Shown here: positions 1 to 53,228 of the stretch, one piece after another | Layout of the letters: each line of letters starts with the position of its first letter | How positions within the stretch are numbered: position 1 is the stretch's first letter | Assembly (NCBI GenBank): GCA_036172245.1 | Contig: JAYWIR010000028.1 | Coordinates: forward strand, 2,914,001 to 2,967,228 | DNA from: Raillietiella orientalis | Lineage: Eukaryota | Direction of reading: 5' to 3' | Length of the DNA: 53,228 nucleotides | Notes under the pieces: model-generated | The model's database searches: none | What the model was told of the DNA's origin: nothing | The model's input: the letters and a program-made list of their open reading frames with translations, nothing else | Made by a program: the position numbers and the translations under genes

Positions 1-3000
1 CGGCCAACTAGCGCCATTTCAGGAGAAACTCGGAAACCAAACGACTCAGTGGCGTCAGTTATCTGACGAACCCGCGACGCGTGGTGCCACGCGCGGAAAC
101 CTTAACCAGAAAGCCTCCGACCCGGGCAAAGCCTTCGCCTGTTTTCTTTGAAGACGTTTTGAAGACCGTTTTCTGACGCATGATGGATCAATCATTATAC
201 GGTTCTGTTTGTATGAAATATATGGTTTCCACATCCTCAATCGTTTTCACCTCTATTCAGTGGAACTCATTCTAGTTTCGTGGATATTACTCTAAAAACA
301 CCGTTGGAACAGAAATGGCCACACTATTTTTCAATCTTGGAGAGGTGTTCTTGGAAAACCTGGTTCTCATCTGGAAGCTGCAGAAAATTCCGGATGAAGA
401 TTATATCGTCCTGAGTCTTGAAGTACGTTGGCGAACCTCAGAATAGATGTCAGCATGTTTCGGTATGAATCAATGTTTGCATGTCTTCTAGGACTTAAGG
501 CACAAATAATTCAATGTTTCCTAGCTGGTCTGCGAAACATGATACACCTTTTCAGAGGAAGTCCCTTCTATCGCTACACTCAGGAGACTCGGAAGAATGG
601 TTTGCTGATGAAAAATCTCTTTAGAAAATAGGAATCTTTCACTTTCATGACAGAAAAGAAAGACTGCATCTTCACGTCGTTCATCAACAGCTTCTATCTC
701 AACTTCGTGCAGAAGATCGTGCAGTCTTTTTCTGAAAGTTCGAGGCTTGCACTTATGTGTTCCGTAGACATTCTACTCCTGTTTCGTGAGTGCAGTTTGG
801 TTTTGCAAGAAACACAATCATGGTCTTTTGTGCGAAGAAAAATGTAACTTTGACCTATAACTGGCAATACTGTTCTTGCGAAGAATGGTATGCTCTTCTA
901 ATGATTTGCCGAAATTCCATCTTTGTGGTACGCATATGGTCGGCAGAGCTCAGGGGCTTTCACGGAGGCGATTTTCGGTCCAAAGAGAGTCAATGAGCAT
1001 TTAAATCTTGCTATCCAGATTCACACTTCCCGGCTGGACGGCATTCACGCACAAGTGCACCACATGAACAGTTTTTCTCTTTCCTCTTCATCTGATGACC
1101 GTGTAAGGAATCCTCAGAAATTATCACCACAGAAACAATGGTTACGTTATAGCAAGAGAATACATCGGATAGCTTTACAGAGACATCTCTCAACAGTTTC
1201 AAAAATTATTCGTCTTTCTCAGTAAGTCGTTATCTCCTCTTTTTTCTACTCATAGTTCGTTCACTCTGCTTCCAACTTTTTGAAAGCTGGTCTGCAAGCC
1301 GATGGGTATCCCATACGCAGTTACCTATTTCTGTATTTACCTTTTGCATTGAGAGGATACCATCATCATCGAGCTTGTTGCTTATTTTTTTAAACAAAAG
1401 TACCGCAGTCACCGGCTAAAAACCTTAGCAAGTTACCTTTAGCTGCAGCTTCTATATGTTGTAGGAAGCGGCAAAGGGAAATCGGAGCTGTGAGCAACCG
1501 TTTGCATATCTTTACGACAAGAAAGAAAACATCATCAAGTCAGTCAATCGATGTAAATCAGGAGCCATATCAGAAAATGCTCTCATTTGAAATTACAATG
1601 CTCCATATACTTTGAATGAAAGCTTTTGCTACATGAGAAAACGTACTTCGGCAAAGTGGTCTCGTAACAGCAGGCCAAGTGAGGAACAGAGCAGTTGATC
1701 GAATCAAAAGAAACCGGAAAGTTGGAAGCAGGAAGAGGAAAAAACGAAAAGATCCAAACACAAAGAGAACACGCAGGGGATTCTCACCACATGCACGCAC
1801 ATATTAAAAGTCTGAAACTACATGAGCGTTAGAGTTTTCAGAGAACTAGGAAGTTCTATCTTTCTTTAAGGGTGCCATAAGTTTGACTCTGCGAATCGAT
1901 GCTCATTCGCTGTATCGTACTGCAGAGGAATAGAGTACCTTTCTTCCGTTAAATGCATGGCAGTCTTTATGCATCCGTGCTTTAGAGCATTTCCTTCTGT
2001 GAGTACTACAGTTATACAATGAGCAGTCCTTTTAAAGCAGTAAACGCGCAAGTCATGGAACATGCAAACGTTCTAATGAAATTTCCATTTGCAAAGTGGA
2101 ACACGGAGAGTTTTACACTCAGTAATGTAGAAAACTTCGAACTCTAAAGTGTGATTAACGAGCTGAAGAGTTGTGGCTGCAAATGATCCCAATGGAGAAC
2201 ACCGCTTCGGTACTTCATTGGTCAGCTATCGCATGTCTTACTTCTGAGTGTAAAATCTCACTACAGGGGAAAGAATGGTCTTACAGATATGAAGATACGC
2301 AAACCAGAGCATCAAGGGGTTGTCCTCAAATACATCACGCTGAATAGTTGTGAACATTACGCTGCTCCACGTCTTTCCGCATGAAGAGATGAATTGATTG
2401 TCTGATGCTGGGTTGAGTGCGGATCTAACCTCATGTAAAATTGCACTTATGTCATCCGCCACGCAGTGGAAACCTCGTTTTTTCGCAGAGTGGCGTGTTC
2501 TTACTAGATAACCTGATCCACAGGGAACAGTTCGGGTGCTATTTCTACCTTTCGAGAAGTGTTTTTCGTTTGCCCCGCTATAGAAAAGAGACCCTTGTCT
2601 CCGGACCAGCAGCGTTCAGGAGGATCATTCACTCACGAGTGCGCAGCACCTTTTTTCCAGTTTCTTTTCGTGATGTGGTTCCCTGGTGGCTAGGGTGCTT
2701 TGTCAAAATAGGCAGGAAGACAACGTCGGCGAAGTACCCCCCTGCAAAAGCACTAAAGGCGAAGCAGGCCGCTTTGCACGAGGAATGCCAAAAAGGCTAC
2801 CGTGTGAAGGGCGGGGAAGTCTTCCTTCCCACTCCATGCCTTACGAACGGGCAATATTGTAGCCGAGGAAGGCGACTGTGGCGCAATCATTGCTAGTTAA
2901 AAAGTCCAAGCGTGTGGAGGAATCTCGGTGCGGCAGCGTTGGCCAACTGAGAACCCTTCGCGGATGCGAAAATGCGAGCATATATAGCCCAAAGCTATAT

Positions 3001-3499
3001 ATGCCCACATTTTGCAAGAATATAATCCGTTGCTCTCTACGAAGTTAGTCACTTATTTATTAAGAGAGCGATCCCCGAGATCAACAGCGGCTTCACAAGG
3101 GTCGGAGATCGAGAAGGGCACCTGAATTTTCTTGTACTCCAGGTGAAGAACGAAGGCCAGAAGGTGATGCACATGTGTAGAACTCAAGCAGTGTCTTTTT
3201 CTAACGCCGTTGAGCATCAGAGGACAAAGCGTTTCCCACGGAGGATTAATCTTCCCTCCAACCTTGGAATGCCATCAGGTTCAGGGGGTCCGAACGCGAT
3301 TGAATGGCAGCGCTGGCGGACAATTCCACCAAGCTCGTCCTTCCGCAAAAAGTGAATCTTTTTGGAGCCTCCCATCCGCCTGCAGCGGAATGACTGCGGG
3401 CTGCATTTCGGTTAAATGGGACAGAATTCCCAATAAAATAAAAATCGATAGAAAAAACGCAGACATCTGGTTTGTGGGAAAGCCTGAAGTTTGCAGTGT

Positions 3500-4768
3500 C
3501 ATCCAAGGGAGGAGGGCGATTCTTGGATGAAGTCGCTTGCACATTCCATGGAAATTATGGATTCGTGACACATCCTGGATATCGCTACTCACTGGGATGA
3601 CTGGCCGTACGCGTCACATAGGGCCTACGCGTTGTTGTCGAACAACTCGAAAGGCCTAATGACTGCGCTGCTAGGCCGAGCAGGGGAATGGATTAACATC
3701 AACCCGACCTGGAGGAGAAAGCAACGGCTGGTGCACAAGCACAAGATCAAGATCGTGCAGAGAAGCAGGGAACTCTATCAGCAGGAATCCATCCTGGTGA
3801 TCCCGTGGATGCTTCCGATCCCTCCGGACACGAGAAGCTGGATCTAGCAGAGGCCCAGAGTTACCCTACAAAGAATCCAGGAATGGCGACGAGGAGGATA
3901 CCTACATCACACTCGTATACTTCGCTATATAGAGATGATGCTAGGTAGGTTCACCCATATGACCCGCGGAGTGTGGATAAAACACAACGACTTCGAGTGG
4001 TCTAGGGTAACCAAGATGAACCTCCGGAAGATTATCAAGGACCAGGACCAAGACACCAGTGCCCTCCAAGAAGCCGCCGATTGCTACGGCAGTGACAGGA
4101 TCAACCTGTTAGCGATCGGCACGACGCTCTGGAGGAGTGGACTTCCGCCGGACACCCAGGACAACCTCCTGATGTTTTATCATGGAGGAATCCAGAGCGG
4201 GTCTAAACTCAAGCACTTCACGCGAAGACGGGAAGATCAAGACTGCACGGCATGTGGAGACATTGATACAAGACTTCACGTCTCGACGTGTCCCACATTG
4301 CTACACGACTGGCTGATCCTGAAAAGGTTCAAAGGATTCAGCAACAAGTCCGTAATGGAAATCCTCGCTGGGATGTTACAGGGAGATGGTAATGTTCCCT
4401 GTTACAATCCTATGGTGAAGATGACCATTGCTCTCTTCATCACCGCCACACTTGTGCGGTGGTGGAAGATGAGGAAAGCCAGAAGAGCCGCACCCCCGAT
4501 GGAGATCCTACAAGGACTCATCAAGAAGAAAATCGGCATTAGGAACTGTAAACGACTTCATGACTGCACGTACCGATTCATCCTGAAGAGGATTGAAGAC
4601 GACGCCCGGGAACAAACATCTGGAAACCTATCCTGAAAGCAGAACTTGAAATACCCCCAAGCACTTCAAACTGATAAAGTGTTGGTATTTTGTATGAATG
4701 TGATTGTAGAATGAATGAGATTTAAAAGAAAATAAATTTACCCCATCCCTTGTGGGACTTGGGGAAAA
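3500..4768 (+). mobile_element. E2: 5'-truncated LINE of an unrelated family, inserted sense into ORF1 of E1 with a 16-bp TSD
   Basis: CTGAAGTTTGCAGTGT occurs at 3484-3499 and 4769-4784. The element ends AATAAA-TTTA-CCCCATCCCTTGTGGGACTTGGGG-AAAA. Confidence 0.85.
3935..4636 (+). pseudogene. C-terminal part of a LINE ORF2 (Cys/His zinc-binding domain) in E2
   Basis: CTACGDIDTRLHVSTCP matches the C-X2-C...H...C motif at the end of L1-type ORF2. Confidence 0.75.
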
Positions 4769-5661
4769 CTGAAGTTTGCAGTGTGGAGAAGCTGGAGTAG
4801 ACCTCAAGAGAAGGTGCAGAAGGATTCACTGCCATGATTTCAAGCAGTTTGAGAGCATCAGGCCGGCGTTCTCTGTCCCTGCAGCTAATGCCTCTTACCC
4901 CAATTTCAATAAGACTGCGATCCGCGATGCAACCTCGTGGCTCAAAAAGGGTGCTTCGCCAACAAGAAACCCCTTTGTGAAGAATTATAGAAAAATGTTG
5001 CGGAGTAAGACGCTTTCTAGACAACGGTGTCCAGGAAGGCAAGCAGCGTGCAATGGAGCGAGTTGCTCCAAATGCTCATAAAGAAGGGCACTCCGTACGC
5101 GAAAAAAACAAAGAATGCGATTCGTTGCAGAGAGAAAAAAGTGACCCATCGCTCCGCGCCAACCTTGCCGAAATACGAGGTCAACCTTTAGCGGTGCGAC
5201 CATGCTGTGCTTGCAGTCGTATCCTCAAATAATCAGCAAGGAAGCTCAACCGAGGACGCATGCGTATACGAGTGTTGCCTGAGGCAAAACACGGAAGACC
5301 GCAAGTCGTAAGCTACTGACTTAAAAATAAGTCGCATTCTGTTGCGATCGTATGCGATTCTCCGTCCAAAGCGCGAGGACTAAAGCACAGCACGCCAAGG
5401 CAAAGGGCAACAGAAGCAATGAAGCAGTAACACGGCATCCAAGTGGCGTGCAGCGACACTGTGAGAATGGTTGCAGAATAGTGTCATTACAGTATGCACA
5501 GACACGAGTCCAGTAGACGGAACCCTGCGTTCTATCGATACCGATCTGCTTCGGGATACGCACGAGATCTCGACATCTCAAGACTTCATCACGATGACGA
5601 TGAAGCTCGAGATGTTCTGCGACCGTTCTTCGCACCGAATGTATTCCCGACTGGTGCGGTG

Positions 5662-7377
5662 ATTAAACACCAGGGTGCGCCGGGGCGTTTATTCTTTTAC
5701 AGGAATCGATGCAGCCGAGGGCCCACCAATTCCAATTGTAACACTACAAAGATGGGGAGGGTTGAAGAGGTTCATCACGTCCAAGAAAGGAAAGCAAGAT
5801 GAAACAAAACTAAAGAAAAAAAAAACACAACAAATAATGAAAACAAACAAAAAAAAGATCACTTGGGGGAAGACAAGGTGTCATATTTCATGGTAGGTAA
5901 AGTCTTAGCATTTATTTAAGGATGCCGGCAAGCTCTTCCTCCTCTTTTTCAAAGTGTAGTCACTTCAAAGCTATCTGCAGGAAGCGGATGACACACAGGA
6001 CAGCTCCTCCTCAACTTCGACCTCTCTCGGCGTCGCATTTTGCTGCGACGACATTGTGCACGCGTCACATTGCTGCTATTGCAGCTGCGGGCGTCATAGC
6101 GCCCTGCACGGAGAGAAGCCTCAAAGAGTCTTTGGGATCGTCCACGGGTGCGGAAGAGACTCAAGAAACGTTCCCACAAGTCCCGGAAGAAAACGTACTG
6201 AAGGTGGAGGGAAGGTCTCCCTCTCTCCACGCCTGCCACAGTTTGGCGATGCGTTTCCCTCGTCCAGTGGTGACGGTGCACCTGGCACGTAAAAACACAG
6301 CGCAGTATCAGAAGCGCGGTTGTAGCGACTTGAGGAAAAGCAGCTCTCTATCCATGGAAACGGGGAGCACTTCCAACTCTCCGAACTGAATGGAAAAGTG
6401 TACGACACAATGTTTTAGTCCTTTCAAGGGGAATCTATGAGCGTCAGCCAGATGTCGCGTAGTTCAGCCACCGTTTGGCTTTCTGCGGACCAAGATCACG
6501 CAGGAAACCTCCCATTACGTCAGCTTACCATGTACTCTGAAACATAGGACACCGCTGCAGAGAGGATAATGGCTGCTGTTTATGCCAACACAATTAGCTC
6601 ACTACCTATCGCCTCCAATGTTCTTCCGATGTTCTTAAGCAACTCTCGGCAGCAGGTAACTTCCGATGTGGCATTGGTAAGCTGGGCCGACGTCCCAGTT
6701 TCTCCTGATGACAGTCCGGTGTGTTCGCAGGGCAGCAGAAAATACAGTGTTTGCTTTCACGAGAGCAGTAGCACACTGGAGAAAAAGGCAACAAGATGGG
6801 AGTCGGCGGTGGTGACACGCAAACAGGATTGGGACTTCATCACCGACCTCCAGCCGAGAGAGCAAACGTGCCGGGGAGCATAAATGGATGGCCTCGTTCT
6901 GTGCAACGAAGGCCATTCTTCAGGAGTTCAGTTGAACTTTTATGTGCTCCAGCGTGAGGAGTTGAAGTCCTCCGTCGCGACGAGGAATGCACAAGTCTTA
7001 ATCCCAATCGGAACCTCCCAATATTCCAGAGGTCTTTTCGAAGGAGGTCCTTTGTCTCTTTCACCATATCGGTGGGACGATACAAGCAAGGAGCATGAGT
7101 GGGAGGGCAGTGACCACAAAGGTGTTTCAAATGACGGCCCGTTCCGCCAACCAGAAGTTGCCTCATTCAAACGGGCCGAGCGCCTACTCTAACTTCTCGA
7201 GGCAGTAGGATCACGCTTCCGTAGGGGGAACGTCTCCCAGCGGCACGCCGAGGTATTTGGAGTACCCAGTCGTGGAAACTCCTAAACGGACCCAGTTCTA
7301 CTGTCCAGTCCACGTTGCACCGACCGAACACAAGTTCACTTTGTTCTGCTTAACTCCATGCCTCTTCTTCTGCTAAG
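5662..7377 (-). mobile_element. E3: degenerate LINE 3' fragment (ORF2 C-terminal part and 3'UTR)
   Basis: The minus strand gives SKYLGVPLGD (~7230-7260), KETKDLLRKDLW and HRHHWTR. The terminal AATAAA-hairpin is at 5666-5693. Confidence 0.75.
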
Positions 7378-8051
7378 TTTTTTACCTGGATAAGCCGGAG
7401 CTTTTATTTTTAAAATTCCAAATTGTTTGTTATATGGAAATCTACACTTTTTGGCATTGCTTCTTCAAAAACACATGGTTCTGTCAGTGTTTCTTAACTT
7501 GTCGTTACCGACGCGCTGGCCAGTATGGTACTTTCCGCGGGCTAAAGGGACGGGAAAAGCAAAAGAAAAAGAAAAAAAAGAAAAAACGCAGGGGGCACGA
7601 AGTTTTATGAGGTAAGGAGTAATGGGATGAAATCACTGCTCGCCGGAAGGAGTCCTCTGCATCCGGTTTCTGATGCAGGAAAGTGCCGGCTGAATTGCCC
7701 TCAACCGGGCCATCGGAATGCCTTCTCCATGGAAAGGACCGCCCAATGAATGGCATTCGCCTTATATGTACTCGCCTCGATGCATTTCACTTTTCCAGTA
7801 TTTCGCGTATGCAGCGGAAAACCGCAACACACGCGGCTGCTGGCAGGACGTTCCGCATCATGAGACGACGGAAAATATCTTCTGTGTTGTCCACAGGAAT
7901 GTTCACAATCGACGAGAGTCGATCCCATATAGACAGAAGGGCGACACACTCGATAAGCAGGTGGGGGAAGGTTTCCCTTTCCCCGCAACTTGCACAATTG
8001 GCATCCATACTCCCTACCTGGCACAGTTGGGGTTTACGCTTCCCCGTGTCC
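7378..8051 (-). mobile_element. E4: LINE 3' fragment (ORF2 Cys domain and 3'UTR)
   Basis: CASCGERETFPHLLIEC (ORF 7787-8008). The element ends AATAAAAGCTCCGGCTTATCCAGGTAAAAAA at 7408-7378. Confidence 0.8.
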
Positions 8052-9590
8052 TTCTAGGGAGCGGAGGTGGTTTGGTATTGCTCAGCGGTCTAGTTAGTGC
8101 GAAGGTTTTCGGTGGTTTTGTCTGGTATGTAGGAGCGCCGGTGTCCCATGGCAAAAATGCATGCGGACACCGCGATGGAAATCGTGGGAGAAGAGGCGAC
8201 TTGCTCTCCACCACCCATGAAAGTAAGGGCGTCCGCCCTCACGGAATCCGAGGCACTTGCCCCAACGGAATCGAAGGCAGCCGCCCCTTCGCGACCCTCT
8301 TCGACAGCGGCGAGGAGTTGGAGTGCCGTCGTTGCTGCACCATCCCCGGCTGCAGTAGCGGAGCAGACTGCCTACAAGGACAGCAGCTACAAACCGTCGC
8401 TGATCTACAAGGTAGGTAGTGTGTTCGACGAGAAAATTGCACGCTCCTTTGAAATGGAGCTGCAAAAACAGAATGTGAGAGAGGAAGACCTCGAGGGCCC
8501 TCCGTCCTTAGTGGGGGGCAGCGAGTTGAGCTGACTTGCAGAGAGGCAAGTCTGGCGGGAGAGACGAATACCATGAAGCAGGCCGTAAGGAGCCAGATGC
8601 CAGTCCCTAAGCCATCCCAACAAACGTCGGTTGAGAGCACTCCCGACGACGCTGGCGACGGCGAAGGCTGGCAGACGGTACAGCCCAGAAGAAAGCCCGG
8701 GAGTCCCGAACGAAGCGTGGGGAAAACAAAAACGCAGCGCGGAAAACCGTGCAGCGAAAAACTTCGCGCTTGTTCGGTAAAATTAGAGCGTGTGGAGGCA
8801 CTCGATGCCGCCACCGGGGGAGCAATCCCCCCTTTCGTGTCCGCCGAAGCCGCGACGGTTGATGGCGAACACTCTGGGGAAACAGAGGGAGAACCGCGCG
8901 CCGCGCTCGACGCGATCGAGGAGGCCGCCTTCCAGCAGGTGGTGGAAGAACTCGCGGCTGAACTGCAAGGCCGTGAGAAGAACTCCCTGAAAGGCTTACG
9001 AAGGCCGGCCGCGAGGAAGGGTCCGGATGCAGGTGAGGCAGAACCGGATGCCGGAAGTGCGTCCTCCTCAACGGAGGCGCCACCAAAGAAGACGGGACGC
9101 AAGTCCCAGAATCCCAGGAGGCGCATACGGATCAAGAAGGAGGAGGACGAACTGGTACCCAAGGGGGAAGCCAGGAGCGTAAGAGACGAGGGTAGGAATC
9201 TCTCATTTCTTGACACCGTGCAGCTGGCGATCCCCATGGAGGAGGAAGTACAGGTGGGTTAAACCCCCCTTCCTCTGCACGGCTCTGACGAAGACTCGGC
9301 CACCATGGAGGAGGGAGAACCGGTGCGAGGTGATCCCATTCCTCTATCCGTCCCGCCCGACCAGGTGGCGGAAGCCCCGTTGCCACTTTCCCAGGAATAA
9401 CACCTGGGCTCGCTTGTCGCCGTCGATTACGGGCGGCCTGCTGGAACGTCAACGGGCTGCGCGATGACGGCAACAGACGGGACACGGCCGCCACCCTGCG
9501 TGACTTCGACCTGGCGCTCCTGCAGGAGATCCACGTGATCACCGCGGAGAACGCCCAGTAGATCAAAAGGATCGCAGGGGGGCGGCTGAT
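8052..9590 (+). mobile_element. E5: subfamily C LINE 5' part (internally deleted ORF1 and start of the endonuclease)
   Basis: ORFs 8148-8534 and 8573-9262 align with ORF1 of E21 but lack the knuckle region. ACWNVNGLRDDGNRR...LLQEIH follows at 9400-9590. The copy is cut by the 3' end of E6. Confidence 0.85.
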
Positions 9591-9819
9591 TGTCACCCGG
9601 GTGCGCCGGGGCGTTTATTATAAACTATCCGGAAACAGGGTTCCCGGACAAAGGGGAAAACAAGAGACGAAGGGGGTGGGATCCCGACACGCAGGTCGGT
9701 ATGCCGAAAGTCCGGAACGGGAGGGAAGGGACCACAAACACACTACTATATAAAAAAAAAATAAAAGAAGAATATGGAGGACAGGAGACAGGGGTCTTTG
9801 GTAGGTCCGTTCCTTATTT

Positions 9820-12800
9820 TCAAAACCGGCGATGGATGCCGGCGATCTCTCTCCTTACGCCCTGTGGCAGATATGCCCACTGGGCAGCCGACGACATGTT
9901 TGCGCTGGCTAATCCGGTGGGCTGACGAAGGATGGCTAGCTTCTCCAACTCTCGGTGGGCCTTGTCGATGGCGCGGGTGCAACACACGGTTGCAACGACA
10001 GCACCCAATGACAGGCCGCCTGGCGTGAAGAAGCAGCGCATCAAGTACTTTGCGGTGTCCCCCTGGTGCCGGAGAGCTGAGGACAGCCTCCGACAGAGTC
10101 CTAGAAGGGCACCGCAGTCCAGGAGCAGGTGCGGGACCGTTTTTACTTCCCCGCACCGCTTACAGTTTGGGGAGACAACTCCCCCGGAAACAAGGTTCGT
10201 GCGCTGGTTGGAGTGAAAACCCCGATGCACCAGCATAATCACGTCCTGCTTCCACGAAAAAGGGAACACAGAAGTGTTCAAACACGAGGAAGGAACCACA
10301 AGTTCTTCAAGGGGCACACTCAAGTGTTCGCTCCACCGAAGGAGTCCCTTCGGAACGTGGCGAGGTGTGGCGGCGTCCGCCAGCTCGCAAGTCTTCCAGC
10401 CGCCAATAGGTCGCGTTGTTCCTGCGATGGTGCAGGCGACCTCCCATCTCGCCGGCTCGCAACTGTCATCTCTTGCCCTGAAGGCTGACAGTGCGTCGGC
10501 GAGGGGGGTGACGGCCACGCAAGTCAACTTCTCCTGGCTGTTGCACACCTCATCCACCGTGCAGTACGGGGAGAGGTGAGCGCAACGGAGTTCCAGGAGG
10601 GAAACGTCCTGGTGCTTTGCCCAGCCATGCAACGGTTCCTTCCGCCAAACTTCAAAGTTCGTTGGGCGGCAGGAGATCCATTCCTGGGCTTTCAGGAGCC
10701 GGTACAGCGGTTTCAAGGGGAAACCGAAGCTTCTCGTAACGCGCTCCGTGTGCGGCCGTAGCGACAGAAGTCCATCGCTGCCTGTGCAGCGCCGCAGAAG
10801 CAGGCGCGCGGGAACGCACCACGGAGTGGACCAAAGGTTGGCGCACAGGGCCAACATCCGAAGCTGCACCTGCAGCTCGATTCTCTCCAGCGTCAGGATG
10901 CCTAAGCCAAAATCCCGACGCGGAGCCGCCAGGTCTTTGAGGCGGATCCTGGACCTCGCAGGACCCCACAGAGCGTTCCTCAACAGGCTGTGCGCCTGGA
11001 GCTTATCCGAGTAGGAAGGCGGGCAAACAAAAAGCAGGAGGCGCAAGAGGGGGGCAACGAAAGTGTTCCATATCGTGGCCCGCTCCGGCAGGACGAACCT
11101 GCCATGGTGGAACGGGCTCAGGGCATTCGAAGCCTTCCGAAGGCAGTCCGACCACACTTCCACTGGGCTGATGTTCCCCAGCGGAACGCCCAGATATTGC
11201 ATGGAGGAAGCGGTCGGGATCCCCAGGCGGATCCAGTCGGACTGCTCCTCCCATGCCGCACCAATAGGTACGACCACGCTCTTGCTCCGGTTTACGCCCA
11301 TGCCCGCTCCCCGGCGAATCAGCTCGAGGAAATCCTCGAGACTGGACGCCGGGGTGGTCATGGGTAAGAGGAGAAGCAGGTCGTCAGCATAGGCCGCCAC
11401 GGACGGCGTTCCTGGACAAGAGCTCGGCAGGTTGGCCAGCGTCAGCCTGTACGCCCTCAGCACCAACTCAAAGAAGATGCTGAAGAGCAACGGGCTTAAG
11501 ATGCCGCCCTGCCTGATGCCCCGACGCATCGGCACGCCGTACACGTGGCAGCCGCTAAAAGAGATGGAAATGAGCGCGTGGCGCAAGCAAGCGCGCAAAT
11601 ACGCCACGAGGTGCACCGGGACACCAAGGCGTTACAGGAGCTCCAGCAGGAGATCCTGATTTACGGAATCGAACGCCTTGCGGAGATCGACCGCGACCGC
11701 CAAGGCACCCGGCGCTTCCCCAGGCCGAATGCAGCGACGCCTAGCCTCGGCAGCCGCAGATGCGGTTGCCTGGCTGTCGTGCGCCACGCAGCGTTGCAGC
11801 TCGAGCCACGTGCGCGCAAAGAACAGGTTCGCCTCCATGGACCGCCCGGGAACAGCGTAAGACTGCTCCGGACTTACCACGGATCCAGCGATCCTGCCCA
11901 GGCGCGCGACCCACAGCCTGGAGAACAACTTGACGTCCGCATTCACCAAGGTGATGGGACGCCAGTTGCTTAAATGGCGCATGTCTCCGCCTTTCGGCAA
12001 CAGACGCACCCTTGCTGAGCGAAACGAGGCCGGGACATTGCCTGTCTCTCGCATCAGCGCAGAAAGCCTCAGCACCAGGGGGATTAGTTCCGGCGCGAAG
12101 CACTGGAAGAACTTCGCAGGCAGACCATCCTCACCTGGCGCCTTGCGCTTCTTGAGGCCCGCTATGGCGGAAGACACTTCTTCCGCCGTGAACGGCAAGT
12201 CAAGAGTGGCGCGTTCCTCCTCGTCGACCGCCGGGAAATCCGCCGGCAGAAGCAGCTCCGAGAGACTGCGTTCCGTCGGCTCCCGAGCGTACAACGAGAA
12301 GTAATAGCGCTTTAGGAGGCGGCGAACTTCTGCCGCGCCTGAGCACTCCAGGCCCTGGTCGTCGAGCAGACAAGCTGCTCCTGACTGTCAGACCTGGCGC
12401 TCGGCCTTGGCCTTGTACTCCGCAAGGTACCGGACGTCCGGGCATCGGAAGAATTGGCGGGCCTGCAGAAACTCTCTGCAGTTAACCACGCCTTCCCCGA
12501 AGCCACGGGGAAGCAGGCGCAAGGGGAACCGGCTGCAGAACTCGCGGACCGATCTTTTCAGATCATTCCAGTCCACGAGCTCTCGAGCGGCAAAGGTCCG
12601 GAGATGCTAGCGGAGGTGCTCCGCAGCCACCGGATTTCTCAACCAGTCGGCCGGCAACCTCCAGACGTGCGTCGGAGGGCCCTTGCCAGGCGGGAGTAGC
12701 TCAAACTCCAACCTGTAGTGGTCGGAAAGCTCGGACGGCACAGGACCTCTTCGACCCACCCGACAATGCAGGTGATCGTCCAGGAACACATGGTCCGGCA

Positions 12801-13383
12801 AAGCACGCATCCCGGGATCGTCGGCCAGCAAATTCGAGGCGTGCACCGACGCGCACACCTCGTTCACCAGCCGTTTCTCCCGCCGACGGTGAGACTCCTC
12901 GGATAGCGCGTGGACGTTGAAGTCCCCGGCTACGAGGTGAGCCACGTGGGGGCCGGAGTTGCTGAGCCAGCGGTCGCGCAGTCTCTCGAAAAACTCCAGT
13001 TTCTCGGTGTGACGCGCGGAGCCGCTCGGCGCGTACACGTTCGTGACGACAAGGTTGATCGATTCGGACCACTTGAGAACAAGTTGGCCCACACGACCTT
13101 CCTCGTCGAAACAAACGCTCCGCACCGCTCCCGCCACCCTGCCCCGGACAAGGAATGCGACTCAGCAGGTATTCTGGGAGCCTGACCTCCAATGGAGAGT
13201 CCCGCCTGCGCGAACTTGCAGATCGGCCGCTTGCTGCTCGGAGAGTGAGTGAATCTCCTGCAGCAGGGCCAGATCGAAGTCGCGCAAGACGTTGGCAACC
13301 AATTGCCTCTTCTCGTTGTCCTACAGCCCGTTGACGTTCCAACAGGCCACTCGGACGCGACGGGAAGAAGCGAGACCGCGCAT
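9820..13383 (-). pseudogene. ORF2 of E6: APE endonuclease, reverse transcriptase and Cys domain, broken by stops and frameshifts
   Basis: NVYAP, GDFN, SDH (ORF 12607-13137); KAPGEDG, WRPITL, DLRKAFDSV (ORF 11632-12294); GIRQG, YADD, YLGV, CKRC...H...C (ORF 9820-11616). Confidence 0.92.
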
Positions 13384-13388
13384 TGCTG

Positions 13389-14748
13389 CTACGGACACGG
13401 AGGTGCGTTCCTCGCCCCGTCCGGCGAGGCATCAGCCGGGAGCACGGCGGATGAGGTAGCGCAAGCGCTTCCTGTCCCTGCCGCGCCGCTCGCGGCCGGC
13501 TCGGTGGAGTCGGGGACCATTGCCTCGGGCTCCGAGGAGCATCGGGAACCGTTCCCGGCATCAGGCTCTTGCCTGGCAAGTTTTGGCTTGCGCGCAGCCC
13601 TGGCCTTGACTGGGGCTTGGCGAGCCTTAGCGCTGCCCTCGGACTCGACCTCGGAGTCCGAATTGCGCGTGCGTGGCGGGCGTTTCGCATGCCTGTTTTT
13701 TTTTTGCTGGCAGCCCGGAGCTGGTCCAGCACGCTTAGAGGGTGCCTTCGTCGCCGATCCCCCTTTCGGGGTCACGGCTTCGGCGGCTCCCCTCTCGCCG
13801 CGGGTGTTTGCGGCGGCGCGCGCGGTGGCAGCAGAGGCTTTTCCTTGCGCCTTTCTGGGCGCGCGGGGTTGCCTCTTCACCCCGCCTACCTTTTTGATCG
13901 GGAAGTGGGAAGGATCGCGCGGTTAGCGCTCCTTCTTTCCCCCGACGAAGGTCCAGCCATCCTCGCCGCCTTCCTGTTTGCCTCGGTTAGGCGCGAGGGC
14001 TTCCAGGGTCCTTCGCATCCTTCCCAAGGCCTCGGACACGGCGATGGAGGCCAGTGTCTCCTTCGCCACGTCTGCCTTCTGCACCTCCTTACCGGAAGGT
14101 GCGGGCAGAGTGGCGGGATTCTCGGAAGTCGCGCGAGGCTTTTCGGCCTTTGCTGGCGTTCGGCCCGCCGTGGCCGGCTTGCCTGTCGCGAGCAAAGGGG
14201 CGCGCGACCCCTTTTTCGACGCTTCGGTGGTCTTCCCGGGCGTGCCACCGCTATTTCGCTCCGGAGCGAGAGCGGACGGAAGCGGCTGTTTTGCAGCCTG
14301 CCCGATGTTATCGGCGGGCTGGGTCGCTCGGGGCTTTACTGAGGCAGCTTGGAGAAGCTCCTTGTCCTTCGCGCGGGTTTTTGTAAAGCATTGCTCCGAA
14401 AATCGCCCGCGCAAGCGGACTTTTCACTTTTCCGCTGCGAATCCTCGTTCGCGCCGGATTTCTACCCCGACGACGGGGCGGATGGAGTCGGCGCGGACGG
14501 CGATGTTGCGGAAAGGTTTCTCGCCCTCCTCTTTCGTTTTAGCTCGGCGCACTCGTTAATCGAGTGGCCAAGCAGCTTACAGTATCGGCAACTGCGTGTT
14601 GGGCACTTCCGCGGACGATGGCCCTCCTTCCCGCAGTTGCCGCAAGCTGGGGTTTGCCCGGCAAACCGGAGATATACGACGACGTCACCGAGGACGATCT
14701 GCGAAGGCATGAGCCTCCGGTCGTCCATGGTGACGCGTGCCGTCGCGA
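13389..14748 (-). pseudogene. Partial ORF1 of E6 (two zinc knuckles and low-complexity C-terminus)
   Basis: ORFs 14462-14728, 13923-14414 and 13389-13880 are homologous to ORF1 of E10. Confidence 0.8.
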
Positions 14749-16603
14749 TTCACACCCGGATGTTTCGGGGCATTTATTTCTTTGAAATAAAAATACATGA
14801 AATGTCGCGTGGCGAACTCGGAGGTTCACCACTGCAAAACAGCTTGCTGGTTACCGGCTCCATGCCGGAGAGGTCCTTCCGATGCGCGGGGATGGGAAAT
14901 AAAGAAAAACAAAAAGAAACAAAAAGCTCAAATGTGGGGGAGAACAAATGTTGTAGGGGTGGGAGGGCGGGAAAGGGATCACGGTGCGCGTGGAAAGGTC
15001 CTCTAGATCCTAATCAGGATCCGCACAAGCTGAGTCCTTTCAGCACCCAAGTGGCGCCACTTGCAGACACTGCGCGCGTAAAGGCGAGTCGAGTGTAAGG
15101 CGTTGCCGGTTGGCTGACGCCTTCTTCTGGTGGCGTTCCAAGCCGCCACTATTCCTCTGATGCAGCAGAGAACTGCTACACTAGCGGGCGGGGACAAGGC
15201 GTCACTACAGAAGAGGCGCCTGAAAACGTCCTTTGGGCAGCATCCGCGCAAGTGCAGGATCCCCGCGAGACGATCCCACAAAAAGCGGAGGGCGCTACAC
15301 TCAAGGAGAAGGTAAGGGAATGTTTCTTTTTCCCCACACCGGTCACAATTGGGATCCACAGCCCCCCGGGTTGTGTGGTGCAGGCGTGCTTTGAATAATA
15401 ATCCCCAGAGTACCACAAGCAACGCTACATTCCGCCATTTCAATGGGAGAGAGGCACTGTTCCAGGACGCTAGTGGACACTTGATCTCCTCCGGAGATAG
15501 TCCGAGTAGCTCGCCCCAGCGTCGAATTCCGTTTGGCGGGACACTCGGCGTCGCAGCGTCAGCTAGCTGCCGAGATGTCCACGCCTTTATCGATTGTGTC
15601 CTGCCGCCTATAGTGCAGGACACGGTCCATTTCCCCTGCTCGCTACTGTCGCTGGCATTCACAAGGAAGGGCAGCACTGGGGCGAGGGGGGTTATCAAGG
15701 CCCACAGAAGCTTGTCGTGGGACTGCACGATCTTCTGCAGCGTCCAGCGGGCGTGCCTTTTCATACAAGTGTTCCTTGTGCCCGCCGGAACGTGGATCTT
15801 TTCCCAGGTGGAGACTGATTCGTGCAACCAAGCGGAGTAGTTTCCTAGGAGGCAGGAGATCCAGGCGTTCTCCCGGACCGCAACAAAGATGCGTCGCAGC
15901 ATAGAACCACAGTATGCTCTTCTGCAGACGCGCGCAGACAGAAACGACAAAAGTCCGCCGATTCCACAGGCTCGTTGGGCCAGGAGGCGTGCTGGAACGC
16001 ACCAAGGCGTGTCCCACAATTCGGCCGCGAGGGCGAGAGTCCTGCATCTAAGTGGCAGTTCCATGCGCTCCAGCGTAAGTACGCCAAGTCCACCGTCCTT
16101 ACGTGGAGCGCACAAGTCTTTGAGCCTCACACGGGACCTCCCTTTGCCCCAAAAAACTGTCCTCAGGAGGCCCGCTGCTCGTTTCCGAATAAAATAAGGG
16201 GCGGGGCAAACAAAAAGTAGGGGGAGAAGCAGGGGAGCCGCAAACGCGTTCCACATCGCGGCCCGTTCCTGCAAGAAGAACTTGCCTTCTTGGAACGGAC
16301 CGATCGCCAACGCTGCCTTTTGGAGACGGTCGGACCAGGCATCTGCTGCGCAGAAGTCCCCCAACGGAGTGCCAAGGTACTTGATGCATCTGCCCGTGGG
16401 GATCCCCAAGCGGATCTAGTCCGACCGTCCAGCCCACGCCGAACCGACAAAGACCATCGACGACTTCGCCCTGTTCACCTACAGGCCCGTCCCGCGGCGC
16501 AGCAACTCGAAGAATTCCTCGAGCGCACACGCCGGGGTGGAACCGGGAAGCAGCAGCAGAAGATCGTCTGCATAGGCCGACCCGAAAGGCGTGCCGGCGA
16601 GTC
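14749..16603 (-). mobile_element. E7: subfamily D LINE 3' fragment (RT from YADD to the end, plus 3'UTR)
   Basis: SAYADD at ~16565-16580. ORF 15003-16409 has KYLGTPLG and CDRCGEKETFPYLLLEC. The element ends AATAAATGCCCCGAAACATCCGGGTGTG. Confidence 0.9.
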
Positions 16604-17638
16604 CTTCCCCACAAACTGGTGGTCGGCGAAGAAAGCGTCGACCTCTGGTATGTGGGGAAGCCCAAATACTGTGGCTTCTGCAACACGTCGGGACACCTCA
16701 AAAGGAGGTGCCCCAACGTACAGTGCCTGGTATGCGGGACAATGGGCCACGCGAAGGAAGTGTGTCCACAATCCGCTGTGCGCGTGGTTTCCGCGAGGAA
16801 CCTAAAAAAACGCGCGCGGCTGCTACAGAAAAAACTGGCGGCGAAGGCTGCCGCTCAAGCTGTGCCACCCACTCCCGTGGTCCAGGCCTCAGCCGACACC
16901 CCGGCAACGAATGCCGAAAAGATCGAGAAAAGCGGTCAGGTGTCGGAATGGCAAGAAGTCACAGCGAAAAAGGAAAAAAAGTCGAAGAAAGAACGACGAA
17001 TTGAAAAAAAGCTCGCCTACCAAAATAAAAAACAGCAGGTTAGCGAGAATTTAAAAGAATGCAGCGTCGTCGTGGAACGCGTCCCCGCCGAACGCCGCAA
17101 GGTAGAAATCGCTGCTACCGACGAGCAACCCACTGTTGAAAATGTCAACAGCGTGGGGAGCGAACCGGCGGAAGCGTCCGTCATCGAGACCGTGATCGAT
17201 GACGCCGCCTTCGAGCGTGCGGCGGAGGAGCTGGCTGCATCGTTGCAGCCAGACCCCTCCAAGGCTGGCAAAAAGGCAGTGAGGCGTCCGGCCTCCACCG
17301 AGGAGTCGGTAACTTCCGACCCCGAAGCGCAGGCCGGAAACCAAGTTTCCATCTCCGCGGCACCCCGCCGGAAGGCTGGAAGGAAGTCCAGCAAACCCCG
17401 GAAAGCCCCTCTCCAGGCCGAAGGCGTGGAGATGACTTCCGACTGCGAGGGTGCCATGAGCGTGGGAGAATCCCGGGAATCGTCACCCGAGAGACCACCA
17501 CGCACAGACACGGAGGAGATGGAGGGGGTTGAAGCCGGAAAGGTACCCAAGGTGCCTGAGGAGGCTGAAACCCTAATGGTCATCTCACCCGCCTCGGAAG
17601 AGGCGGGTTCCCCCACACCGTCATCTTCCCGGCAGTAA
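16604..17638 (+). pseudogene. ORF1 of E8 (5'-truncated nucleic-acid-binding protein with two CCHC knuckles)
   Basis: CGFCNTSGHLKRRC and CLVCGTMGHAKEVC; stop codon TAA at 17636-17638. Confidence 0.88.
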
Positions 17639-20600
17639 TGCCGCGAATCTCCTCCCGCCGTCGTCTGCGCATCGCCGTTTGGAACGTGAACGGCATGACA
17701 GACGCCGGTAGGAGACGAGACATGGCCGCCATTCTAGGATCGTTCGACCTTGTGCTGCTGCAGGAGATCGATGTGATCTCTGCAGAACAAGCGCAGGAGA
17801 TCGAACGCATCTACGGAGGGCTGCTGTGGTACCGGTGTGGAACATCGAGAAGTTGTGGTGTCGCCTACCTGCTTCGGCCCGCCATCGAGGCCGCCGCCCG
17901 TGGAGTTCGGTTCGACGATCACGGTCGTGTCGGCCAGCTGACTCTCAGTTGGTCCGACTCGATCGACCTGATCCTTACGAACGTTTACGCCCCAAGCGGA
18001 GCGGACCTGACGAACAGGAGGGCCAGGAAAAAATTTTTCCTTGCCCTCCATCGCGACTGGTTGACCGAGGCAGGCGTGCGGAATGCCCATCTGGTTGCAG
18101 GCGATTTTAACGTTCGTCTGAAACTGGATGGGCCGAATCACGAGCGTGACCTGGTCAACGAGGTGTGCGCGGCGGTGCACACTTGTAATTTGTTGGCCAG
18201 TGTACCAGGGATGGAGGACAACATCGATCACGTGTTCCTTAACGAGCACCTGTGCACTCGTGTGGGCAGGCGCTGCAAGTTGCCGTGCGAGTTGTCCGAC
18301 CATCGACCAATCGTGATTGAAATCCATCCGCACGACAGGGGCCCCCCTCGTCAGCGTGGCGTTTGCCAGGGGACTGGCTGAAGCTCCAGGACGCGACGGA
18401 ACATCTCCGTACGTTTATACGGAGCTTTAGGATGCAGACACTTCAGGATTGGGACCGCTTCAAACGGTCGGTCCAGGAGTTCTGCGACCAGTTCCCTCTG
18501 CACCGCCTACCTGCGGGATTTTGGGACGGGGTTCGTAACGAACGAGCCTATCTGCAGGCTCGCCGTTACGCCAGGACACCCGACATCCGCAGGCTGGCGG
18601 AATACAAAGCGGGAGCCGAGAGGCAAGCCTGGCAGTCAGGATCGGCCAGCTTGCTGGACGATCAGGGTTAGGAGCATTCGGCACCCGCTTAGATCCGCGG
18701 TCTGCTGCGGCGTTTTCACTCCTCCCTGTACGCAAGAACGCCTCCTGAGCGGGATTTCTCACGAATCCTGCTTCCGGAAGACGCTCCTGCGATCGGGGAA
18801 GAGGAGAAAAGGTCCCTCGACGAGTCTTTCACGATGGGCGAGATCATCTCGGCCATCGGAAAGCTCAAGAGGCGAAAGGCTCCAGGGGAGGACGGCCTGT
18901 CCGCGGAGTTTTATCAAACTTTCGCGGCTGAGCTAACTCCCCTGGTACATCAACTCACCTAGCTGATACGCGAGACAGGTGACGTTCCCGCCTCGTTTCG
19001 TTCGGCAAAGGTGCGGCTTCTCCCTAAGGAAGGAGATCTGAGGAGCATGAACAACTGGCCTCCCATCACAATAGTGAATGCGGATTCGAAGTTGATAGCT
19101 AAGGTTTAAGCTGAGCGTTTGGGACGGGTTGCAAACGCCTTCATCAGCCCGGAACAGAGGTATGCTGTTCCGGGGCGAAGCATGGAGGCGAACCTGTTCC
19201 ACGCTTCCACCTGGCTAGGGCTCCAACACGAAAGGGGCTTGATGCGCACGGGGTATTCCGGTGAGTCCGTCAGTCATGCGACGGATGGTCGGATGGGGGG
19301 GGGAGCACTTGCGGTCGCTGTCGACTTGCGTAAAGCATTCGAAAGCGTCGACCAGAATCTCCTGCTGGAGCTTTTGGAACGCTTGCGCTTCCCGGCCTCA
19401 TTATTGGCCTATTTGCGCTCCAGCTAGCGTGAGTCGCTAATCAATCTTACTTTCAGCGGGCAGACTGTTCACGGCGTTCCGGTGCGACGTGAGATACGGC
19501 AGGGAGACAGCCTGAGCCCCTTGCTCTTCATTACCTACTTTGAGTTGATACTGAAAGCGTACAGGGAAGCTCTGGCGCACCTGCCTCATGAATGCGCCGG
19601 AAGGCCTGCGGTTTCAGCATATGCGGACGACCTCCTGCTACTGCTCCTTATGTCCACCCCGGCTTCGGCGGTCGAGAAGTTCTTCGACCTGCTGAATCGA
19701 GGAACCGGGCTTACGGTGAACAGGGCGAAGTCGTCCGTGATGCCAGTTGGTGCGGCGTGGGCAGGGCAGCAGGACTGGGTCCGTTTGGGGATCCCCACGG
19801 TGAGGTACTTCAAGTACCTTGGTGTGCCGTTGGGGGACTACTCCCCTGCGGAAGCGTGGTCCGGCTGCCTTCAAAAAGTAGAGACGCCTATCGGCCCGTT
19901 CCGAGGCGGCAGGTTTTTCCTGCCTGAACGGGCCGCGGTTTGGAACATGTTCGCGGCTCCTCTCCTCCGTTCCCTGCTTTTTGTTTGCCCCCCCACAGAG
20001 AGGATTAAAAAGCGGACGAAGGACCTCCTCCGTATCGCCCTTTGGGGCAACGGGAGGGCCCGAGTCCGCTTGAAGGACTTGTGCACTCCGCGTCGGGACG
20101 GTGGTCTCGGCCTCCTGACATTGAAGCGGCTGGAGCCGCAGCTCCAGTTCCGGATTTTGGCACTTGTGCCGGAGTTGTGGTGCACCTGTTGGTGCGTCCC
20201 TGCACGTCTCCTCCTTCAGCAAGCCACCGGCAAGACGGGACTTACGTCGTTTCTTGCACTCCATCGAAGCCGCATCAACCGATGTGGGCTTCAGCAACGG
20301 AGGGTGGCTGCGCTGGCAAGGAAAAATCAAGGATGGATCACCTGTCTCCCCGCGAACGGTAGTGCCTGGTTGCAGGAAACTGTTCGCACGTGGGGACAGT
20401 TCGGCATGCAACGCTCCCATCAGGAACGAAGGTTCCTGTTTGGGTGTTAAAGAAGTTGCACGCTCCCTGAGATCCTGAAGGATCCTAAGAAGAGAGCGTG
20501 GTCAGGAAGAACCCCCCTCGCTGCTGCGCTGGACTCCCTAGTGAAACATCAGGACAGCGATGTTGCGGAGAAGTGGGAGGTTACAATAAAAATCCCCGGG

Positions 20601-21221
20601 AAGGATGAGAAGCAGAGAGAGTGGAAGACGGGCCAGCTAACTGATGCTGCGACCCCGAGTAAGCCTCCTAATAGACTTCTGCGCTGGGGAGCGCTGCTGG
20701 ATGTTCCGATTGAACATCTGAAGTGGCCCCCGATTCTTATGAACACTTCCATCCTCCCCCTAAAATGGCAAGAGTCGGCATTCCTGTTGCAGCACTGGGG
20801 ACTCCCCTGCAACGCCCGTCGACACCACTGGACCTGGGGAGCGGTGGATCCCAATTGTGTAAGGTGCGGGGAACGGGAGTCCCTCCCCCACCTCCTAGTG
20901 GATTGTGTTGCCCTTCGGCCCCTTTGGTTCCGCTTTGCCGCGGCCATCGGTATCCCTTGCGGCAACCCCAGGGACGCACTAAAAGCCTTCTTCGTTGCCG
21001 ACGCCCTGCGGCCAGCGTCCTCGATAGCAGCCTTGTGCTGCCTTCGTGGGATCGTCGCCGCCTGGAGCACGGCGACGGGAGGACCTAGCGATATGGACGC
21101 CATCCAGTGCGCCCCCCAATTCCTGAGGAGGGCGTCGCGATGGCCCCACCTAGATGTTCATAACAAACAAGAGGTTGTCAGCATCCTGAGAGGGATGATG
21201 CGGCCCCAGCAGCATCAGTAA
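17638..21221 (+). pseudogene. ORF2 of E8 (endonuclease, RT, Cys domain) with a frameshift and stops
   Basis: WNVNG, LQE, NVYAP, GDFN, IDH, SDH; DLRKAFESV, IRQGDSLSP, YADD; CVRCGERESLPHLLVDC. Confidence 0.92.
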
Positions 21222-21306
21222 TCCCTTCTTGTTCCCTCCCACCCTTTGTTTCTTTTTGTTTAGTTTTTTTGTTTTTCCCCTTTCCCCTGCTGCCTTCGTG
21301 GACCGT

Positions 21307-21438
21307 ACCGGTCTAGAAACCGGTGAATTGGCAGGCTCCGTGGTTCTTAGCTTCTGGCTGGAGCATTGCCACAGCCATTAATACTTACTTTATAAAGTTT
21401 ATTTTTTAATAAACGACCCGGAGAAATCCGGGTGAAAA
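21307..21438 (+). other. Representative LINE 3'-terminal module: upstream hairpin, AATAAA, terminal hairpin, four A
   Basis: ACCGGT-CTAGAA-ACCGGT (21307-21324), AATAAA (21408-21413), ACCCGGA-GAAA-TCCGGGT. Homologous terminal modules occur at twelve other element ends. Confidence 0.75.
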
Positions 21439-22850
21439 TCGACCGCCTTGTCCGCTCTAGGGCGGACGTGTTTGATCGGTGCTCCTCGTGCCAAGAAGTC
21501 TCCCCCAGTGTAAGCGTTGTGTGGTTCGGTGGTCGATCAGACAGCGATGCCTGACGCGACCACCAGGGATGGCCAGGGGGCAGCGGAAACGCCGCCCCCG
21601 GAGGCGATGGAGAGCCATGAAGCGGCGGCAAGGTCGCCCTAGAGGCAATGGAGGTGAAGGCATCCGCTCTTACAGAATCGGTCCCCGCTGCAAAGCGGGC
21701 GTGGAGCGCCGTTGTGTCGGCGCCATCGCCTGCAGCCGCGGCGGAATTGTCGGCCTATGTAGAGAAGGGGTACAACCCCTCATTGTTCTACAAGGGAGGC
21801 AACCTTTATTCTTTAGAGAGCGCGCGCGCCTTTTCGAAGGGCATGCGCGCTCTCGATGTAAAAGAGGATCTCAGCGCTATGACCATCCGCAGCGGGGGTC
21901 AGTACGTTGAGGTCATCTGCAAACATGCAGAGCTGGCACAACGACTGCTTCAAGCCATCTTTGTGATATGGACGCGTAGGCTCCTCCAGTCTACGGCCGA
22001 CCGCAGCATGGTGGTCCACCTGTTAAGCGTAACCGCGCGAATGCGCAAAGTACAGGTTCGCGCCGCTCTGGAACAGTTCGGAACGGTCCACGCGCAGTGG
22101 ACGAAAGTTAGTCCTTTCCAGAACCACAAGGGACTGCAACACGGCCTCACGAATGCGCGCGTGACCGTTCGGGAGGCCTGCGCTCTTCCCCACAAACTGG
22201 TGGTCAAAGGCGAAACCGTCGAACTCTGATATGTAAAAAAGCCGAAATACTGTGGCTTCTGCAATACGTCGGGCCACCTCAAAAAAAGGTGTCCCAACGT
22301 GCAGTGACAAGAATGCGGCACAATGGGGCACAGGAGGGAGGTGTGCCCAAAAGCAGCAGTGCAGGTGGTTTCCAAGAGAAACCTTAAAAAACGCGCCCGG
22401 CTTCTGCAAAAAAGGCTGGCGGCGAAAGCTTCCGCGAAGGCTGTGCCACCCGCGCCCAAGACCCAGGCCGCACCCGAGACTTCGGCGACCAACGCCGAAA
22501 GAGTTGAGGTAGCCGGCCAGGAGACTGGGTGGCAATTGGCAACGACCATAAAATCAAAGAAGGAGAGGAGATTAGAGAAAAAGCTCGCGTACCGCCAGAA
22601 AAAACAGCAGGCATTTGAGCAGATAAAAGAATGCAGCGTTGTCGTTTATTACCCGGTTGCGCCGGGACGTTTATTATAACATCAACTGGGAACTGTGTTC
22701 CCAGGCAAGGGGAACAGAAAATGGGGAGTAGATTTCCTGGAACGCAGTCCGGGCACACTGAGAGTTCGGAACGGGATGGGGTGGGACAATAAATAAATAA
22801 ACTGGGTGGGGAGGCGAGGACAGGGGTATACCGTCTAACCGTTCCTATTC

Positions 22851-25800
22851 TCAGAACCGGCGGTGAATGCCGCCGATCTCCGTCCTCACTTCTGCTCCAA
22901 GATGTGGCCACCCGGAAGCCATTTGCAGGTTGCAGGCTGCGGTGTCGGGGACCGATGTTGGGACTGCTCGCATCTGCAATACGTGGCGGGCCCTGACAAT
23001 GGCGCGAACGCAGCAGATGATTGCGACGACCGCTCCAAGAGAAAGTCCGCCACGCGTGTAGAAGCGGCGCATCCAATCCAGTGAGGTGTGTCGAGGGTGC
23101 AGGAGCGCTGAAGACAGCCGCTGCCACAGCTCCTGCAAGGCACCGCACTCAAACAGCAAATGCGGAAGCGATTCCACCGTTCCGCATTTGGCACAGTTCG
23201 GGGACGCAACTCCCCCGGAAATCAGGTGCGCCCGCTGGTTGCAGTACAAACCCCAATGCACCAGCAGAAAAGTGTCCTGCTCCCACCGAAGGGGGAAGAG
23301 AGTCGCGTCCAAACACGCAGAAGGGACCACAAGTTCATCGGTGGGCACCCCGAGGAGCTCACTCCACCGGAGAAGCCCCTTTGCAAGAATGCGAGGTGTG
23401 GCAGCGTCTGCCACTTCGCAAGTCCGCCAGCCGCCTAGCAGTCGGGTTTCGCCTGCGATTTCGCAAGTGATCTCCCACCTCGCCGGCAGGTCACTGTCAT
23501 CTCGCACCATCAGTGCACACAGTGCTTCGGCGAGTGGCGTAGCGGCTAGGCGTGTCCACTGGTCCTGGTCTTCCAGCACCTCCCCCACTGGACAGTATGG
23601 GGAAAGTTTCACGCAACGGAGTTCCAAACGGGACACATCCTGTTGCGCTGCCCAGGACGATAAGGCTTCCTGCCTCCAGGCGTTGAAGTTCGTCGGCCGG
23701 CAGGAGATCCACTCATGCTTTCCCAGAAGCGCGGCGAGCTGCTTCAAAGGGAAGCCGAATCCTCTCTGGGCGCGCTCCGTGCGCAGATGCAACGAACGTA
23801 GTCCGTCGCCACCCGTGCTTCGCCGCAGCAGCAGCCGCGCTGGAGCACACCAGGGAGTAGTCCAGAGCTGCGCACAAAGTGCCAGCATGCGGAACTGCAC
23901 TAGCAGTCCGATCCGCTCCAGCGTCAGGATGCCCAATCCTGCATCCCGCCGAGGAGCCGCCAAGTCCTTCAGGCGTATCCTGGACCTCGCCGGTCCCCAC
24001 AGGGCGTTACGCAACAGGCGTTGCGCCCGGCGCTTAGCCGAGTAGGGAGGGGGACAAACAAAAAAGAGGGGACGGAGGAGGGGGGCAACGAAAATGTTCC
24101 ACACGAAGGCCCGTTCCGACAGGAGAAACCTGCCGCCTTGGAACGGGCCCAGAGCAGTCTTGGCCTTGTGAAGGCAGTCCGACCACGCTTCTGCTGGACA
24201 GAAGGCGCCCAAGGGAACGCCGAGGTACTTCAAGCACCTGCCCGTGGGGATCCCCAGGCGGATCCAGTCGGACTGCCCCTCCCACGTAGAGCCAACCGGT
24301 ACAACGGTTGATTTCGTCCTGTTCACGCTCAGGCCCGCTCCCCGACGAATGAGCTCGAAGAAGTCCTCGAGCCTGGACGCCGGGGTGGACATGGGCAGCA
24401 GCAGGAGAAGGTCGTCCGCATAGGCGGCCACGGCCGGTGTTCCCGGGCAGGAGCTCGGCAGGTTGGCCAGCGTCAGCCTGTACGCCCTCAGCACCAACTC
24501 AAAGAAGATGCTGAAGAGCAGGGGGCTTAAGCTGTCTCCCTGCCTGATACCCCGCCGTATGGGAACACCGTACACGTGACGCCCGCTGAAAGAGATACAG
24601 CATAACGCGTGGCGCCAGCAGGAGCGCAAGTAGGCGATGAGGTGCGTCGGGAGGCCTAGGCGTCCCAGAAGCTCCAGAAGGAGGTCCTGGTTTACGCTGT
24701 CGAACGCTTTGCAGAGATCAACGGCGACCGCTAAGGCTCCCGGCGTTCCATCGTGCCTTGAACACCGCCGCTTTCCTTGGGCAGCGGCGATTTCGGCTGC
24801 CTGGCTCTGCTGCGCTACGCGCTGCTGCAACTCGAACCATGTTCGCGCGAAGAAGAGATTCGCGTCCATGGACCGCCCCGGAACAGCATACGTCTGCTCC
24901 GGACTTACCAAGGACTCTGCGATTCTCCCCAGGCGCGCGACCCATAGCCTGGAGAACAACTTGACGTCCAAATTCACCAATGTGATCGGACGTCAGTTGC
25001 TGAGGTGGCGCAAATCACCGCCTTTCGGCAGGAGCCGCACCTTTGCTGAGCGGAAAGAAGCGGGAACATCTCCCGTCTCACGCATCAGCGAGGAAAGGCT
25101 TAGCACCAGGGGGACGAGCTCCGCCGCGAAGCACTGGAAGAACTCCGCGGGCAGGCCATCCTCCCTAGGCGCCTTACGCCTCTTCAGGCCCGCTATGGCA
25201 AAAGATACTTCTTCCGCCGTGAAGGGCCAATCCAATCTGGCGCGTTCCTCCTCGTCGATAGCAGGGTTGCCCGTCGGAAGAAGCAGCTCGGAGAGACTGC
25301 GTTCCGTGGGCTCCTCCGCATACAACGAGGAGTAGTAGCGCTTGACTACGCGGTGTACTTCGGCTGCAGCCGAGCATTCCTGGCCTGCGTCATCGAGCAG
25401 ACAAGCCGCTCCAGACTGTCAAACCTGGCGCTCGGCCCTGGCCTTATACTCCGCCAGACGCCGGACGTCCGGGCATCGTGAAAAGGTACGCGCCTGCAGA
25501 TAGGATCTGCTGTTCTCGACACCCTCCCCGAAGCCGCGGGGAAGCAGGTGCAAGGGGAACCGGCAGCAGAACTCGCGGACCGATGTTTTCAGATCGTCCC
25601 AGTCCTCGAGTTCACGGATGGCGAAGCCCCGGAGGTGTTGGCGAAGATGCTCCGCCGCCTCCGAATTGCTAAGCCAGTCGGCCGGCAACCTCCAGACATT
25701 CATCGGAGGCCCTTTGCCAGGCGGGAGGAGCTCGAACTCCAGTCTAGGATGATCCGAAATCGCGGACAGCAGGCGCCCTCTCCGACCTACTCGTGAGAGC

Positions 25801-26414
25801 AGGTGTTCATCGAGGAACGCATGGTCCGGCGATCTCTCCATCCCGGGCTCACCAGCAAGCAAGTTTTGCACGCGCACGGACGCGCATACCTCGCTCACCA
25901 GTTGCTTCTCCCTCAAGCGGCATCTCTCCTCTGTTAGCAGGTGGACGTTGAAGTCTCCTGCAAGGAGGTGCGCCACGTTAGGGCCGGAGTCAGCGAGCCA
26001 GCGGCTGCGCAGGCCACCCAGGAATGCAAGTCGCTGGGCGTAATGCCGGCCGCCGCTCGGCGCGTAGATGTTCGTAACGACCAGGTCGATCGATTCGGAC
26101 CACTTGAGGACAAGTTGGCCCACACGACCTTCCTCGTCGAAACAAACGTTCCGCACCGCCTCCGCCACGCTGCCTCGGACGAGGAACGCGACTCCGCACG
26201 TGTGCGCGGAGCCTTGCCGCCAGTGTAGCGTCCCGCCCGCGCGCTCTTCCAGATCCGATGCCTGCCGTACGGAGATGCTATGTATCTCCTGCAGCAGCAC
26301 CAGATCGAACGCGCGCAAAGCGTTGGCTACCGTCCGCCTTTTGTCAGCATCACGTAGCCCGTTGACATTCCAACAGGCCACGCTGACGCGACGAGCGGAC
26401 GCGAGTCCACGCAT
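22851..26414 (-). pseudogene. ORF2 of E10 (1188 codons including the stop; endonuclease, RT, Cys domain), one frame with internal stops
   Basis: ORFs 25419-26429, 24993-25325 and 22851-24980 share a frame. The stops at 25419 and 24993 replace Trp codons. All motifs are present. Confidence 0.93.
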
Positions 26415-28357
26415 CACTGCTGCGGACATGACGGCGTGCTCCTCGCCCCGTCCGGCGAGAAGTCAGCTGGTAGGAGAGCGAATTGGGAAGCGGAATCGCT
26501 CCCGTTCGCCGCCACATCGCGCCCAGCTGAGTCCTGGGAGCCGAGGATCATCGCCTCGGTCTGCGTGCAGGAGCCGGAACCGCCTCCGGCAACAGGCTCG
26601 TGCTTTCGCACTTTAGCCCGGCGCGCTACCGGCTTACCCCGGGATGCGCGCTCCATTTGTTTGCACTCGGACTCCACCTCGGAGTCCGAGTGCCTGGCGC
26701 GAGACTGGCGGTTTGCCAGTCTCTTTTTGTTTCGACAGGTAGAGGCTTGCCCTGCCCGCGCGGGGATCGTTGCAGTCGCCAACGCAGCTTCCGGAGCTTT
26801 GGCTTCCGCAGCCGCTCTCTCGCGCGAAGCGACGGAGACAGAGCACGCAGCCGTAGTGCGTACCTGGGTACGCACCTTCTTCGGCGTGCTTCTCTTTTGC
26901 CTCGCACCTACTTTAAGGATGGGGAATATTGAAGGGTCAACCTTCTTCTTCCCCTTTGTGGGCGTCCTGGAGACTCGAGTCCAGCCCGCGTCGGGGACGC
27001 CCTCCTGGGAGGCCGACGCCTCCCTGAATTGTTTTGCCGGAGATGCCGGCTCACGTTTCGCGCTCGCGGCGGGAGACGGCTCCGTCCCCGTTACGCACTG
27101 CACCTGCTCCTTAGCCGATACGGGCGAAACGGCGGTCATTGCCGTCGTCCCGCGAGGCGCTATTGCAGCCTTCGCTGCTCGTGCCTTCGGCGTGGAAGAC
27201 GTGATCTCCACCGCCGTAGGAGGAGACTGCCGTTCAGAGGCAGCTCCTAGGGTACCCGCGCACGGTTTCCCGTGTGCTGCGCTGGACGCGCAAGCGGACG
27301 CGGACGGTTCAGCAGCCTTGATTGAGTGCGTGCCCGCACTCTTAGGCTCCTTCGAAGGGGGCGATTTGCCCCCAGGGCGACGTGGCATCCTTCCCGTTTG
27401 CGCGGTTGTGTGGGATGGTGGCTTTCCTGAAGCAACCGCGCCCTTTTTCGCGGGACCGCCACTCGAAGATGCCCCGCCCTTCGCGCCCGATTTCTCCCGT
27501 GGCACAACGGGGGATCTTTTCTGCGCGGACGGGGTAGATTGTTGGCGGCTTTTCGCCTGCCGCTTCCTCTTCAGCTCGGCGCACTCTTTGATGGAGTGGC
27601 CGAGCTGTTTACATTAGCGGCAGTTGCGTGAAGGGCACGTTTACGGACGGTGGCCCTCGGCACCGCAAATGCCGCAAGCCGGTCGCTGACCGGCAAATTT
27701 AAGGTGGACGATCGCATCGCCCACCTGCAAGTGCGGAGGCATTTGCCTCCTATCCGTCATTGTGACACGCGCCATGGCAAGTCCGCTGTGGAGAGATGCA
27801 ATCCTTTTCATCGGATTGTCTGCTCTCCACAGCGCGTGAACCGTGGCGAATGCACTTAGTGCAGCGACGAGCACGCTATCGGGCGTGTCCACCTTGACGG
27901 CGGATAATCGGACCACGAACGACTGGACCATGGCCGACGGGACGACCTCCTTCCCGCGGATATTTAGCGGGGTGCGGAGAAGGCGCTGGACTAGGGATGC
28001 CTCTTTGCAGTGCACCTCCCAGTGTCCGAGCGCGTTAACCGGCATGACGGCCAGGAGGTCGTCCTGTCGGACGCCGACGCGCAAAAGGTCGTCCCACAAA
28101 TTTTCTCCGACCCCGTCGGAGATCGCAGCACTCACCGGATAGCAGAGCGCAGGCTTGTAGCCCTGGGCTGCATATGCCTGCAGCTCCGCTTCGTCGGGCG
28201 GTGCTCCGTTGGCTGCCGCCGCCTTGACGACGGCGGCGAAGATTCTCGCCGGTGGCGAGACACAAGAATCAGAGGCGGACAGGACAACTGGAGTGGAGTC
28301 TCCACTGCCAGTAGCAGCCTCCACATCCATCTTTTGCTGCAGGAGCTCCGTGGACAT
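26414..28357 (-). pseudogene. ORF1 of E10 (RRM-like region and two knuckles), with two in-frame stops in the knuckles
   Basis: ORFs 27641-28390 and 26414-27505 are in one frame. The knuckles read CGICGAEGHRP*TC and CR*CKQLGHSIKEC. Confidence 0.88.
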
Positions 28358-29492
28358 CCCAGTGGACGCACTCGGGCACACCACACACAAGAAGACGGAA
28401 AGGAATCACGCTCGTGGAGCAACACAGAACACGTCCGTACTCCGTTGTCGTTTAGCGTATTCCCGACCGCTGCGAAAAAGAACTCGACGCTACCGACGAC
28501 AGCCCCTCTGTTGACTCTGTCAACAGCGAGGAGAGCGAGCCGGCGGCGTCGTCCGTCATCGACACCACCATCGATGAGGTAGCCTTCGCGCGAGCCGCGT
28601 AGGATCTGGCAGCCTCGTTGCAGCCAGAACCCTCCAAGGCTGGCAAGAAGGCCGTAAGGCGTCCGGCCTCCCCTCAGGAGTCCCCCTCTTTCGACTTCGA
28701 GGTGGAGGCCGGAAGCGCAGCCTCCGTTTCCACGGCACCCCGCAAGAAGTCTGGACGTAATTCCACAAAGCCGAGGAAGCTCGTCTTCCACGTCGAGGGG
28801 GAAGAGATGGCTTCCGCAAGTGAGGGTGCCATGAGCGTGGGAAACTCGCAGGACCCGTCGCCCGAGAGACTCCCACGCGCGGACACGGAGGGGATGGAAG
28901 GGGTGGAGGCCGAACAGGTGCCTCAGGTGCCTGATAAGGCCGAAACCCCCATGGACATCTCTCCCGCCTCGTAAGAGGCTGGCTGCCCCACACCTTAATC
29001 TTCCCAGCAGTAATGCCGAGAATCTCCTCCCGCCGTCGTCTGCGCATCGCCGTTTGGAACGTGAACGGCATGACAGACGCCGGAAGGAGACGAGACATGG
29101 CCGCCCTTCTGGAGTCCTAGGACCTTTCGCTGCTGCAGGAGATCCACGTGATCTCTGCAGAACAAGCGCAAGAGATGGAACCGATCTCCGGAGGGCGGCT
29201 ATGGTACAAGTGTGGGAGACCAAAAAGTTGCGGTGTCGCCTACCTGCTTCGTACAGCCGTCGAGACCGCTGCGCAAGGCGTGCGGCTGGACGATCACGGT
29301 CGTTTCGGCCAGCTGACTCTCAGGTGGTCCGACTCGATCGATCTGCTCGTCACGAACGTGTACGCACCGAGCGGCGCGGACCTGATGACCAGGAGGGCGA
29401 GGAAAGAGTTTTTCCTTGCCCTCTGGCTAGATTGGCTGACCGAGGAAGGCGTGCGGAATGCCCATCTGGTTGCAGGCGATTTCAACGTTCGC

Positions 29493-31860
29493 TGGCAGTT
29501 TCAAAGTTAGCTCCTGTTTGCACGCACCTGGATGCAGCTGCAAGAGCGCGTAGCGCAGCAAAGTCGATCCGTGACAAATGCCACTGCTAAAGGCACACGG
29601 TATCGACAGAAGCGGCAAGAGGGTACGCCGGGTGCCTTGGCGGTCGCAGTCGACCTCCACAAGGCGTTCGATTGCGTGAACCAAGCACTACTAGTGGAGC
29701 TCTTGGAACGCCTGGGTTTCCCGGCTCAACTAATCAAGTAGTTGCGCGCATGCTGGCGCCACGCGCTAACTTGCATTTGTTTTAGCGACTGCCACGTGTA
29801 CAGTATTCCCGTGCGCAGGTGCATCAGGCAGGGTGACAGTTGAAGCTCGTTGCTCTTCAGCATGTTCTTTGAGCTGCTGCTGAGAGCGTACAGGTTGACG
29901 CTTTAATACCTGCCTAGCTCTTGCCCGGGAACGCCTGCCGTGGCTGCCTATGCAGATGACCTGCTTCTTCTGCTCCCCATGTCCACCCCGGCGTCCACTG
30001 TCGAAGATTTCTTCGACCTGATTCGTCGGGGAGCGAGCGTGAGCGTGAACAGAGAGAAGAGCGTGGTCGTTCCTGTGGGTGCGTCGTGGGAGGGGCAGTC
30101 CGACTGGATCCGCCTAGGGATCCCCACGGGTGGGTACTTTGAGTACCTTGGCGTTCCGTTGGGCGTTGTCGGCGCAGCCGAAGCGTGGTCGGACTGCCTA
30201 CAGAAAGCAGAGTTGGCCGCCAGCCCGTTCATCAACGGCAAGTTCACCTTACAGGAACAAGCGGCTATTTGGAACACCTTCGTGGCTTCCCTCGTCCGAC
30301 CCCTCTTTTTTGTCTTGGACCCCCCCTATGCGGCCAAAGAACGGGCAAAACGCCTGCTAAGGAACGCTCTCTTAGGTCCGGCGCGAATCAGGATCCGCCT
30401 GAAAGACCTCACTGCTCCACGTCGTGATGCTGGGCTTGGCATCCTGACGATGGAGAGAATCGGACTGCAAGTGCAGTTCCGGATGCTCGCACTTTGGGCC
30501 GAGCTATGGACTTCCCCCCTGTGTGCGCCTGCGCGCATCCTCCTGAGGAGGTGTGCAGGCAGTGAAGGATTACTTTCTTTAGTGCCTGGCTTGCGTCACA
30601 GGAAACAGGGATTTGGCTATCCTTTGAGGAAAATCGGCACCCTATTGGAAGCCAGTACGTGGATTACCTGCCGCCCAATGAACCATAATGCTTGGAAGCA
30701 GGGATCCATTGATTCGTGAGCTGCATTCTTAGGAATGAGACGTGAAGATCTTCGTTCTCTGCGTCGATTACAGCCTTGGTCACTCCAAGATGTCATGCAG
30801 GACGAGGTGAAGCTTTCCTCCTTGGCCGCCACTCCCCTTGCCGAAGCAGTCTGGTCTCGAGGCTCGAGAGGACAGTAGCCAGCCAGCAAGGTGAAAGTTC
30901 TCCTGCACCATTGCAGAAAGTACAAAAGCAATTGACGAATGGACCACGAGCGAGCTTGCGGATTCCGCCACTCCTCGTGCTACACCAAAGGGGTTTCTTC
31001 GGTGGGGAGAAGCTCTTGGTGTTGCCCCCGAAGAACTTATAGTCCCTCCCTGGTGTTTGGACGGTTCGGTGTTTCCCCTTGCATGGAACCAAGACGTTTT
31101 GCTTTTCTTGCACTGGGAATTGAGCTACAGCGAGCGGCGCCACTGAGTTTCCGGTGGGGTGACTTCTCCCTACTGTGCCCGGTGCGGAGCGACGGAGTCG
31201 TTCCCGCACCTTGTTATGGACCTTGGTGCCCTCCAGGAACTGTGGAAGCGGCTAGCAGCAGCTCTCCCGTCACCAGGAGACACCGCTCGAGCAGTGCTGC
31301 GACGGTTCTTCCAGACACATGGACTTTCGATGGCTGCGACGATTTCCACTGTTGGTTGCATCCGCCCCATCGTCACGGTCCGAGACGTGTTGGAGAATAC
31401 TGGACAGCAATGTTGTGTCACCAGGAAGGCAGCTGACTTCATCTAATCGGCAGCTGAATGGCGACTCTTAAATGAAGACACAACGGAGGAGCTAACCGGT
31501 ATCCATCGCCGGATCAGCAACGGCTTAGAACGACGAAATCGGTGATCCGCCCTCATTTCATTTTTGATTGGTTTTTTTGTTCTGGCGTCCTTTTCCCTAT
31601 ACGCTCCGCAGTCCTTTTGGTGCTAAAACTTTTGAGTTTCCCGGTGAGTGCGGAGCAACATCAAAGTTCCCTGACCCACTCAACCAGTTTTAGGATTTTG
31701 TTTTTTTTTTTTTTCGACTTCTCTCAGTCGTCCATGTTTTTCCGTTTTCCTGGCCTGCGTGCCATTGGTGCATCTCCCCTGCATGTCTACATAGTCGTGG
31801 GCTGGAAACTGTTTCTAGCTCGTTTAAATAATTAAACGTCCCGGCGTGACCGGTTAAAAA
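29493..31860 (+). mobile_element. E11: 5'-truncated B-like LINE inserted sense into the endonuclease of E9 with a 14-bp TSD
   Basis: ATTTCAACGTTCGC occurs at 29479-29492 and 31861-31874. It has DLHKAFDCV, YADD and CARCGATESFPH, and ends ATTAAACGTCCCGGCGTGACCGGTTAAAAA. Confidence 0.92.
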
Positions 31861-32853
31861 ATTTCAACGTTCGCCTGAAACCAGATGGGCAGAATCCCGA
31901 GCGTAACCTGGTCAACGAGGTGTGCATGGCGGTGCACACCTGTAATTTGTTGGCCAGTGCACCGAAGATGGAAGACAGCATTGACCACGTGTTTCTTGAC
32001 GAGCACCTGTGCCCTCGCGTGGGCAGGCGCGGCAAGTTATTGTGCGAGCTGTCCGACCATCACCCGCTAGTCTACGAGATCCACTCGCGCGACAGGGAAT
32101 CCCTCGTCCGCGTGGCGTCTCCCAGGGGACTAGCTGAATCTCCCGGACGCGGCGGAACATCTCCGCACGTTCATGCGGAGCTTCAGGCTGCGGACACTCC
32201 AGGATTGGGACCGCTTCAAGCGGTTGGTCCAGAAGTTCTGCGACCAGTTCCCTCTGCACCGCCTACCCACGGGTTTTGGGACCGGGGTCCGTAACAAACG
32301 AGCCTACCTGCAGGCTCGTCGTTACGCCAGGACCCCCGACATTCGCAGATTGGCGGAATACAAAGCGGGAGCCGAGAGGCAAGCCTGGCAGTCCGGACTG
32401 GCCAGGTTGCTAGACGATCAGGGCCAGGTGCACTCGGTATCCGCCCAAATCCGCGGCCTGCTGCGGAGTTACTACTCCTCCCTGTATGCCAGGGCACCTA
32501 CGAAGAGGAACGTCTCACGACTTCTGCTTCCGGAAGGCGCTTTAGCGAACAAGGAGGACGACAGAAAGACCCGCGAAGAGCCTTTCAGAATGGACGAGAT
32601 CCTCTCGGCCATCGGAAAACTCTAAAGGCCCATGGCTCCAGGAGAGGACGGCCTGCACGCGGAGTTTTACCAAACTTTCGCGGCTGAGCTTACCCCATGG
32701 TACAGCAACTCACCTTGCTGATACGCGAGACAGGTGACGTGTCCGCCTCGTTTCGTTCAGCAAAGGTGCGGCTCCTCCCTAAGGGAGGAGATCTGAGGAG
32801 CATGAACAACTGGCGTCCCATCACAATAGTGAATGCGGACGTTAAGTTGCTAG

Positions 32854-35840
32854 TTGCCACCCGGTGACGCCAGGGCGTTTATTACAAATTTTCTATGATT
32901 CCTGGTACGAGGCCCTACTACGGCCAACTTAGCTGGACCTGTCGGGTCGCCGGTACGGAGACCGGCGCGACTCTCCTCAGCAGCGGAAAGGGATGGGAGA
33001 AAAAACAAAAAAAATAAAACATAAAGAAAAAAAAGATTTGGCAGGGTTGGGGAGGGATCACTGACCACTGGGAGGAGGGTCCATCCTTTGCAGGATGCCC
33101 TCGAGGTCCGTCCGTATGGTTCCCAGGTGAGGCCATCTGGTCGCAATCCGCAGGTAGCGGACTGCAAGTACGACGGCATCCCAGTCGTGGCTCGGTCTTC
33201 TGACGTCGCTCCAGCACGTCACAATCCTGCGTACGCAGCAAAGTGCAGCCAGGGCAGCGGCTGGACGCAGGGCATCCTGCACGAACACAAGGCGAAAAAC
33301 GTCTCTGTGCTGGCTGCTCTCTTGGATCCGTAGGGAGGCAGGAAGACGTTCCCACAGGGTTCGGAGGGCAGCACAATCAACAAGGAGGTGGGGGAGGGTT
33401 TCCTGTTCCCTACATATGATGCAGGTAGGATCTACTTGACCCCTGGTCCAGTGGTGGCGGCGTGCGTTGCAGGGTAGACCCCAATGCAACAACAGAAGCG
33501 CCGACTCCTGCCACTTCAGGGGGAGGATCCTAGAGCCAATTAATACTGGGGCCACTTCATATCATCCGGCTGGACGCCAAGGAGCTCGCCCCATCTCTGA
33601 AGTCTTCTCGGCTGGACACTAGCGGTAGTGGCGTTTGCCAGTTCTTCCGTGGACCAGCCGCTTATCAACTTCTCCTTGCCTGCGATGTGGCAGGAGACTT
33701 GCCACCTAGGCTTGCGGCTGCTGGAGAGCGCCCTACTCAGGAAAAGCATCGCCGTGGCTTGAGGGGTTGTCTCTGCCCACGTGCTTCTCGCGGGACACTG
33801 GAGTATCTTCCGCAGAGTGCAGCGGGAATAGGCGCCGTGTCGTAGGCAGTTCCACATCTCTCCGTTCTTCTGGTTTATCTTCACCCACGTGCCAGCTGTC
33901 TCCTCCAGCCATGCGGAGGAGTTGGGAGGGTTGCATACCATCCAGCCGTTTTCCTTAGCCAGAGTTGCCATGCGTCCTAGGAGAAGTCCGCATCTCTTAA
34001 TCTTCCTGCCACGGCACAGAAGTCAAGACGCGAGACCCTCCGTCCCGGATACACGGCTGGAAAGAAGTCGGGCCGGAACGCATCAAGGGGTGTTTCATAA
34101 CTTCGCTGCGATGGCGAGAGTTCGCCACCACAGCTGAATCTCTGGTCGCTCCATCGTCAAGAGGCCGAAACCGCCATCCCGACGTGGAGCACACATGTCC
34201 TTCAACGGGAATCGGGGCCTCCCTCTTTCCCTAACGGCAATTCTCAGGAGTTCCTTCGTCTGTATCTTCAACTCTCTGGATACGGAACAAACAAAAAGCA
34301 GGGGGCGGAGGATAGGAGTTGCGAACGCGTTCCACACCGCGGCCCGTTCCGGAAGGAGAAAGTTGTCTTGAAGGAACGGGCCGATCGGCGTTTTCACTTT
34401 TTGGAGGCAGCCGGACCACGCTTCCGTAGGGGAGTAGTCGCCCAACGGCACACCAAGGTACTTCAAGCACCTCGCCGTGGGGATCCCCAAGCGGACCCAG
34501 TCCTGCTGCCCAGCCCACGCCGCACCGACTGCAACCAACGTCGACTCCGCCCTGTTCACCGTAAGTCCGGTCCCGCGGCTAAGCAGATCGAAGAAATCCC
34601 CGACCGTTTTCGCCGGGGTGGACATCGGCAACAGAAGCAAAAGATCGTCGGCGTACGCTGCTACGGCGGGCGTGCCGGGGCACGAGCTCGGCAAGGGGGC
34701 CAAAGTCACCCTGTACGCTCTCATCACCAACTCAAAGTAGGTGCTGAAGTGCAGGGGACTGAGGCTGTCGCCCTGCCGTATGCCCCGCCGTACCGGCACG
34801 CCTTACGCCAGTTGACCTCTGAAAGAGATATTGATCAGCGCGCTGCGCCAGCAGGAGCGCAGTTAGCTCAGTAAGGAGGGAGGAAAGCCCATGCGTCCCA
34901 GGAGCTCAAGCAGGAGAACCTGTTTAACGCAGTCAAACGCTTTATGCAGATCGACTGCGATCGCTAGGGCTCTCTTCCCCCCCTGGGAGTCCTGTCCCTG
35001 CTTTGCTAACGCCCCCAAAGCGGGGCTGCCATTCGCTCCGTCTTTCATTTCTTGACTACACTGCACATGAAACCATGTGCTCGCGAAGAAGAGGTTGGCC
35101 TCCATACTTTGCCCGGGAACAGCGTAAGTCTGCTCCGGGCTAATTATGGAATTGGCCACCTGCCCCAGACGCGAAGCTCACAGTCCGGCGATCAGCTGGG
35201 CGTCCGTATTCACAATTGTGATCGGACGCCAGTTGTTGAGTTTCGTGAGTTCTCCTCCTTTCGGAAGGAGCCTCAATCTGGCTGACCGAAACGAGGCGGG
35301 TACATCGCCTTCATCTCGGATCGGCCTTGTCAATTCAAGCACCAAAGGTGCCAACTCTGCCGCGAAGCATTGAAAAAACTCCGCGGGCAGGCCGTCGTTC
35401 CCTAGTGCTTTCCGCCTCTTGAGCCTTTTGATACCGACGAGAATTTCGCCGGTGGTAAAAGGCTCGTCGAGGCTTTCCTTCTCCTTCTCCCCTATTGCCG
35501 GTGCACCGTCCGCAAGCAAGCGCCGAGAGGCATCTTGGTCCGGGAGCGCCCTGGCGTGAAGGGAGGAATAATAACGCCACACGAGATGCCGTATTTTAGC
35601 CGGAACCGAGTGCTCTCAGCTCTGGTCGTCCAGCAAGCTGGCCGACCCGGATTGCCAGCCTTGACGTTCGGCCCCGGCTCGGTACTCTGCCAGGCGACGG
35701 ACATTGGGAGGGGGGGTCCTCGCGTAACGACGGGCATACAAGTACGCTCGTTCTTTAAGGATCCCCTCTTCAAATCCCCGGGGCATGAGGTGCAAGGGGA
35801 ACTCCTCGCAAAACTCGCTGACGGAGGCCTTAAAAAGGTA
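32854..35840 (-). mobile_element. E12: subfamily C LINE 3' part (linker, RT, Cys domain, 3'UTR)
   Basis: ORFs 35178-35582, 34863-35159, 34095-34799 (YADD) and 33058-33555. The element ends AATAAACGCCCTGGCGTCACCGGGTGGCAA. Confidence 0.9.
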
Positions 35841-37744
35841 AAATCAGCGAGATTGTGGGGAGTCGAGCGGATGTGTCTTTTCGCTGCTCCTGAGTTTCGA
35901 TTTCCAGTGGTGTTTTGTGTGGTGTGGGTGGAGGATTAGGCAGCAATGCCTGATTCCACCACCTGTGAGATTCCGGGGGCGATGACCTTATTGTCTCCGG
36001 AGGAGATGGAAGTGGGGCTCTTGCCCCCACTTATGCGCCCCCGGCCCTACCCTCGGCTTGGAACGCCGTGGCTGCCGCGCCCACGCCGGCGGCTGTGGCG
36101 GATATGCGGGCCTACCTGGAGGAGAGGTACAACCCACCCCTCCTATACAAGCTAGGCGGATTATATTCTCCCGAGAACGCGCGCGCCTTCTCGCCGGCGA
36201 TGCGCGCTCTCGACGTAAAAAAGGAGGAGCTTCTGGCAATGTCCGTCAGAAGCGGGGTCAATTTGTAGGAGTTATCTGCAAGGAGTCAACTCTTGCGCAG
36301 AGACTTTTGCGAACCCCCGTAATTATGGCAGCCAGAGGCTTCTTCCAATAACGGAAAACAGGTCGGTGATCATTCACTTGACCGAGATTACGTTCCGGAT
36401 GACCAAGGAGGCCGTCCGGAACGAAATAAATAAATTTGCGACCGTCCACGCGCTGTGGGGGAAGCCAAACCCGTTTGCGGATTAAAACGGGTTGCTTGGC
36501 AGCCCGGGTGCAGCGCGAGTGACGGTTCGCGAAGAATGTGAGTTTCCCCACAAACTCACCGTCAACGGTGAATCCGTCGATGTGTGGTACGTGGGGAAAC
36601 CCAAGTTCTGCGACTGCTGCAGCAGCTTTGGACACCTCAAAATGAGGTGTTTGAGCGTGCAGTGCCAGCAATGCAAACAAGCCGGGCTGACCCGTCTGGT
36701 GTGCCCCCAAAACACAGTCCGCATCGTGTTCGCAAAAAACGCGAGAAAGCGCGCAGCTAAAAAAAGAAAGAAGCTGGCAGCTCGTGCTGCTCCTAAGGAG
36801 GTCACCTCCGCCACCAAGGTGAAGGCCAGCCCCGAGAACCCGGCGAAAAACGCCAAAAAGGTCGAACGCGAGGATCAAGAGCCAGGGTGGCAGAAGGTCG
36901 ACCCCAAGAAAAACTCTCCTAAGAAGGCAAAGAACGTGGCGAAACGGAGCGAAACCGCTCCGCGCTGCGAAAAAATTAAAAGCTGCTGCGTCGTCGTAGA
37001 GCGGATTCCCGCCATCGACGAATGCGGCGCTAAAGAACTCGCTGCTGCTCGCCTACTCAACCCTCCGTTGCCAAAGTCAACAAGGAGGGGAGCGAGGCGG
37101 CGGCGTCCGTCATCGCGCCCACGCTCGATGACGTCGAATTCGAGTGCGCGTGGAGCTGGCTGCCTCGTTGCAGCCGGCCGCCCTCAAGGCTGGCAAGAAG
37201 GCCGTCAAGCGTCCGGCTCCCCCTCAGGGGTCGGCTACTTCCGACCCCGAGGTGAAGGCCGGAAACACAGCATCCATCTCCGCGGCACCCTGCAAAAAGG
37301 CAGGACGAAAGTCCACAATGTATCGGAAGATCGTCTCCCCCGACGCAGGGGAAGAAATGGCTTCCGGTAGCGAGGGTGCCATGAACGTGGGAAACTCCCG
37401 GGACTCGTCGCCCGAGAGAATTCCACGCTCGGACAAGGAGGGGATGGAAAGGATGGAGGCCGAACAGGTACCCCAGGTGCCTGAAGAGGCCTTCGTCCTC
37501 GTTCCGATGGTCCTCGTACCGATGGACCTTTCCTACACCTGCCCCGCGGCAGGTGACGCGACGCCACTTTCCCAGTCATAATGCCGGGAATCGCCTCTCC
37601 CCGTCGCATGCGCATCGCCGTTTGGAACGTGAACGGCATGACAGACGCCGGAAGGAGACGAGACATGGCAGCCCTTCTGGAGTCCTACGACCTTGCGCTG
37701 CTGCAGGAGATCAACGTGATCTCTGCAGAACAAGCGCAAGAAAT
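35841..37744 (+). mobile_element. E13: A-like LINE 5' part (5'UTR, disrupted ORF1, first 55 codons of ORF2)
   Basis: GCGGATGTG near the start, WYVGKPKFC knuckle region, TAATG at 37579, then WNVNGM...LLQEI. Confidence 0.88.
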
Positions 37745-40530
37745 TTCTCATCCGGTCACGCCGGGGCGTTTATTCCATATAACATAACCAAAAAAAGCAA
37801 TTATACAAAATAAACCAGTTGGGAACCAAACTCTCAACCGACGACTGAACAAGAATGAAGAGAATATTGCTGGCACACAAGCCAGAGTAACAGTTTTGTA
37901 AACGGTGTGAGGGGGCGGGGAACACAAAGAAACCAAAATAAAATAAAAACAATGAATAAGGAGGACGGGATAAGGGTCTTTGGGATCGCTCTGGAAGACA
38001 CGGGGATAAAAGCATGGCCACCGGAAATTTTACCGAGCGAACGGGGAAGGGGTATGGGTAAGCGAGAGGTCGCAGGGGTCACCGGATTACACCGTTCTCA
38101 AAGATGTGTAAACCGGCAATGTATGCCGGTGATGTCCTCATTCACCTTGTCACGAAGATGAGACCACCTTGAAGCCTTCTCCATGAATTTAGCTGCAAGT
38201 AGGTGAGCCTCCCTTCGCTGCGCTGAAAACTCCAGAGCGTAGCGGACCTTCACGATGGCGCGAACGAAACACATGGTTGCGACAATCGCGCCAACCGAAA
38301 GTCCATTTCTGCTGAAGCAGCGATGCAGCACATGAATGGCAGTGCCTTTTTTTGGCATGATGGCCGAAGTGAGCCTTGGCCACAGTTCCCGGAGGTCACC
38401 GCAGTCCAGCAAAAGGCGCGGAAAAGGCTCGATCTCTGCCCACCTTAAACATTTTGGCAAAGCAGCTCCCCCGGAAACGACGCTTCGCTGCCTATTTCAG
38501 TGTAATGCGCAATGTAAAAAGAGCAGCACATCTTGTTTCCACTTAAGAGGGAACACGGAGCTGTCCAAACAAACGGGGGGAAACACTATCTCTTTGGGGG
38601 GCACACTTAATTTTTCGCTCCACTGAAGCAGTCTCTTCGCCCGAATCCGAGGTGTGGCGGCTTGCACCAGCTCCTTTGTCGTCCAGCTGCCGAGGAGCTT
38701 ACTGACTCCCGCGATTTTGCAGGAGAACTCCCATTCCGCCGGTAGGCAACCGTCGTTGCTTGCCGTGAGGGCAGACAGCGCTGCGGCGAGTGGTGTGGCG
38801 GCCAGACGATCTGACAACTTCCTGTCCTGCATGACTTCGTCCATTTGATGACTGAGGAGATGTCGCAGGCGTCGAAGATCTTCCGGGCGCGTTCCTTCGG
38901 AAGCTGCCCACGATGAAAAAGATTCCTGCCGCCATGCATTAATGTTCATGGGGCGGCAGCAGATCCAGCTTTGAGCTTCCAGCAGTAAGGACAGCTGCCT
39001 CAGCGGGAAGCCAAACCCTATTCTCGTGTGCCGAAAGTGGGGTAGCAACGAAAGCAGTGACTCGCTTCCCGTGCAGCGCCTCAGTAGAAGGCGTGCGGGT
39101 GAGCACCACGGCGTACACCACAGCTTGGCACAGAGCCGCAGCATGCGAAACTGCACCTGCAGTTCGATGCTGTTTAAGTCGAGGATGCCCAAGCCTGCAT
39201 CCTGACGCGGCGCCACCAAGTCTTTAAGTCTAACACGGGATCTTGCAGCGCCCCACAACGCTTTGCGTAGAAGGCGCTGCGCCCAGACTTTGACTTCCTG
39301 GGGGGGTGGACAAACAAAAAACAGGGGGCGGAGGAGGGGGGCAACGAAGGTGTTCCAGATGCAGGCCCGTACCGGGAAGACAAACTCGCCTCCTGAAAAC
39401 GGGCCAAGTGCACGCTCTGCCTTCCGAAGGCAGTCCGACCACGCTTCTGAGATGCAGAAGTCGCTCAACGGCACGCCAAGGTACCTGAGGTACCTGCCCG
39501 TGGGGATTCCCAGGTCGATCCAGTCGGACTGTCCCTCCCACGTCGCACCCACCGGAACAACCATACACTTACTCCTGTTAACGCTCACGCCCGCACCGCG
39601 ACGAACCAACTCAGAGAAGTCTTCGTGCGATGTCGCCGGGGTGAACATGGGCAACAGGAGAAGCAGGTCGTCGGCATAGGCTGCCACGGCCGGCGTACCT
39701 GGAAAGGAGCTCGGAAGGTTGGCTATCGTCAGCCTGTAAGCCTCCAGCACCAATTCAAAATAGATGCTGAAGAGCAGCGGGCTTAAGATATCGCCCTGCC
39801 TAATTCCTCGCCTAACCGGCACGCCGTACACGCGACAGCCACTGAAAACAATGGTTGTAATCGCGTGGCGAAAGCCGTAGCGCAAGTACGCCAACAGGGA
39901 TGCCGGAAGACCCAGACGTTCCAAAGTCTCAAGAAGAAGCTTTTGGTTCACGCAATCGAAAGCTCTGTGCAAATAGTCTGCTGCCGCCAAGGCTCCCGGT
40001 GTCTCCCTTTGCGTCCCGCGCCTCCGTCGGTGAGAGATCAAGGGCGTGCTACCGCACGACGATCCACCGCCACACGATGCTGCAATTGCAGCCATGTGCA
40101 TAGGAACAAGAGATTCGTGTCCATGGACCGCCCAGGAACAGCGTACGTCTGCTCCGGACTTACCAAGGATTCCGCGATCCTAGCTATCCGCGCCGCCCGA
40201 AGTTTCGAGAACAACTTGACGTGCGAATTCACTAATGTGATCGGACGCCAGTTGTTCAGTTGGCACAAATCTTCACCTTTCGGCAGTAGAAGCACCTTCG
40301 CTGAGCGAAACGAGGCGGGGACATCACCCGAGTCTCGCATCAGCGACGAGTGTAGGAGCACCAGGGGGATGAGCTCCGCCGCAAAACACTGGAAGAATTC
40401 CGCTGGGAGTCCATCTTCGCCTGGCGCTTTTCGTCTCTTGAGCCCCGAGATGGCCGAGGAAATATCCCCAGCCGTGACGGGCTCATCAAGACGCGCGCGT
40501 TCCTCCTCGTCTACAACAGGTGCATCAATC
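37745..40530 (-). mobile_element. E14: B-like LINE 3' part (RT, Cys domain, 3'UTR)
   Basis: KAPGEDG and WRPITL (ORF 40038-40613), YADD (ORF 38497-40101). The element ends AATAAACGCCCCGGCGTGACCGGATGAGAA. Confidence 0.9.
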
Positions 40531-40533
40531 GCA

Positions 40534-41283
40534 GATCTCCGCAGATCAAGCAACGGACATCGAGCGTATTTCGGGTGGACGGCTGCTGTGGCGTTTCGGT
40601 ACCGCGAAATCAAGCGGTGTCGCCTTCCTCCTTCGGCCAGTCATGGAGACCGCAATAAAGGACGTTCGGTTCGATGACGCAGTTCGCGTCGGTCAGCAGA
40701 CTCTCAGCTGTTCCGACTCTATCGACCTGGTCGTCACCAGCCTATACGCTCCTAGCGGAAACTCCGCATTGAGGGCGAAGGCAAGAAAGGAGTTCTACCT
40801 TGTCCTCAGACGCAATGCTGACCGATGCAGGAGTTCGCAAAGCGCACCCGATCGCAGGTGATTTCAACCTGCGCTTGCTTTCAGGTGCGCCGGAGACACT
40901 GAACGACCGCGTCAACGAGTTGTGCGCAGAAATGAACACGCGCAACTTGTTGGCCGGGGAAACGGCCATGGAAAGCAGCATCGATCACGTGTACCTTGAT
41001 CAGCAACTATGCTCTCGGGTGGGCAGGCGAAGCAAGGTACCATCCGAGCTGTCGGACCATGGTCGGATGATGTTCGAAGTGCGTCCGCACGACAAGGACC
41101 CCCCCTCGTCAACGTGGCGTCTGCCAGGGGACTGGCTGAAGTTTCCCGACGCGGCGGAACACATCCGCGCGTTTATTGGGAGCTTCAGGATGCAGACACT
41201 TCAGGACTGGGACCGCTTCAAGCGATCGGTCCAGGAGTTCTGCGACCATTTCCCCCTGCATCGCCTACCTGCGGGATTTGGGG
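40534..41283 (+). mobile_element. E15: internal endonuclease fragment of an A-like LINE
   Basis: ISADQATDIERISGGRLLW, LYAP, GDFN, IDH, SDH, ending at LPAGFG. Confidence 0.85.
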
Positions 41284-43385
41284 TTTCCAGCCGGGTACGC
41301 TCTGAGCGTTTATTGAAAAAACACAACAATAACGTAATACTAGGCCCCACTAACGGCCACACAACACCAGACCTGCCGGGGCGCCGGGACGCAGCCCGGC
41401 GTGACGTTCCTCGGCTGTGGAGAGGGATAGGGATCAAAACAAAAAGAAAAATAAAGATAAGGAAGACAAAAAAAGAGTTTGGAGGAAGAGGAAGGGATCA
41501 CAATGCACTGGGAGGAGGGCCCATCCTTCGCAGGATGCCCTCCAGGTCCGTCTTCGTGCTTCCCAGATGGGGCCATCTCGCAGCTCTCCGCATGAAGCAG
41601 ACCGCATACGGGATGACGTCCCTCGCGTTGGCATCTACTTCTGCGTGGTGAATGTCGCTCCAGGCCGCCCCGATACCCTGGATGCAGCAGAGGGCTGCGA
41701 GGGCTGCGGCTGGCTGCAGGTCGTACCGCACGAAAAGGGGCCGAAGAACGTCTCTGGGCGCGCTGCCCATTGGGAGCCCGAGGGTCGTCCCGAACCGTTC
41801 TCACAGGGTTCGCAGGGCAGCACAGTCAACAAGTAGGTGGGGGAGCGATTCCCGCTCCCCACACCTGGCACACTTAGGCCTTACACTTCCCCGCGTCCAG
41901 TGGAAGTGGCGCGCGTTGCAGGGTAGACCCCAGTGCAACAGCAGAAGCGCCGACTCTTGAGACTTCAGGGGGAGAAGCCTGGATCCGATTAATATTAAAG
42001 GCGACTACTGGTCATCCGTCAGGATACCGAGCAGCTCGCCCCATCGACGAAGTCCACGAGGGAGGGCACTCGGGGTTGTAACATCTGCCAGTTCTCCCAT
42101 GGTCCAACCGCTCATCTTCTTTTCCTTGCCTGCGATTCGGCAGGAGACTTGCCACTTTGGCTTGCGGCCGCTGCTTAAAGCCCTGCGTAGGAAGAACAGG
42201 GTCGAAGCTAGAGGGGTAGTCTCCGCCCACGTTCTCCTGGCGTGACACTCCAGAGTAGTCCGCAGTGTGCAGCAGGCGTTGGGGACGAATCGCATTTGGT
42301 TCCATTCCGGGGAAGTCTGGAGGTTCAGCTTGGCCCACGTCGCAACTGATTCCTCCAGCCAGGCGAAAAAGTTGGCGGGGCTGCATAGCGTCCAGCCGTT
42401 GTCTTTCACCAGGGCTTCCATGCGCCCAAGTAGAAGGCCGCATCTTCTGACCTTCCTGCCAGTGCACAGAAGGTACGACGGGAGTCCTTGCATCCTGGAC
42501 ACACAGCTGGCGAGGATTCGGTCCAGAACGCACCAAGATGTGCACCATGACTTTGCTGCGATGGCGAGGGTGTGCCATCGCAGCTGTATGTGCAGGCGCT
42601 TTAGCGTCAGGAGGCAGAGACCGCCGTCCCGACGAGGAGCGCATAAGTCATCTAGAGGCACACGTGGCCTCCCTCTGCCCCAGAAGGCGATGCGGAGTAG
42701 GTCCTTTGTCCTCTTTATAATGTCACGGGGGACATGACAAATTAAAAGCAGGGGGCAAAGGATGGAAGCCGTGAACGCGTTCCACACCGCGGTCCCTTCC
42801 GGCAGAAGGTACTTGCCTTCCAGGAACGGGCCGATTGCCAACTCTACCTTCTGGAGACGACCTGAACAGGCTGCTGCGAGGCAGAAGTCCCCCAACGGGA
42901 TACCCAAGTACTTCAGGTAACTGGCCGCGGGGATCCCCAAGCGGATCCAGTCAGGCCGTTCGACCCACGTCGCACCCACCGGTACGACCGACGACTTCGC
43001 CTTGTTTACCCGAAGTACAGACCCACGACTTAGCAGGTCGAAGAAATCCTCGACTGCGGCTGCCGGGGCTGACAAGGGCAACATGAGCAGAAGGTCGTCG
43101 GCGTATGCTGCTACAGCGGGCGTGCCGGAGCACGAGCTGGGCTGGGCAGCCAAAGTCACCCTGTACGCTCTCAGCACCAACTCAAAGTAGGTGCTAAAGA
43201 GCAGGGGACGAAGGCTATCGCCCTGCCGTATGCACCTCGGCACCAGCACGCCGTACACCTGTTGCTAGATGAACTGATTTCAACGATGAGGTTGCGGCAG
43301 CAGCACCGCAGGAAGGAGAGAAGAAAGGGTGCGAAGCCCATGCGACCCAGGGGCTCCAAAAGAAGCTCCTGGTCAACGCAGTCGA
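41284..43385 (-). mobile_element. E16: subfamily C LINE 3' part
   Basis: DCVDQELL, IRQGDSL and YADD (ORF 42005-43258). The element ends AATAAACGCTCAGAGCGTACCCGGCTGGAAA. Confidence 0.9.
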
Positions 43386-43413
43386 CCGCCTTCTGCGCTC
43401 TAAGGCGGACGTG
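43379..43413 (+). promoter_or_regulatory. Putative internal Pol II core promoter of E17 (Inr-like CAGT and DPE-like GGACGTG)
   Basis: The A of CAGT is at 43380 and GGACGTG starts at 43407 (+28). The motif recurs at the 5' ends of E9 (21464), E10 (28436, minus), E21 (48103) and E13 (GGATGTG, 35869). Confidence 0.6.
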
Positions 43414-44516
43414 TTTTCTCGGTGCTCGTTGTGCCAGGAAGTCTCCCCCAGTGCAAGCGTCGTGTGGTTCGGTGGTCGATCAGGCAGCGATGCCTGACGC
43501 GATCACCAGGGATGGCCAGGAAGCAGCCGCAACACCGCCCATAGAGGCGATGGAAAGCCAGGGGGCGGCAGCAACGTCGCCCCAGAGGCGATGGAGGTGG
43601 GGGCATCCGCCCTTACAGAATCGGTCCCCGCTACAGCGCATGAGTAGAGTGCCGTTGTGACGGCGCCATCGCCCGCAGCCGGGGCGGAATTGTCGGCCTA
43701 TGTAGAGGAGGGGTACAAACCCTCATTGTTCTACAAGGTAGGCAACCTATATTCTTTAGAGAGCGCGCGCACCCTTTCGAAAGGCATGCGCGCTCTCGAT
43801 GTGAAAGTGGAGGAGCTCAGCGCTATGACCATCCGCAGCGGGGGTCAGAACGTTGAGGTCATCTGCAAACAAGCAGAGTTGGCCCAACGACTGCTTAAAA
43901 CCCCCGTTGTGATGAGGACGCGCAGGCTCCTCCCCACTTCGGCGAACCGCAGCATGGTGGTCCACCTGTTAGGCGTAACCGCGCGAATGCGCAAACAACA
44001 GGTTCGCGCCGCTCAAGAACAATTTGGAACGATACACGCGCAGTGGACGAAAGTTAGTTATTTCGAGGACTACACGGGGCTGCAACACGGCCTCACGGCT
44101 GCGCGTGTGAATGTTCGGCAGGGCTGCACTCTTCTCCACAAACTGGTGGTCGGCGGCGAAACCGTCGACCTCTGGTATGTAAGGAAGCCGAAATACTGTG
44201 GCTTCTGCAATTCGTCGGGAAACTTCGAAAAAAGGAGCCCAACGTGCAGTGCCAAGCATGCGGCACAATGGGGCACACGAGGGAGATGTGCACAAAAGCA
44301 GCAGTGCGGGTGGTTTCCAAGAGAAACCCCAGAAAACGCGCACGGCTTTTGCAGAAAAGGCTGGCGGCGAAATCTGCGGCGAAGGCTGTGCCACCCGCGC
44401 CGAAGGCCCAGGCCGCACCCGAGACCCCGACGAACAACGCCGAACAAGTCGAGGGAACTAGCCAGGAGCCTGGGTGGCTGGTGGCAACAGCCAAAAAAAC
44501 AAAAAAAGAAAGAAGA
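43379..44516 (+). mobile_element. E17: subfamily A LINE 5' part (5'UTR and most of ORF1)
   Basis: Colinear and closely similar to 21439-22570 of E9; ORF 43657-44529. Confidence 0.9.
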
Positions 44517-44519
44517 TAT

Positions 44520-45010
44520 GTCAGAGTAGTCTTTAGTGCTGCAACAGGAGAGCCGAATCCTGCCATTTCAAGGAGAGGGAGGAGGTGTTCATTAGTACCG
44601 GGGGCCACTTCAAACGTTCAATGGGAGCGTCAAGCAGCGCGCCTCAACGTAGAAGTATATGGGGAGGCGTACTCGGGGTCGCAGCGTCTGTTAACTGGCC
44701 CGTCTTCCACTCTCTTATCTTCTTCTGCTTTCCGGAGATTGTCACTGTAACCTATCACTTCGCCGCAACATCGCTTTTTGGATCTTACATCAGGGAGGGC
44801 AACGCAGCAGCAAGGTAGGTTCTTCCTGACCACGCTCCTTTCTTTGGATCTTCCAATATCTCGCGGAGCGTGCAACTTCTGTAACCCCGAAACAGGAACC
44901 TTCGTTCCTGTTGGGAGCGTTGGATGCCGAACTGTCCCCGCGTTCGAACGGTTTCCTGCAATCAGGGACTACCGATCAAAGGGCGACAGGTGACAAATCC
45001 ATGGATTTTC
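44520..45010 (-). mobile_element. E18: inverted internal ORF2 fragment of subfamily A with no terminus
   Basis: The reverse complement matches E8 ~20325-20805, e.g. CAGGAACGAAGGTTCCTGTTT and GAGCGTGGTCAGGAAGAACC. Confidence 0.8.
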
Positions 45011-45019
45011 TGTGTTAGC

Positions 45020-45736
45020 GCGAAAGATTAGGAGGGCGGTTGTACTGGCGATGCGGCGCCCGCAACACTTGTGGGGTCGCGTTCTTCCTAGAGCCAGCCA
45101 TTAACGCGGCCGTAAAGGACGTGCGCTTTGGGGACGACGGACGGATCGGCCAACTGATTCTCAGATGGTCCGATTCGATCGACCTCATCGTCACCAATGT
45201 GTACGCTCCTAGCGGTAAACAGGGATACCAGCAGCGCAACGCGTTACTGGAAACCTTAAAGCGCGTATGGCTGGTGGACGCGGACGTGCGAAAGGCGCAT
45301 CTGATAGCAGGGGATTTCAATGTCCGTCTGCTCTCAGATCAGCCCGGAGCACAGGGGAACGCGATCAACGAGTTGTGCGCCGCCATGCGCGCGCGCAACT
45401 TGTTGACAGAAATAAGCGGGATGGTCAACAGCGTGGACCACGTCTTCCTCGACCAAGACCTGTACACACGGGTAGGAAAACGAGGGACACTTGGATCGAC
45501 GCTGTCGGACCATTCCCGGTCAATATTCGAGATGCGCCCGCGCGACAAGGGACCGCCATCCAGGGATTGGCGTATGCCAGGGGACTGGACGCGCCTGTCA
45601 GGAGCGAAAGAACATCTTCGCGAATTCCTGCGAGGCGTCACCCTCCAGAGTGTCGCGGATTGGGACCTATTTAAGGACTCGGTCCGGGAGTTCTGCGAAC
45701 AGTTCCCAGTGCAACGTCTGCCCCGGGGATTCGGCG
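45020..45736 (+). mobile_element. E19: internal endonuclease fragment, C-like
   Basis: The ORF from 45040 has NVYAP, GDFN, VDH and SDH, ending at LPRGFG. Confidence 0.85.
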
Positions 45737-48100
45737 TTGCCACCCGGGTACGCCCGGGGCGTTTATTTATAAAAACTCTACAATTGCGGTACCAGGCCCC
45801 GCTCACGGCCTTATGCACGGGACCTACCGGGACGCCGGGACGCAGCCCGGCGTGGCACTCCCCGGCAGCGAAAGGGGATGGGGAAAAACAAAAATAAAAA
45901 CAAAAAAGCAAACAAACAAGTGAGGTTGGGGGGCAGGGAAGGGATCACTGTTCGCTGAGAGGAGGGCCCATCCGTTGAAGGAAGCCCTCGAGGTCCATCC
46001 GTAGATTCCCCAGTTGGGGCCATCCAGCAGCTCTCCGCAAGAAGCGTTGGGCATATGGGATGACATCCCTCGCGTGTTGACCCACTCCTTCCTTGTTGGT
46101 GTCGCTCCATGCCGCCACGATGCCTCGGACGCAGCACAAGGCTGCAAGGGCTGCGGCTGGCTGCAGGGCGTCCTTCACGAAGAGGGGCCGAAGAACGTCT
46201 CTAGGGGAACTGCCCGTTGGGAGACCGAGGATCGTCCCAAACCGTTCCCAAAGGGGACGAAGGGCAGCACAGTCCACAATAAGGTAAGAGAGCGATTCCC
46301 GCTCTCCGCACCTGACACACGCAGGATCCACAACTCCTCATGTCCAGTGAGAGCGGCGTGCGTTGCAGGGTAAACCCCAATGCAACAACAGCAACGCCGA
46401 CTCTTTCCACTTAAGGGGCAGGATCCTGGATTCCTGAAGAAGCGGGGGCCACTTCAGCACATCCATAGGGATGGCCAGCAGCTCGCCCCATCTTCTTAGT
46501 CCTCGCGGCTGGACGCTCGGTGTCGTGGCGTCGGCCAGTTCTCCTGTTGTCCAGCCGCTGATCAACTTCTCGCGTCCCTCGATGCAGCAGGAGACTTGCC
46601 ACCTTGGCGTACGGCTGCTGCGAAGTGCCCTCTTCAGGAAGGGCAGCGCCGTAGCTAGGCAGGTCGTCTCTGCCCACGTGCATCTTGCTGGACTCTCCAG
46701 GAGATTCCGCAGCGTGCAGCGGGCGTAGGGGCTGCATCGGAGACGATTCCACGTTTCGTGGCTCCTCTGGTTAACCGCTGCCCACGTTCCAATATTCTCC
46801 TCCAGCCAGGCGGGGGAGTTGGCGGGGCAGCAAACCATCCAGCTGTTCTCCTTGGCCAATGTTGCCATGCGCCCGAGCAGTAGGCCGCATCTTCGCATCT
46901 TCCGGCCACGGCTCAGAAGAAAAGACGCGAGTCCATCGCACCGGGACACACGGCTGGCCAGGAGGCGGGCCGGAGTGCACCAAGGGGTGCTCCACATCTT
47001 CGCTGCGATGGCGAGGGTTCGCCACCGCAGCTGCTTCTCCACGCGCTCCAGCGTCAGGAGGCCAAGACCGCCGTCCCGACGCGGAGCGCACAAGTCCTTC
47101 AGAGGGACTCGGGGCCTCCCCTTGCCCCAAAGGGCGATACGGAGGAGGTCCTTTGTCCTCTTCTTCGATTCCACGGTGGGGGGGCAAACAAAAAGCAAGG
47201 GGCGGAGGATGGGGGCCGCGAAGGCGTTCCAAACCGCGGCCCGTTCCGGCAAGTGAAACTTGCCTTCCAGGAACGGGCCGATCGCCGTCTCGACTTTTTG
47301 GAGGCAGCTGGACCACGCTTCCGCAGGGGAGTAGTCCCCCAACGGCACACCAAGGTACTTGAAGCACCTCGCCGTGGGGATCCCCAGACGGACCCAGTCC
47401 TGCTGCAATGCCCACGCCGCACCTATTGGCACAACCGACGACTTCGCCCTGTTAACCTGCAGTCCGGTCCCGCGGCTGAGCTGATCGAAGAAGTCTCCGA
47501 CCGCCTTTGCCGGGGTGGACATTGGTAACAAGAGCAGAAGATCGTCGGCGTACGCTGCTACGGCGGGCGTGCCGGGGCACGAGCTCGGCAACGGGGCCAG
47601 AGTCACCCTGTACGATCTCAGCACAAACTCAAAGTAGGTGCTGAAGTGCAGAAAGCTGAGACTATCTTCCTGCCTTATGTCCCGCCGCAACTGCACGCAA
47701 TGCACCTTGTGACCGCTGAAAGAGACGGTATTTATTGCATTCCGCAAGCAAGAGCACAGGTAGGAAATCAGGGAGGGTGGGAAGCCCATGCGACTTAGGA
47801 GCTCCAAGAGGAGGTCCTGGTCTACATATTCGAACGCCTTGTGGAGGTCGACTGCCAGCGCTAGGGCCCCCTTTCTTGCCCGTGGTTTCCTTGCTAGCCC
47901 GGCTGGCGGCCCCAATGTGGGGTTGCCGACTTTCCCTATCCCTTTCTTCTCTCTTCTCTGCAGGTGCACCCATGTGCTTGCGAAGAAGAGGTTGGCATCC
48001 ATACTTCGACCGGGAACAGCATAAGTCTGCTCCTGGCTAATTACGGATTCTGCCACCTGCCTTAGACGCGAAGCCCATAGCCCTGCTATTAACTTGGCGT
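45737..48100 (-). mobile_element. E20: subfamily C LINE 3' part (RT from AKLI onward, Cys domain, 3'UTR)
   Basis: DLHKAFE, YADD, KYLGVPLG, CVRCGERES. The element ends AATAAACGCCCCGGGCGTACCCGGGTGGCAA. Confidence 0.92.
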
Positions 48101-48302
48101 GCGGACGTGTTTTTGTAGCGCTCCTCCGTGCCTGGTGTAAAGCGGTTGATTTCGATTGTGTTTGTGTGTGAAGCATCTGCGGTGTCCAATGGCAGAAATG
48201 CCTGAGGACACCGCGACTGATATAGGAGGGGGAGAGGCTTGCTCCTCTCCCCAACCCACAAAGGTGGGGGCAACTGCCCCCACGGAGGCGACGGCAGCCG
48301 CA

Positions 48303-48470
48303 CCCCTGGAAAAGGGGGCAACCGCCGCCTCGGAAGTGAGGGCAAAGGCACCCTTGAAAAAGGGAACAAAAGCCCCGCTGGAACAGGGTGCAACCGCCTT
48401 CTTGAAAAAGGGGACAACCGCAACCCTGCAAAAGGGCGCAACCGCCTCCTTGAAAAAGGGGGCACCTGCA
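48303..48470 (+). repeat. Seven degenerate 24-bp tandem units in ORF1 of E21
   Basis: PLEKGATA, ASEVRAKA, PLKKGTKA, PLEQGATA, FLKKGTTA, TLQKGATA, SLKKGAPA. Confidence 0.85.
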
Positions 48471-49898
48471 CCCTCGAAAGCGTCTTCGGCATCGCCGAAG
48501 ACCTGGAGTTCACTGGCTGCAGCCCCATCTCCTGCAGCCCTCTCCGAGCAGAAAGCCTACCTGGAACAGGGATGCAAGCCGTCCTTGATATACAAGGTAG
48601 GCAATCTGTTTATCGGGAATACCGCTTGCAACTTCGAAAGGGAGTTGCAGCGGTTGAATGTAAAAGAGGAAGTCCAGGAAGGTCTTTCCGTGTTGAGTGG
48701 TGGTCAACGGGTGGAGGTGACTTGCAGAAATGCAAGCCTTGCTAGACACCTCCTAAATACGCCAATCACACTAGAAGGACGAAAGGTTTTCCCATTAACG
48801 GAGGATCGCTCCGTGGTGACGCACCTCACGGGAGTCACCCTCCGCATGTCAAAAGCCGACGTGCAAAGGGAACTCGGAAAATATGGAACGGTTCACGCGC
48901 TATGGAAAAAGCCCAACGTCTTCCAGAGTTACGGAAGGCTGTTTAGTGGCATGGCTGTTGCGCGTGTAACCGTCCACGAAAACGGTGGGCTACCCCACAA
49001 ACTAGACGTCGGCAACAAGACAGTCGACGTCTGGTACGTGGGCAAGCCCAAGTACTGTGGACACTGTGATGCCACAGGGCATCTGAAAAAGCGGTGCCCC
49101 CACATCCAGTGTTTCCACTGTGGAGAGAAGGGCCACCTCCGCAAAGTGTGCCCGAAACGCGAACCCCCGGCTCCCGCTGCCTTGAAAAAGGCCAAAGGGA
49201 AACGCGCGGGGGCTACGGAAAAGTTTGCGAAGGCACCCGCGAGACAGAACCCACAGCCGGAGCCCGAGCCCGTGCAGCAAACGTTGGTCGTGGAATCTAC
49301 CAACGACGCTGAAAAGAGCGAAGGCTGGCAGAAGGCGAAGCAGAAAGCGAAGAAAACAAAGAAAACCGAAGGGTCGACAGCGGAACCCGCGACGTCTCCT
49401 TTAAATAGGAGACAACGCCGCGCGTACATCCGCGAATGTTCGGTCGCTTTGGAGCGTGTGGGGGTACCCGGAACCGCCACCGGGAGAGATATCCCCCGCG
49501 TAGACGCCGACGATAACGCGATCACGGAAGGCGAACCCTCTGTGCAAACAGAGGTTGAACCGCGCGACGCGCTCGCCTCGATCGACGAGGCCGCCTTCCA
49601 GCAGGCGGCGGAAGAGCTCGCGGCCGAACTCGCCGACCGTGCGAACGGCGCGCAAAAGAGCTTGCGAAGGCCGGCCGCGACCAGGGCACCTCCGACAGGT
49701 GACCACGACCCGGATGCCGGAAGTGCGTCCTCCTCCACGGAGGCGCCTCCGAAGAAGACTGGACGGGAGTCCAAGAATTCCAAGAGGCGCATCCTGACGA
49801 GGAGCGAGGCGGACGCACCGGCAGCCGAGGGGGAAGCCGGCAGCGTGGGAACGGAGGGAGGAATTTTCCCACCCTCCGCCACCGAGCAGCCGACCACC

Positions 49899-50135
49899 CC
49901 ATGGAGGAGGGGGAGCAGGTAGGGCATTGCCTCCACCTTCCACCGGTGGAGCCTGCAGAAAAGATGGTCATGGAAGAGGGGGAGAAGACAGCTGAGAACC
50001 GCTCCCCTCTGCCGTCCAACGCAGCCGAGGAATCGGCCCCCATGGAAGAGGGGAAGCAGGTGCGTGAAGCATGCTCCCTTCAACCGTTGCGGTCCGCCGA
50101 GGAATCGCCCCCCATGGAGGTGGGAGAACCGCTGG
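49899..50135 (+). repeat. About four degenerate ~70-bp units (MEEGE...) at the ORF1 C-terminus of E21
   Basis: CATGGARG recurs at ~49900, 49969, 50041 and 50114. E5 has only two units (~9235 and ~9303). Confidence 0.7.
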
Positions 50136-50399
50136 GCGGTGCCCCCATGCCTCCATCCGTCCCACCCGACCAGGTGGCGGGAGCCCAATTGCCACTTTCC
50201 TGAAAATAACACCTGGGCTCGCCTGTCGCCGTCGATTACGCGTGGCCTGCTGGAACGTGAACGGGCTGCGCGACGACGGCAACAGACGGGAAACGGCCGC
50301 CACCCTGCGTGACTTCGACCTGGCACTCCTGCAGGAGATCCACGTGATCACCGCGGAGAACGCCCAGGAGATCGAAAGGATCGCAGGGGGACGGTTGAT

Positions 50400-51477
50400 T
50401 GTCACCCGGGTGCGCCGGGGCGTTTATTATAAACTATCCGGGAACAGGGTTCCCGGACAAAGGGGAAAACAAGAGACCAAAGGGGTGGGATCCCCGACAC
50501 GCAGGTCGGCATGCCGAAAGTCCGGAACGGGAGGGAAGGGACCACAAACACACTACTATATAAAAAAATAAAAGAAAAATGTGGAGGGCAGGGGACAGGG
50601 GTCTTTGGTAAATCCGTTCCTTCCTTTTAAAACCGGCGATGGATGCCGGCGATCTCTCTCCTTACGCCCTGCGGCAGATGGGCCCATTGGGCAGCCGACG
50701 ACATGTTTGCGCTGGCTAATCCGGTGGGCTGACGAAGGATGGCCAGCTTCTCCAACTCTCGGTGGGCCTTGTCGATGGCGCGGGTGCAACACACGGTTGC
50801 AACGACAGCACCCAATGACAGGCCGCCTGGCGTGAAGAAGCGGCGCATCAACTCCCTCGCGGTGTCCCCCTGGTGCAGGAGAGCTGAGGCCAGCCTCCGC
50901 CAGAGTCCTAGAAGGGCACTGCAGTCCAGGAGCAGGTGCGGGAGCGTTTCCACTTCCCCGCACCGCTTACAGTTTGGGGAGACGACTCCCCCGGAAACAA
51001 GGTTCGTGCGCTGGTTGGAGTGAAAACCCCAATGCACCAGCATAATCACATCCTGCTTCCACGGAAGGGGGAACACAGAAGTGTTCAGACACGAGGGAGG
51101 AACCACAAGTTCTTCAAGGGGCACACTCAAGTGTTCGCTCCACCGAAGGAGTCCCTTCGGAACGTGGCGGGGCGTGGCGGCGTCCGCCAGCTCGCAAGTC
51201 TTCCAGCCGCCAATAGGTCGCGTTGTTCCTGCGATGGTGCAGGCGACCTCCCATCTCGCCGGTTCGCAACTGTCATCTCTTGCCCTGAGGGCTGACAGCG
51301 CGTCTTCGAGGGGGATGACGGGCAGGCGGGTCCACTTCTCCTGGCTGTTGCACACCTCATCCACCGTGCAGTACGGGGAGAGGTGAGCGCAACGGAGTTC
51401 CAGGAGGGAAACATCCTGGTGCTTTGCCCAGCCATGCAACGGTTCCTGCCGCCAGGCTTCAAAGTTCGTTGGGCTAC
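50400..51477 (-). mobile_element. E22: 5'-truncated (1078 bp) subfamily B LINE inserted antisense into the endonuclease of E21 with a 13-bp TSD
   Basis: GGGGACGGTTGAT occurs at 50387-50399 and 51478-51490. The sequence is closely similar to E6 9591-10666. Confidence 0.95.
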
Positions 51478-53228
51478 GGGGACGGTTGATGTGGCAATGC
51501 GGCTCCCGATACACCTGCGGCGTCGCGTTTTTCATGAAACCGGCGGTCGACGCTGCCGTAAAGGGCGTGCGCTTCGACGAAGCCGGTCGTGTCGGCCAGC
51601 TGATTCTCAGGTGGTCCGACACGATTGACCTCGTCGTAGCAAACGTATACGCCCCGAGCGGTTATAACAGGTAACGGGAACGCCCGGCGTTCCTGGAAAG
51701 CCTGGAGCACGAATGGCTGGTGGAAACGAACGTGCGCGTGGCTCACCTGATAGCGGGAGACTTTAATCTCCGCCTGCTATCAGGTGAGCCACACGCACAA
51801 GAACGGACGGCTAACGAGTTGTGCGCCGCCATGCGCACGCGGAACTTGTTAGGGGATCTTTCGGAAATGGTCAGCAGCATCGATCACGTCTTCCTAGATG
51901 TCCACCGCTGCTCCCGGGTCGGCAAACGGGGGAAAGTTGCGTCGGAACTGTCTGACCATTACAGATTAATATTCGAAATGTGCCCGCGCGAAAAGGGACT
52001 TCCATCCAGGGCGTGGCGGTTGCCTGGGGACTGGACGCGCCTCTCAGAAGCGAAAGAACACCTTCGCAAATCCCTGAGAGGCGTCACCCTCCGCAATCTC
52101 GATGATTGGGACCTTTTTAAGGCCTCGGTCCGCGAGTTTTGCGAGGAGTTCCCCTTGCACCTTCTGCCCCGGGGATTTGAGAAGGGGATCCGCAACGATC
52201 GAGCGTACTTGTATGCCCGTCGTTACGCGAGGACCCCCCAATGTCCGTCGCCTGGCAGAGTACCGAGCCGGGGCCGAACGTCAAGCCTGGCAATCCGGAT
52301 CGGCCAGCTTCCTGGACGACTAGGGAAGGGAGCACTCGGCTCCGGCTAGAATACGGCACCTCGTGCGGCGTTATTATTCCCTTCTTTCCGGCAGGGCACC
52401 CCTGGTCCAAGAAGTTCCTCGGCGCTTGCTTTTGAACGGGGCCCCGGCAATAGGGGAGGAGGAGAAGGAAAGCCTCGACGAGCCTTTTACCACCGGCGAA
52501 ATTATCGCCGGTATCAAAAGGCTCAAGAGGCGGAAAGCACCAGGGGAGGACGGCCTGCCTGCGGAGTTTTTTTAATGCTTCGCGGCAGAGTTAGCATCCC
52601 TGGTGCTTGAGTTGACAAGGCTGATCCGAGATGAAGGCGATGTACCCGCCTGGTTTCGGTCAGCCAGAGTGAGGCTCCTTCCGAAAGGAGGAGACCTCAG
52701 GAAACTCAGGAACTGGCGTCCGATCACAATTGTGAACACGGACGCCAAGTTGATCGCCGGACTGTGGGCTTCGCGTCTTGGGCAGGTGGCCAATTTCATA
52801 ATTAGCCCGGAGCAGAATTACGCTGTTCCCGGGCGAAGTATGGAGGCCAACCTCCTCTTCGCAAGCACATGGTTTCATGTTCAGTGTAGTAAAGAAAAGG
52901 AAGAGGGAAGGATTGGCAGCCCCGCTTTGGGGGCGTCAGCCGGGCAGGGACAGGACTTCCAGGTGGGGAAGGGAGCCTTAGCGATCGCAGTCGATCTGCA
53001 TAAAGCGTTTGACTGCGTGGAGCAGGATCTCCTGCTGGAGCTCCTGGGACGCATGGGCTTCCCTCCTTCCCTACTGACCCACCTGCGCTCTTGCTGACGC
53101 AGCGCGCTGATCAATATCTCTTTCAGAGGTCAAATGGCGTACGGCGTGCCGGTACGGAGGGGCATACAGCAGGGCCACAGCCTCAGTCCCGTGCTCTTTA
53201 GCACCTACTTTAAGTTGGTGCTTAGAGC

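Follow-up and report, generated by a model that had tools for sequence, protein, structure and literature searches.

In several green algae, clusters of LINEs nested into one another have been proposed as the centromere DNA, and we know of no mechanism by which the copies in such clusters find one another. Zepp of Chlorella and Coccomyxa and ZeppL-1_cRei of Chlamydomonas are reported to insert into their own copies, producing LINE-dominated clusters of tens to hundreds of kb (PMC3446292, PMC8226300, PMC9940879). In the available passages of these reports, Zepp clusters are GC-richer than their surroundings, at 61% against 53% for the genome (PMC3446292, PMC8226300, PMC9940879), and take the form of tandem arrays made up mostly of 3′ ends (PMC8226300). 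Zepp also accumulates at new chromosome ends, according to the title of a reference in PMC3446292.

We read the array at 2464-53228 of the window (the whole 53,228-nt stretch of DNA analysed here) as what is probably a self-nesting LINE cluster of this known sort, mostly inverted and with an A-rich tail instead of poly(A). As with Zepp and ZeppL, new copies enter existing copies, here in four inserts closed by target-site duplications (TSDs), and the block is GC-rich, at about 0.58-0.62 against 0.42 in the left flank; GC climbs from 0.48-0.51 in the copies A and B to 0.55-0.62 to their right. Unlike the tandem 3′-end arrays described for Zepp, it is mostly antisense in its host-insert pairs (15 of 19) and includes six copies with a full 5′ end; three co-resident families take part, and its copies are without the poly(A) that Zepp carries. 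Every 3′ end here has AATAAA, whereas chlorophytes use TGTAA, and no chlorophyte protein name occurs among the 120 matches listed from an RT search with a word prefilter.

The array holds 22 APE-type, L1-like LINE elements, 11 per strand, which belong to three families (I, II and III) apart from some old copies, with pairwise identities of 65-95%. A profile built from the copies gave 30 nhmmer matches tiling 5654-53228 on both strands, and tblastn with ORF1 and ORF2 of one copy agrees with this tiling. An earlier note on this DNA had proposed a LINE-only stretch of about 22 copies belonging to a multi-subfamily system; the count, the tiling and the families all match that description. Among the 18 longest stop-to-stop ORFs, Pfam detected RVT_1 in five above cut-off and in one below, the APE endonuclease once (55.5 bits), zf-CCHC once, and zf-RVT twice below cut-off; eight were without a Pfam match. 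No other transposon types were detected in 5654-53228 by Pfam on ORFs, nhmmer or tblastn. Rfam returned 0 matches, no satellites were found except short repeats within ORF1, and 0 of 31 left-flank ORFs matched Pfam at E 0.01 or better. In the tree, S, W and N share a clade (support 1.0), and N is 88-90% identical to AA, another family III copy. This identity merges two provisional groups, and the idea that elements never target their own family was dropped.

The complete element is about 5.8 kb long with two ORFs, and ORF2 follows the human LINE-1 order of APE endonuclease, reverse transcriptase and, putatively, Cys-His tail. The apurinic-type endonuclease at the start of ORF2, a feature of APE-type LINEs, matches profile PF03372 at 25419-26462 (−) with 55.5 bits against a cut-off of 24.5. 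The best PDB match of the RT is human L1 ORF2p (E 2.2e-13), followed by silkworm R2 (3.7e-13). At the ORF2 C-terminus, zf-RVT scores 20.3 and 20.5 bits against a cut-off of 27.5, and a CxxC...H...C motif is seen in the translations. TSDs of similar length and 5′ truncation are further likenesses to human LINE-1. In contrast, ORF1 here has CCHC knuckles and no Transposase_22 match, and the 3′ end is a hairpin with a short A-rich tail in place of a long poly(A). At each of the 12 intact 3′ ends, AATAAA is followed by a short GC hairpin and then by an A-rich tail of 5-9 nt; poly(A) tails are absent from all copies, and the six full-length 5′ ends have the motif GCGGACGTGTTT in common. Because six of eight hairpin folds are no more stable than shuffles (z -0.3 to -1.6; the other two at -2.4), conservation of the hairpin is positional rather than energetic.

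This LINE lineage is almost without relatives in public protein data. The named proteins among the matches listed by the RT search are only about 24-30% identical to the elements here, and the L1-like ones among them about 28-30%. In a search of 5.8 billion protein clusters, one protein was 60% identical to the RT and one 50% identical to ORF1, and a protein atlas search gave generic RVT_1/zf-RVT clusters only. No relatives of the AA protein were found in viral contigs (19 pattern matches) or metagenome contigs (224 pattern matches). A scan of metagenome contigs for the 3′-end motif gave 11 loci, none of which (0/11) encodes a relative by tblastn, making these chance matches.

At the left edge of the array lies E1a, an old copy of low GC (0.50) comprising the 5′ region and ORF1 (2464-3499, +), with weak ORF1 profile matches at 2915-3184 (iE 2.6e-4) and 3354-3500 (iE 1.9e-3). 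It resumes at 4785-5653 (+), a part that is placed by the TSD, has no significant match of its own and is cut by the 3′ end of A. Between the two parts sits E1b (3500-4768, +), 5′-truncated, in the same orientation as E1a and flanked by the 16-nt TSD CTGAAGTTTGCAGTGT (3484-3499 and 4769-4784). An ORF at 3848-4633 in E1b carries the CxxC...H...C motif and weakly matches the ORF2 C-terminus profile (iE 0.011); its 3′ end consists of AATAAA, the hairpin and an AAAAC tail. For this leftmost portion, 2464-5653, sequence support is weak and structural support (TSD, 3′ end) is better. A (5654-7376, −) is an old copy with its 3′ end at 5654 (model 3789-5502; nhmmer E 1e-268; 8 stops in 176 aa), and the 3′ end of B (7377-8041, −; model about 4925-5494) adjoins its right end in the same orientation. 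C-D (8061-9590, +) runs from its 5′ end (GCGGAGGTGG) to model 1913, where it is cut by E (9591-14749, −), a family I copy spanning model 343-5519 with ORF2 in one frame and five stops. F (14750-16599, −; model 3691 to the 3′ end) lies in E in the same orientation.

The family II copy G-H (16604-21438, +) is 5′-truncated at about model 441 and reaches its 3′ end; a TSD was searched for and none was found. A 23-nt remnant of S type (21439-21461) separates the H tail from the 5′ end of I (21462-22648, +), the 5′ part of the family II copy I-K-M, which continues at 28443-29492 and 31861-32853. Within it lies J (22649-28442, −), a near full-length family I element of 5794 nt with the 12-nt TSD CGTTGTCGTTTA and two stops each in ORF1 and ORF2. 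The middle part, K (28443-29492, +), extends to model 2202 and is followed by L (29493-31860, +; model 3279 to the 3′ end), a 5′-truncated insert oriented like its host, with a 13-14 nt TSD, (A)TTTCAACGTTCGC. M (31861-32853, +; model 2184-3185) is the last visible part and is cut by N (32854-35834, −; family III, model about 2471-5535). The stretch 35835-35866 between N and O-P, of about 30 nt, is assigned to no element.

Further right, the family II copy O-P (35867-37744, +) extends from its 5′ end to model 1889 and is cut by Q (37745-40520, −), a distant family I copy covering model 2860-5497. R (40521-41283, +; family II, model about 1840-2612) is cut by S (41284-43404, −), which belongs to family III and, starting at its 3′ end, extends to about model 3400. 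P, Q and R do not make up a closed insert, as P and R are too different where they overlap. T (43405-44521, +), of family II type, begins at its 5′ end, contains ORF1 only and ends at its junction with U (44522-45013, −), an old internal family II fragment without either end (model 4411-4896) that groups with H in the tree (support 1.0). V (45014-45736, +; model about 1890-2612), W (45737-48100, −; model 3168-5492), which cuts it, and X-Y (48101-50399, +; 5′ end to model 1913) are all family III. X-Y has an open 590-aa ORF1 and continues as AA (51478-53228, +; model 1873-3654), which runs off the window. Between the two lies Z (50400-51477, −), a 5′-truncated family I copy 92-95% identical to E, with the 13-nt TSD GGGGACGGTTGAT; in one contig of run X1, 50390 is joined to 51492 and Z is absent.

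Four LINE-in-LINE inserts, E1b, J, L and Z, are thus closed by TSDs (16, 12, 13-14 and 13 nt), and all 12 of the intact 3′ ends adjoin LINE sequence. Beyond these inserts, G-H is the sole + copy to reach its 3′ end, and none of the other nine − copies reaches its 5′ end, their right ends lying at model positions 343 to 4925. For the 15 elements left open, whose right halves would lie beyond the window, nesting is suggested only by their geometry and age. The density of in-frame stops per residue drops as nest level rises (Spearman rho -0.77, p 3e-4, 17 elements), from 39 in 5407 aa in the outer eight elements to 10 in 4248 aa in the inner nine. Since stop density falls from left to right, the outer copies are older. 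Much of the earlier note is borne out here: the insertion of copies into earlier copies by the four closed inserts, the one-sided polarity with those inserts and G-H (its E8, 16604-21438) as exceptions, the greatest decay in the outermost copies by the stop gradient, and an inner copy with a nearly intact ORF1 by X. Its picture of a single nest about 17 levels deep gives way to two chains of 13 and 4 levels, joined by one rearrangement at 44517/44522. The T|U junction there is not an insertion junction. U is without a 3′ end, and its 151 aa contain 5 stops where the 442 aa of its neighbours T and V contain none (p 0.001), so it is not an insert in T. At H|I, a + copy directly follows the 3′ tail of another + copy.

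On balance, we think it reasonably probable that the island arose as L1-like LINEs entered earlier LINE copies, one after another, by target-primed insertion. Insertion makes target duplications of 12-16 nt, and older copies enclose newer ones, so that the window can be read as the left side of a deep stack. In simulations of random attachment, a depth of at least 12 arose in 0 of 20000 runs with 22 elements and in 0.7% with 50, and was not rare if the cluster comprised 100-200 elements (7% and 34%). Exactly the observed polarity and left-to-right age order are also predicted by one-way growth in which right halves never existed, through serial addition at a broken or terminal DNA end or through RT template jumps. 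Segments would then start at the template 3′ end, with RNA giving a − copy from its tail and cDNA giving a + copy from its 5′ end. The A|B and E|F junctions do resemble joins of a tail onto a truncated copy, and accumulation at new chromosome ends is reported for Zepp. Such growth is nevertheless unlikely, in our view: ordinary two-sided insertion with TSDs occurs four times in the same block, a telomere array is absent (TTAGGG twice and TTTAGGG 0 times in the window), and we know of no report of about 15 such jumps or additions in succession on alternating strands.

Could the junctions instead be false joins of dispersed copies made during assembly? The region does consist wholly of repeats. 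However, collapse is unlikely because the copies are only 65-95% alike, and false joins would be expected at homologous positions of copies in the same orientation, not between intact 3′ tails and antisense ORF2 with TSDs. In addition, P|Q is spanned by a 383-nt contig of run X1 that matches 37715-38090 with 12 differences and has about 30 nt on the short side of the junction. Run X1 contains 0.20 of sampled words, and its contigs (172 of 251 placed) are mostly 90-95% alike, with 11 at 99% or more; as a relative or a holder of other copies, it is no independent proof of the assembly. An artefact of this kind seems very improbable.

Serial insertion into earlier copies appears to be non-random within the host. 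Host-insert pairs are antisense in 15 cases and sense in 4 (n=19, two-sided p 0.019), or 5 of 20 sense if H|I is counted as sense (p 0.041); these and all other statistics were computed from one single window. S and W adjoin R and V at the same ORF2 position, to within at most 5 nt. In the tree, R falls with K, M and H (support 0.996) and V with AA, across a 0.997 split, and H, M and AA are uninterrupted at this site. Because the hosts belong to different families up to the junction and their nearest relatives are uninterrupted, R|S and V|W do not derive from a single composite by copying. On this comparison, S in R and W in V robustly appear to be independent insertions at one site. Two coincident pairs among ten 3′ junction sites would occur by chance with P 7.6e-4, and one pair among nine sites with P 0.035. 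A breakpoint hot zone lies at model 1840-1920, with five breakpoints inside a 90-nt stretch out of 5535 nt (P 0.003). The recurrent site is not always used, since N, a relative of S and W, has almost identical sequence there and no insert; the same near-identity rules out self-immunity of family III at the site.

Some junctions have a different origin. The 23-nt remnant at 21439-21461 is of the same type as the S end and has extra bases in common with it that are absent from W, N, E, J, H, L, Q and AA. This remnant demonstrates that the S|T junction was copied to the I locus, so junction copying is a process that occurs in the array. With the exception of this copied junction, no recurrent site was found for + copies in − hosts. 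Over the final ~230 nt ahead of the junction, the hosts D and Y become 96% identical, up from 55-79%, in line with the 90-99% identity of the inserts E and Z; a single event, copied later, may account for both D|E and Y|Z. U|V and Z|AA do not go back to a single event, as U groups with H and Z with E.

Such copying, shown for S|T at the I flank and plausible for D|E and Y|Z, would be at home in a passive repeat graveyard. There, LINEs, perhaps the only active transposons of the genome, would accumulate in a tolerated gene-poor region shaped by segmental duplication, gene conversion and deletion, and recurrent junctions would be copies of single events. At least one junction, T|U, is a rearrangement, and 40616-43395 and 45073-47843 align through a junction at 72.7% identity. 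We find this account doubtful. It predicts neither the antisense excess nor the near-absence of closed inserts in long copies (J, of 5.8 kb, and G-H, of 4.8 kb, are without any). R and V differ in family up to the junction, with uninterrupted closest relatives, and other transposon types went undetected in 5654-53228.

Returning to serial insertion, the positions used suggest that insertion within the host copy would favour the antisense orientation and a few fixed ORF2 positions, and the chain-like depth suggests that the youngest copies, with sites still intact, could be preferred targets. As a guess, sites might be chosen by a sequence preference of the endonuclease, six of 12 3′ flanks having TC right after the A-rich tail, or by read-through RNA of the 3′ flank pairing with the equivalent site of a second copy; for SART1, read-through flank RNA reportedly helps precise initiation. 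The Tx1 group, R1 and SART/TRAS also have an APE endonuclease, and they insert at one fixed nucleotide of a repeated target. In contrast to the array, these target-specific LINEs use rDNA, snRNA genes, telomere repeats or another transposon, not their own ORF2, and site fidelity here is only partial, with several sites in use and a single recurrence that is robustly independent. As a tentative proposal, LINE families could home antisense to fixed ORF2 positions of the youngest copies, guided by endonuclease specificity and/or read-through 3′ flank RNA pairing, with each insert disabling its predecessor. The product would be an onion with the youngest core, a self-renewing LINE-only domain and possibly a centromere, in a lineage with no kinship to green algae. 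Should the same site preference be seen across the genome, this would be a LINE whose specific target is the coding sequence of another LINE, and its endonuclease and 3′ end would be directly testable. The window supplies junctions at nucleotide level, among them TSDs, an ORF2 site hit more than once, an antisense bias and a junction that was copied. New beyond the earlier note are the antisense excess, the recurrent S/W site, the copying of S|T and the rearrangement at T|U.

The LINE cluster that the earlier note had described at 2464-53228 is confirmed, and 22 elements could be mapped in it, 11 on each strand; its suggestion that several subfamilies take part also held. Copies are lettered from left to right, with hyphens joining the pieces of one copy. 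Fragments on both strands tile 5654-53228 in nhmmer searches, first with copy J as the query and next with a profile built from all the matches, and tblastn with J's proteins gave the same picture. Support is weaker for 2464-5653, where it consists of profile hits (iE 2.6e-4, 1.9e-3 and 0.011), a 16-nt target-site duplication (TSD) and a 3′ end motif. Pairwise identities and trees define three families: Family I (J, E and Z, with Q and L as distant members), Family II (G-H, I-K-M, O-P, R, T and U) and Family III (N, S, W, V, X-Y-AA and C-D). Five old outliers (A, B, F, E1a and E1b) belong to none of them. The GC content of the window is 0.42 in the first 2 kb, 0.48-0.51 to ∼8 kb and 0.55-0.64 further right.

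Four copies are closed inserts with exact TSDs. J is full length and antisense to its host (12-nt TSD), and the other three are 5′-truncated: E1b (16 nt) and L (13-14 nt) in sense and Z (13 nt) in antisense orientation. Because these copies are closed and carry target duplications, they prove ordinary two-sided LINE-into-LINE insertion. A contig from a sequencing run whose contigs are mostly 90-95% alike to the window, and which may represent a relative or other copies, links 50390 to 51492 with Z absent. Ten letters differ at the target site, and the contig appears to come from a relative of X-Y-AA that lacks the insert and has a different site sequence. The one-sided polarity noted earlier is also borne out. 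Closed inserts and G-H aside, every plus-strand copy ends before its 3′ end, and, closed inserts aside, every minus-strand copy stops short of its 5′ end, at positions 343 to 4925 of a model of the ∼5.8-kb element built from the cluster's own copies.

We consider it reasonably probable that the island as a whole arose by serial target-primed insertion of LINEs into copies already resident, with antisense orientation and certain sites favoured; one or more rearrangements would have come later, and one junction was copied. The right halves of the open elements would then lie beyond the window, young copies would be the preferred targets, and the site may be picked by the endonuclease, by pairing of flank RNA with the site, or by both. 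The order of the copies in time is clear: in-frame stops per residue fall with stack position (Spearman rho -0.77, p 3e-4, 17 elements), from 39 in 5407 aa in the outer eight elements to 10 in 4248 aa in the inner nine (p 8e-4; p 0.011 with A left out), and GC is lower in the outermost copies. Outer copies are therefore older, and their greater decay is as the earlier note had it. This age order would be predicted by nesting or by any left-to-right growth, such as one-directional accretion or template jumping that leaves no right halves, which we judge a rather improbable origin for the island. The CpG observed/expected ratio is 0.8-1.25 in all 26 segments of the window, the oldest copies included, and none has a CpG-decay signature. 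The old copies have nevertheless lost GC (0.48-0.51 versus ∼0.6) and have thus decayed with a GC-to-AT bias that is not CpG-specific.

Deep stacking, proposed as a nest of about 17 levels, survives scrutiny, but not as a single simple stack, which splits at the junction between T and U (T|U, 44517/44522). The first chain has 13 levels (E1a > A > B > C-D > E > F > I-K-M > N > O-P > Q > R > S > T) and the second has four (U > V > W > X-Y-AA). When elements were attached at random, a depth of at least 12 was reached in none of 20000 simulations with 22 elements, and in 0.7%, 7% and 34% of simulated clusters with 50, 100 and 200 elements, respectively. The observed depth suggests that recently inserted copies are preferred, unless the entire cluster is very large. 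U is an internal fragment that lacks a 3′ end and groups with H in Family II (support 1.0); its 151 aa contain five stops, whereas T and V have none over 442 aa (p 0.001). Its missing 3′ end and excess of stops rule it out as an insert in T, so T|U is a deletion or rearrangement. Misassembly, as an account of the island, is given very little credence.

A second irregularity lies at G-H, which extends to its tail with no TSD found; a stretch of 23 nt separates it from the 5′ end of I. This stretch matches S where it ends beside T, down to extra bases absent from W, N, E, J, H, L, Q and AA; the S|T junction has therefore been copied. Either a T-like source transcript began 23 nt upstream (5′ transduction) or the DNA was duplicated. 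That the island is a passive graveyard shaped by duplication seems to us unlikely overall, if somewhat less so than one-directional growth.

Insertion appears to be biased in both orientation and position. The insert is antisense to its host in 15 of 19 pairs (two-sided p 0.019), an excess that persists when the G-H/I junction is scored as sense (5/20 sense, p 0.041). At model position 2612, in ORF2, S adjoins R and W adjoins V with their 3′ tails, at points no more than 5 nt apart. R clusters with K, M and H (0.996), V is placed with AA by a split of 0.997, and none of H, M and AA is interrupted at this site; later duplication of one composite is thereby excluded as the source of both junctions. 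Judged by these groupings, S in R and W in V are independent insertions of two Family III elements at one site. The site is not always used: N carries nearly the same sequence, yet was not hit. The junctions of E with D and of Z with Y fall on one nucleotide, model 1913, Z being a short closed insert and E extending to model 343. Identity between D and Y rises from 55-79% to 96% over the ∼230 nt leading up to the junction, and the inserts are 90-99% identical. This recurrence is ambiguous because host identity near the junction matches that of the inserts, and either conversion or homing guided by the flank may have given the pair a common ancestry. The chance probability is 7.6e-4 for two coincident pairs among ten 3′ junction sites and 0.035 for one pair among nine sites; five breakpoints fall in a hot zone at model 1840-1920 (P 0.003). 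TC directly follows the tail in six of 12 3′ flanks (e.g. TCAACCG, TCAGCCG and TCGACCG), a modest hint of a possible nick-site preference.

The closest precedents are Zepp and ZeppL, reported to be LINEs of the L1 clade whose targets are copies already in place; their GC-rich clusters, one per chromosome, span 1.5-42 kb in Coccomyxa and 51-320 kb in Chlamydomonas (PMC3446292, PMC8226300, PMC9940879). The Chlamydomonas clusters are described as CENH3-bound (preprint 10.1101/2025.03.28.645958). Like these elements, those in the window insert into existing copies, and to that extent the Zepp-like behaviour proposed earlier stands. The tandem array of 3′ ends, as Zepp is described, does not apply: the present array is mostly inverted with full 5′ ends, its elements have no poly(A) tail, and three families participate. 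We read the cluster as a variant of the known self-nesting type. AATAAA stands at every 3′ end in the window, whereas chlorophytes typically use TGTAA, a mild point against a green alga as the host. Two features deserve to be traced through the rest of the genome, the recurrent site in ORF2 and the antisense bias.

J (22649-28442, minus strand) is a nearly whole copy. Its ORF1 (664 codons, two stops) has CCHC knuckles and overlaps ORF2 (1204 codons, two stops), which runs from APE through RT to a candidate Cys-His tail. Among the 18 longest stop-to-stop ORFs, RVT_1 scored above the Pfam cut-off in five and below it in one, the APE endonuclease family (55.5 bits) and zf-CCHC each matched one, zf-RVT fell below the cut-off in two, and eight had no Pfam match. 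The best solved-structure relative of the RT is human L1 ORF2p (E 2e-13). In a collection of 5.8 billion protein clusters, the matches listed included one close protein (60% identity, 2.9-kb contig), the others listed being ∼24-38% identical L1-like proteins from plants, ticks and fish; ORF1 had a single relative in the protein-collection search (50% identity). Six copies start with the motif GCGGACGTGTTT. The 12 intact 3′ ends follow one plan: AATAAA, then a short GC inverted repeat, then an A-rich tail of 5-9 nt (e.g. TGACAA); none has long poly(A). The hairpin was not unusually stable in eight folds (z -0.3 to -2.4), and the old, divergent E1b has one of other sequence at the same position.

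Several smaller features complete the map. The left flank (42% GC) has no significant LINE match beyond a faint plus-strand hit to the element 3′ end at 1255-1424 (nhmmer E 2.9e-4). Near 1390-1430 it reads AAACAAAAG...CCGG...CTAAAAAC, resembling the AATAAA-hairpin-tail motif, and the hit may be a much older, AT-decayed copy beyond the interval first delimited. The ∼30 nt that separate N from the 5′ motif of O (35835-35866) have no match; they include GGTAAAATCAGCG, which resembles an element tail with a TC-type flank and may be a remnant of another junction. At 88-90% identity, N (32854-35860, level 8) is closer to AA (51478-53228, level 16) than it is to either S or W, so one lineage of Family III remained active over many insertion steps and changed little. 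Within the N-terminal part of the open ORF1 of X, 24- and 48-nt tandem repeats reach up to 7.5 copies (48266-48473); both C (8233-8287) and T (43515-43595) carry shorter versions of this segment of ORF1, which expands by repeats and differs among copies.

Follow-up and report, generated by a model that had tools for sequence, protein, structure and literature searches.

Zepp and ZeppL, as described in PMC3446292 and PMC8226300, are L1-type LINEs that target their own copies and form localized nested clusters of tens of kilobases with a GC content above that of the surrounding genome; these clusters are putative centromeres of the green algae Coccomyxa and Chlamydomonas. By the description given for Zepp (PMC3446292), the cluster analyzed here is similar in being self-targeted, nested and GC-rich. 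Zepp arrays are summarized as tandem and composed mostly of 3′ ends (PMC8226300), whereas here 15 of 19 relations between elements are opposite-strand, six 5′ termini are present, the tails consist of only 2–6 A, and no tandem array of 3′ ends was found. The comparison rests on these descriptions, and no Zepp sequence was among the matches of the database searches. In the human genome, according to the account of Levy, Schwartz and Ast (2010, PMC2836564), retroelements nest in one another at specific target positions and orientation is part of the preference; Alu-in-Alu insertion is described there as having a single hotspot in sense orientation, ascribed to asymmetric endonuclease sites. Position-specific nesting with an oriented preference was likewise found at the present locus, but the human sites, in that account, are A/T-rich L1 endonuclease sites entered by other families or by SINEs (PMC2836564). 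Here, an autonomous LINE has entered coding motifs of its own family, in antisense orientation and by serial nesting.

The site-specific APE-type LINEs R1, TRAS/SART and Tx1 return to a single nucleotide position in a conserved multicopy target, with a fixed orientation, and this target is a repeat or gene of the host. Two pairs of junctions at the present locus recall such behavior, but the LINE has entered its own ORF2, at more than one site, and 9 of 17 events lie outside the recurrent regions. L1 twin priming (5′ inversion) yields a 3′ part on one strand and a 5′ part on the other, with a short overlap at the joint, and opposite-strand 3′ and 5′ parts joined in this way also occur here. 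Classical twin priming from one RNA was considered for the O–P5 joint and rejected: the two parts overlap, O spanning aa 499 to its end and P5/P6 the 5′ end through aa 659 and further, and in the interval aa 501–659 O and P6 are only 0.70 identical.

Structure of the LINE Cluster

The window (the whole stretch of 53,228 nt that was analyzed) was mapped by tblastn, blastn and nhmmer. From position 5662 to the window end it contains 20 elements (copies or fragments), all from a single L1-clade LINE family, fewer than the 22 originally counted. They are nested in one another, mostly head against head, and a few spots in their coding sequence were entered repeatedly. The left edge of the cluster (5662) is the 3′ end of the first (−) copy. 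The GC content is 0.54–0.64 in the cluster versus 0.42–0.49 in the non-repeat flank (1–5661), where no internal repeats and no Pfam, Rfam or tRNA matches were detected. We consider it an even chance that this one family built a nested cluster of which the region represents the left, largely unclosed part.

The family encodes ORF1 with a CCHC knuckle and, downstream, ORF2 of ∼1203 amino acid residues with an APE endonuclease and a reverse transcriptase. Pfam matches were obtained to Exo_endo_phos (PF03372, E = 8e-15 on 25419–26429 of the (−) strand, the N-terminal APE endonuclease of ORF2), RVT_1 (PF00078, on seven ORFs, up to E = 4e-18), zf-CCHC (PF00098, 22.2 bits against a cut-off of 20.8, in the 588-aa ORF at 48156–49922, being the ORF1 knuckle) and, weakly, zf-RVT (PF13966, 20.3–20.4 bits, under the 27.5 cut-off). 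Endonuclease and reverse transcriptase are colinear within one 1203-aa frame. This order of domains, the position of ORF1 with its knuckle 5′ of ORF2, target-site duplications (TSDs) of 12–13 bp and variable 5′ truncation (E, G and Q are truncated) place the family in the L1 clade. A CCHC knuckle in ORF1 is a plant-type L1 feature. The closest database protein is unnamed and 60% identical.

With an nhmmer profile built from 3′ ends, exactly 12 3′ termini were located, 10 on (−) and 2 on (+), and the 5′ terminal motif was present in six copies (5 on (+), 1 on (−)). The conserved 3′ box consists of AATAAACGCCCCGG-N4-6-CCGGGTG and is followed by the 2–6 A; no long poly(A) tail was found at these ends. 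A possible 4-bp stem in the box showed compensatory changes in none of its four pairs.

Three short ORF2 regions recur as insertion sites along the map: R1 (aa 72–80, directly past an LQE motif), R2 (aa ∼312, directly past a C/S-D-H motif) and R3 (aa 499–504, within the RPIT-VN-D-KL reverse-transcriptase motif, RT motif 1). At the left edge, the degraded K1 (5662–7384, (−), 8 stops in 171 codons) covers the element between ORF2 aa ∼711 and the 3′ terminus, and K2 (7385–8040), on the same strand, the part between aa ∼1070 and the 3′ terminus. P0 (8041–9594, (+)), with a full 5′ end, ORF1 and ORF2 to aa 79, is interrupted in R1 by C (9595–14751, (−), 3′ terminus to ORF1 aa ∼209), which, over the 1.07 kb at its 3′ end, shares 95% identity with Q. 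D (14752–16599) lies on the strand of C and reaches from its 3′ terminus to ORF2 aa 674. E (16600–21439, (+)), 5′-truncated in ORF1 and complete to a 3′ terminus with an AAAA tail, adjoins the 5′ end of F in tandem. F, on (+), is in three parts: the first (21440–22648) runs from the full 5′ end into ORF1, the second (28443–29492) from the end of ORF1 to ORF2 aa 173, and the third (31861–32852) covers aa 170–504 and is interrupted in R3 by H. The first two are separated by A (22649–28442, (−)), a full-length 5.8-kb copy in which ORF1 is followed by a 1203-aa ORF2 with 2 stops; it is a closed antisense insert flanked by the 12-bp TSD CGTTGTCGTTTA, whose left copy (22637–22648) ends the first part of F. 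G (29493–31860, (+)), 5′-truncated at aa 536 and with a 3′ terminus and an A6 tail, is a closed sense insert between the second and third parts, with the 13-bp TSD TTTCAACGTTCGC.

The remaining pieces begin with H (32853–35858, (−), 3′ terminus to ORF2 aa ∼280), which is 90% identical to P6 on the opposite strand. P1 (35859–37749, (+)) comprises the 5′ end, ORF1 and ORF2 to aa 72 and is interrupted in R1 by J (37750–40533, (−), 3′ terminus to aa ∼399). Contigs of run X1 also contain a joint like that between P1 and J, and X1 may be the source sample. P2 (40534–41282, (+), ORF2 aa ∼62–312) begins in R1 and is interrupted at R2 by M (41283–43395, (−), 3′ terminus to aa ∼580), the last 14 nt of which (43382–43395) overlap the 5′ end of P3. 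P3 (43382–44520, (+)), 87% identical to F, runs from a full 5′ end into ORF1 and ends at a non-canonical junction with N (44521–45021, (−)), an internal fragment (ORF2 aa 916–1061) without a 3′ terminus; this junction (44520/44521) joins two internal positions and represents a rearrangement or deletion rather than an insertion. P4 (45022–45735, (+), aa ∼73–312) again begins in R1 and is interrupted at R2, by O (45736–48103, (−), 3′ terminus to aa ∼499 in R3). P5 (48104–50399, (+)), with a full 5′ end, an intact 588-aa ORF1 with its knuckle and ORF2 to aa 79, is the left half of P5/P6. P6 (51478–53228, (+), aa 76–659) is the right half and continues past the window end. Between them, Q (50400–51477, (−)), 5′-truncated at aa 923, is a closed antisense insert at R1 with the 13-bp TSD GGGGACGGTTGAT (50387–50399 and 51478–51490).

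Orientation of the Insertions

Between elements, 15 of 19 relations are opposite-strand, three are sense (K2/K1, D/C and G/F) and one is tandem (E and F). The original observation of an antisense excess is partly confirmed, at slightly different counts (it gave 21 relations, 16 of them antisense, four sense and one tandem); TSD-closed inserts number three rather than four, A and Q being antisense and G sense. The strict (+)/(−) alternation that it described was found over the last 12 pieces (H−, P1+, J−, P2+, M−, P3+, N−, P4+, O−, P5+, Q−, P6+). Of the 17 host-insert relations, 14 have the insert in antisense (two-sided binomial p = 0.013); with C/P0 and Q/P5 treated as a single event, the count becomes 13 of 16 (p = 0.021). 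In 10 relations, a 3′ terminus lies directly against an internal position of the host, and for these the split between antisense and sense is 7:3 (p = 0.34). All these figures describe one locus, the pattern of which was chosen because it is striking, and 7 of the 14 antisense relations are based on 5′ junctions only, the 3′ junctions and TSDs of which would be beyond the window. The strand pattern at the locus is real, and the statistical bias is moderate.

Recurrent Insertion Sites in ORF2

The antisense events are concentrated in the three ORF2 regions: 8 of the 14 fall there, all 8 events in these regions are antisense, and the remaining relations divide 6:3. These recurrent spots account for much of the apparent excess of antisense inserts. 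M entered P2 (41282/41283) and O entered P4 (45735/45736) at the same nucleotide, the break following GGR TTY GGS G. One position is common to the P0–C (9594/9595) and P5–Q (about 50400) junctions, and the entries of J into P1 and of N into P4 are at most about 30 nt away. In R3, H into F and P5/P6 into O are ∼6 nt apart at most. Against a uniform model, the clustering of the 17 sites gave p = 0.0004–0.005 with regions defined post hoc from the same data, and p = 0.02–0.12 once C into P0 was dropped as possibly not independent of Q into P5/P6 (host and insert are each about 5% diverged between the two pairs). At this one locus, two pairs of events coincide to the nucleotide, and R1–R3 hold 8 of the 17 events, every one antisense; the other nine lie elsewhere. 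From a reading of the junction sequences, no motif common to R1, R2 and R3 was found beyond purine-purine before the nick. The long (−) copies C and A contain all three regions unhit. Simple target composition was rejected as a cause of the bias (RTT versus AAY, 49:51).

The two R2 events are independent insertions into hosts of different subfamilies, as follows from dN/dS: for M and O, dS is 0.68 and omega 0.35, and for P2 and P4, dS is 1.24 and omega 0.25, with 0–3 stops per 231–700 codons in the copies compared. Right up to the R2 junction, the nearest relative of P2 is E (0.88) and that of P4 is P6 (0.82), P2 and P4 being only 0.65 identical there. One nucleotide was thus used twice independently, each time in antisense. 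Across the copies, stop-codon density gave no clear age gradient.

Proposed Targeting Mechanism and Alternative Explanations

The best reading, to which we assign a probability of about 0.5, is target-primed insertion that favors a small number of coding-strand sites in resident copies. New copies would enter residents through target-primed reverse transcription, with the nick preferentially on the resident's coding strand in R1, R2 or R3. A coding-strand nick would set the new copy antisense to its host, and as each new copy would become the next host, the strands would alternate; in a mostly unclosed nest, a site preference that fixes orientation would thus produce the (+)/(−) series. The 5′ ends may be sealed via short homology, such as the 14 nt common to M and P3 at their junction. 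At the (−)–(+) 5′ junctions, the (+) copies would have been inserted into (−) hosts, and the right halves of the interrupted copies probably lie beyond the window. A chain this deep requires a preference for the newest copy, for which no feature of the locus accounts.

Strand-coupled targeting, as first proposed, is supported in a narrower form, confined to three ORF2 regions. Of the causes suggested for it, RNA/cDNA pairing finds no backing, no extended complementarity having been established, and host transcription meets a weak GC skew. In the transcription-coupled version, which we regard as unlikely, the endonuclease or RNP would nick the displaced non-template (coding) strand of a transcribed copy, and the hot regions would be exposed strand. 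Both the antisense orientation and a chain along the newest active copy would follow; most of the hosts hit are complete at the 5′ end and retain long open frames, and the coding-strand GC skew in copy A peaks (+0.13) in the 300-nt bin that contains R1. However, the skew is about 0 to +0.1 overall, and identical nucleotide positions across subfamilies suit recognition of sequence or structure better than a diffuse exposed strand.

Slightly less probable is a one-locus fluke, with unoriented insertions and the alternation and common sites due to chance and to selection of a pattern for looking unusual. Such a fluke is consistent with the 3′-defined junctions (7:3), the closed inserts (2:1) and the conservative clustering values, but not readily with 14 of 17 antisense relations, twelve pieces in strict alternation, or two independent insertions at one nucleotide in the same orientation.

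Head-to-head co-insertion, in which two DNA ends at one target prime different RNAs (twin priming with two templates), would join a (−) 3′ part to a (+) copy reaching its 5′ end in one event and make half of the antisense relations automatic. Four junctions (K2–P0, H–P1, M–P3 and O–P5) do pair a truncated (−) copy with an exact (+) 5′ terminus, with short overlaps. We nevertheless consider co-insertion improbable: the closed inserts A, G and Q are all plain monomers with TSDs, no closed dimer occurs within the window, and the D–E–F arrangement does not fit, the 3′ terminus of E adjoining F and not host sequence.

Least probable is the preferential retention of antisense inserts also suggested originally, by which both orientations would arise equally and sense direct repeats be lost by recombination: rearrangement is present (P3–N) and P0 and P5 have discordant identities (about 0.75 in ORF1 versus 0.94 in ORF2), but at 55–75% identity most host-insert pairs have probably diverged too far for direct repeats to be deleted efficiently by homologous recombination, three sense relations persist, and the recurrent sites are not predicted.

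We tentatively suggest a self-homing LINE, the lineages of which would recognize conserved coding motifs of their own on the ORF2 coding strand (following LQE, following C/SDH and within RT motif 1). Each new copy would therefore land in antisense within a resident element, with recent ones preferred. In the F/P3 lineage, the 14-mer at the 5′ terminus resembles antisense RT sequence carried from such a nest.

Biological Implications

Either strand of the cluster carries sense and antisense segments, as exemplified by 995-nt arms that are 90% complementary. For this reason the locus is a candidate small-RNA source, as had been proposed; this role would be a logical consequence of the strand layout.

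Self-nesting LINE clusters are proposed centromeric DNA of several green algae. If the site preference does not hold genome-wide, the present cluster would be an ordinary nested LINE pile with a lucky orientation run. If it does, it would provide a concrete, testable targeting rule and an explanation of the alternating architecture, and the predicted read-through transcripts would fold into long double-stranded RNA, with a bearing on silencing and centromere identity. Self-homing, if true, would give rise to alternating-strand nested arrays, possibly centromere-like clusters, with a built-in source of double-stranded RNA, and the nest itself would be heritable.

Composition of the Cluster and the Reference Copy

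The window opens with 5.6 kb of non-repeated DNA (GC 0.42–0.49), and from 5662 to the window end the GC content is 0.54–0.64 and nearly all bases match elsewhere in the window. The long open frames of this part encode a reverse transcriptase, an APE-type endonuclease and a CCHC knuckle, together with a weak zf-RVT match. One complete copy of the L1-clade LINE family, copy A, was located on the minus strand at 22649–28442; a short leader precedes its ORF1 (∼660 aa) and ORF2 (1203 aa, interrupted by two stops), and its 3′ UTR measures ∼210 nt. The copy lies within another copy, and the 12-bp duplication CGTTGTCGTTTA stands on either side of it. Tandem repeats of 24 and 48 nt in the N-terminal part of ORF1 (48266–48473 and 8233–8287) differ among copies.

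The box at the 3′ end of every copy is conserved (AATAAACGCCCCGG-N4-6-CCGGGTG) and has a tail of 2–6 A behind it; long poly(A) is absent from all copies. A profile built on the 3′ ends detected termini at exactly 12 places in the window, of which 10 are on the minus and 2 on the plus strand. The 5′ terminal motif GCGGACGTG was found in six copies, namely P0, F, P1, P3 and P5 on the plus strand and A on the minus strand. A possible short stem in the 3′ box showed compensatory changes at 0 of 4 pairs, and this 3′ hairpin was dropped for lack of covariation. In C, A and Q, a second inverted repeat, CCGGGAAC...GTTCCCGG, precedes the 3′ box by ∼40 nt (9640–9700, 22690–22750 and 50440–50510).

Almost throughout the cluster (5662–53228), A exceeds T on the plus strand because the plus pieces come from 5′ parts, which are rich in A, and the minus pieces from 3′ parts, in which the coding strand itself is rich in T; the skew is a by-product of left halves alone being visible. 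A minus-strand "ORF1" frame at 28135–29319 was rejected as a gene, as it is the antisense open frame of a plus copy. Like the minus-strand frames at 17066–17944 and 37153–37740, it is a long open frame antisense to the place in plus copies where ORF1 and ORF2 meet, and these frames are conserved only because the underlying DNA is conserved. Antisense frames of this kind are typical for GC-rich sequence and are readily mistaken for ORF1.

In the flank, contigs of the coded DNA run X1 matched 3336–4669 at high depth with many differences, and searches of this segment against Pfam and the protein database gave no match; a conserved gene or a further repeat may lie here. No relative of the 262-aa ORF of the flank was found, and Rfam and tRNA scans returned no match.

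Map of the Nest

The nest was mapped with the copy A proteins as a ruler, by self-alignment and from the junction sequences. Twenty elements were resolved, in the order K1−, K2−, P0+, C−, D−, E+, F+, (A−), F+, (G+), F+, H−, P1+, J−, P2+, M−, P3+, N−, P4+, O−, P5+, (Q−), P6+, where brackets mark inserts closed by a target site duplication (TSD), after which the host resumes. The closed inserts are A (antisense to its host, TSD of 12 bp), G (sense, 13 bp) and Q (antisense, 13 bp), so that the totals differ slightly from the 22 elements and four closed inserts of the original prediction. An exhaustive search for duplicated 11-mers beside all 12 termini found no closures beyond these three. Whether P1 and P2 are the two sides of a single host interrupted by J was also considered, and this was rejected since their 27-nt overlap is identical at only 21 of 27 positions and their nearness to E is unequal.

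The ends seen in the window are almost solely left ends: minus copies show their 3′ termini and plus copies their 5′ termini. The window therefore represents the descending side of the nest, and any closing halves would lie to the right of 53228. Two junctions are of another kind. At E|F (21436–21440), the 3′ terminus of E meets the full 5′ end of F head-to-tail, with AAAA between them and without a TSD; a reverse transcriptase that jumps from the end of one template to the start of the next would give such a joint. At P3|N (44517–44522), P3 inside ORF1 adjoins N at ORF2 aa 1061 (minus), with a terminus on neither side, and this union of two internal positions must be the scar of a deletion or rearrangement.

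Strand Bias of the Insertions

Opposite strands were found in 15 of the 19 element-to-element relations, and the last 12 pieces of the map alternate strictly, confirming the strict alternation of the original prediction. Host–insert relations, from which E|F and P3|N were excluded, were evaluated by a two-sided binomial test. The predicted strong antisense bias proved real as an excess (14 antisense to 3 sense among all 17 relations, p = 0.013; 13:3 among 16 when C/P0 and Q/P5 were taken as one, p = 0.021) and only moderate in strength, with 7:3 (p = 0.34) among the 10 relations in which a 3′ terminus directly abuts an internal host position. The three TSD-closed inserts stand at 2:1. According to these values, the strand pattern is real and its significance moderate, the estimate being that of one locus singled out for looking striking.

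Recurrent Insertion Sites in ORF2

Three short stretches of ORF2, here R1, R2 and R3 (aa numbering of copy A), contain insertion junctions more than once. R1 lies at aa 72–80, directly past the LQE motif; the breaks at P0|C and P5|Q follow GG.CGG.TGA(T), and the sites of J in P1 and of N in the P4 element are located ∼28 and ∼18 nt upstream of that position, respectively. R2 lies at aa ∼312, about a dozen codons past the C/S-D-H motif of the endonuclease, where P2|M and P4|O interrupt the host after an identical GGR TTY GGS G. R3 lies at aa 499–504, within the RPIT-VN-D-KL motif of the reverse transcriptase, and the sites of H in F and of P5/6 (one element in two halves around Q) in O are ∼6 nt or less apart.

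These regions hold 8 of the 14 antisense events. The strand-coupled targeting put forward originally fits the events within R1–R3, all eight of which are antisense, but it is less evident elsewhere, where 6 antisense events stand against 3 sense ones. When close pairs were counted against uniform site placement, p values of 0.0004–0.005 were obtained; without C-into-P0 and with element ends excluded, they were 0.02–0.12.

Independence of the Shared Junctions

M and O differ by 26% (dS 0.68, omega 0.35) and P2 and P4 by 34% (dS 1.24, omega 0.25), with 0–3 stops per 231–700 codons in these pieces; the divergence thus arose in active lineages and not after a genomic duplication. Up to the R2 junction, P2 is nearest E (0.88) and P4 is nearest P6 (0.82); no common tail was carried along. 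Given the dS and omega values and a P2–P4 identity of only 0.65 at the junction, segmental duplication was rejected as the source of the shared P2|M and P4|O. Judged from these comparisons, the two R2 junctions are not copies of one event.

For the shared R1 junctions, independence is less clear-cut. C and Q are 95% identical, and P0 and P5 (8100–9594 versus 48104–50399) are 92–95% identical over the last ∼300 nt, a range that also holds for the initial 80 codons of their ORF2. Farther upstream, in ORF1, their identity is only ∼70–80%, and a 115-nt indel separates the ORFs. Either an exchange of ORF1 modules or gene conversion would account for this discordance. Q has its truncation point at aa 923 and a perfect TSD of 13 bp around it, and C extends into ORF1; neither is therefore a simple copy of the other. 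Gene conversion, or mobilization of a composite, is possible for these junctions. A 3′-transduced tail may be the cause of the high P0–P5 identity beside the junction but is not supported, given that the identity climbs gradually with no sharp joint.

Proposed Targeting of the Insertions

We consider it about an even chance that the pattern reflects target-primed insertion favoring a few coding-strand sites of resident copies, with serial insertion producing the alternation. A nick on the coding strand of a resident copy, at one of a few preferred sites, would prime the insertion; the nicked strand would set the antisense orientation of the new copy; and the latest copy would serve as the next target, so that strands would alternate. 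By our reading of the junctions, the primer strand ends in two purines at 10 of the 12 termini and in a final purine at all 12. Four rival explanations of the strand pattern were kept: coupling to transcription, insertion of two copies together as a head-to-head pair, preferential loss of sense nestings, and chance alone.

Target composition was dropped as the cause of the coding-strand preference, as the simple nick motif is evenly divided (RTT versus AAY, 996 versus 1027, 49:51). The longer motif GCGGYN?GA favors the coding strand 40:12, and it is not leaned on because it was derived afterwards from few sites. GC skew of the coding strand is weak, the maximum in copy A (+0.13) falling in the bin that contains R1.

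The 5′ junctions show short overlaps, most clearly at M|P3 (43382–43395), where the 14 nt TCGACCGCCTTCTG extend the homology of M to O and H; the same 14 nt form the 5′ terminus of the F/P3 lineage, TCGACCGCCTTGTC. In C, G and O, this 14-mer matches the antisense of the reverse transcriptase-coding region at aa ∼580 with 2–3 mismatches, and it is precisely here that P3 is joined to M; the 14-mer and its matches are located at 43382–43395, 21439–21452, 47830–47843, 11669–11682 and 29658–29671. Sealing of the 5′ end by annealing (microhomology) could account for this; the alternative is an old 5′ transduction, in which the leader of this lineage began as part of a host that carried its ancestor in antisense. 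Classical twin priming at O|P5 was excluded, since the element coordinates of the two parts overlap and their identity is only 0.70.

Relatives and Comparison with Known Systems

In the protein search, the nearest database protein was unnamed and 60% identical, and all others were at most 40% identical. A metagenome scan with the ORF2 alignment confirmed no relatives, the 3′ box pattern matched 82 loci, of which none encoded a relative by tblastn, and the protein atlas yielded generic reverse transcriptase clusters only. When short contigs of one DNA run, whose share of words was small, were compared with positions 1–20000, related copies and a P1|J-like joint were found, and long-range structure was not.

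Zepp and Zepp-like elements form self-nested, GC-rich L1-type clusters at putative green-algal centromeres (PMC3446292, PMC8226300, 10.1101/2022.06.16.496473, 10.1101/2025.03.28.645958). The present cluster is likewise self-nested, GC-rich and L1-type, a likeness of description. The passages of those accounts that deal with the arrays describe them as tandem and mostly of 3′ ends, and mention neither orientation nor internal hot sites. For the human genome, TE-in-TE insertion hotspots with specific orientation are described (PMC2836564). In a full-text literature search, PMC10088271 included, the passages retrieved did not describe antisense, site-recurrent self-insertion of a LINE; the original Zepp papers could bear on the point.

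The recurrent antisense self-insertion sites in ORF2, as seen in this one window, are a new observation. The arms at 34717–35711 and 52234–53228 are 90% complementary, and the idea that the locus may be a source of small RNA would follow from its geometry.

Follow-up and report, generated by a model that had tools for sequence, protein, structure and literature searches.

A covarying 3′UTR hairpin as a candidate recognition signal in tail-less L1-like LINEs of Raillietiella orientalis

Described 3′-end signals and the elements of the window

How LINE reverse transcriptases (RTs) choose their templates is known mostly from a few assayed elements, namely L2-clade fish LINEs, SART1, and R2, together with mammalian L1, which relies on poly(A). 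R2, a site-specific and tail-less LINE, has a multi-hairpin 3′UTR that is more conserved in structure than in sequence, and binding by its own protein leads to target-primed reverse transcription at the exact 3′ end. In the L2 clade (UnaL2, ZfL2) and in SART1 of the R1 clade, 3′ stem-loops are recognized by ORF2p, with specificity attributed to the loop and its flanks and the RT picking its own RNA, according to the accounts in PMC4176376 and PMC3747384. The same two sources describe stringent-type LINEs, one L1 lineage included, whose stem-loops show compensatory changes and conserved loop bases, and a 3′-end stem-loop whose stem has compensatory mutations while its loop is conserved is reported for the monocot L1 lineage "monocot 1a" (Ohshima 2012/2013; PMC3472496, PMC3747384). 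Zepp and ZeppL of green algae are described as L1-type LINEs whose new copies land in older ones and form nested arrays mostly of 3′ parts (PMC8226300).

The window, by which we mean the whole 53,228-nt (53-kb) stretch analyzed here, holds L1-like LINEs (APE and RT) nested within one another as a cluster, with 12 recognizable 3′UTRs, 11 of which carry, at a conserved position, a homologous 5–7 bp hairpin that we call HP-A. ORF2 has the domain set of the L1 clade, an APE endonuclease, an RT, and a C-terminal Cys-rich domain, as seen in matches to Exo_endo_phos (E 8.9e-15), RVT_1 (up to E 3.7e-20), and, weakly and under the Pfam cut-off, zf-RVT (E 3.4e-5). Its best matches share 24–30% identity with it and have the same L1-type domains, one carrying the name LINE-1 ORF2, and it is on these grounds, domains and best matches, that we call the family L1-like. 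With ORF2 dN/dS of 0.22–0.33 and dS from 0.69 to >1.6 among them, the subfamilies are separate lineages under purifying selection and not decayed duplicates. A poly(A) tail, typical of the L1 clade but not universal in it, is missing, the junctions showing at most 1–6 A.

Being within the L1 clade, the monocot stem-loop offers, by analogy, a closer precedent for HP-A than those of L2 and SART1. Both are 3′UTR hairpins of L1-type LINEs with a varying stem and a conserved loop, and the monocot hairpin is read as stringent-type recognition; however, as presented in PMC3747384, it lies within the last 45 nt of an element ending in poly(A) and has the loop UCU, whereas HP-A is internal (~90–130 nt from the end), one of three hairpins, in elements without an A-tail, and has the loop CUGCGU. 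The L2 and SART1 signals are likewise short 3′UTR stem-loops, but in the accounts cited above they belong to other LINE clades, adjoin 3′ repeats or poly(A), and have a function shown by retrotransposition assays, whereas that of HP-A is putative. With R2 the window's elements share a tail-less end and a multi-hairpin 3′ module, whereas R2 has a restriction-like endonuclease and an rDNA target in place of an APE endonuclease and sister LINE copies. They resemble Zepp and ZeppL, as these are described (PMC8226300), in self-insertion and in nested arrays made up largely of 3′ parts; for L1-1_CR, renamed ZeppL-1_cRei (PMC8226300), a 3′ end of poly(A) repeats is reported (PMC3747384), which the elements of the window do not have.

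Occurrence and loop of HP-A

HP-A has the core CYGGN-loop-N′CCRG and lies 105–240 nt past the ORF2 stop, in the 3′UTR of an autonomous LINE. The 12 UTRs are as follows (hairpins in sense):

9684–9699 (−), HP-A of element m9823, CCGAC-CUGCGU-GUCGG
50494–50509 (−), HP-A of m50630 (~95% identical to m9823), CCGAC-CUGCGU-GUCGG
22736–22753 (−), HP-A of m22854, CCCGGA-CUGCGU-UCCAGG, one C·A mismatch in sense (U·G wobble on the opposite strand)
32948–32967 (−), HP-A of m33082, CGCCGGU-CUCCGU-ACCGGCG, whole-UTR pair probability 0.87–0.98
41382–41401 (−), HP-A of m41522, CGCCGGG-CUGCGU-CCCGGCG
45833–45852 (−), HP-A of m45969, all 20 nt identical to that of m41522
37870–37885 (−), HP-A of m38110, CUGGC-UUGUGU-GCCAG
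31751–31764 (+), HP-A of p31515, UGGC-CUGCGU-GCCA
21307–21324 (+), HP-A homologue of p21191, ACCGGU-CUAGAA-ACCGGU
14854–14868 (−), HP-A homologue of m15027, CCGGC-AUGGA-GCCGG, 5-nt loop
7508–7523 (−), HP-A homologue of the decayed element m7730, CUGGC-CAGCGC-GUCGG, two G·U pairs in sense
5660–5915 (−), twelfth 3′UTR, decayed and of low GC, with a terminal module but without a recognizable HP-A

An earlier note on this DNA had listed the first eight hairpins, all of which (8/8) have the letters it gave at the places it gave, and had pointed to related stems at 21307 and 14854, which prove to be HP-A homologues in the 3′UTRs of two more LINEs; the copy at 7508–7523 is an eleventh, beyond its ten. 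Since ORF2 lies on the minus strand in nine of the 11 elements carrying HP-A, the loop in sense is CUGCGU, as the note had oriented it. In a search of the 53 kb, a covariance model of HP-A picked out all 11 of the UTR copies (E ≤ 0.0013) and no other site, the next score being 12 bits (E 0.58); it found no recognizable HP-A in the decayed UTR (AATAAA at 5693, −), which lies in the low-GC part of the window. Within the 53 kb, neither HP-A nor the terminal module turned up in a SINE or in anything else outside the LINEs.

The proposal of a conserved 6-nt loop holds for most copies, CUGCGU being present in six of the 11, with four stem variants, and at most two changes away in nine, but fails for the two longest-branch lineages, which carry the unrelated loops CUAGAA and AUGGA. 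The same loop recurs in groups separated by dS >1.6. Across both strands of the window, five of 43 CTGCGT sites have a perfect stem of at least 4 bp, where ~0.3 would be expected from the 730 of 106,404 positions (0.69%) with such stems; because the copies are homologous, these five are not independent events. CTGCGT/ACGCAG is also the commonest hexaloop among all hairpins in the window with perfect stems of at least 4 bp. No consistent complement to the loop was found within the UTR or 60 nt of flank, and the loop is therefore probably free for protein.

Covariation and folding of the HP-A stem

On a MAFFT alignment of whole UTRs that was not anchored on the hairpin (A1), HP-A comes out on top among 468 candidate local helices of 5 bp, in fraction paired (0.96) as well as in covariation (0.61). 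RNAalifold finds it independently in A2, which we centred on the hairpins and which so carries a possible alignment bias, and in the unanchored alignments of Group I (A3) and Group II (A4). The seven-pair helix is paired in 87.0% of 77 cells, vs 24.7–40.8% when the 3′ partner is slid, and none of 500 shuffles matched the observed pairing or covariation score. Within the core, 53 of 55 cells are paired and three of the five pairs covary, the other two varying hardly or never. The closing pair shows all four Watson–Crick types (CG:6, GC:2, UA:2, AU:1), pair 19–28 is GC:8, AU:2, GU:1, and pair 17–30 is CG:7, UA:2, UG:1, with one unpaired; mapped by hand onto the ORF2 tree, at least five independent double substitutions are required. 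Thus compensatory changes are indeed seen, as the earlier note had proposed of stems that change while pairing is kept, but the stems are variants of the one core and not unrelated. Its remark that the UTRs otherwise align poorly is borne out by a between-group identity of 0.28 in the flanks vs 0.63 in HP-A (0.72 in the loop, 0.65 in the terminal module). The 20-nt HP-A is identical in m41522 and m45969 despite an ORF2 dS of 0.69. Compensatory stem changes with conserved loop bases across diverged lineages are what stringent-type LINEs display.

Thermodynamic support is weak, HP-A being predicted as no more stable than shuffles and as often lost in whole-UTR folds. Local 36-nt folds gave z-scores of −2.40 to +0.78 against dinucleotide shuffles, with HP-A the minimum-energy fold in nine of 11 copies; when whole UTRs are folded, it has a pair probability of ≥0.87 in three, 0.11–0.26 in two, and ≤0.08 in six. 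An alternative 11-bp register competes with HP-A in the local fold of m50630, and in m41522 pairing with a downstream CCCCGGC is energetically preferred. Such unremarkable z-scores, the two (nearly) invariant core pairs, and a small sample (11 copies with 10 distinct hairpin sequences, all neighbours in one cluster of one family in one window) would suit an inherited CCGG...CCGG palindrome without selected function, its compensatory-looking changes owed to chance or to gene conversion among clustered copies. We consider this most improbable: near-complete core pairing is kept at dS 0.7 to >1.6 between lineages, the variety of the closing pair, the first rank among helices of the same sequences, and the excess of identity over the flanks all speak against it, and gene conversion would be expected to homogenize stems, not to diversify them.

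The 3′ module and its insertion sites

HP-A belongs to a 3′ module of ~130–170 nt in total that runs, in order, U/C-rich tract, HP-A, HP-B, AAUAAACG, HP-C, ~5 nt, and end. Its further parts, and the one insertion followed as a whole, are:

9628–9648 (−), HP-B of m9823, a longer hairpin between HP-A and AAUAAA
50437–50457 (−), HP-B homologue
22686–22704 (−), HP-B homologue
37818–37838 (−), HP-B homologue
31801–31819 (+), HP-B homologue
50400–50428 (−), terminal module of m50630, AAUAAACG with HP-C (CCCGG-CGCAC-CCGGG) and UGACA, abutting the target-site duplication without poly(A)
9619, 22675, 32883, 41314, 45767, 37774, 14778, 7408, 5693 (−) and 21408, 31831 (+), terminal-module starts (first A of AAUAAA, sense)
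50400–51477 (−), m50630, whole 5′-truncated insertion, lying within endonuclease-coding sequence of a sister element on the plus strand
50387–50399 and 51478–51490, 13-bp target-site duplication of m50630, GGGGACGGTTGAT

Elements have an exact end, which lies 29 nt from the leading A of AAUAAA, lacks an A-tail, and abuts the duplication; this is the setting where 3′-structure-dependent priming is expected. HP-A lies 94 nt from this mapped end in m50630, so that the 3′-terminal placement expected of a stringent-type recognition stem-loop is found in HP-C and not in HP-A. The terminal module, at the very end, is also more invariant than HP-A; judged by sequence, AAUAAACG with HP-C is a candidate primary RT recognition site at least as good as HP-A, which may be accessory to it.

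Distance from the 3′ end, the place of priming, would suit a selected HP-A that serves the transcript, as a site for a host or ORF1 protein acting in 3′-end formation at the AAUAAA ~65 nt downstream or in the stability, export, or packaging of the RNA. Eleven of 12 UTRs have AAUAAA, the other having the common functional variant AUUAAA, and the element ends 23 nt past this hexamer, a typical cleavage distance. The spacing of 60–67 nt claimed for seven of the eight listed hairpins is confirmed (64, 65, 60, 64, 67, 65, and 66 nt from the 3′ base of HP-A to AAUAAA/AUUAAA, the eighth, at 37870, being 95 nt from its AAUAAA), and this constancy too would fit a transcript role; across all 11 copies, however, the spacing is kept in those seven and is 75–99 nt in four. 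Moreover, polyadenylation is not reflected in the genomic copies, because these lack an A-tail. On balance we regard a role confined to the transcript as unlikely.

The 3′ flanks of nine of the 12 map to sister-element sequence, and among the insertion sites two in antisense endonuclease sequence are recurrent. Divergence between the two target sequences (dS 1.38) exceeds that between the inserts m41522 and m45969 themselves (dS 0.69), so that these two are independent insertions. New copies inside existing copies, giving nested arrays, are the Zepp-like feature of the cluster. Watson–Crick covariation alone cannot distinguish strands, and HP-A might act in single-stranded DNA, whether antisense first-strand cDNA or extruded genomic DNA, in second-strand priming or as an insertion landmark; in m22854, the copy with the longest ORF, the stem is perfect (with a T·G wobble) only on the antisense strand. 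This we hold to be very unlikely, since none of the nine mapped insertion sites is at HP-A and the two G·U pairs of m7730 are possible in sense only. HP-B also argues against it: with 12 predicted pairs, changes on both sides in five, and 96.7% of cells paired, it is so rich in G·U in sense (14 of 60 cells by our own tally over the 12 pairs, two pairs being G·U in 4–5 of 5 sequences) that many C·A mismatches arise in antisense, and sense RNA is therefore the only form in which it folds.

We lean, with some reserve, towards HP-A as a selected stem-loop of the sense RNA in the 3′UTRs of tail-less, self-targeting L1-like LINEs, within a 3′ module recognized by the element's RNP, and we infer that RT or RNP recognition of the stringent type is its likeliest role. 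The element's own RNP (the ORF2p reverse transcriptase, possibly with ORF1p) would recognize the structured module and start target-primed reverse transcription from a defined 3′ end instead of a poly(A) tail; protein would contact the bases of the single-stranded hexaloop, with consensus CUGCGU, in a specific manner, and the stem would act just as a scaffold. Protein binding by HP-A and a part in retrotransposition are putative. More tentatively, and with real doubt, HP-A, HP-B, and HP-C may make up an R2-like structured 3′ RNA module, carried by an APE-encoding LINE of L1 type that has abandoned priming on poly(A) and is aimed at sister endonuclease-coding DNA, with CUGCGU a contact common to subfamilies of ~54% ORF2 identity or less. 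If so, RNPs of one subfamily could mobilize the RNAs of another, as well as non-autonomous carriers of the module; such cross-mobilization among subfamilies is purely conjectural.

Signals of this kind have been described before and the HP-A example is new; the family itself is an expected kind of element and brings no new principle. Distinctive for an L1-type family are the tail-less precise end, the three-hairpin module, covariation across saturated synonymous divergence, and repeated same-site insertions in sisters. At 16–20 nt with a 6-nt loop, HP-A is a compact and mutable target for asking whether stringent recognition is ancestral in the L1 clade, and it could reveal how template choice is coupled with target choice in LINEs that build clusters.

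LINE lineages of the cluster

Copies of one LINE superfamily densely fill the window beyond about 8 kb, where the G+C content is 57–64% in 2-kb steps (the exception being 30001-32000, at 54%). The first 8 kb (1-8000) is lower in G+C, at 42–51%, and contains decayed LINE remnants. The ORFs of the cluster match Exo_endo_phos (APE), RVT_1 and, weakly, zf-RVT in Pfam, and tblastn, queried with the longest copy, maps at least 11 ORF2 3' ends, 9 on the minus and 2 on the plus strand. Three ORF1-like frames were also found; Pfam detects a CCHC zinc knuckle (E 1.4e-4) in one of those on the plus strand and gives no match for the remaining frames:

48150-49922, plus strand, ORF1-like frame upstream of endonuclease
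16385-17638, plus strand, ORF1-like frame upstream of endonuclease
26414-27613, minus strand, ORF1-like frame upstream of endonuclease

A tree from the last 840 nt of ORF2 divides the copies, here named for their strand (m, minus; p, plus), into Group I, (m38110, p31515, (m22854, (m9823, m50630))), and Group II, (m15027, p21191, (m33082, m41522, m45969)). Purifying selection is evident among the lineages (dN/dS 0.22–0.33), and dS is 0.69 between m41522 and m45969 and above 1.6 between groups. Judged by their sequences, these are separate, once active lineages rather than decayed duplicates.

The best outside proteins in protein searches share the L1-type domain set at 24–30% identity, and the single close relative in a large protein collection (P0001, 60% identity) gives an alignment that stops short of the ORF2 C-terminus. 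Protein-guided scans of genome contigs and viral contigs found no relatives; nine metagenome loci matching the pattern of the terminal module (the AAUAAA-containing motif, a terminal hairpin and the last bases of the LINE) were set aside as apparent chance matches: tblastn showed no ORF2 homology in any of them, and all lack a U-rich tract. Many diverged relatives are present in DNA sequencing run X1 (share 0.22), with 793 contigs placed, 495 of them less than 90% alike, and none of the 40 variants listed, out of 2,375, falls inside the hairpins.

A covarying hairpin in the 3'UTR

The eight short hairpins with consensus loop CUGCGU (HP-A) reported in the earlier note each occur where it had placed them, and their assignment to 3'UTRs holds: in sense orientation each lies 105–240 nt past the ORF2 stop. 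Two further stems, at 21307 and 14854, described there as related, are homologous hairpins belonging to elements p21191 and m15027, and we found an eleventh HP-A in a decayed copy at 7508-7523. As had been noted, seven of the eight listed hairpins stand 60–67 nt from AAUAAA or AUUAAA; the spacing of the eighth is 95 nt. The observation on the hairpins is confirmed. A motif scan of the window for the terminal AAUAAAYG module identified 12 LINE 3' ends; the twelfth 3'UTR (5660-5915, minus strand), a decayed one in the low-GC part, keeps the terminal module and has no recognisable HP-A. A LINE C-terminus at 3848-4636 (plus strand) has a UTR with a CCCCATCCC motif and without the terminal module.

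CTGCGT is the commonest hexaloop among all hairpins with a perfect stem of at least 4 bp in the window, and 5 of the 43 CTGCGT sites on both strands carry such a stem, compared with a background of 0.69% of positions. The copies being homologous, these five stems are a sign of inheritance and do not count as separate events. In the window, the 11 copies are the only matches to a covariance model of HP-A, and no Rfam family reaches its gathering score.

When whole UTRs were aligned with MAFFT, with no anchoring on the hairpin, 10 of the 11 hairpins fell in register, and HP-A ranked first among 468 possible local 5-bp helices (fraction paired 0.96, covariation 0.61), followed by the invariant terminal hairpin. 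In a hairpin-centred alignment, 87.0% of the 77 cells of a 7-pair helix are paired, compared with 24.7–40.8% when the partner is slid, and 0 of 500 shuffles reached the observed pairing or covariation score. RNAalifold predicted a 5-bp core, its closing pair being CG in six copies, UA in two, GC in two and AU in one, and predicted the same helix again in separate subgroup alignments. The earlier claim that the stems change with pairing kept is therefore upheld as to pairing, three core pairs covarying and two being nearly invariant, but every stem is a version of a single core, CYGGN-loop-N'CCRG. Mapped by hand on the ORF2 tree, these differences need a minimum of five double changes (three affect the closing pair, and pairs 19-28 and 17-30 account for one each), and the intermediate pairs G.U, U.G and C.A each occur in single copies.

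The loop CUGCGU is common to both groups, and the UTRs are otherwise poorly alike, as had been claimed: between-group identity is 0.63 for HP-A (loop 0.72), 0.65 for the terminal module and 0.28 on either side of HP-A. The 20-nt hairpin is identical in m41522 and m45969 despite their dS of 0.69.

Energy does not set HP-A apart, and an HP-A without function is a rival, though unlikely, explanation. Within 36-nt segments, 9 of 11 copies have HP-A as their minimum-energy fold, with z-scores from -2.40 to +0.78, and neither local nor whole-UTR folds of the 11 copies revealed excess thermodynamic stability; folding of whole UTRs gives HP-A a high pair probability in just 3 of the 11. Two long-branch lineages carry different loops, and in m22854 the sense stem contains a C.A mismatch. 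Given how small the sample is (one locus, 11 copies), the structural reading of HP-A is nonetheless well supported.

On energy, HP-A is beaten in m50630 (50484-50519, minus strand) by an 11-bp shifted hairpin with loop CGACCU and in m41522 (41374-41409, minus strand) by pairing of GCCGGG with a downstream CCCCGGC; these alternatives could be lineage-specific switches or mere GC-rich noise. Complements to the loop within the UTR or flank were only scattered 5-mers at inconsistent positions. Pairing of the loop GCGU with ACGC of AAUAAACGC or with the terminal-hairpin loop CGCA, both seen by eye, was rejected, as variant loops do not covary with either site.

The 3' module and its precise end

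The UTRs are all built alike: after the stop come a U-rich and then a C-rich tract (CCCAUCCC-like), HP-A, another hairpin, AAUAAACG, the terminal hairpin CCCGG-N5-CCGGG, a few bases and the end. In Group I this additional hairpin, HP-B, occurs at:

9628-9648, minus strand, HP-B
50437-50457, minus strand, HP-B
22686-22704, minus strand, HP-B
37818-37838, minus strand, HP-B
31801-31819, plus strand, HP-B

Five of its 12 predicted pairs are changed on both sides, with 96.7% of cells paired, and its covariation is stronger than that of HP-A. In sense, 14 of the 60 cells of these 12 pairs are G.U, and HP-B is therefore foldable only as sense RNA; for HP-A, a role in single-stranded DNA is an unlikely rival reading. 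The counterpart of HP-B in Group II is a longer, imperfect hairpin immediately following HP-A. In the Group II alignment (columns 8-13 x 165-170; e.g. 32850-33000, minus strand), RNAalifold pairs an upstream CCCAUCC with the 3'-terminal GGGUGG (86.7% of cells paired), a helix that would enclose the entire module, in competition with the terminal hairpin; we do not trust this predicted pairing because the sequences are low in complexity.

The hexamer (12 sites; e.g. 9614-9619, 22670-22675, 31831-31836) is retained as AAUAAA in all but one of the 12 UTRs, which has AUUAAA. It lies directly 5' of the terminal hairpin, with the LINE end 23 nt after it, and looks like a poly(A) signal although the copies are tail-less; a rival role for HP-A would be in 3'-end formation or RNA fate. 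The 3' end is precise: m50630 stops with ...GGGUGACA and no poly(A), at a distance of 29 nt counted from the first AAUAAA base:

50400-51477, minus strand, m50630 insertion, a 5'-truncated LINE with an exact 13-bp target-site duplication on both sides
50387-50399 and 51478-51490, target-site duplication of m50630, GGGGACGGTTGAT

Insertion targets and a proposed recognition module

The 3' flank is sister-element sequence in 9 of 12 cases. Three insertions no more than 26 nt apart (ends near 9590, 50400 and 37745; reference positions ~2763/2763/2737) map to the antisense strand where sister LINEs encode the endonuclease. A second site, also antisense in this region, holds two (ends near 41285 and 45738; reference ~3463/3463); there divergence is greater between the targets (dS 1.38) than between the inserts (dS 0.69), and the site was therefore struck twice independently. 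Descent of the composite target-plus-insert units of m41522 and m45969 by segmental duplication was rejected on dS and dN/dS; those of m9823 and m50630, which differ in 5' extent, may be segmental duplicates. ATC(A/G) directly follows 5 of 12 junctions, a sequence pattern that hints at a nick-site preference. Zepp-type LINEs show nested self-targeting as in this cluster, the likeness being one of insertion behaviour (PMC8226300); the accessible part of the ZeppL CENH3 preprint yielded nothing on 3' ends.

In assayed LINEs of the stringent type, 3'UTR stem-loops place the RT on the RNA 3' end (PMC4176376, PMC3747384), and a hairpin of similar kind, covarying in its stem and conserved in its loop, occurs in one L1 lineage (PMC3747384). 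On these grounds we read HP-A as part of a recognition module. When a LINE lacks a tail and its 3' end is exact, it needs some means of positioning its RT there, and the most likely role of HP-A, a plausible one, would be within an RNP-recognition module of three hairpins, its loop being a putative protein contact. As the primary site, the terminal AAUAAACG-hairpin is no less likely, with HP-A perhaps accessory. Cross-mobilisation between subfamilies would be compatible with the loop and terminal module that they share. While this kind of element is already known, the example is new, and its more unusual part is the surrounding biology, in which tail-less L1-type LINEs strike set sites in one another.

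Follow-up and report, generated by a model that had tools for sequence, protein, structure and literature searches.

A probable recurrent antisense insertion site at the reverse transcriptase DxKL codons in a self-nested LINE family of Raillietiella orientalis

Results

A nest of LINEs from a single family

The window, by which we denote the entire 53,228-nt stretch of Raillietiella orientalis DNA under analysis, contains a GC-rich nest of LINEs with an AP-endonuclease (APE) domain and a reverse transcriptase (RT), a zinc knuckle in ORF1 and a fixed 3′ tail of 30–31 nt. GC content is 0.42–0.51 in the leftmost 8 kb and 0.57–0.64 across the remaining window, and from ~6.7 kb rightward both strands are occupied by fragments from a single repeat family. 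In this one window we read ~20 nested fragments (~46 kb) and 18 insert–host relations (selected features in Table 1). Copy z hosts a, a hosts b, and b hosts both c and m; m in turn hosts d, e and E12, and from E12 onward each element hosts the next in the series E13, g, q, h, n, o, p, E20, E21 and j. Only copies d, e, j and c are closed within the window; every other host must have its right half past the right end. Every insert with placeable junctions sits within a sister copy. Insertion is antisense to the host in 14 of 16 clear cases (one-sided p 0.002), a count that omits the two of the 18 relations with unclear junctions (z in k1, and o in n, where the junction is deleted); the two sense insertions are b in a and e in m.

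None of the copies in the window is intact. In the ORF2 of reference copy d, the N-terminal endonuclease is recognized as PF03372 Exo_endo_phos (aa 1–347, E 8.9e-15), and downstream of it the RT as PF00078 RVT_1 (E 3.7e-20 in copy d, 3.6e-12 in E20). The zinc knuckle in ORF1 of E21 (PF00098 zf-CCHC, E 1.4e-4) is barely past the cut-off. In protein searches, the closest named relatives are L1-type ORF2 proteins at 24–30% identity, and the best database protein is an unnamed 619-aa fragment at 60% identity. Judged from its sequence, the family is an APE-type LINE of the L1 group, nested in the manner of Zepp/ZeppL clusters.

The element termini are well defined. All 10 recognizable 3′ ends carry AATAAA(C/T)G, a short CCCGG...CCGGG inverted repeat and 2–6 A; the tail measures 30–31 nt in nine of them, that of copy g being deviant. 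In minus-strand reading, the canonical tail is AATAAACG...GGGTGGCAA. Neither poly(A) nor an A-run is found at any of the 10 ends. The predicted 4–5 bp stem of the 3′ hairpin is invariant, with 0 of 5 pairs covarying, so that covariation is uninformative on folding. The sole metagenome-contig match to the 3′ tail motif (L001) was set aside as an unrelated and, judged by sequence, apparently bacterial coding stretch. At the other terminus, the canonical 5′ end GCGGA(C/T)GTG is present in four full-length copies (m, n, E13 and E21), with near variants in d and z. Copies e and j are 5′-truncated, and the reading of the nest makes b, c, q and p 5′-truncated too.

Table 1 Features of the nest discussed in the text (positions in the window)
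Feature	Position	Strand	Description
Copy a	9590..14748	−	95% identical to j; inserted in host z at ORF2 codon 79/80
Spacer	21439..21461	+	23 nt, separating c (3′ end) from m (GCGGACGTG start)
m, other pieces	21462..22645; 28443..29492		Pieces of host element m; duplications flank d and e
Copy d	22646..28438	−	Near-complete; ORF1, 1203-codon ORF2 and 3′ UTR; ORF2 reference copy
E9	31862..32853	+	Third piece of host element m; ORF2 aa 170–503
15-mer ACGTTAAGTTGCTAG	32839..32853	+	In host m/E9; Asp-Val-Lys-Leu-Leu codons plus 1 nt
E12	32854..35866	−	C-clade insert in m/E9, antisense; last base of the canonical 3′ tail at 32854
Copy h	41284..43381	−	3′ junction in host q at ORF2 codon 312/313
5′ flank of n	43382..43404		Homologous to the spacer
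E20	45737..48100	−	C-clade copy; ORF2 aa 499–1203 and 3′ tail; hosts E21
15-mer ACGCCAAGTTAATAG	48086..48100	−	Start of remaining E20; presumed left copy of the E21 duplication
E21, 5′ part	48101..50398	+	Canonical 5′ end GCGGACGTG at 48101; ORF2 up to aa 79
E21 ORF1 frame	48150..49922		Open frame of 590 codons containing ORF1
Duplication of j	50387..50398; 51478..51489		12 bp (TCAACCGTCCCC), perfect
Copy j	50399..51477	−	5′-truncated, antisense in E21; perfect 12-bp duplication
E21, continued	51478..53228	+	ORF2 aa ~76–659; runs off the window
D-A-K-L site of E21	52742..52756		Intact

Two insert junctions at the DxKL codons

Host m is interrupted by E12 directly past nucleotide 32853. The host reads ...AAT GCG GAC GTT AAG TTG CTA G up to this base, and 32854 is the last base of the E12 tail. 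Because perfect duplications flank inserts d (ACGACAACG) and e (TTTCAACGTTCGC), the three pieces of m, the last of which is E9, represent one host element. A contig from a public run of a related organism (X1, share 0.07) matches E9 to 32853 and then continues with the 19 letters CCAAGATGTGGGCAGAGCG instead of E12; translated by hand, these give A-K-M-W-A-E, the expected continuation of the RT (cf. copy c). Since this contig represents an uninterrupted relative of the host, the breakpoint in E9 is base-exact at 32853. E12 itself extends to ORF2 aa ~277, where it is interrupted by the 5′ end of E13 (35867, plus strand).

The second junction lies between E20 and E21. E20 sits in copy p at ORF2 codon 312/313 in antisense orientation, reads AC GCC AAG TTA ATA G on the minus strand from 48100, and shows homology to E21b, which is uninterrupted at the site, from exactly 48100. 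Twin priming was considered as the source of head-to-head minus/plus pairs and rejected for E20 and E21, which are 75% identical (83% over 151 nt). One X1 contig joins 50390 to 51492 across j, that is, without j; the X1 matches listed cover 32853 and j, and the 48100/48101 junction is taken from the assembly.

The original prediction had placed one 15-mer on the plus strand of E9 and its homologue on the minus strand of E20. Both positions are exact, each of the two strings occurs once in the window, and both junctions coincide with true element termini, a canonical 3′ tail end at 32854 and a canonical 5′ end at 48101. The homology holds as well: both 15-mers extend from position 2 of Asp499 to position 1 of codon 504 in the 1203-aa ORF2 of the reference copy, and they differ at 4 of 15 positions. 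In homologous host coordinates the junctions of E12 and E21 are separated by 15 nt, each insert running antisense to its host. That the two inserts belong to one lineage, as had been proposed, is borne out by 90% identity across 1122 nt, by an inverted repeat of 995 nt (90%) and by their placement as sister rows in the tree (support 90/92). An overlap of 1.1 kb shows E12 and E21 to be separate copies, as opposed to the halves of one. Their hosts differ: E9 is 85% identical to c (990 nt), E20 is 75% identical to c (1415 nt), and in the tree E20 groups with h and E12 (support 100/100).

The proposal of a common target motif fared less well. It had read the starts of four C-clade targets, in insert orientation, as a loose CNNNNAAYYY pattern. 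The second target (CTATTAACTT) stands as a 5′ flank but not as a 3′ flank. The pattern has 176 matches in the window against 217 ± 16 in shuffled sequences, and so confers no specificity; moreover, with the targets forming homologous pairs, it derives from two independent sites that agree at 3 of 10 positions, about as expected by chance.

We calculated the probability of the E12/E21 match for different numbers of comparisons. For one prespecified pair in a 5.8-kb element, p is ~0.0013 that a 5′ junction and a 3′ junction are spaced by 9–23 nt with the correct direction and orientation, and over four to six same-lineage pairs p is ~0.005–0.008. The DxKL site is uninterrupted in six other copies (a, c, d, g, E12 and E21b), and is therefore not saturated; the version in c also starts CTAT.

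Related copies share exact insertion sites

Further pairs of related copies coincide in their junctions. The 3′ junctions of a and j lie at the identical host base, past position 1 of codon 80, in hosts that are 76% identical. Likewise, the 3′ junctions of h and E20 lie at the identical host base, past position 1 of codon 313; h and E20 are 75% identical, and their hosts q and p 66%. Among 10 3′ junctions, two exact coincidences have a Poisson probability of 7.5e-6. A 5′ flank at the K-A-F-D codons of RT motif A is common, to the base, to copies m and n, which are 87% identical. Here the first 10–14 nt of the spacer between c and m represent antisense host sequence of the K-A-F-D codons, and because the spacer is homologous to the flank before n, one 3′ junction (c) and two 5′ junctions (m and n) fall at one site. 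An earlier reading of the spacer as a 23-bp duplication was revised, the part past the first 10–14 nt being an extra 5′ leader (...TCTAGG) common to m, n and z. With a/j, h/E20 and m/n all sharing exact sites, related copies in this nest reuse such sites as a rule. The insertion of copy g lies 26 nt off the exact a/j site in its host. We also considered E13 and q as the halves of one host split by g, and discarded this assignment on the basis of a 27-nt overlap that is just 74% identical and an unequal distance to m2.

In the tree, E20 is nearer to E12 than to h (support 85/82) despite sharing the site of h, which implies that two or more distinct sites are in use within the C clade. Between these two sites we found no common flank, except that all four target sequences start with C. 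Nor are the recurrent sites unusually conserved: in a rough alignment of fragments, the nucleotide conservation of their 15-nt windows falls at percentiles of 0.30–0.81, and the idea that such sites mark exceptionally conserved windows is unsupported.

Length of the target-site duplication

Three inserts closed within the window allow their duplications to be measured: 9–11 bp for d, 12 bp for j and 13 bp for e. All are perfect, and the window contains two occurrences of each string and no more, both at the flanks where they are expected. The 15 bp between the E12 and E21 junctions is near these values, yet longer than every one of them. Each of the two inserts has a single junction within the window, and the 3′ end of E21 lies at least ~1.9 kb past it, with ~545 further ORF2 codons and a 3′ UTR of ~230 nt expected there unless more inserts interrupt them. 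A 15-bp duplication at E12 and E21 is plausible, and the first nick of E21 may coincide with that of E12 or lie 2–6 nt away.

A model for insertion at the DxKL codons

On balance we favour recurrent, antisense use of the DxKL-coding site by the E12/E21 lineage within a Zepp-like nest, and consider this reading probable. From ~6.7 kb to the right end of the window, new copies would have inserted into older sister copies. E12 and E21 would be independent copies of one young lineage that entered by target-primed reverse transcription at the RT motif N-x-D-x-K-L of a sister ORF2. The first nick would fall on the host sense strand, directly past ...AAGTT(G/A)(C/A)TAG (in E9, after 32853), and the freed 3′-OH would prime copying of the element RNA, starting at the fixed 3′ tail. 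The opposite strand would be cut ~15 nt away, after ...(A/G)(A/G)CGT, so that the 15-mer would be doubled around each insert; the model predicts CTATTAACTTGGCGT past the 3′ tail of E21 and CTAGCAACTTAACGT before the 5′ end of E12. The order of the nicks, the setting of the site by protein–DNA recognition and the 15-bp length are inferred. Inspection by eye revealed neither microhomology nor pairing of the primer at the site with the 3′ end of the RNA.

Alternative explanations account for the junctions in different ways. Were the preference regional and not nucleotide-precise, the nick of E21 would be offset from that of E12 and the duplication would measure 9–13 bp. The measured duplications agree with such an offset, and near-misses like that of copy g exist, but within lineages the other recurrent sites (a/j, h/E20 and the 5′ flanks of m/n) are base-exact; we regard this reading as doubtful, if the most credible of the alternatives. 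Coincidence, in which the 15-nt spacing of two unrelated junctions in homologous coordinates would be fortuitous, gains from the single junction visible per insert and from p ~0.11 when all 90 pairings of a 3′ with a 5′ junction are counted. It is nevertheless unlikely as the cause of the E12/E21 match: the two inserts are nearest relatives in the same orientation, for which p is ~0.001–0.008, and three further lineage pairs behave alike.

Two other readings dispense with a recognized DNA site or with a second insertion. If the RNA of an element paired with a sister copy, the resulting R-loop would displace the host sense strand and expose it to nicking at preferred positions, the DxKL codons among them; reverse transcription would then be primed from this nick. 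The 14 of 16 insertions that are antisense indeed put the presumed first nick on the host sense strand, and the placed inserts all lie in sister copies at sites without a common DNA motif; if true, RNA guidance would explain the sister-copy preference, the antisense excess and the absence of a motif together, and would amount to an RNA-guided building of centromere-like LINE islands. However, one nucleotide is reused exactly in hosts that are just 66–76% identical, which protein recognition fits better, the sites are not unusually conserved at the nucleotide level, and b and e are inserted in sense, so that we consider RNA guidance a long shot. More improbable still is a single ancestral insertion followed by duplication and inversion of the block made up of host and insert, the two junctions then being the two sides of the same event. 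The left side is indeed seen in one copy and the right side in the other, with inserts that are 90% alike, but the hosts belong to different lineages (E9 near c, E20 with h and E12), the 15-mers differ more than the inserts would suggest (P(≥4) = 0.056 at the inserts' 10% divergence), and the 1.1 kb overlap of E12 and E21 requires two elements. Recurrent insertion by one lineage at the DxKL codons remains our preferred reading.

Discussion

Zepp-type LINE islands mark presumed centromeres in several green algae. Zepp elements carry poly(A), and a 3′ poly(A) tail is typical of L1 proper; the elements described here differ in having a fixed tail without poly(A). The likeness of this nest to Zepp of Chlorella/Coccomyxa and to ZeppL of Chlamydomonas consists in a single LINE family nested in its own copies within GC-rich islands, as described in PMC3446292 and PMC8226300. 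For Coccomyxa C-169, the former gives a GC content of 61% for Zepp elements against 53% for the genome, and clusters of up to 42 kb (PMC3446292). This likeness is one of description, and no named Zepp sequence is among any of our search matches. Several full-length 5′ ends distinguish the present nest from Zepp arrays, which are described as mostly 3′ fragments. Neither base-exact recurrent ORF2 sites nor an antisense bias is described for Zepp in the literature searched.

Site-specific LINEs offer a second comparison. R1Bm, an APE-type element, makes specific nicks first on the bottom and then on the top strand around a 14-bp target and thereby generates a fixed duplication (PMC1919474). Other members of the R1 and Tx1 clades are likewise target-specific APE-type LINEs, and R1Bm, for which the nicks are demonstrated biochemically, provides a precedent for nicks on both strands. 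Multicopy sequences, including transposons, are typical targets of target-specific LINEs (PMC4640811). In contrast to the R1 and Tx1 LINEs, the target here is the coding sequence of a sister LINE and not rDNA, telomeres or snRNA genes, and one clade uses at least two sites; our family is assigned here from domains and database matches. Closest in arrangement is Tx1L of Xenopus, an L1-group APE-type LINE with a specific target inside the mobile element Tx1D (PMC1919474). The target of Tx1L is an unrelated DNA transposon, whereas here it is the RT-coding region of the element's own family, entered antisense. Against the literature searched, two features appear to be new: the use of the family's own coding sequence as an antisense target, and the reuse of exact sites by related copies, with at least two such sites in one clade.

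The nest points to precise self-targeting as a way in which such piles grow. If related copies reuse base-exact sites in conserved motifs of their sisters, clustering could stem from the specificity of the endonuclease and not from a chromatin mark. The family would then present an APE-type LINE that changes or multiplies its target sites within one clade, and would inform how target specificity evolves.

Architecture of the LINE nest

Across the nest of APE-type LINE copies (positions 8050–53228), the insert lies antisense to its host in 14 of the 16 clear insertions. The nest is unusually linear, with about 13 hosts still open at the right window edge as against 4 closed inserts. A deletion at 44500–44560, which took away the 3′ end of copy o together with the n/o junction, fuses ORF1 of copy n (about aa 415) with the central part of copy o (ORF2 aa ~1061). 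On its left side the cluster is bordered by a flank (positions 1–6700) of lower GC content (0.42–0.51), in which three open frames of 155–262 codons gave no match in a Pfam search.

We compared positions 32500–52499 with X1, a public sequencing run from a related organism, and obtained many short contigs, mostly of 90–95% identity to copies of the nest (217 of 297 placed). One of these contigs spans the site of copy j, an antisense insert in copy E21, without j itself, joining E21 at 50390 to 51492. X1 probably derives from a related species or strain in which the cluster exists in a version of its own.

Junctions and start points of individual copies

In the host, read in insert orientation, CTG directly follows the target-site duplication in all three inserts for which both flanks are visible (d, e and j), which hints at a preference in the second-strand cut. 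The plus-strand copies q (40531) and p (45006) both begin with ORF2 residues ~63–70, near the hot region at codons 72–80; q adjoins the 5′-truncated end of the minus-strand copy g, and p likewise adjoins minus-strand o. The 27-nt overlap between the end of copy E13 and the start of q was ruled out as a duplication, because its identity is only 74%.

Coordinates of host CTG trinucleotides and extra 5′ leaders
Feature	Copy	Position
Host CTG after duplication	d	22634–22636
Host CTG after duplication	e	31875–31877
Host CTG after duplication	j	50384–50386
Extra 5′ leader	m	21449–21461
Extra 5′ leader	n	43392–43404
Extra 5′ leader	z	~8037–8050

5′ termini

The 5′ terminus of full-length copies is formed by the 8-mer GCGGACGT (at 21462, 43405 and 48101). 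The same 8-mer recurs as Ala-Asp-Val codons at the DxKL target, the reverse transcriptase-motif codons of ORF2 at the E12 and E21 junctions, both in E9, the third piece of host m (32835–32842, plus strand), and in copy a (11933–11940, minus strand), and the left edge of the 15-mer at this target cuts it between GCGG and ACGT. This match between terminus and target codons may be due to chance. An extra leader of 9–14 nt (...TGTCC..TCTAGG) precedes the usual GCGGA start in copies m, n and z and is missing from E21 and E13. Two variants of the transcription start may exist in this LINE family.
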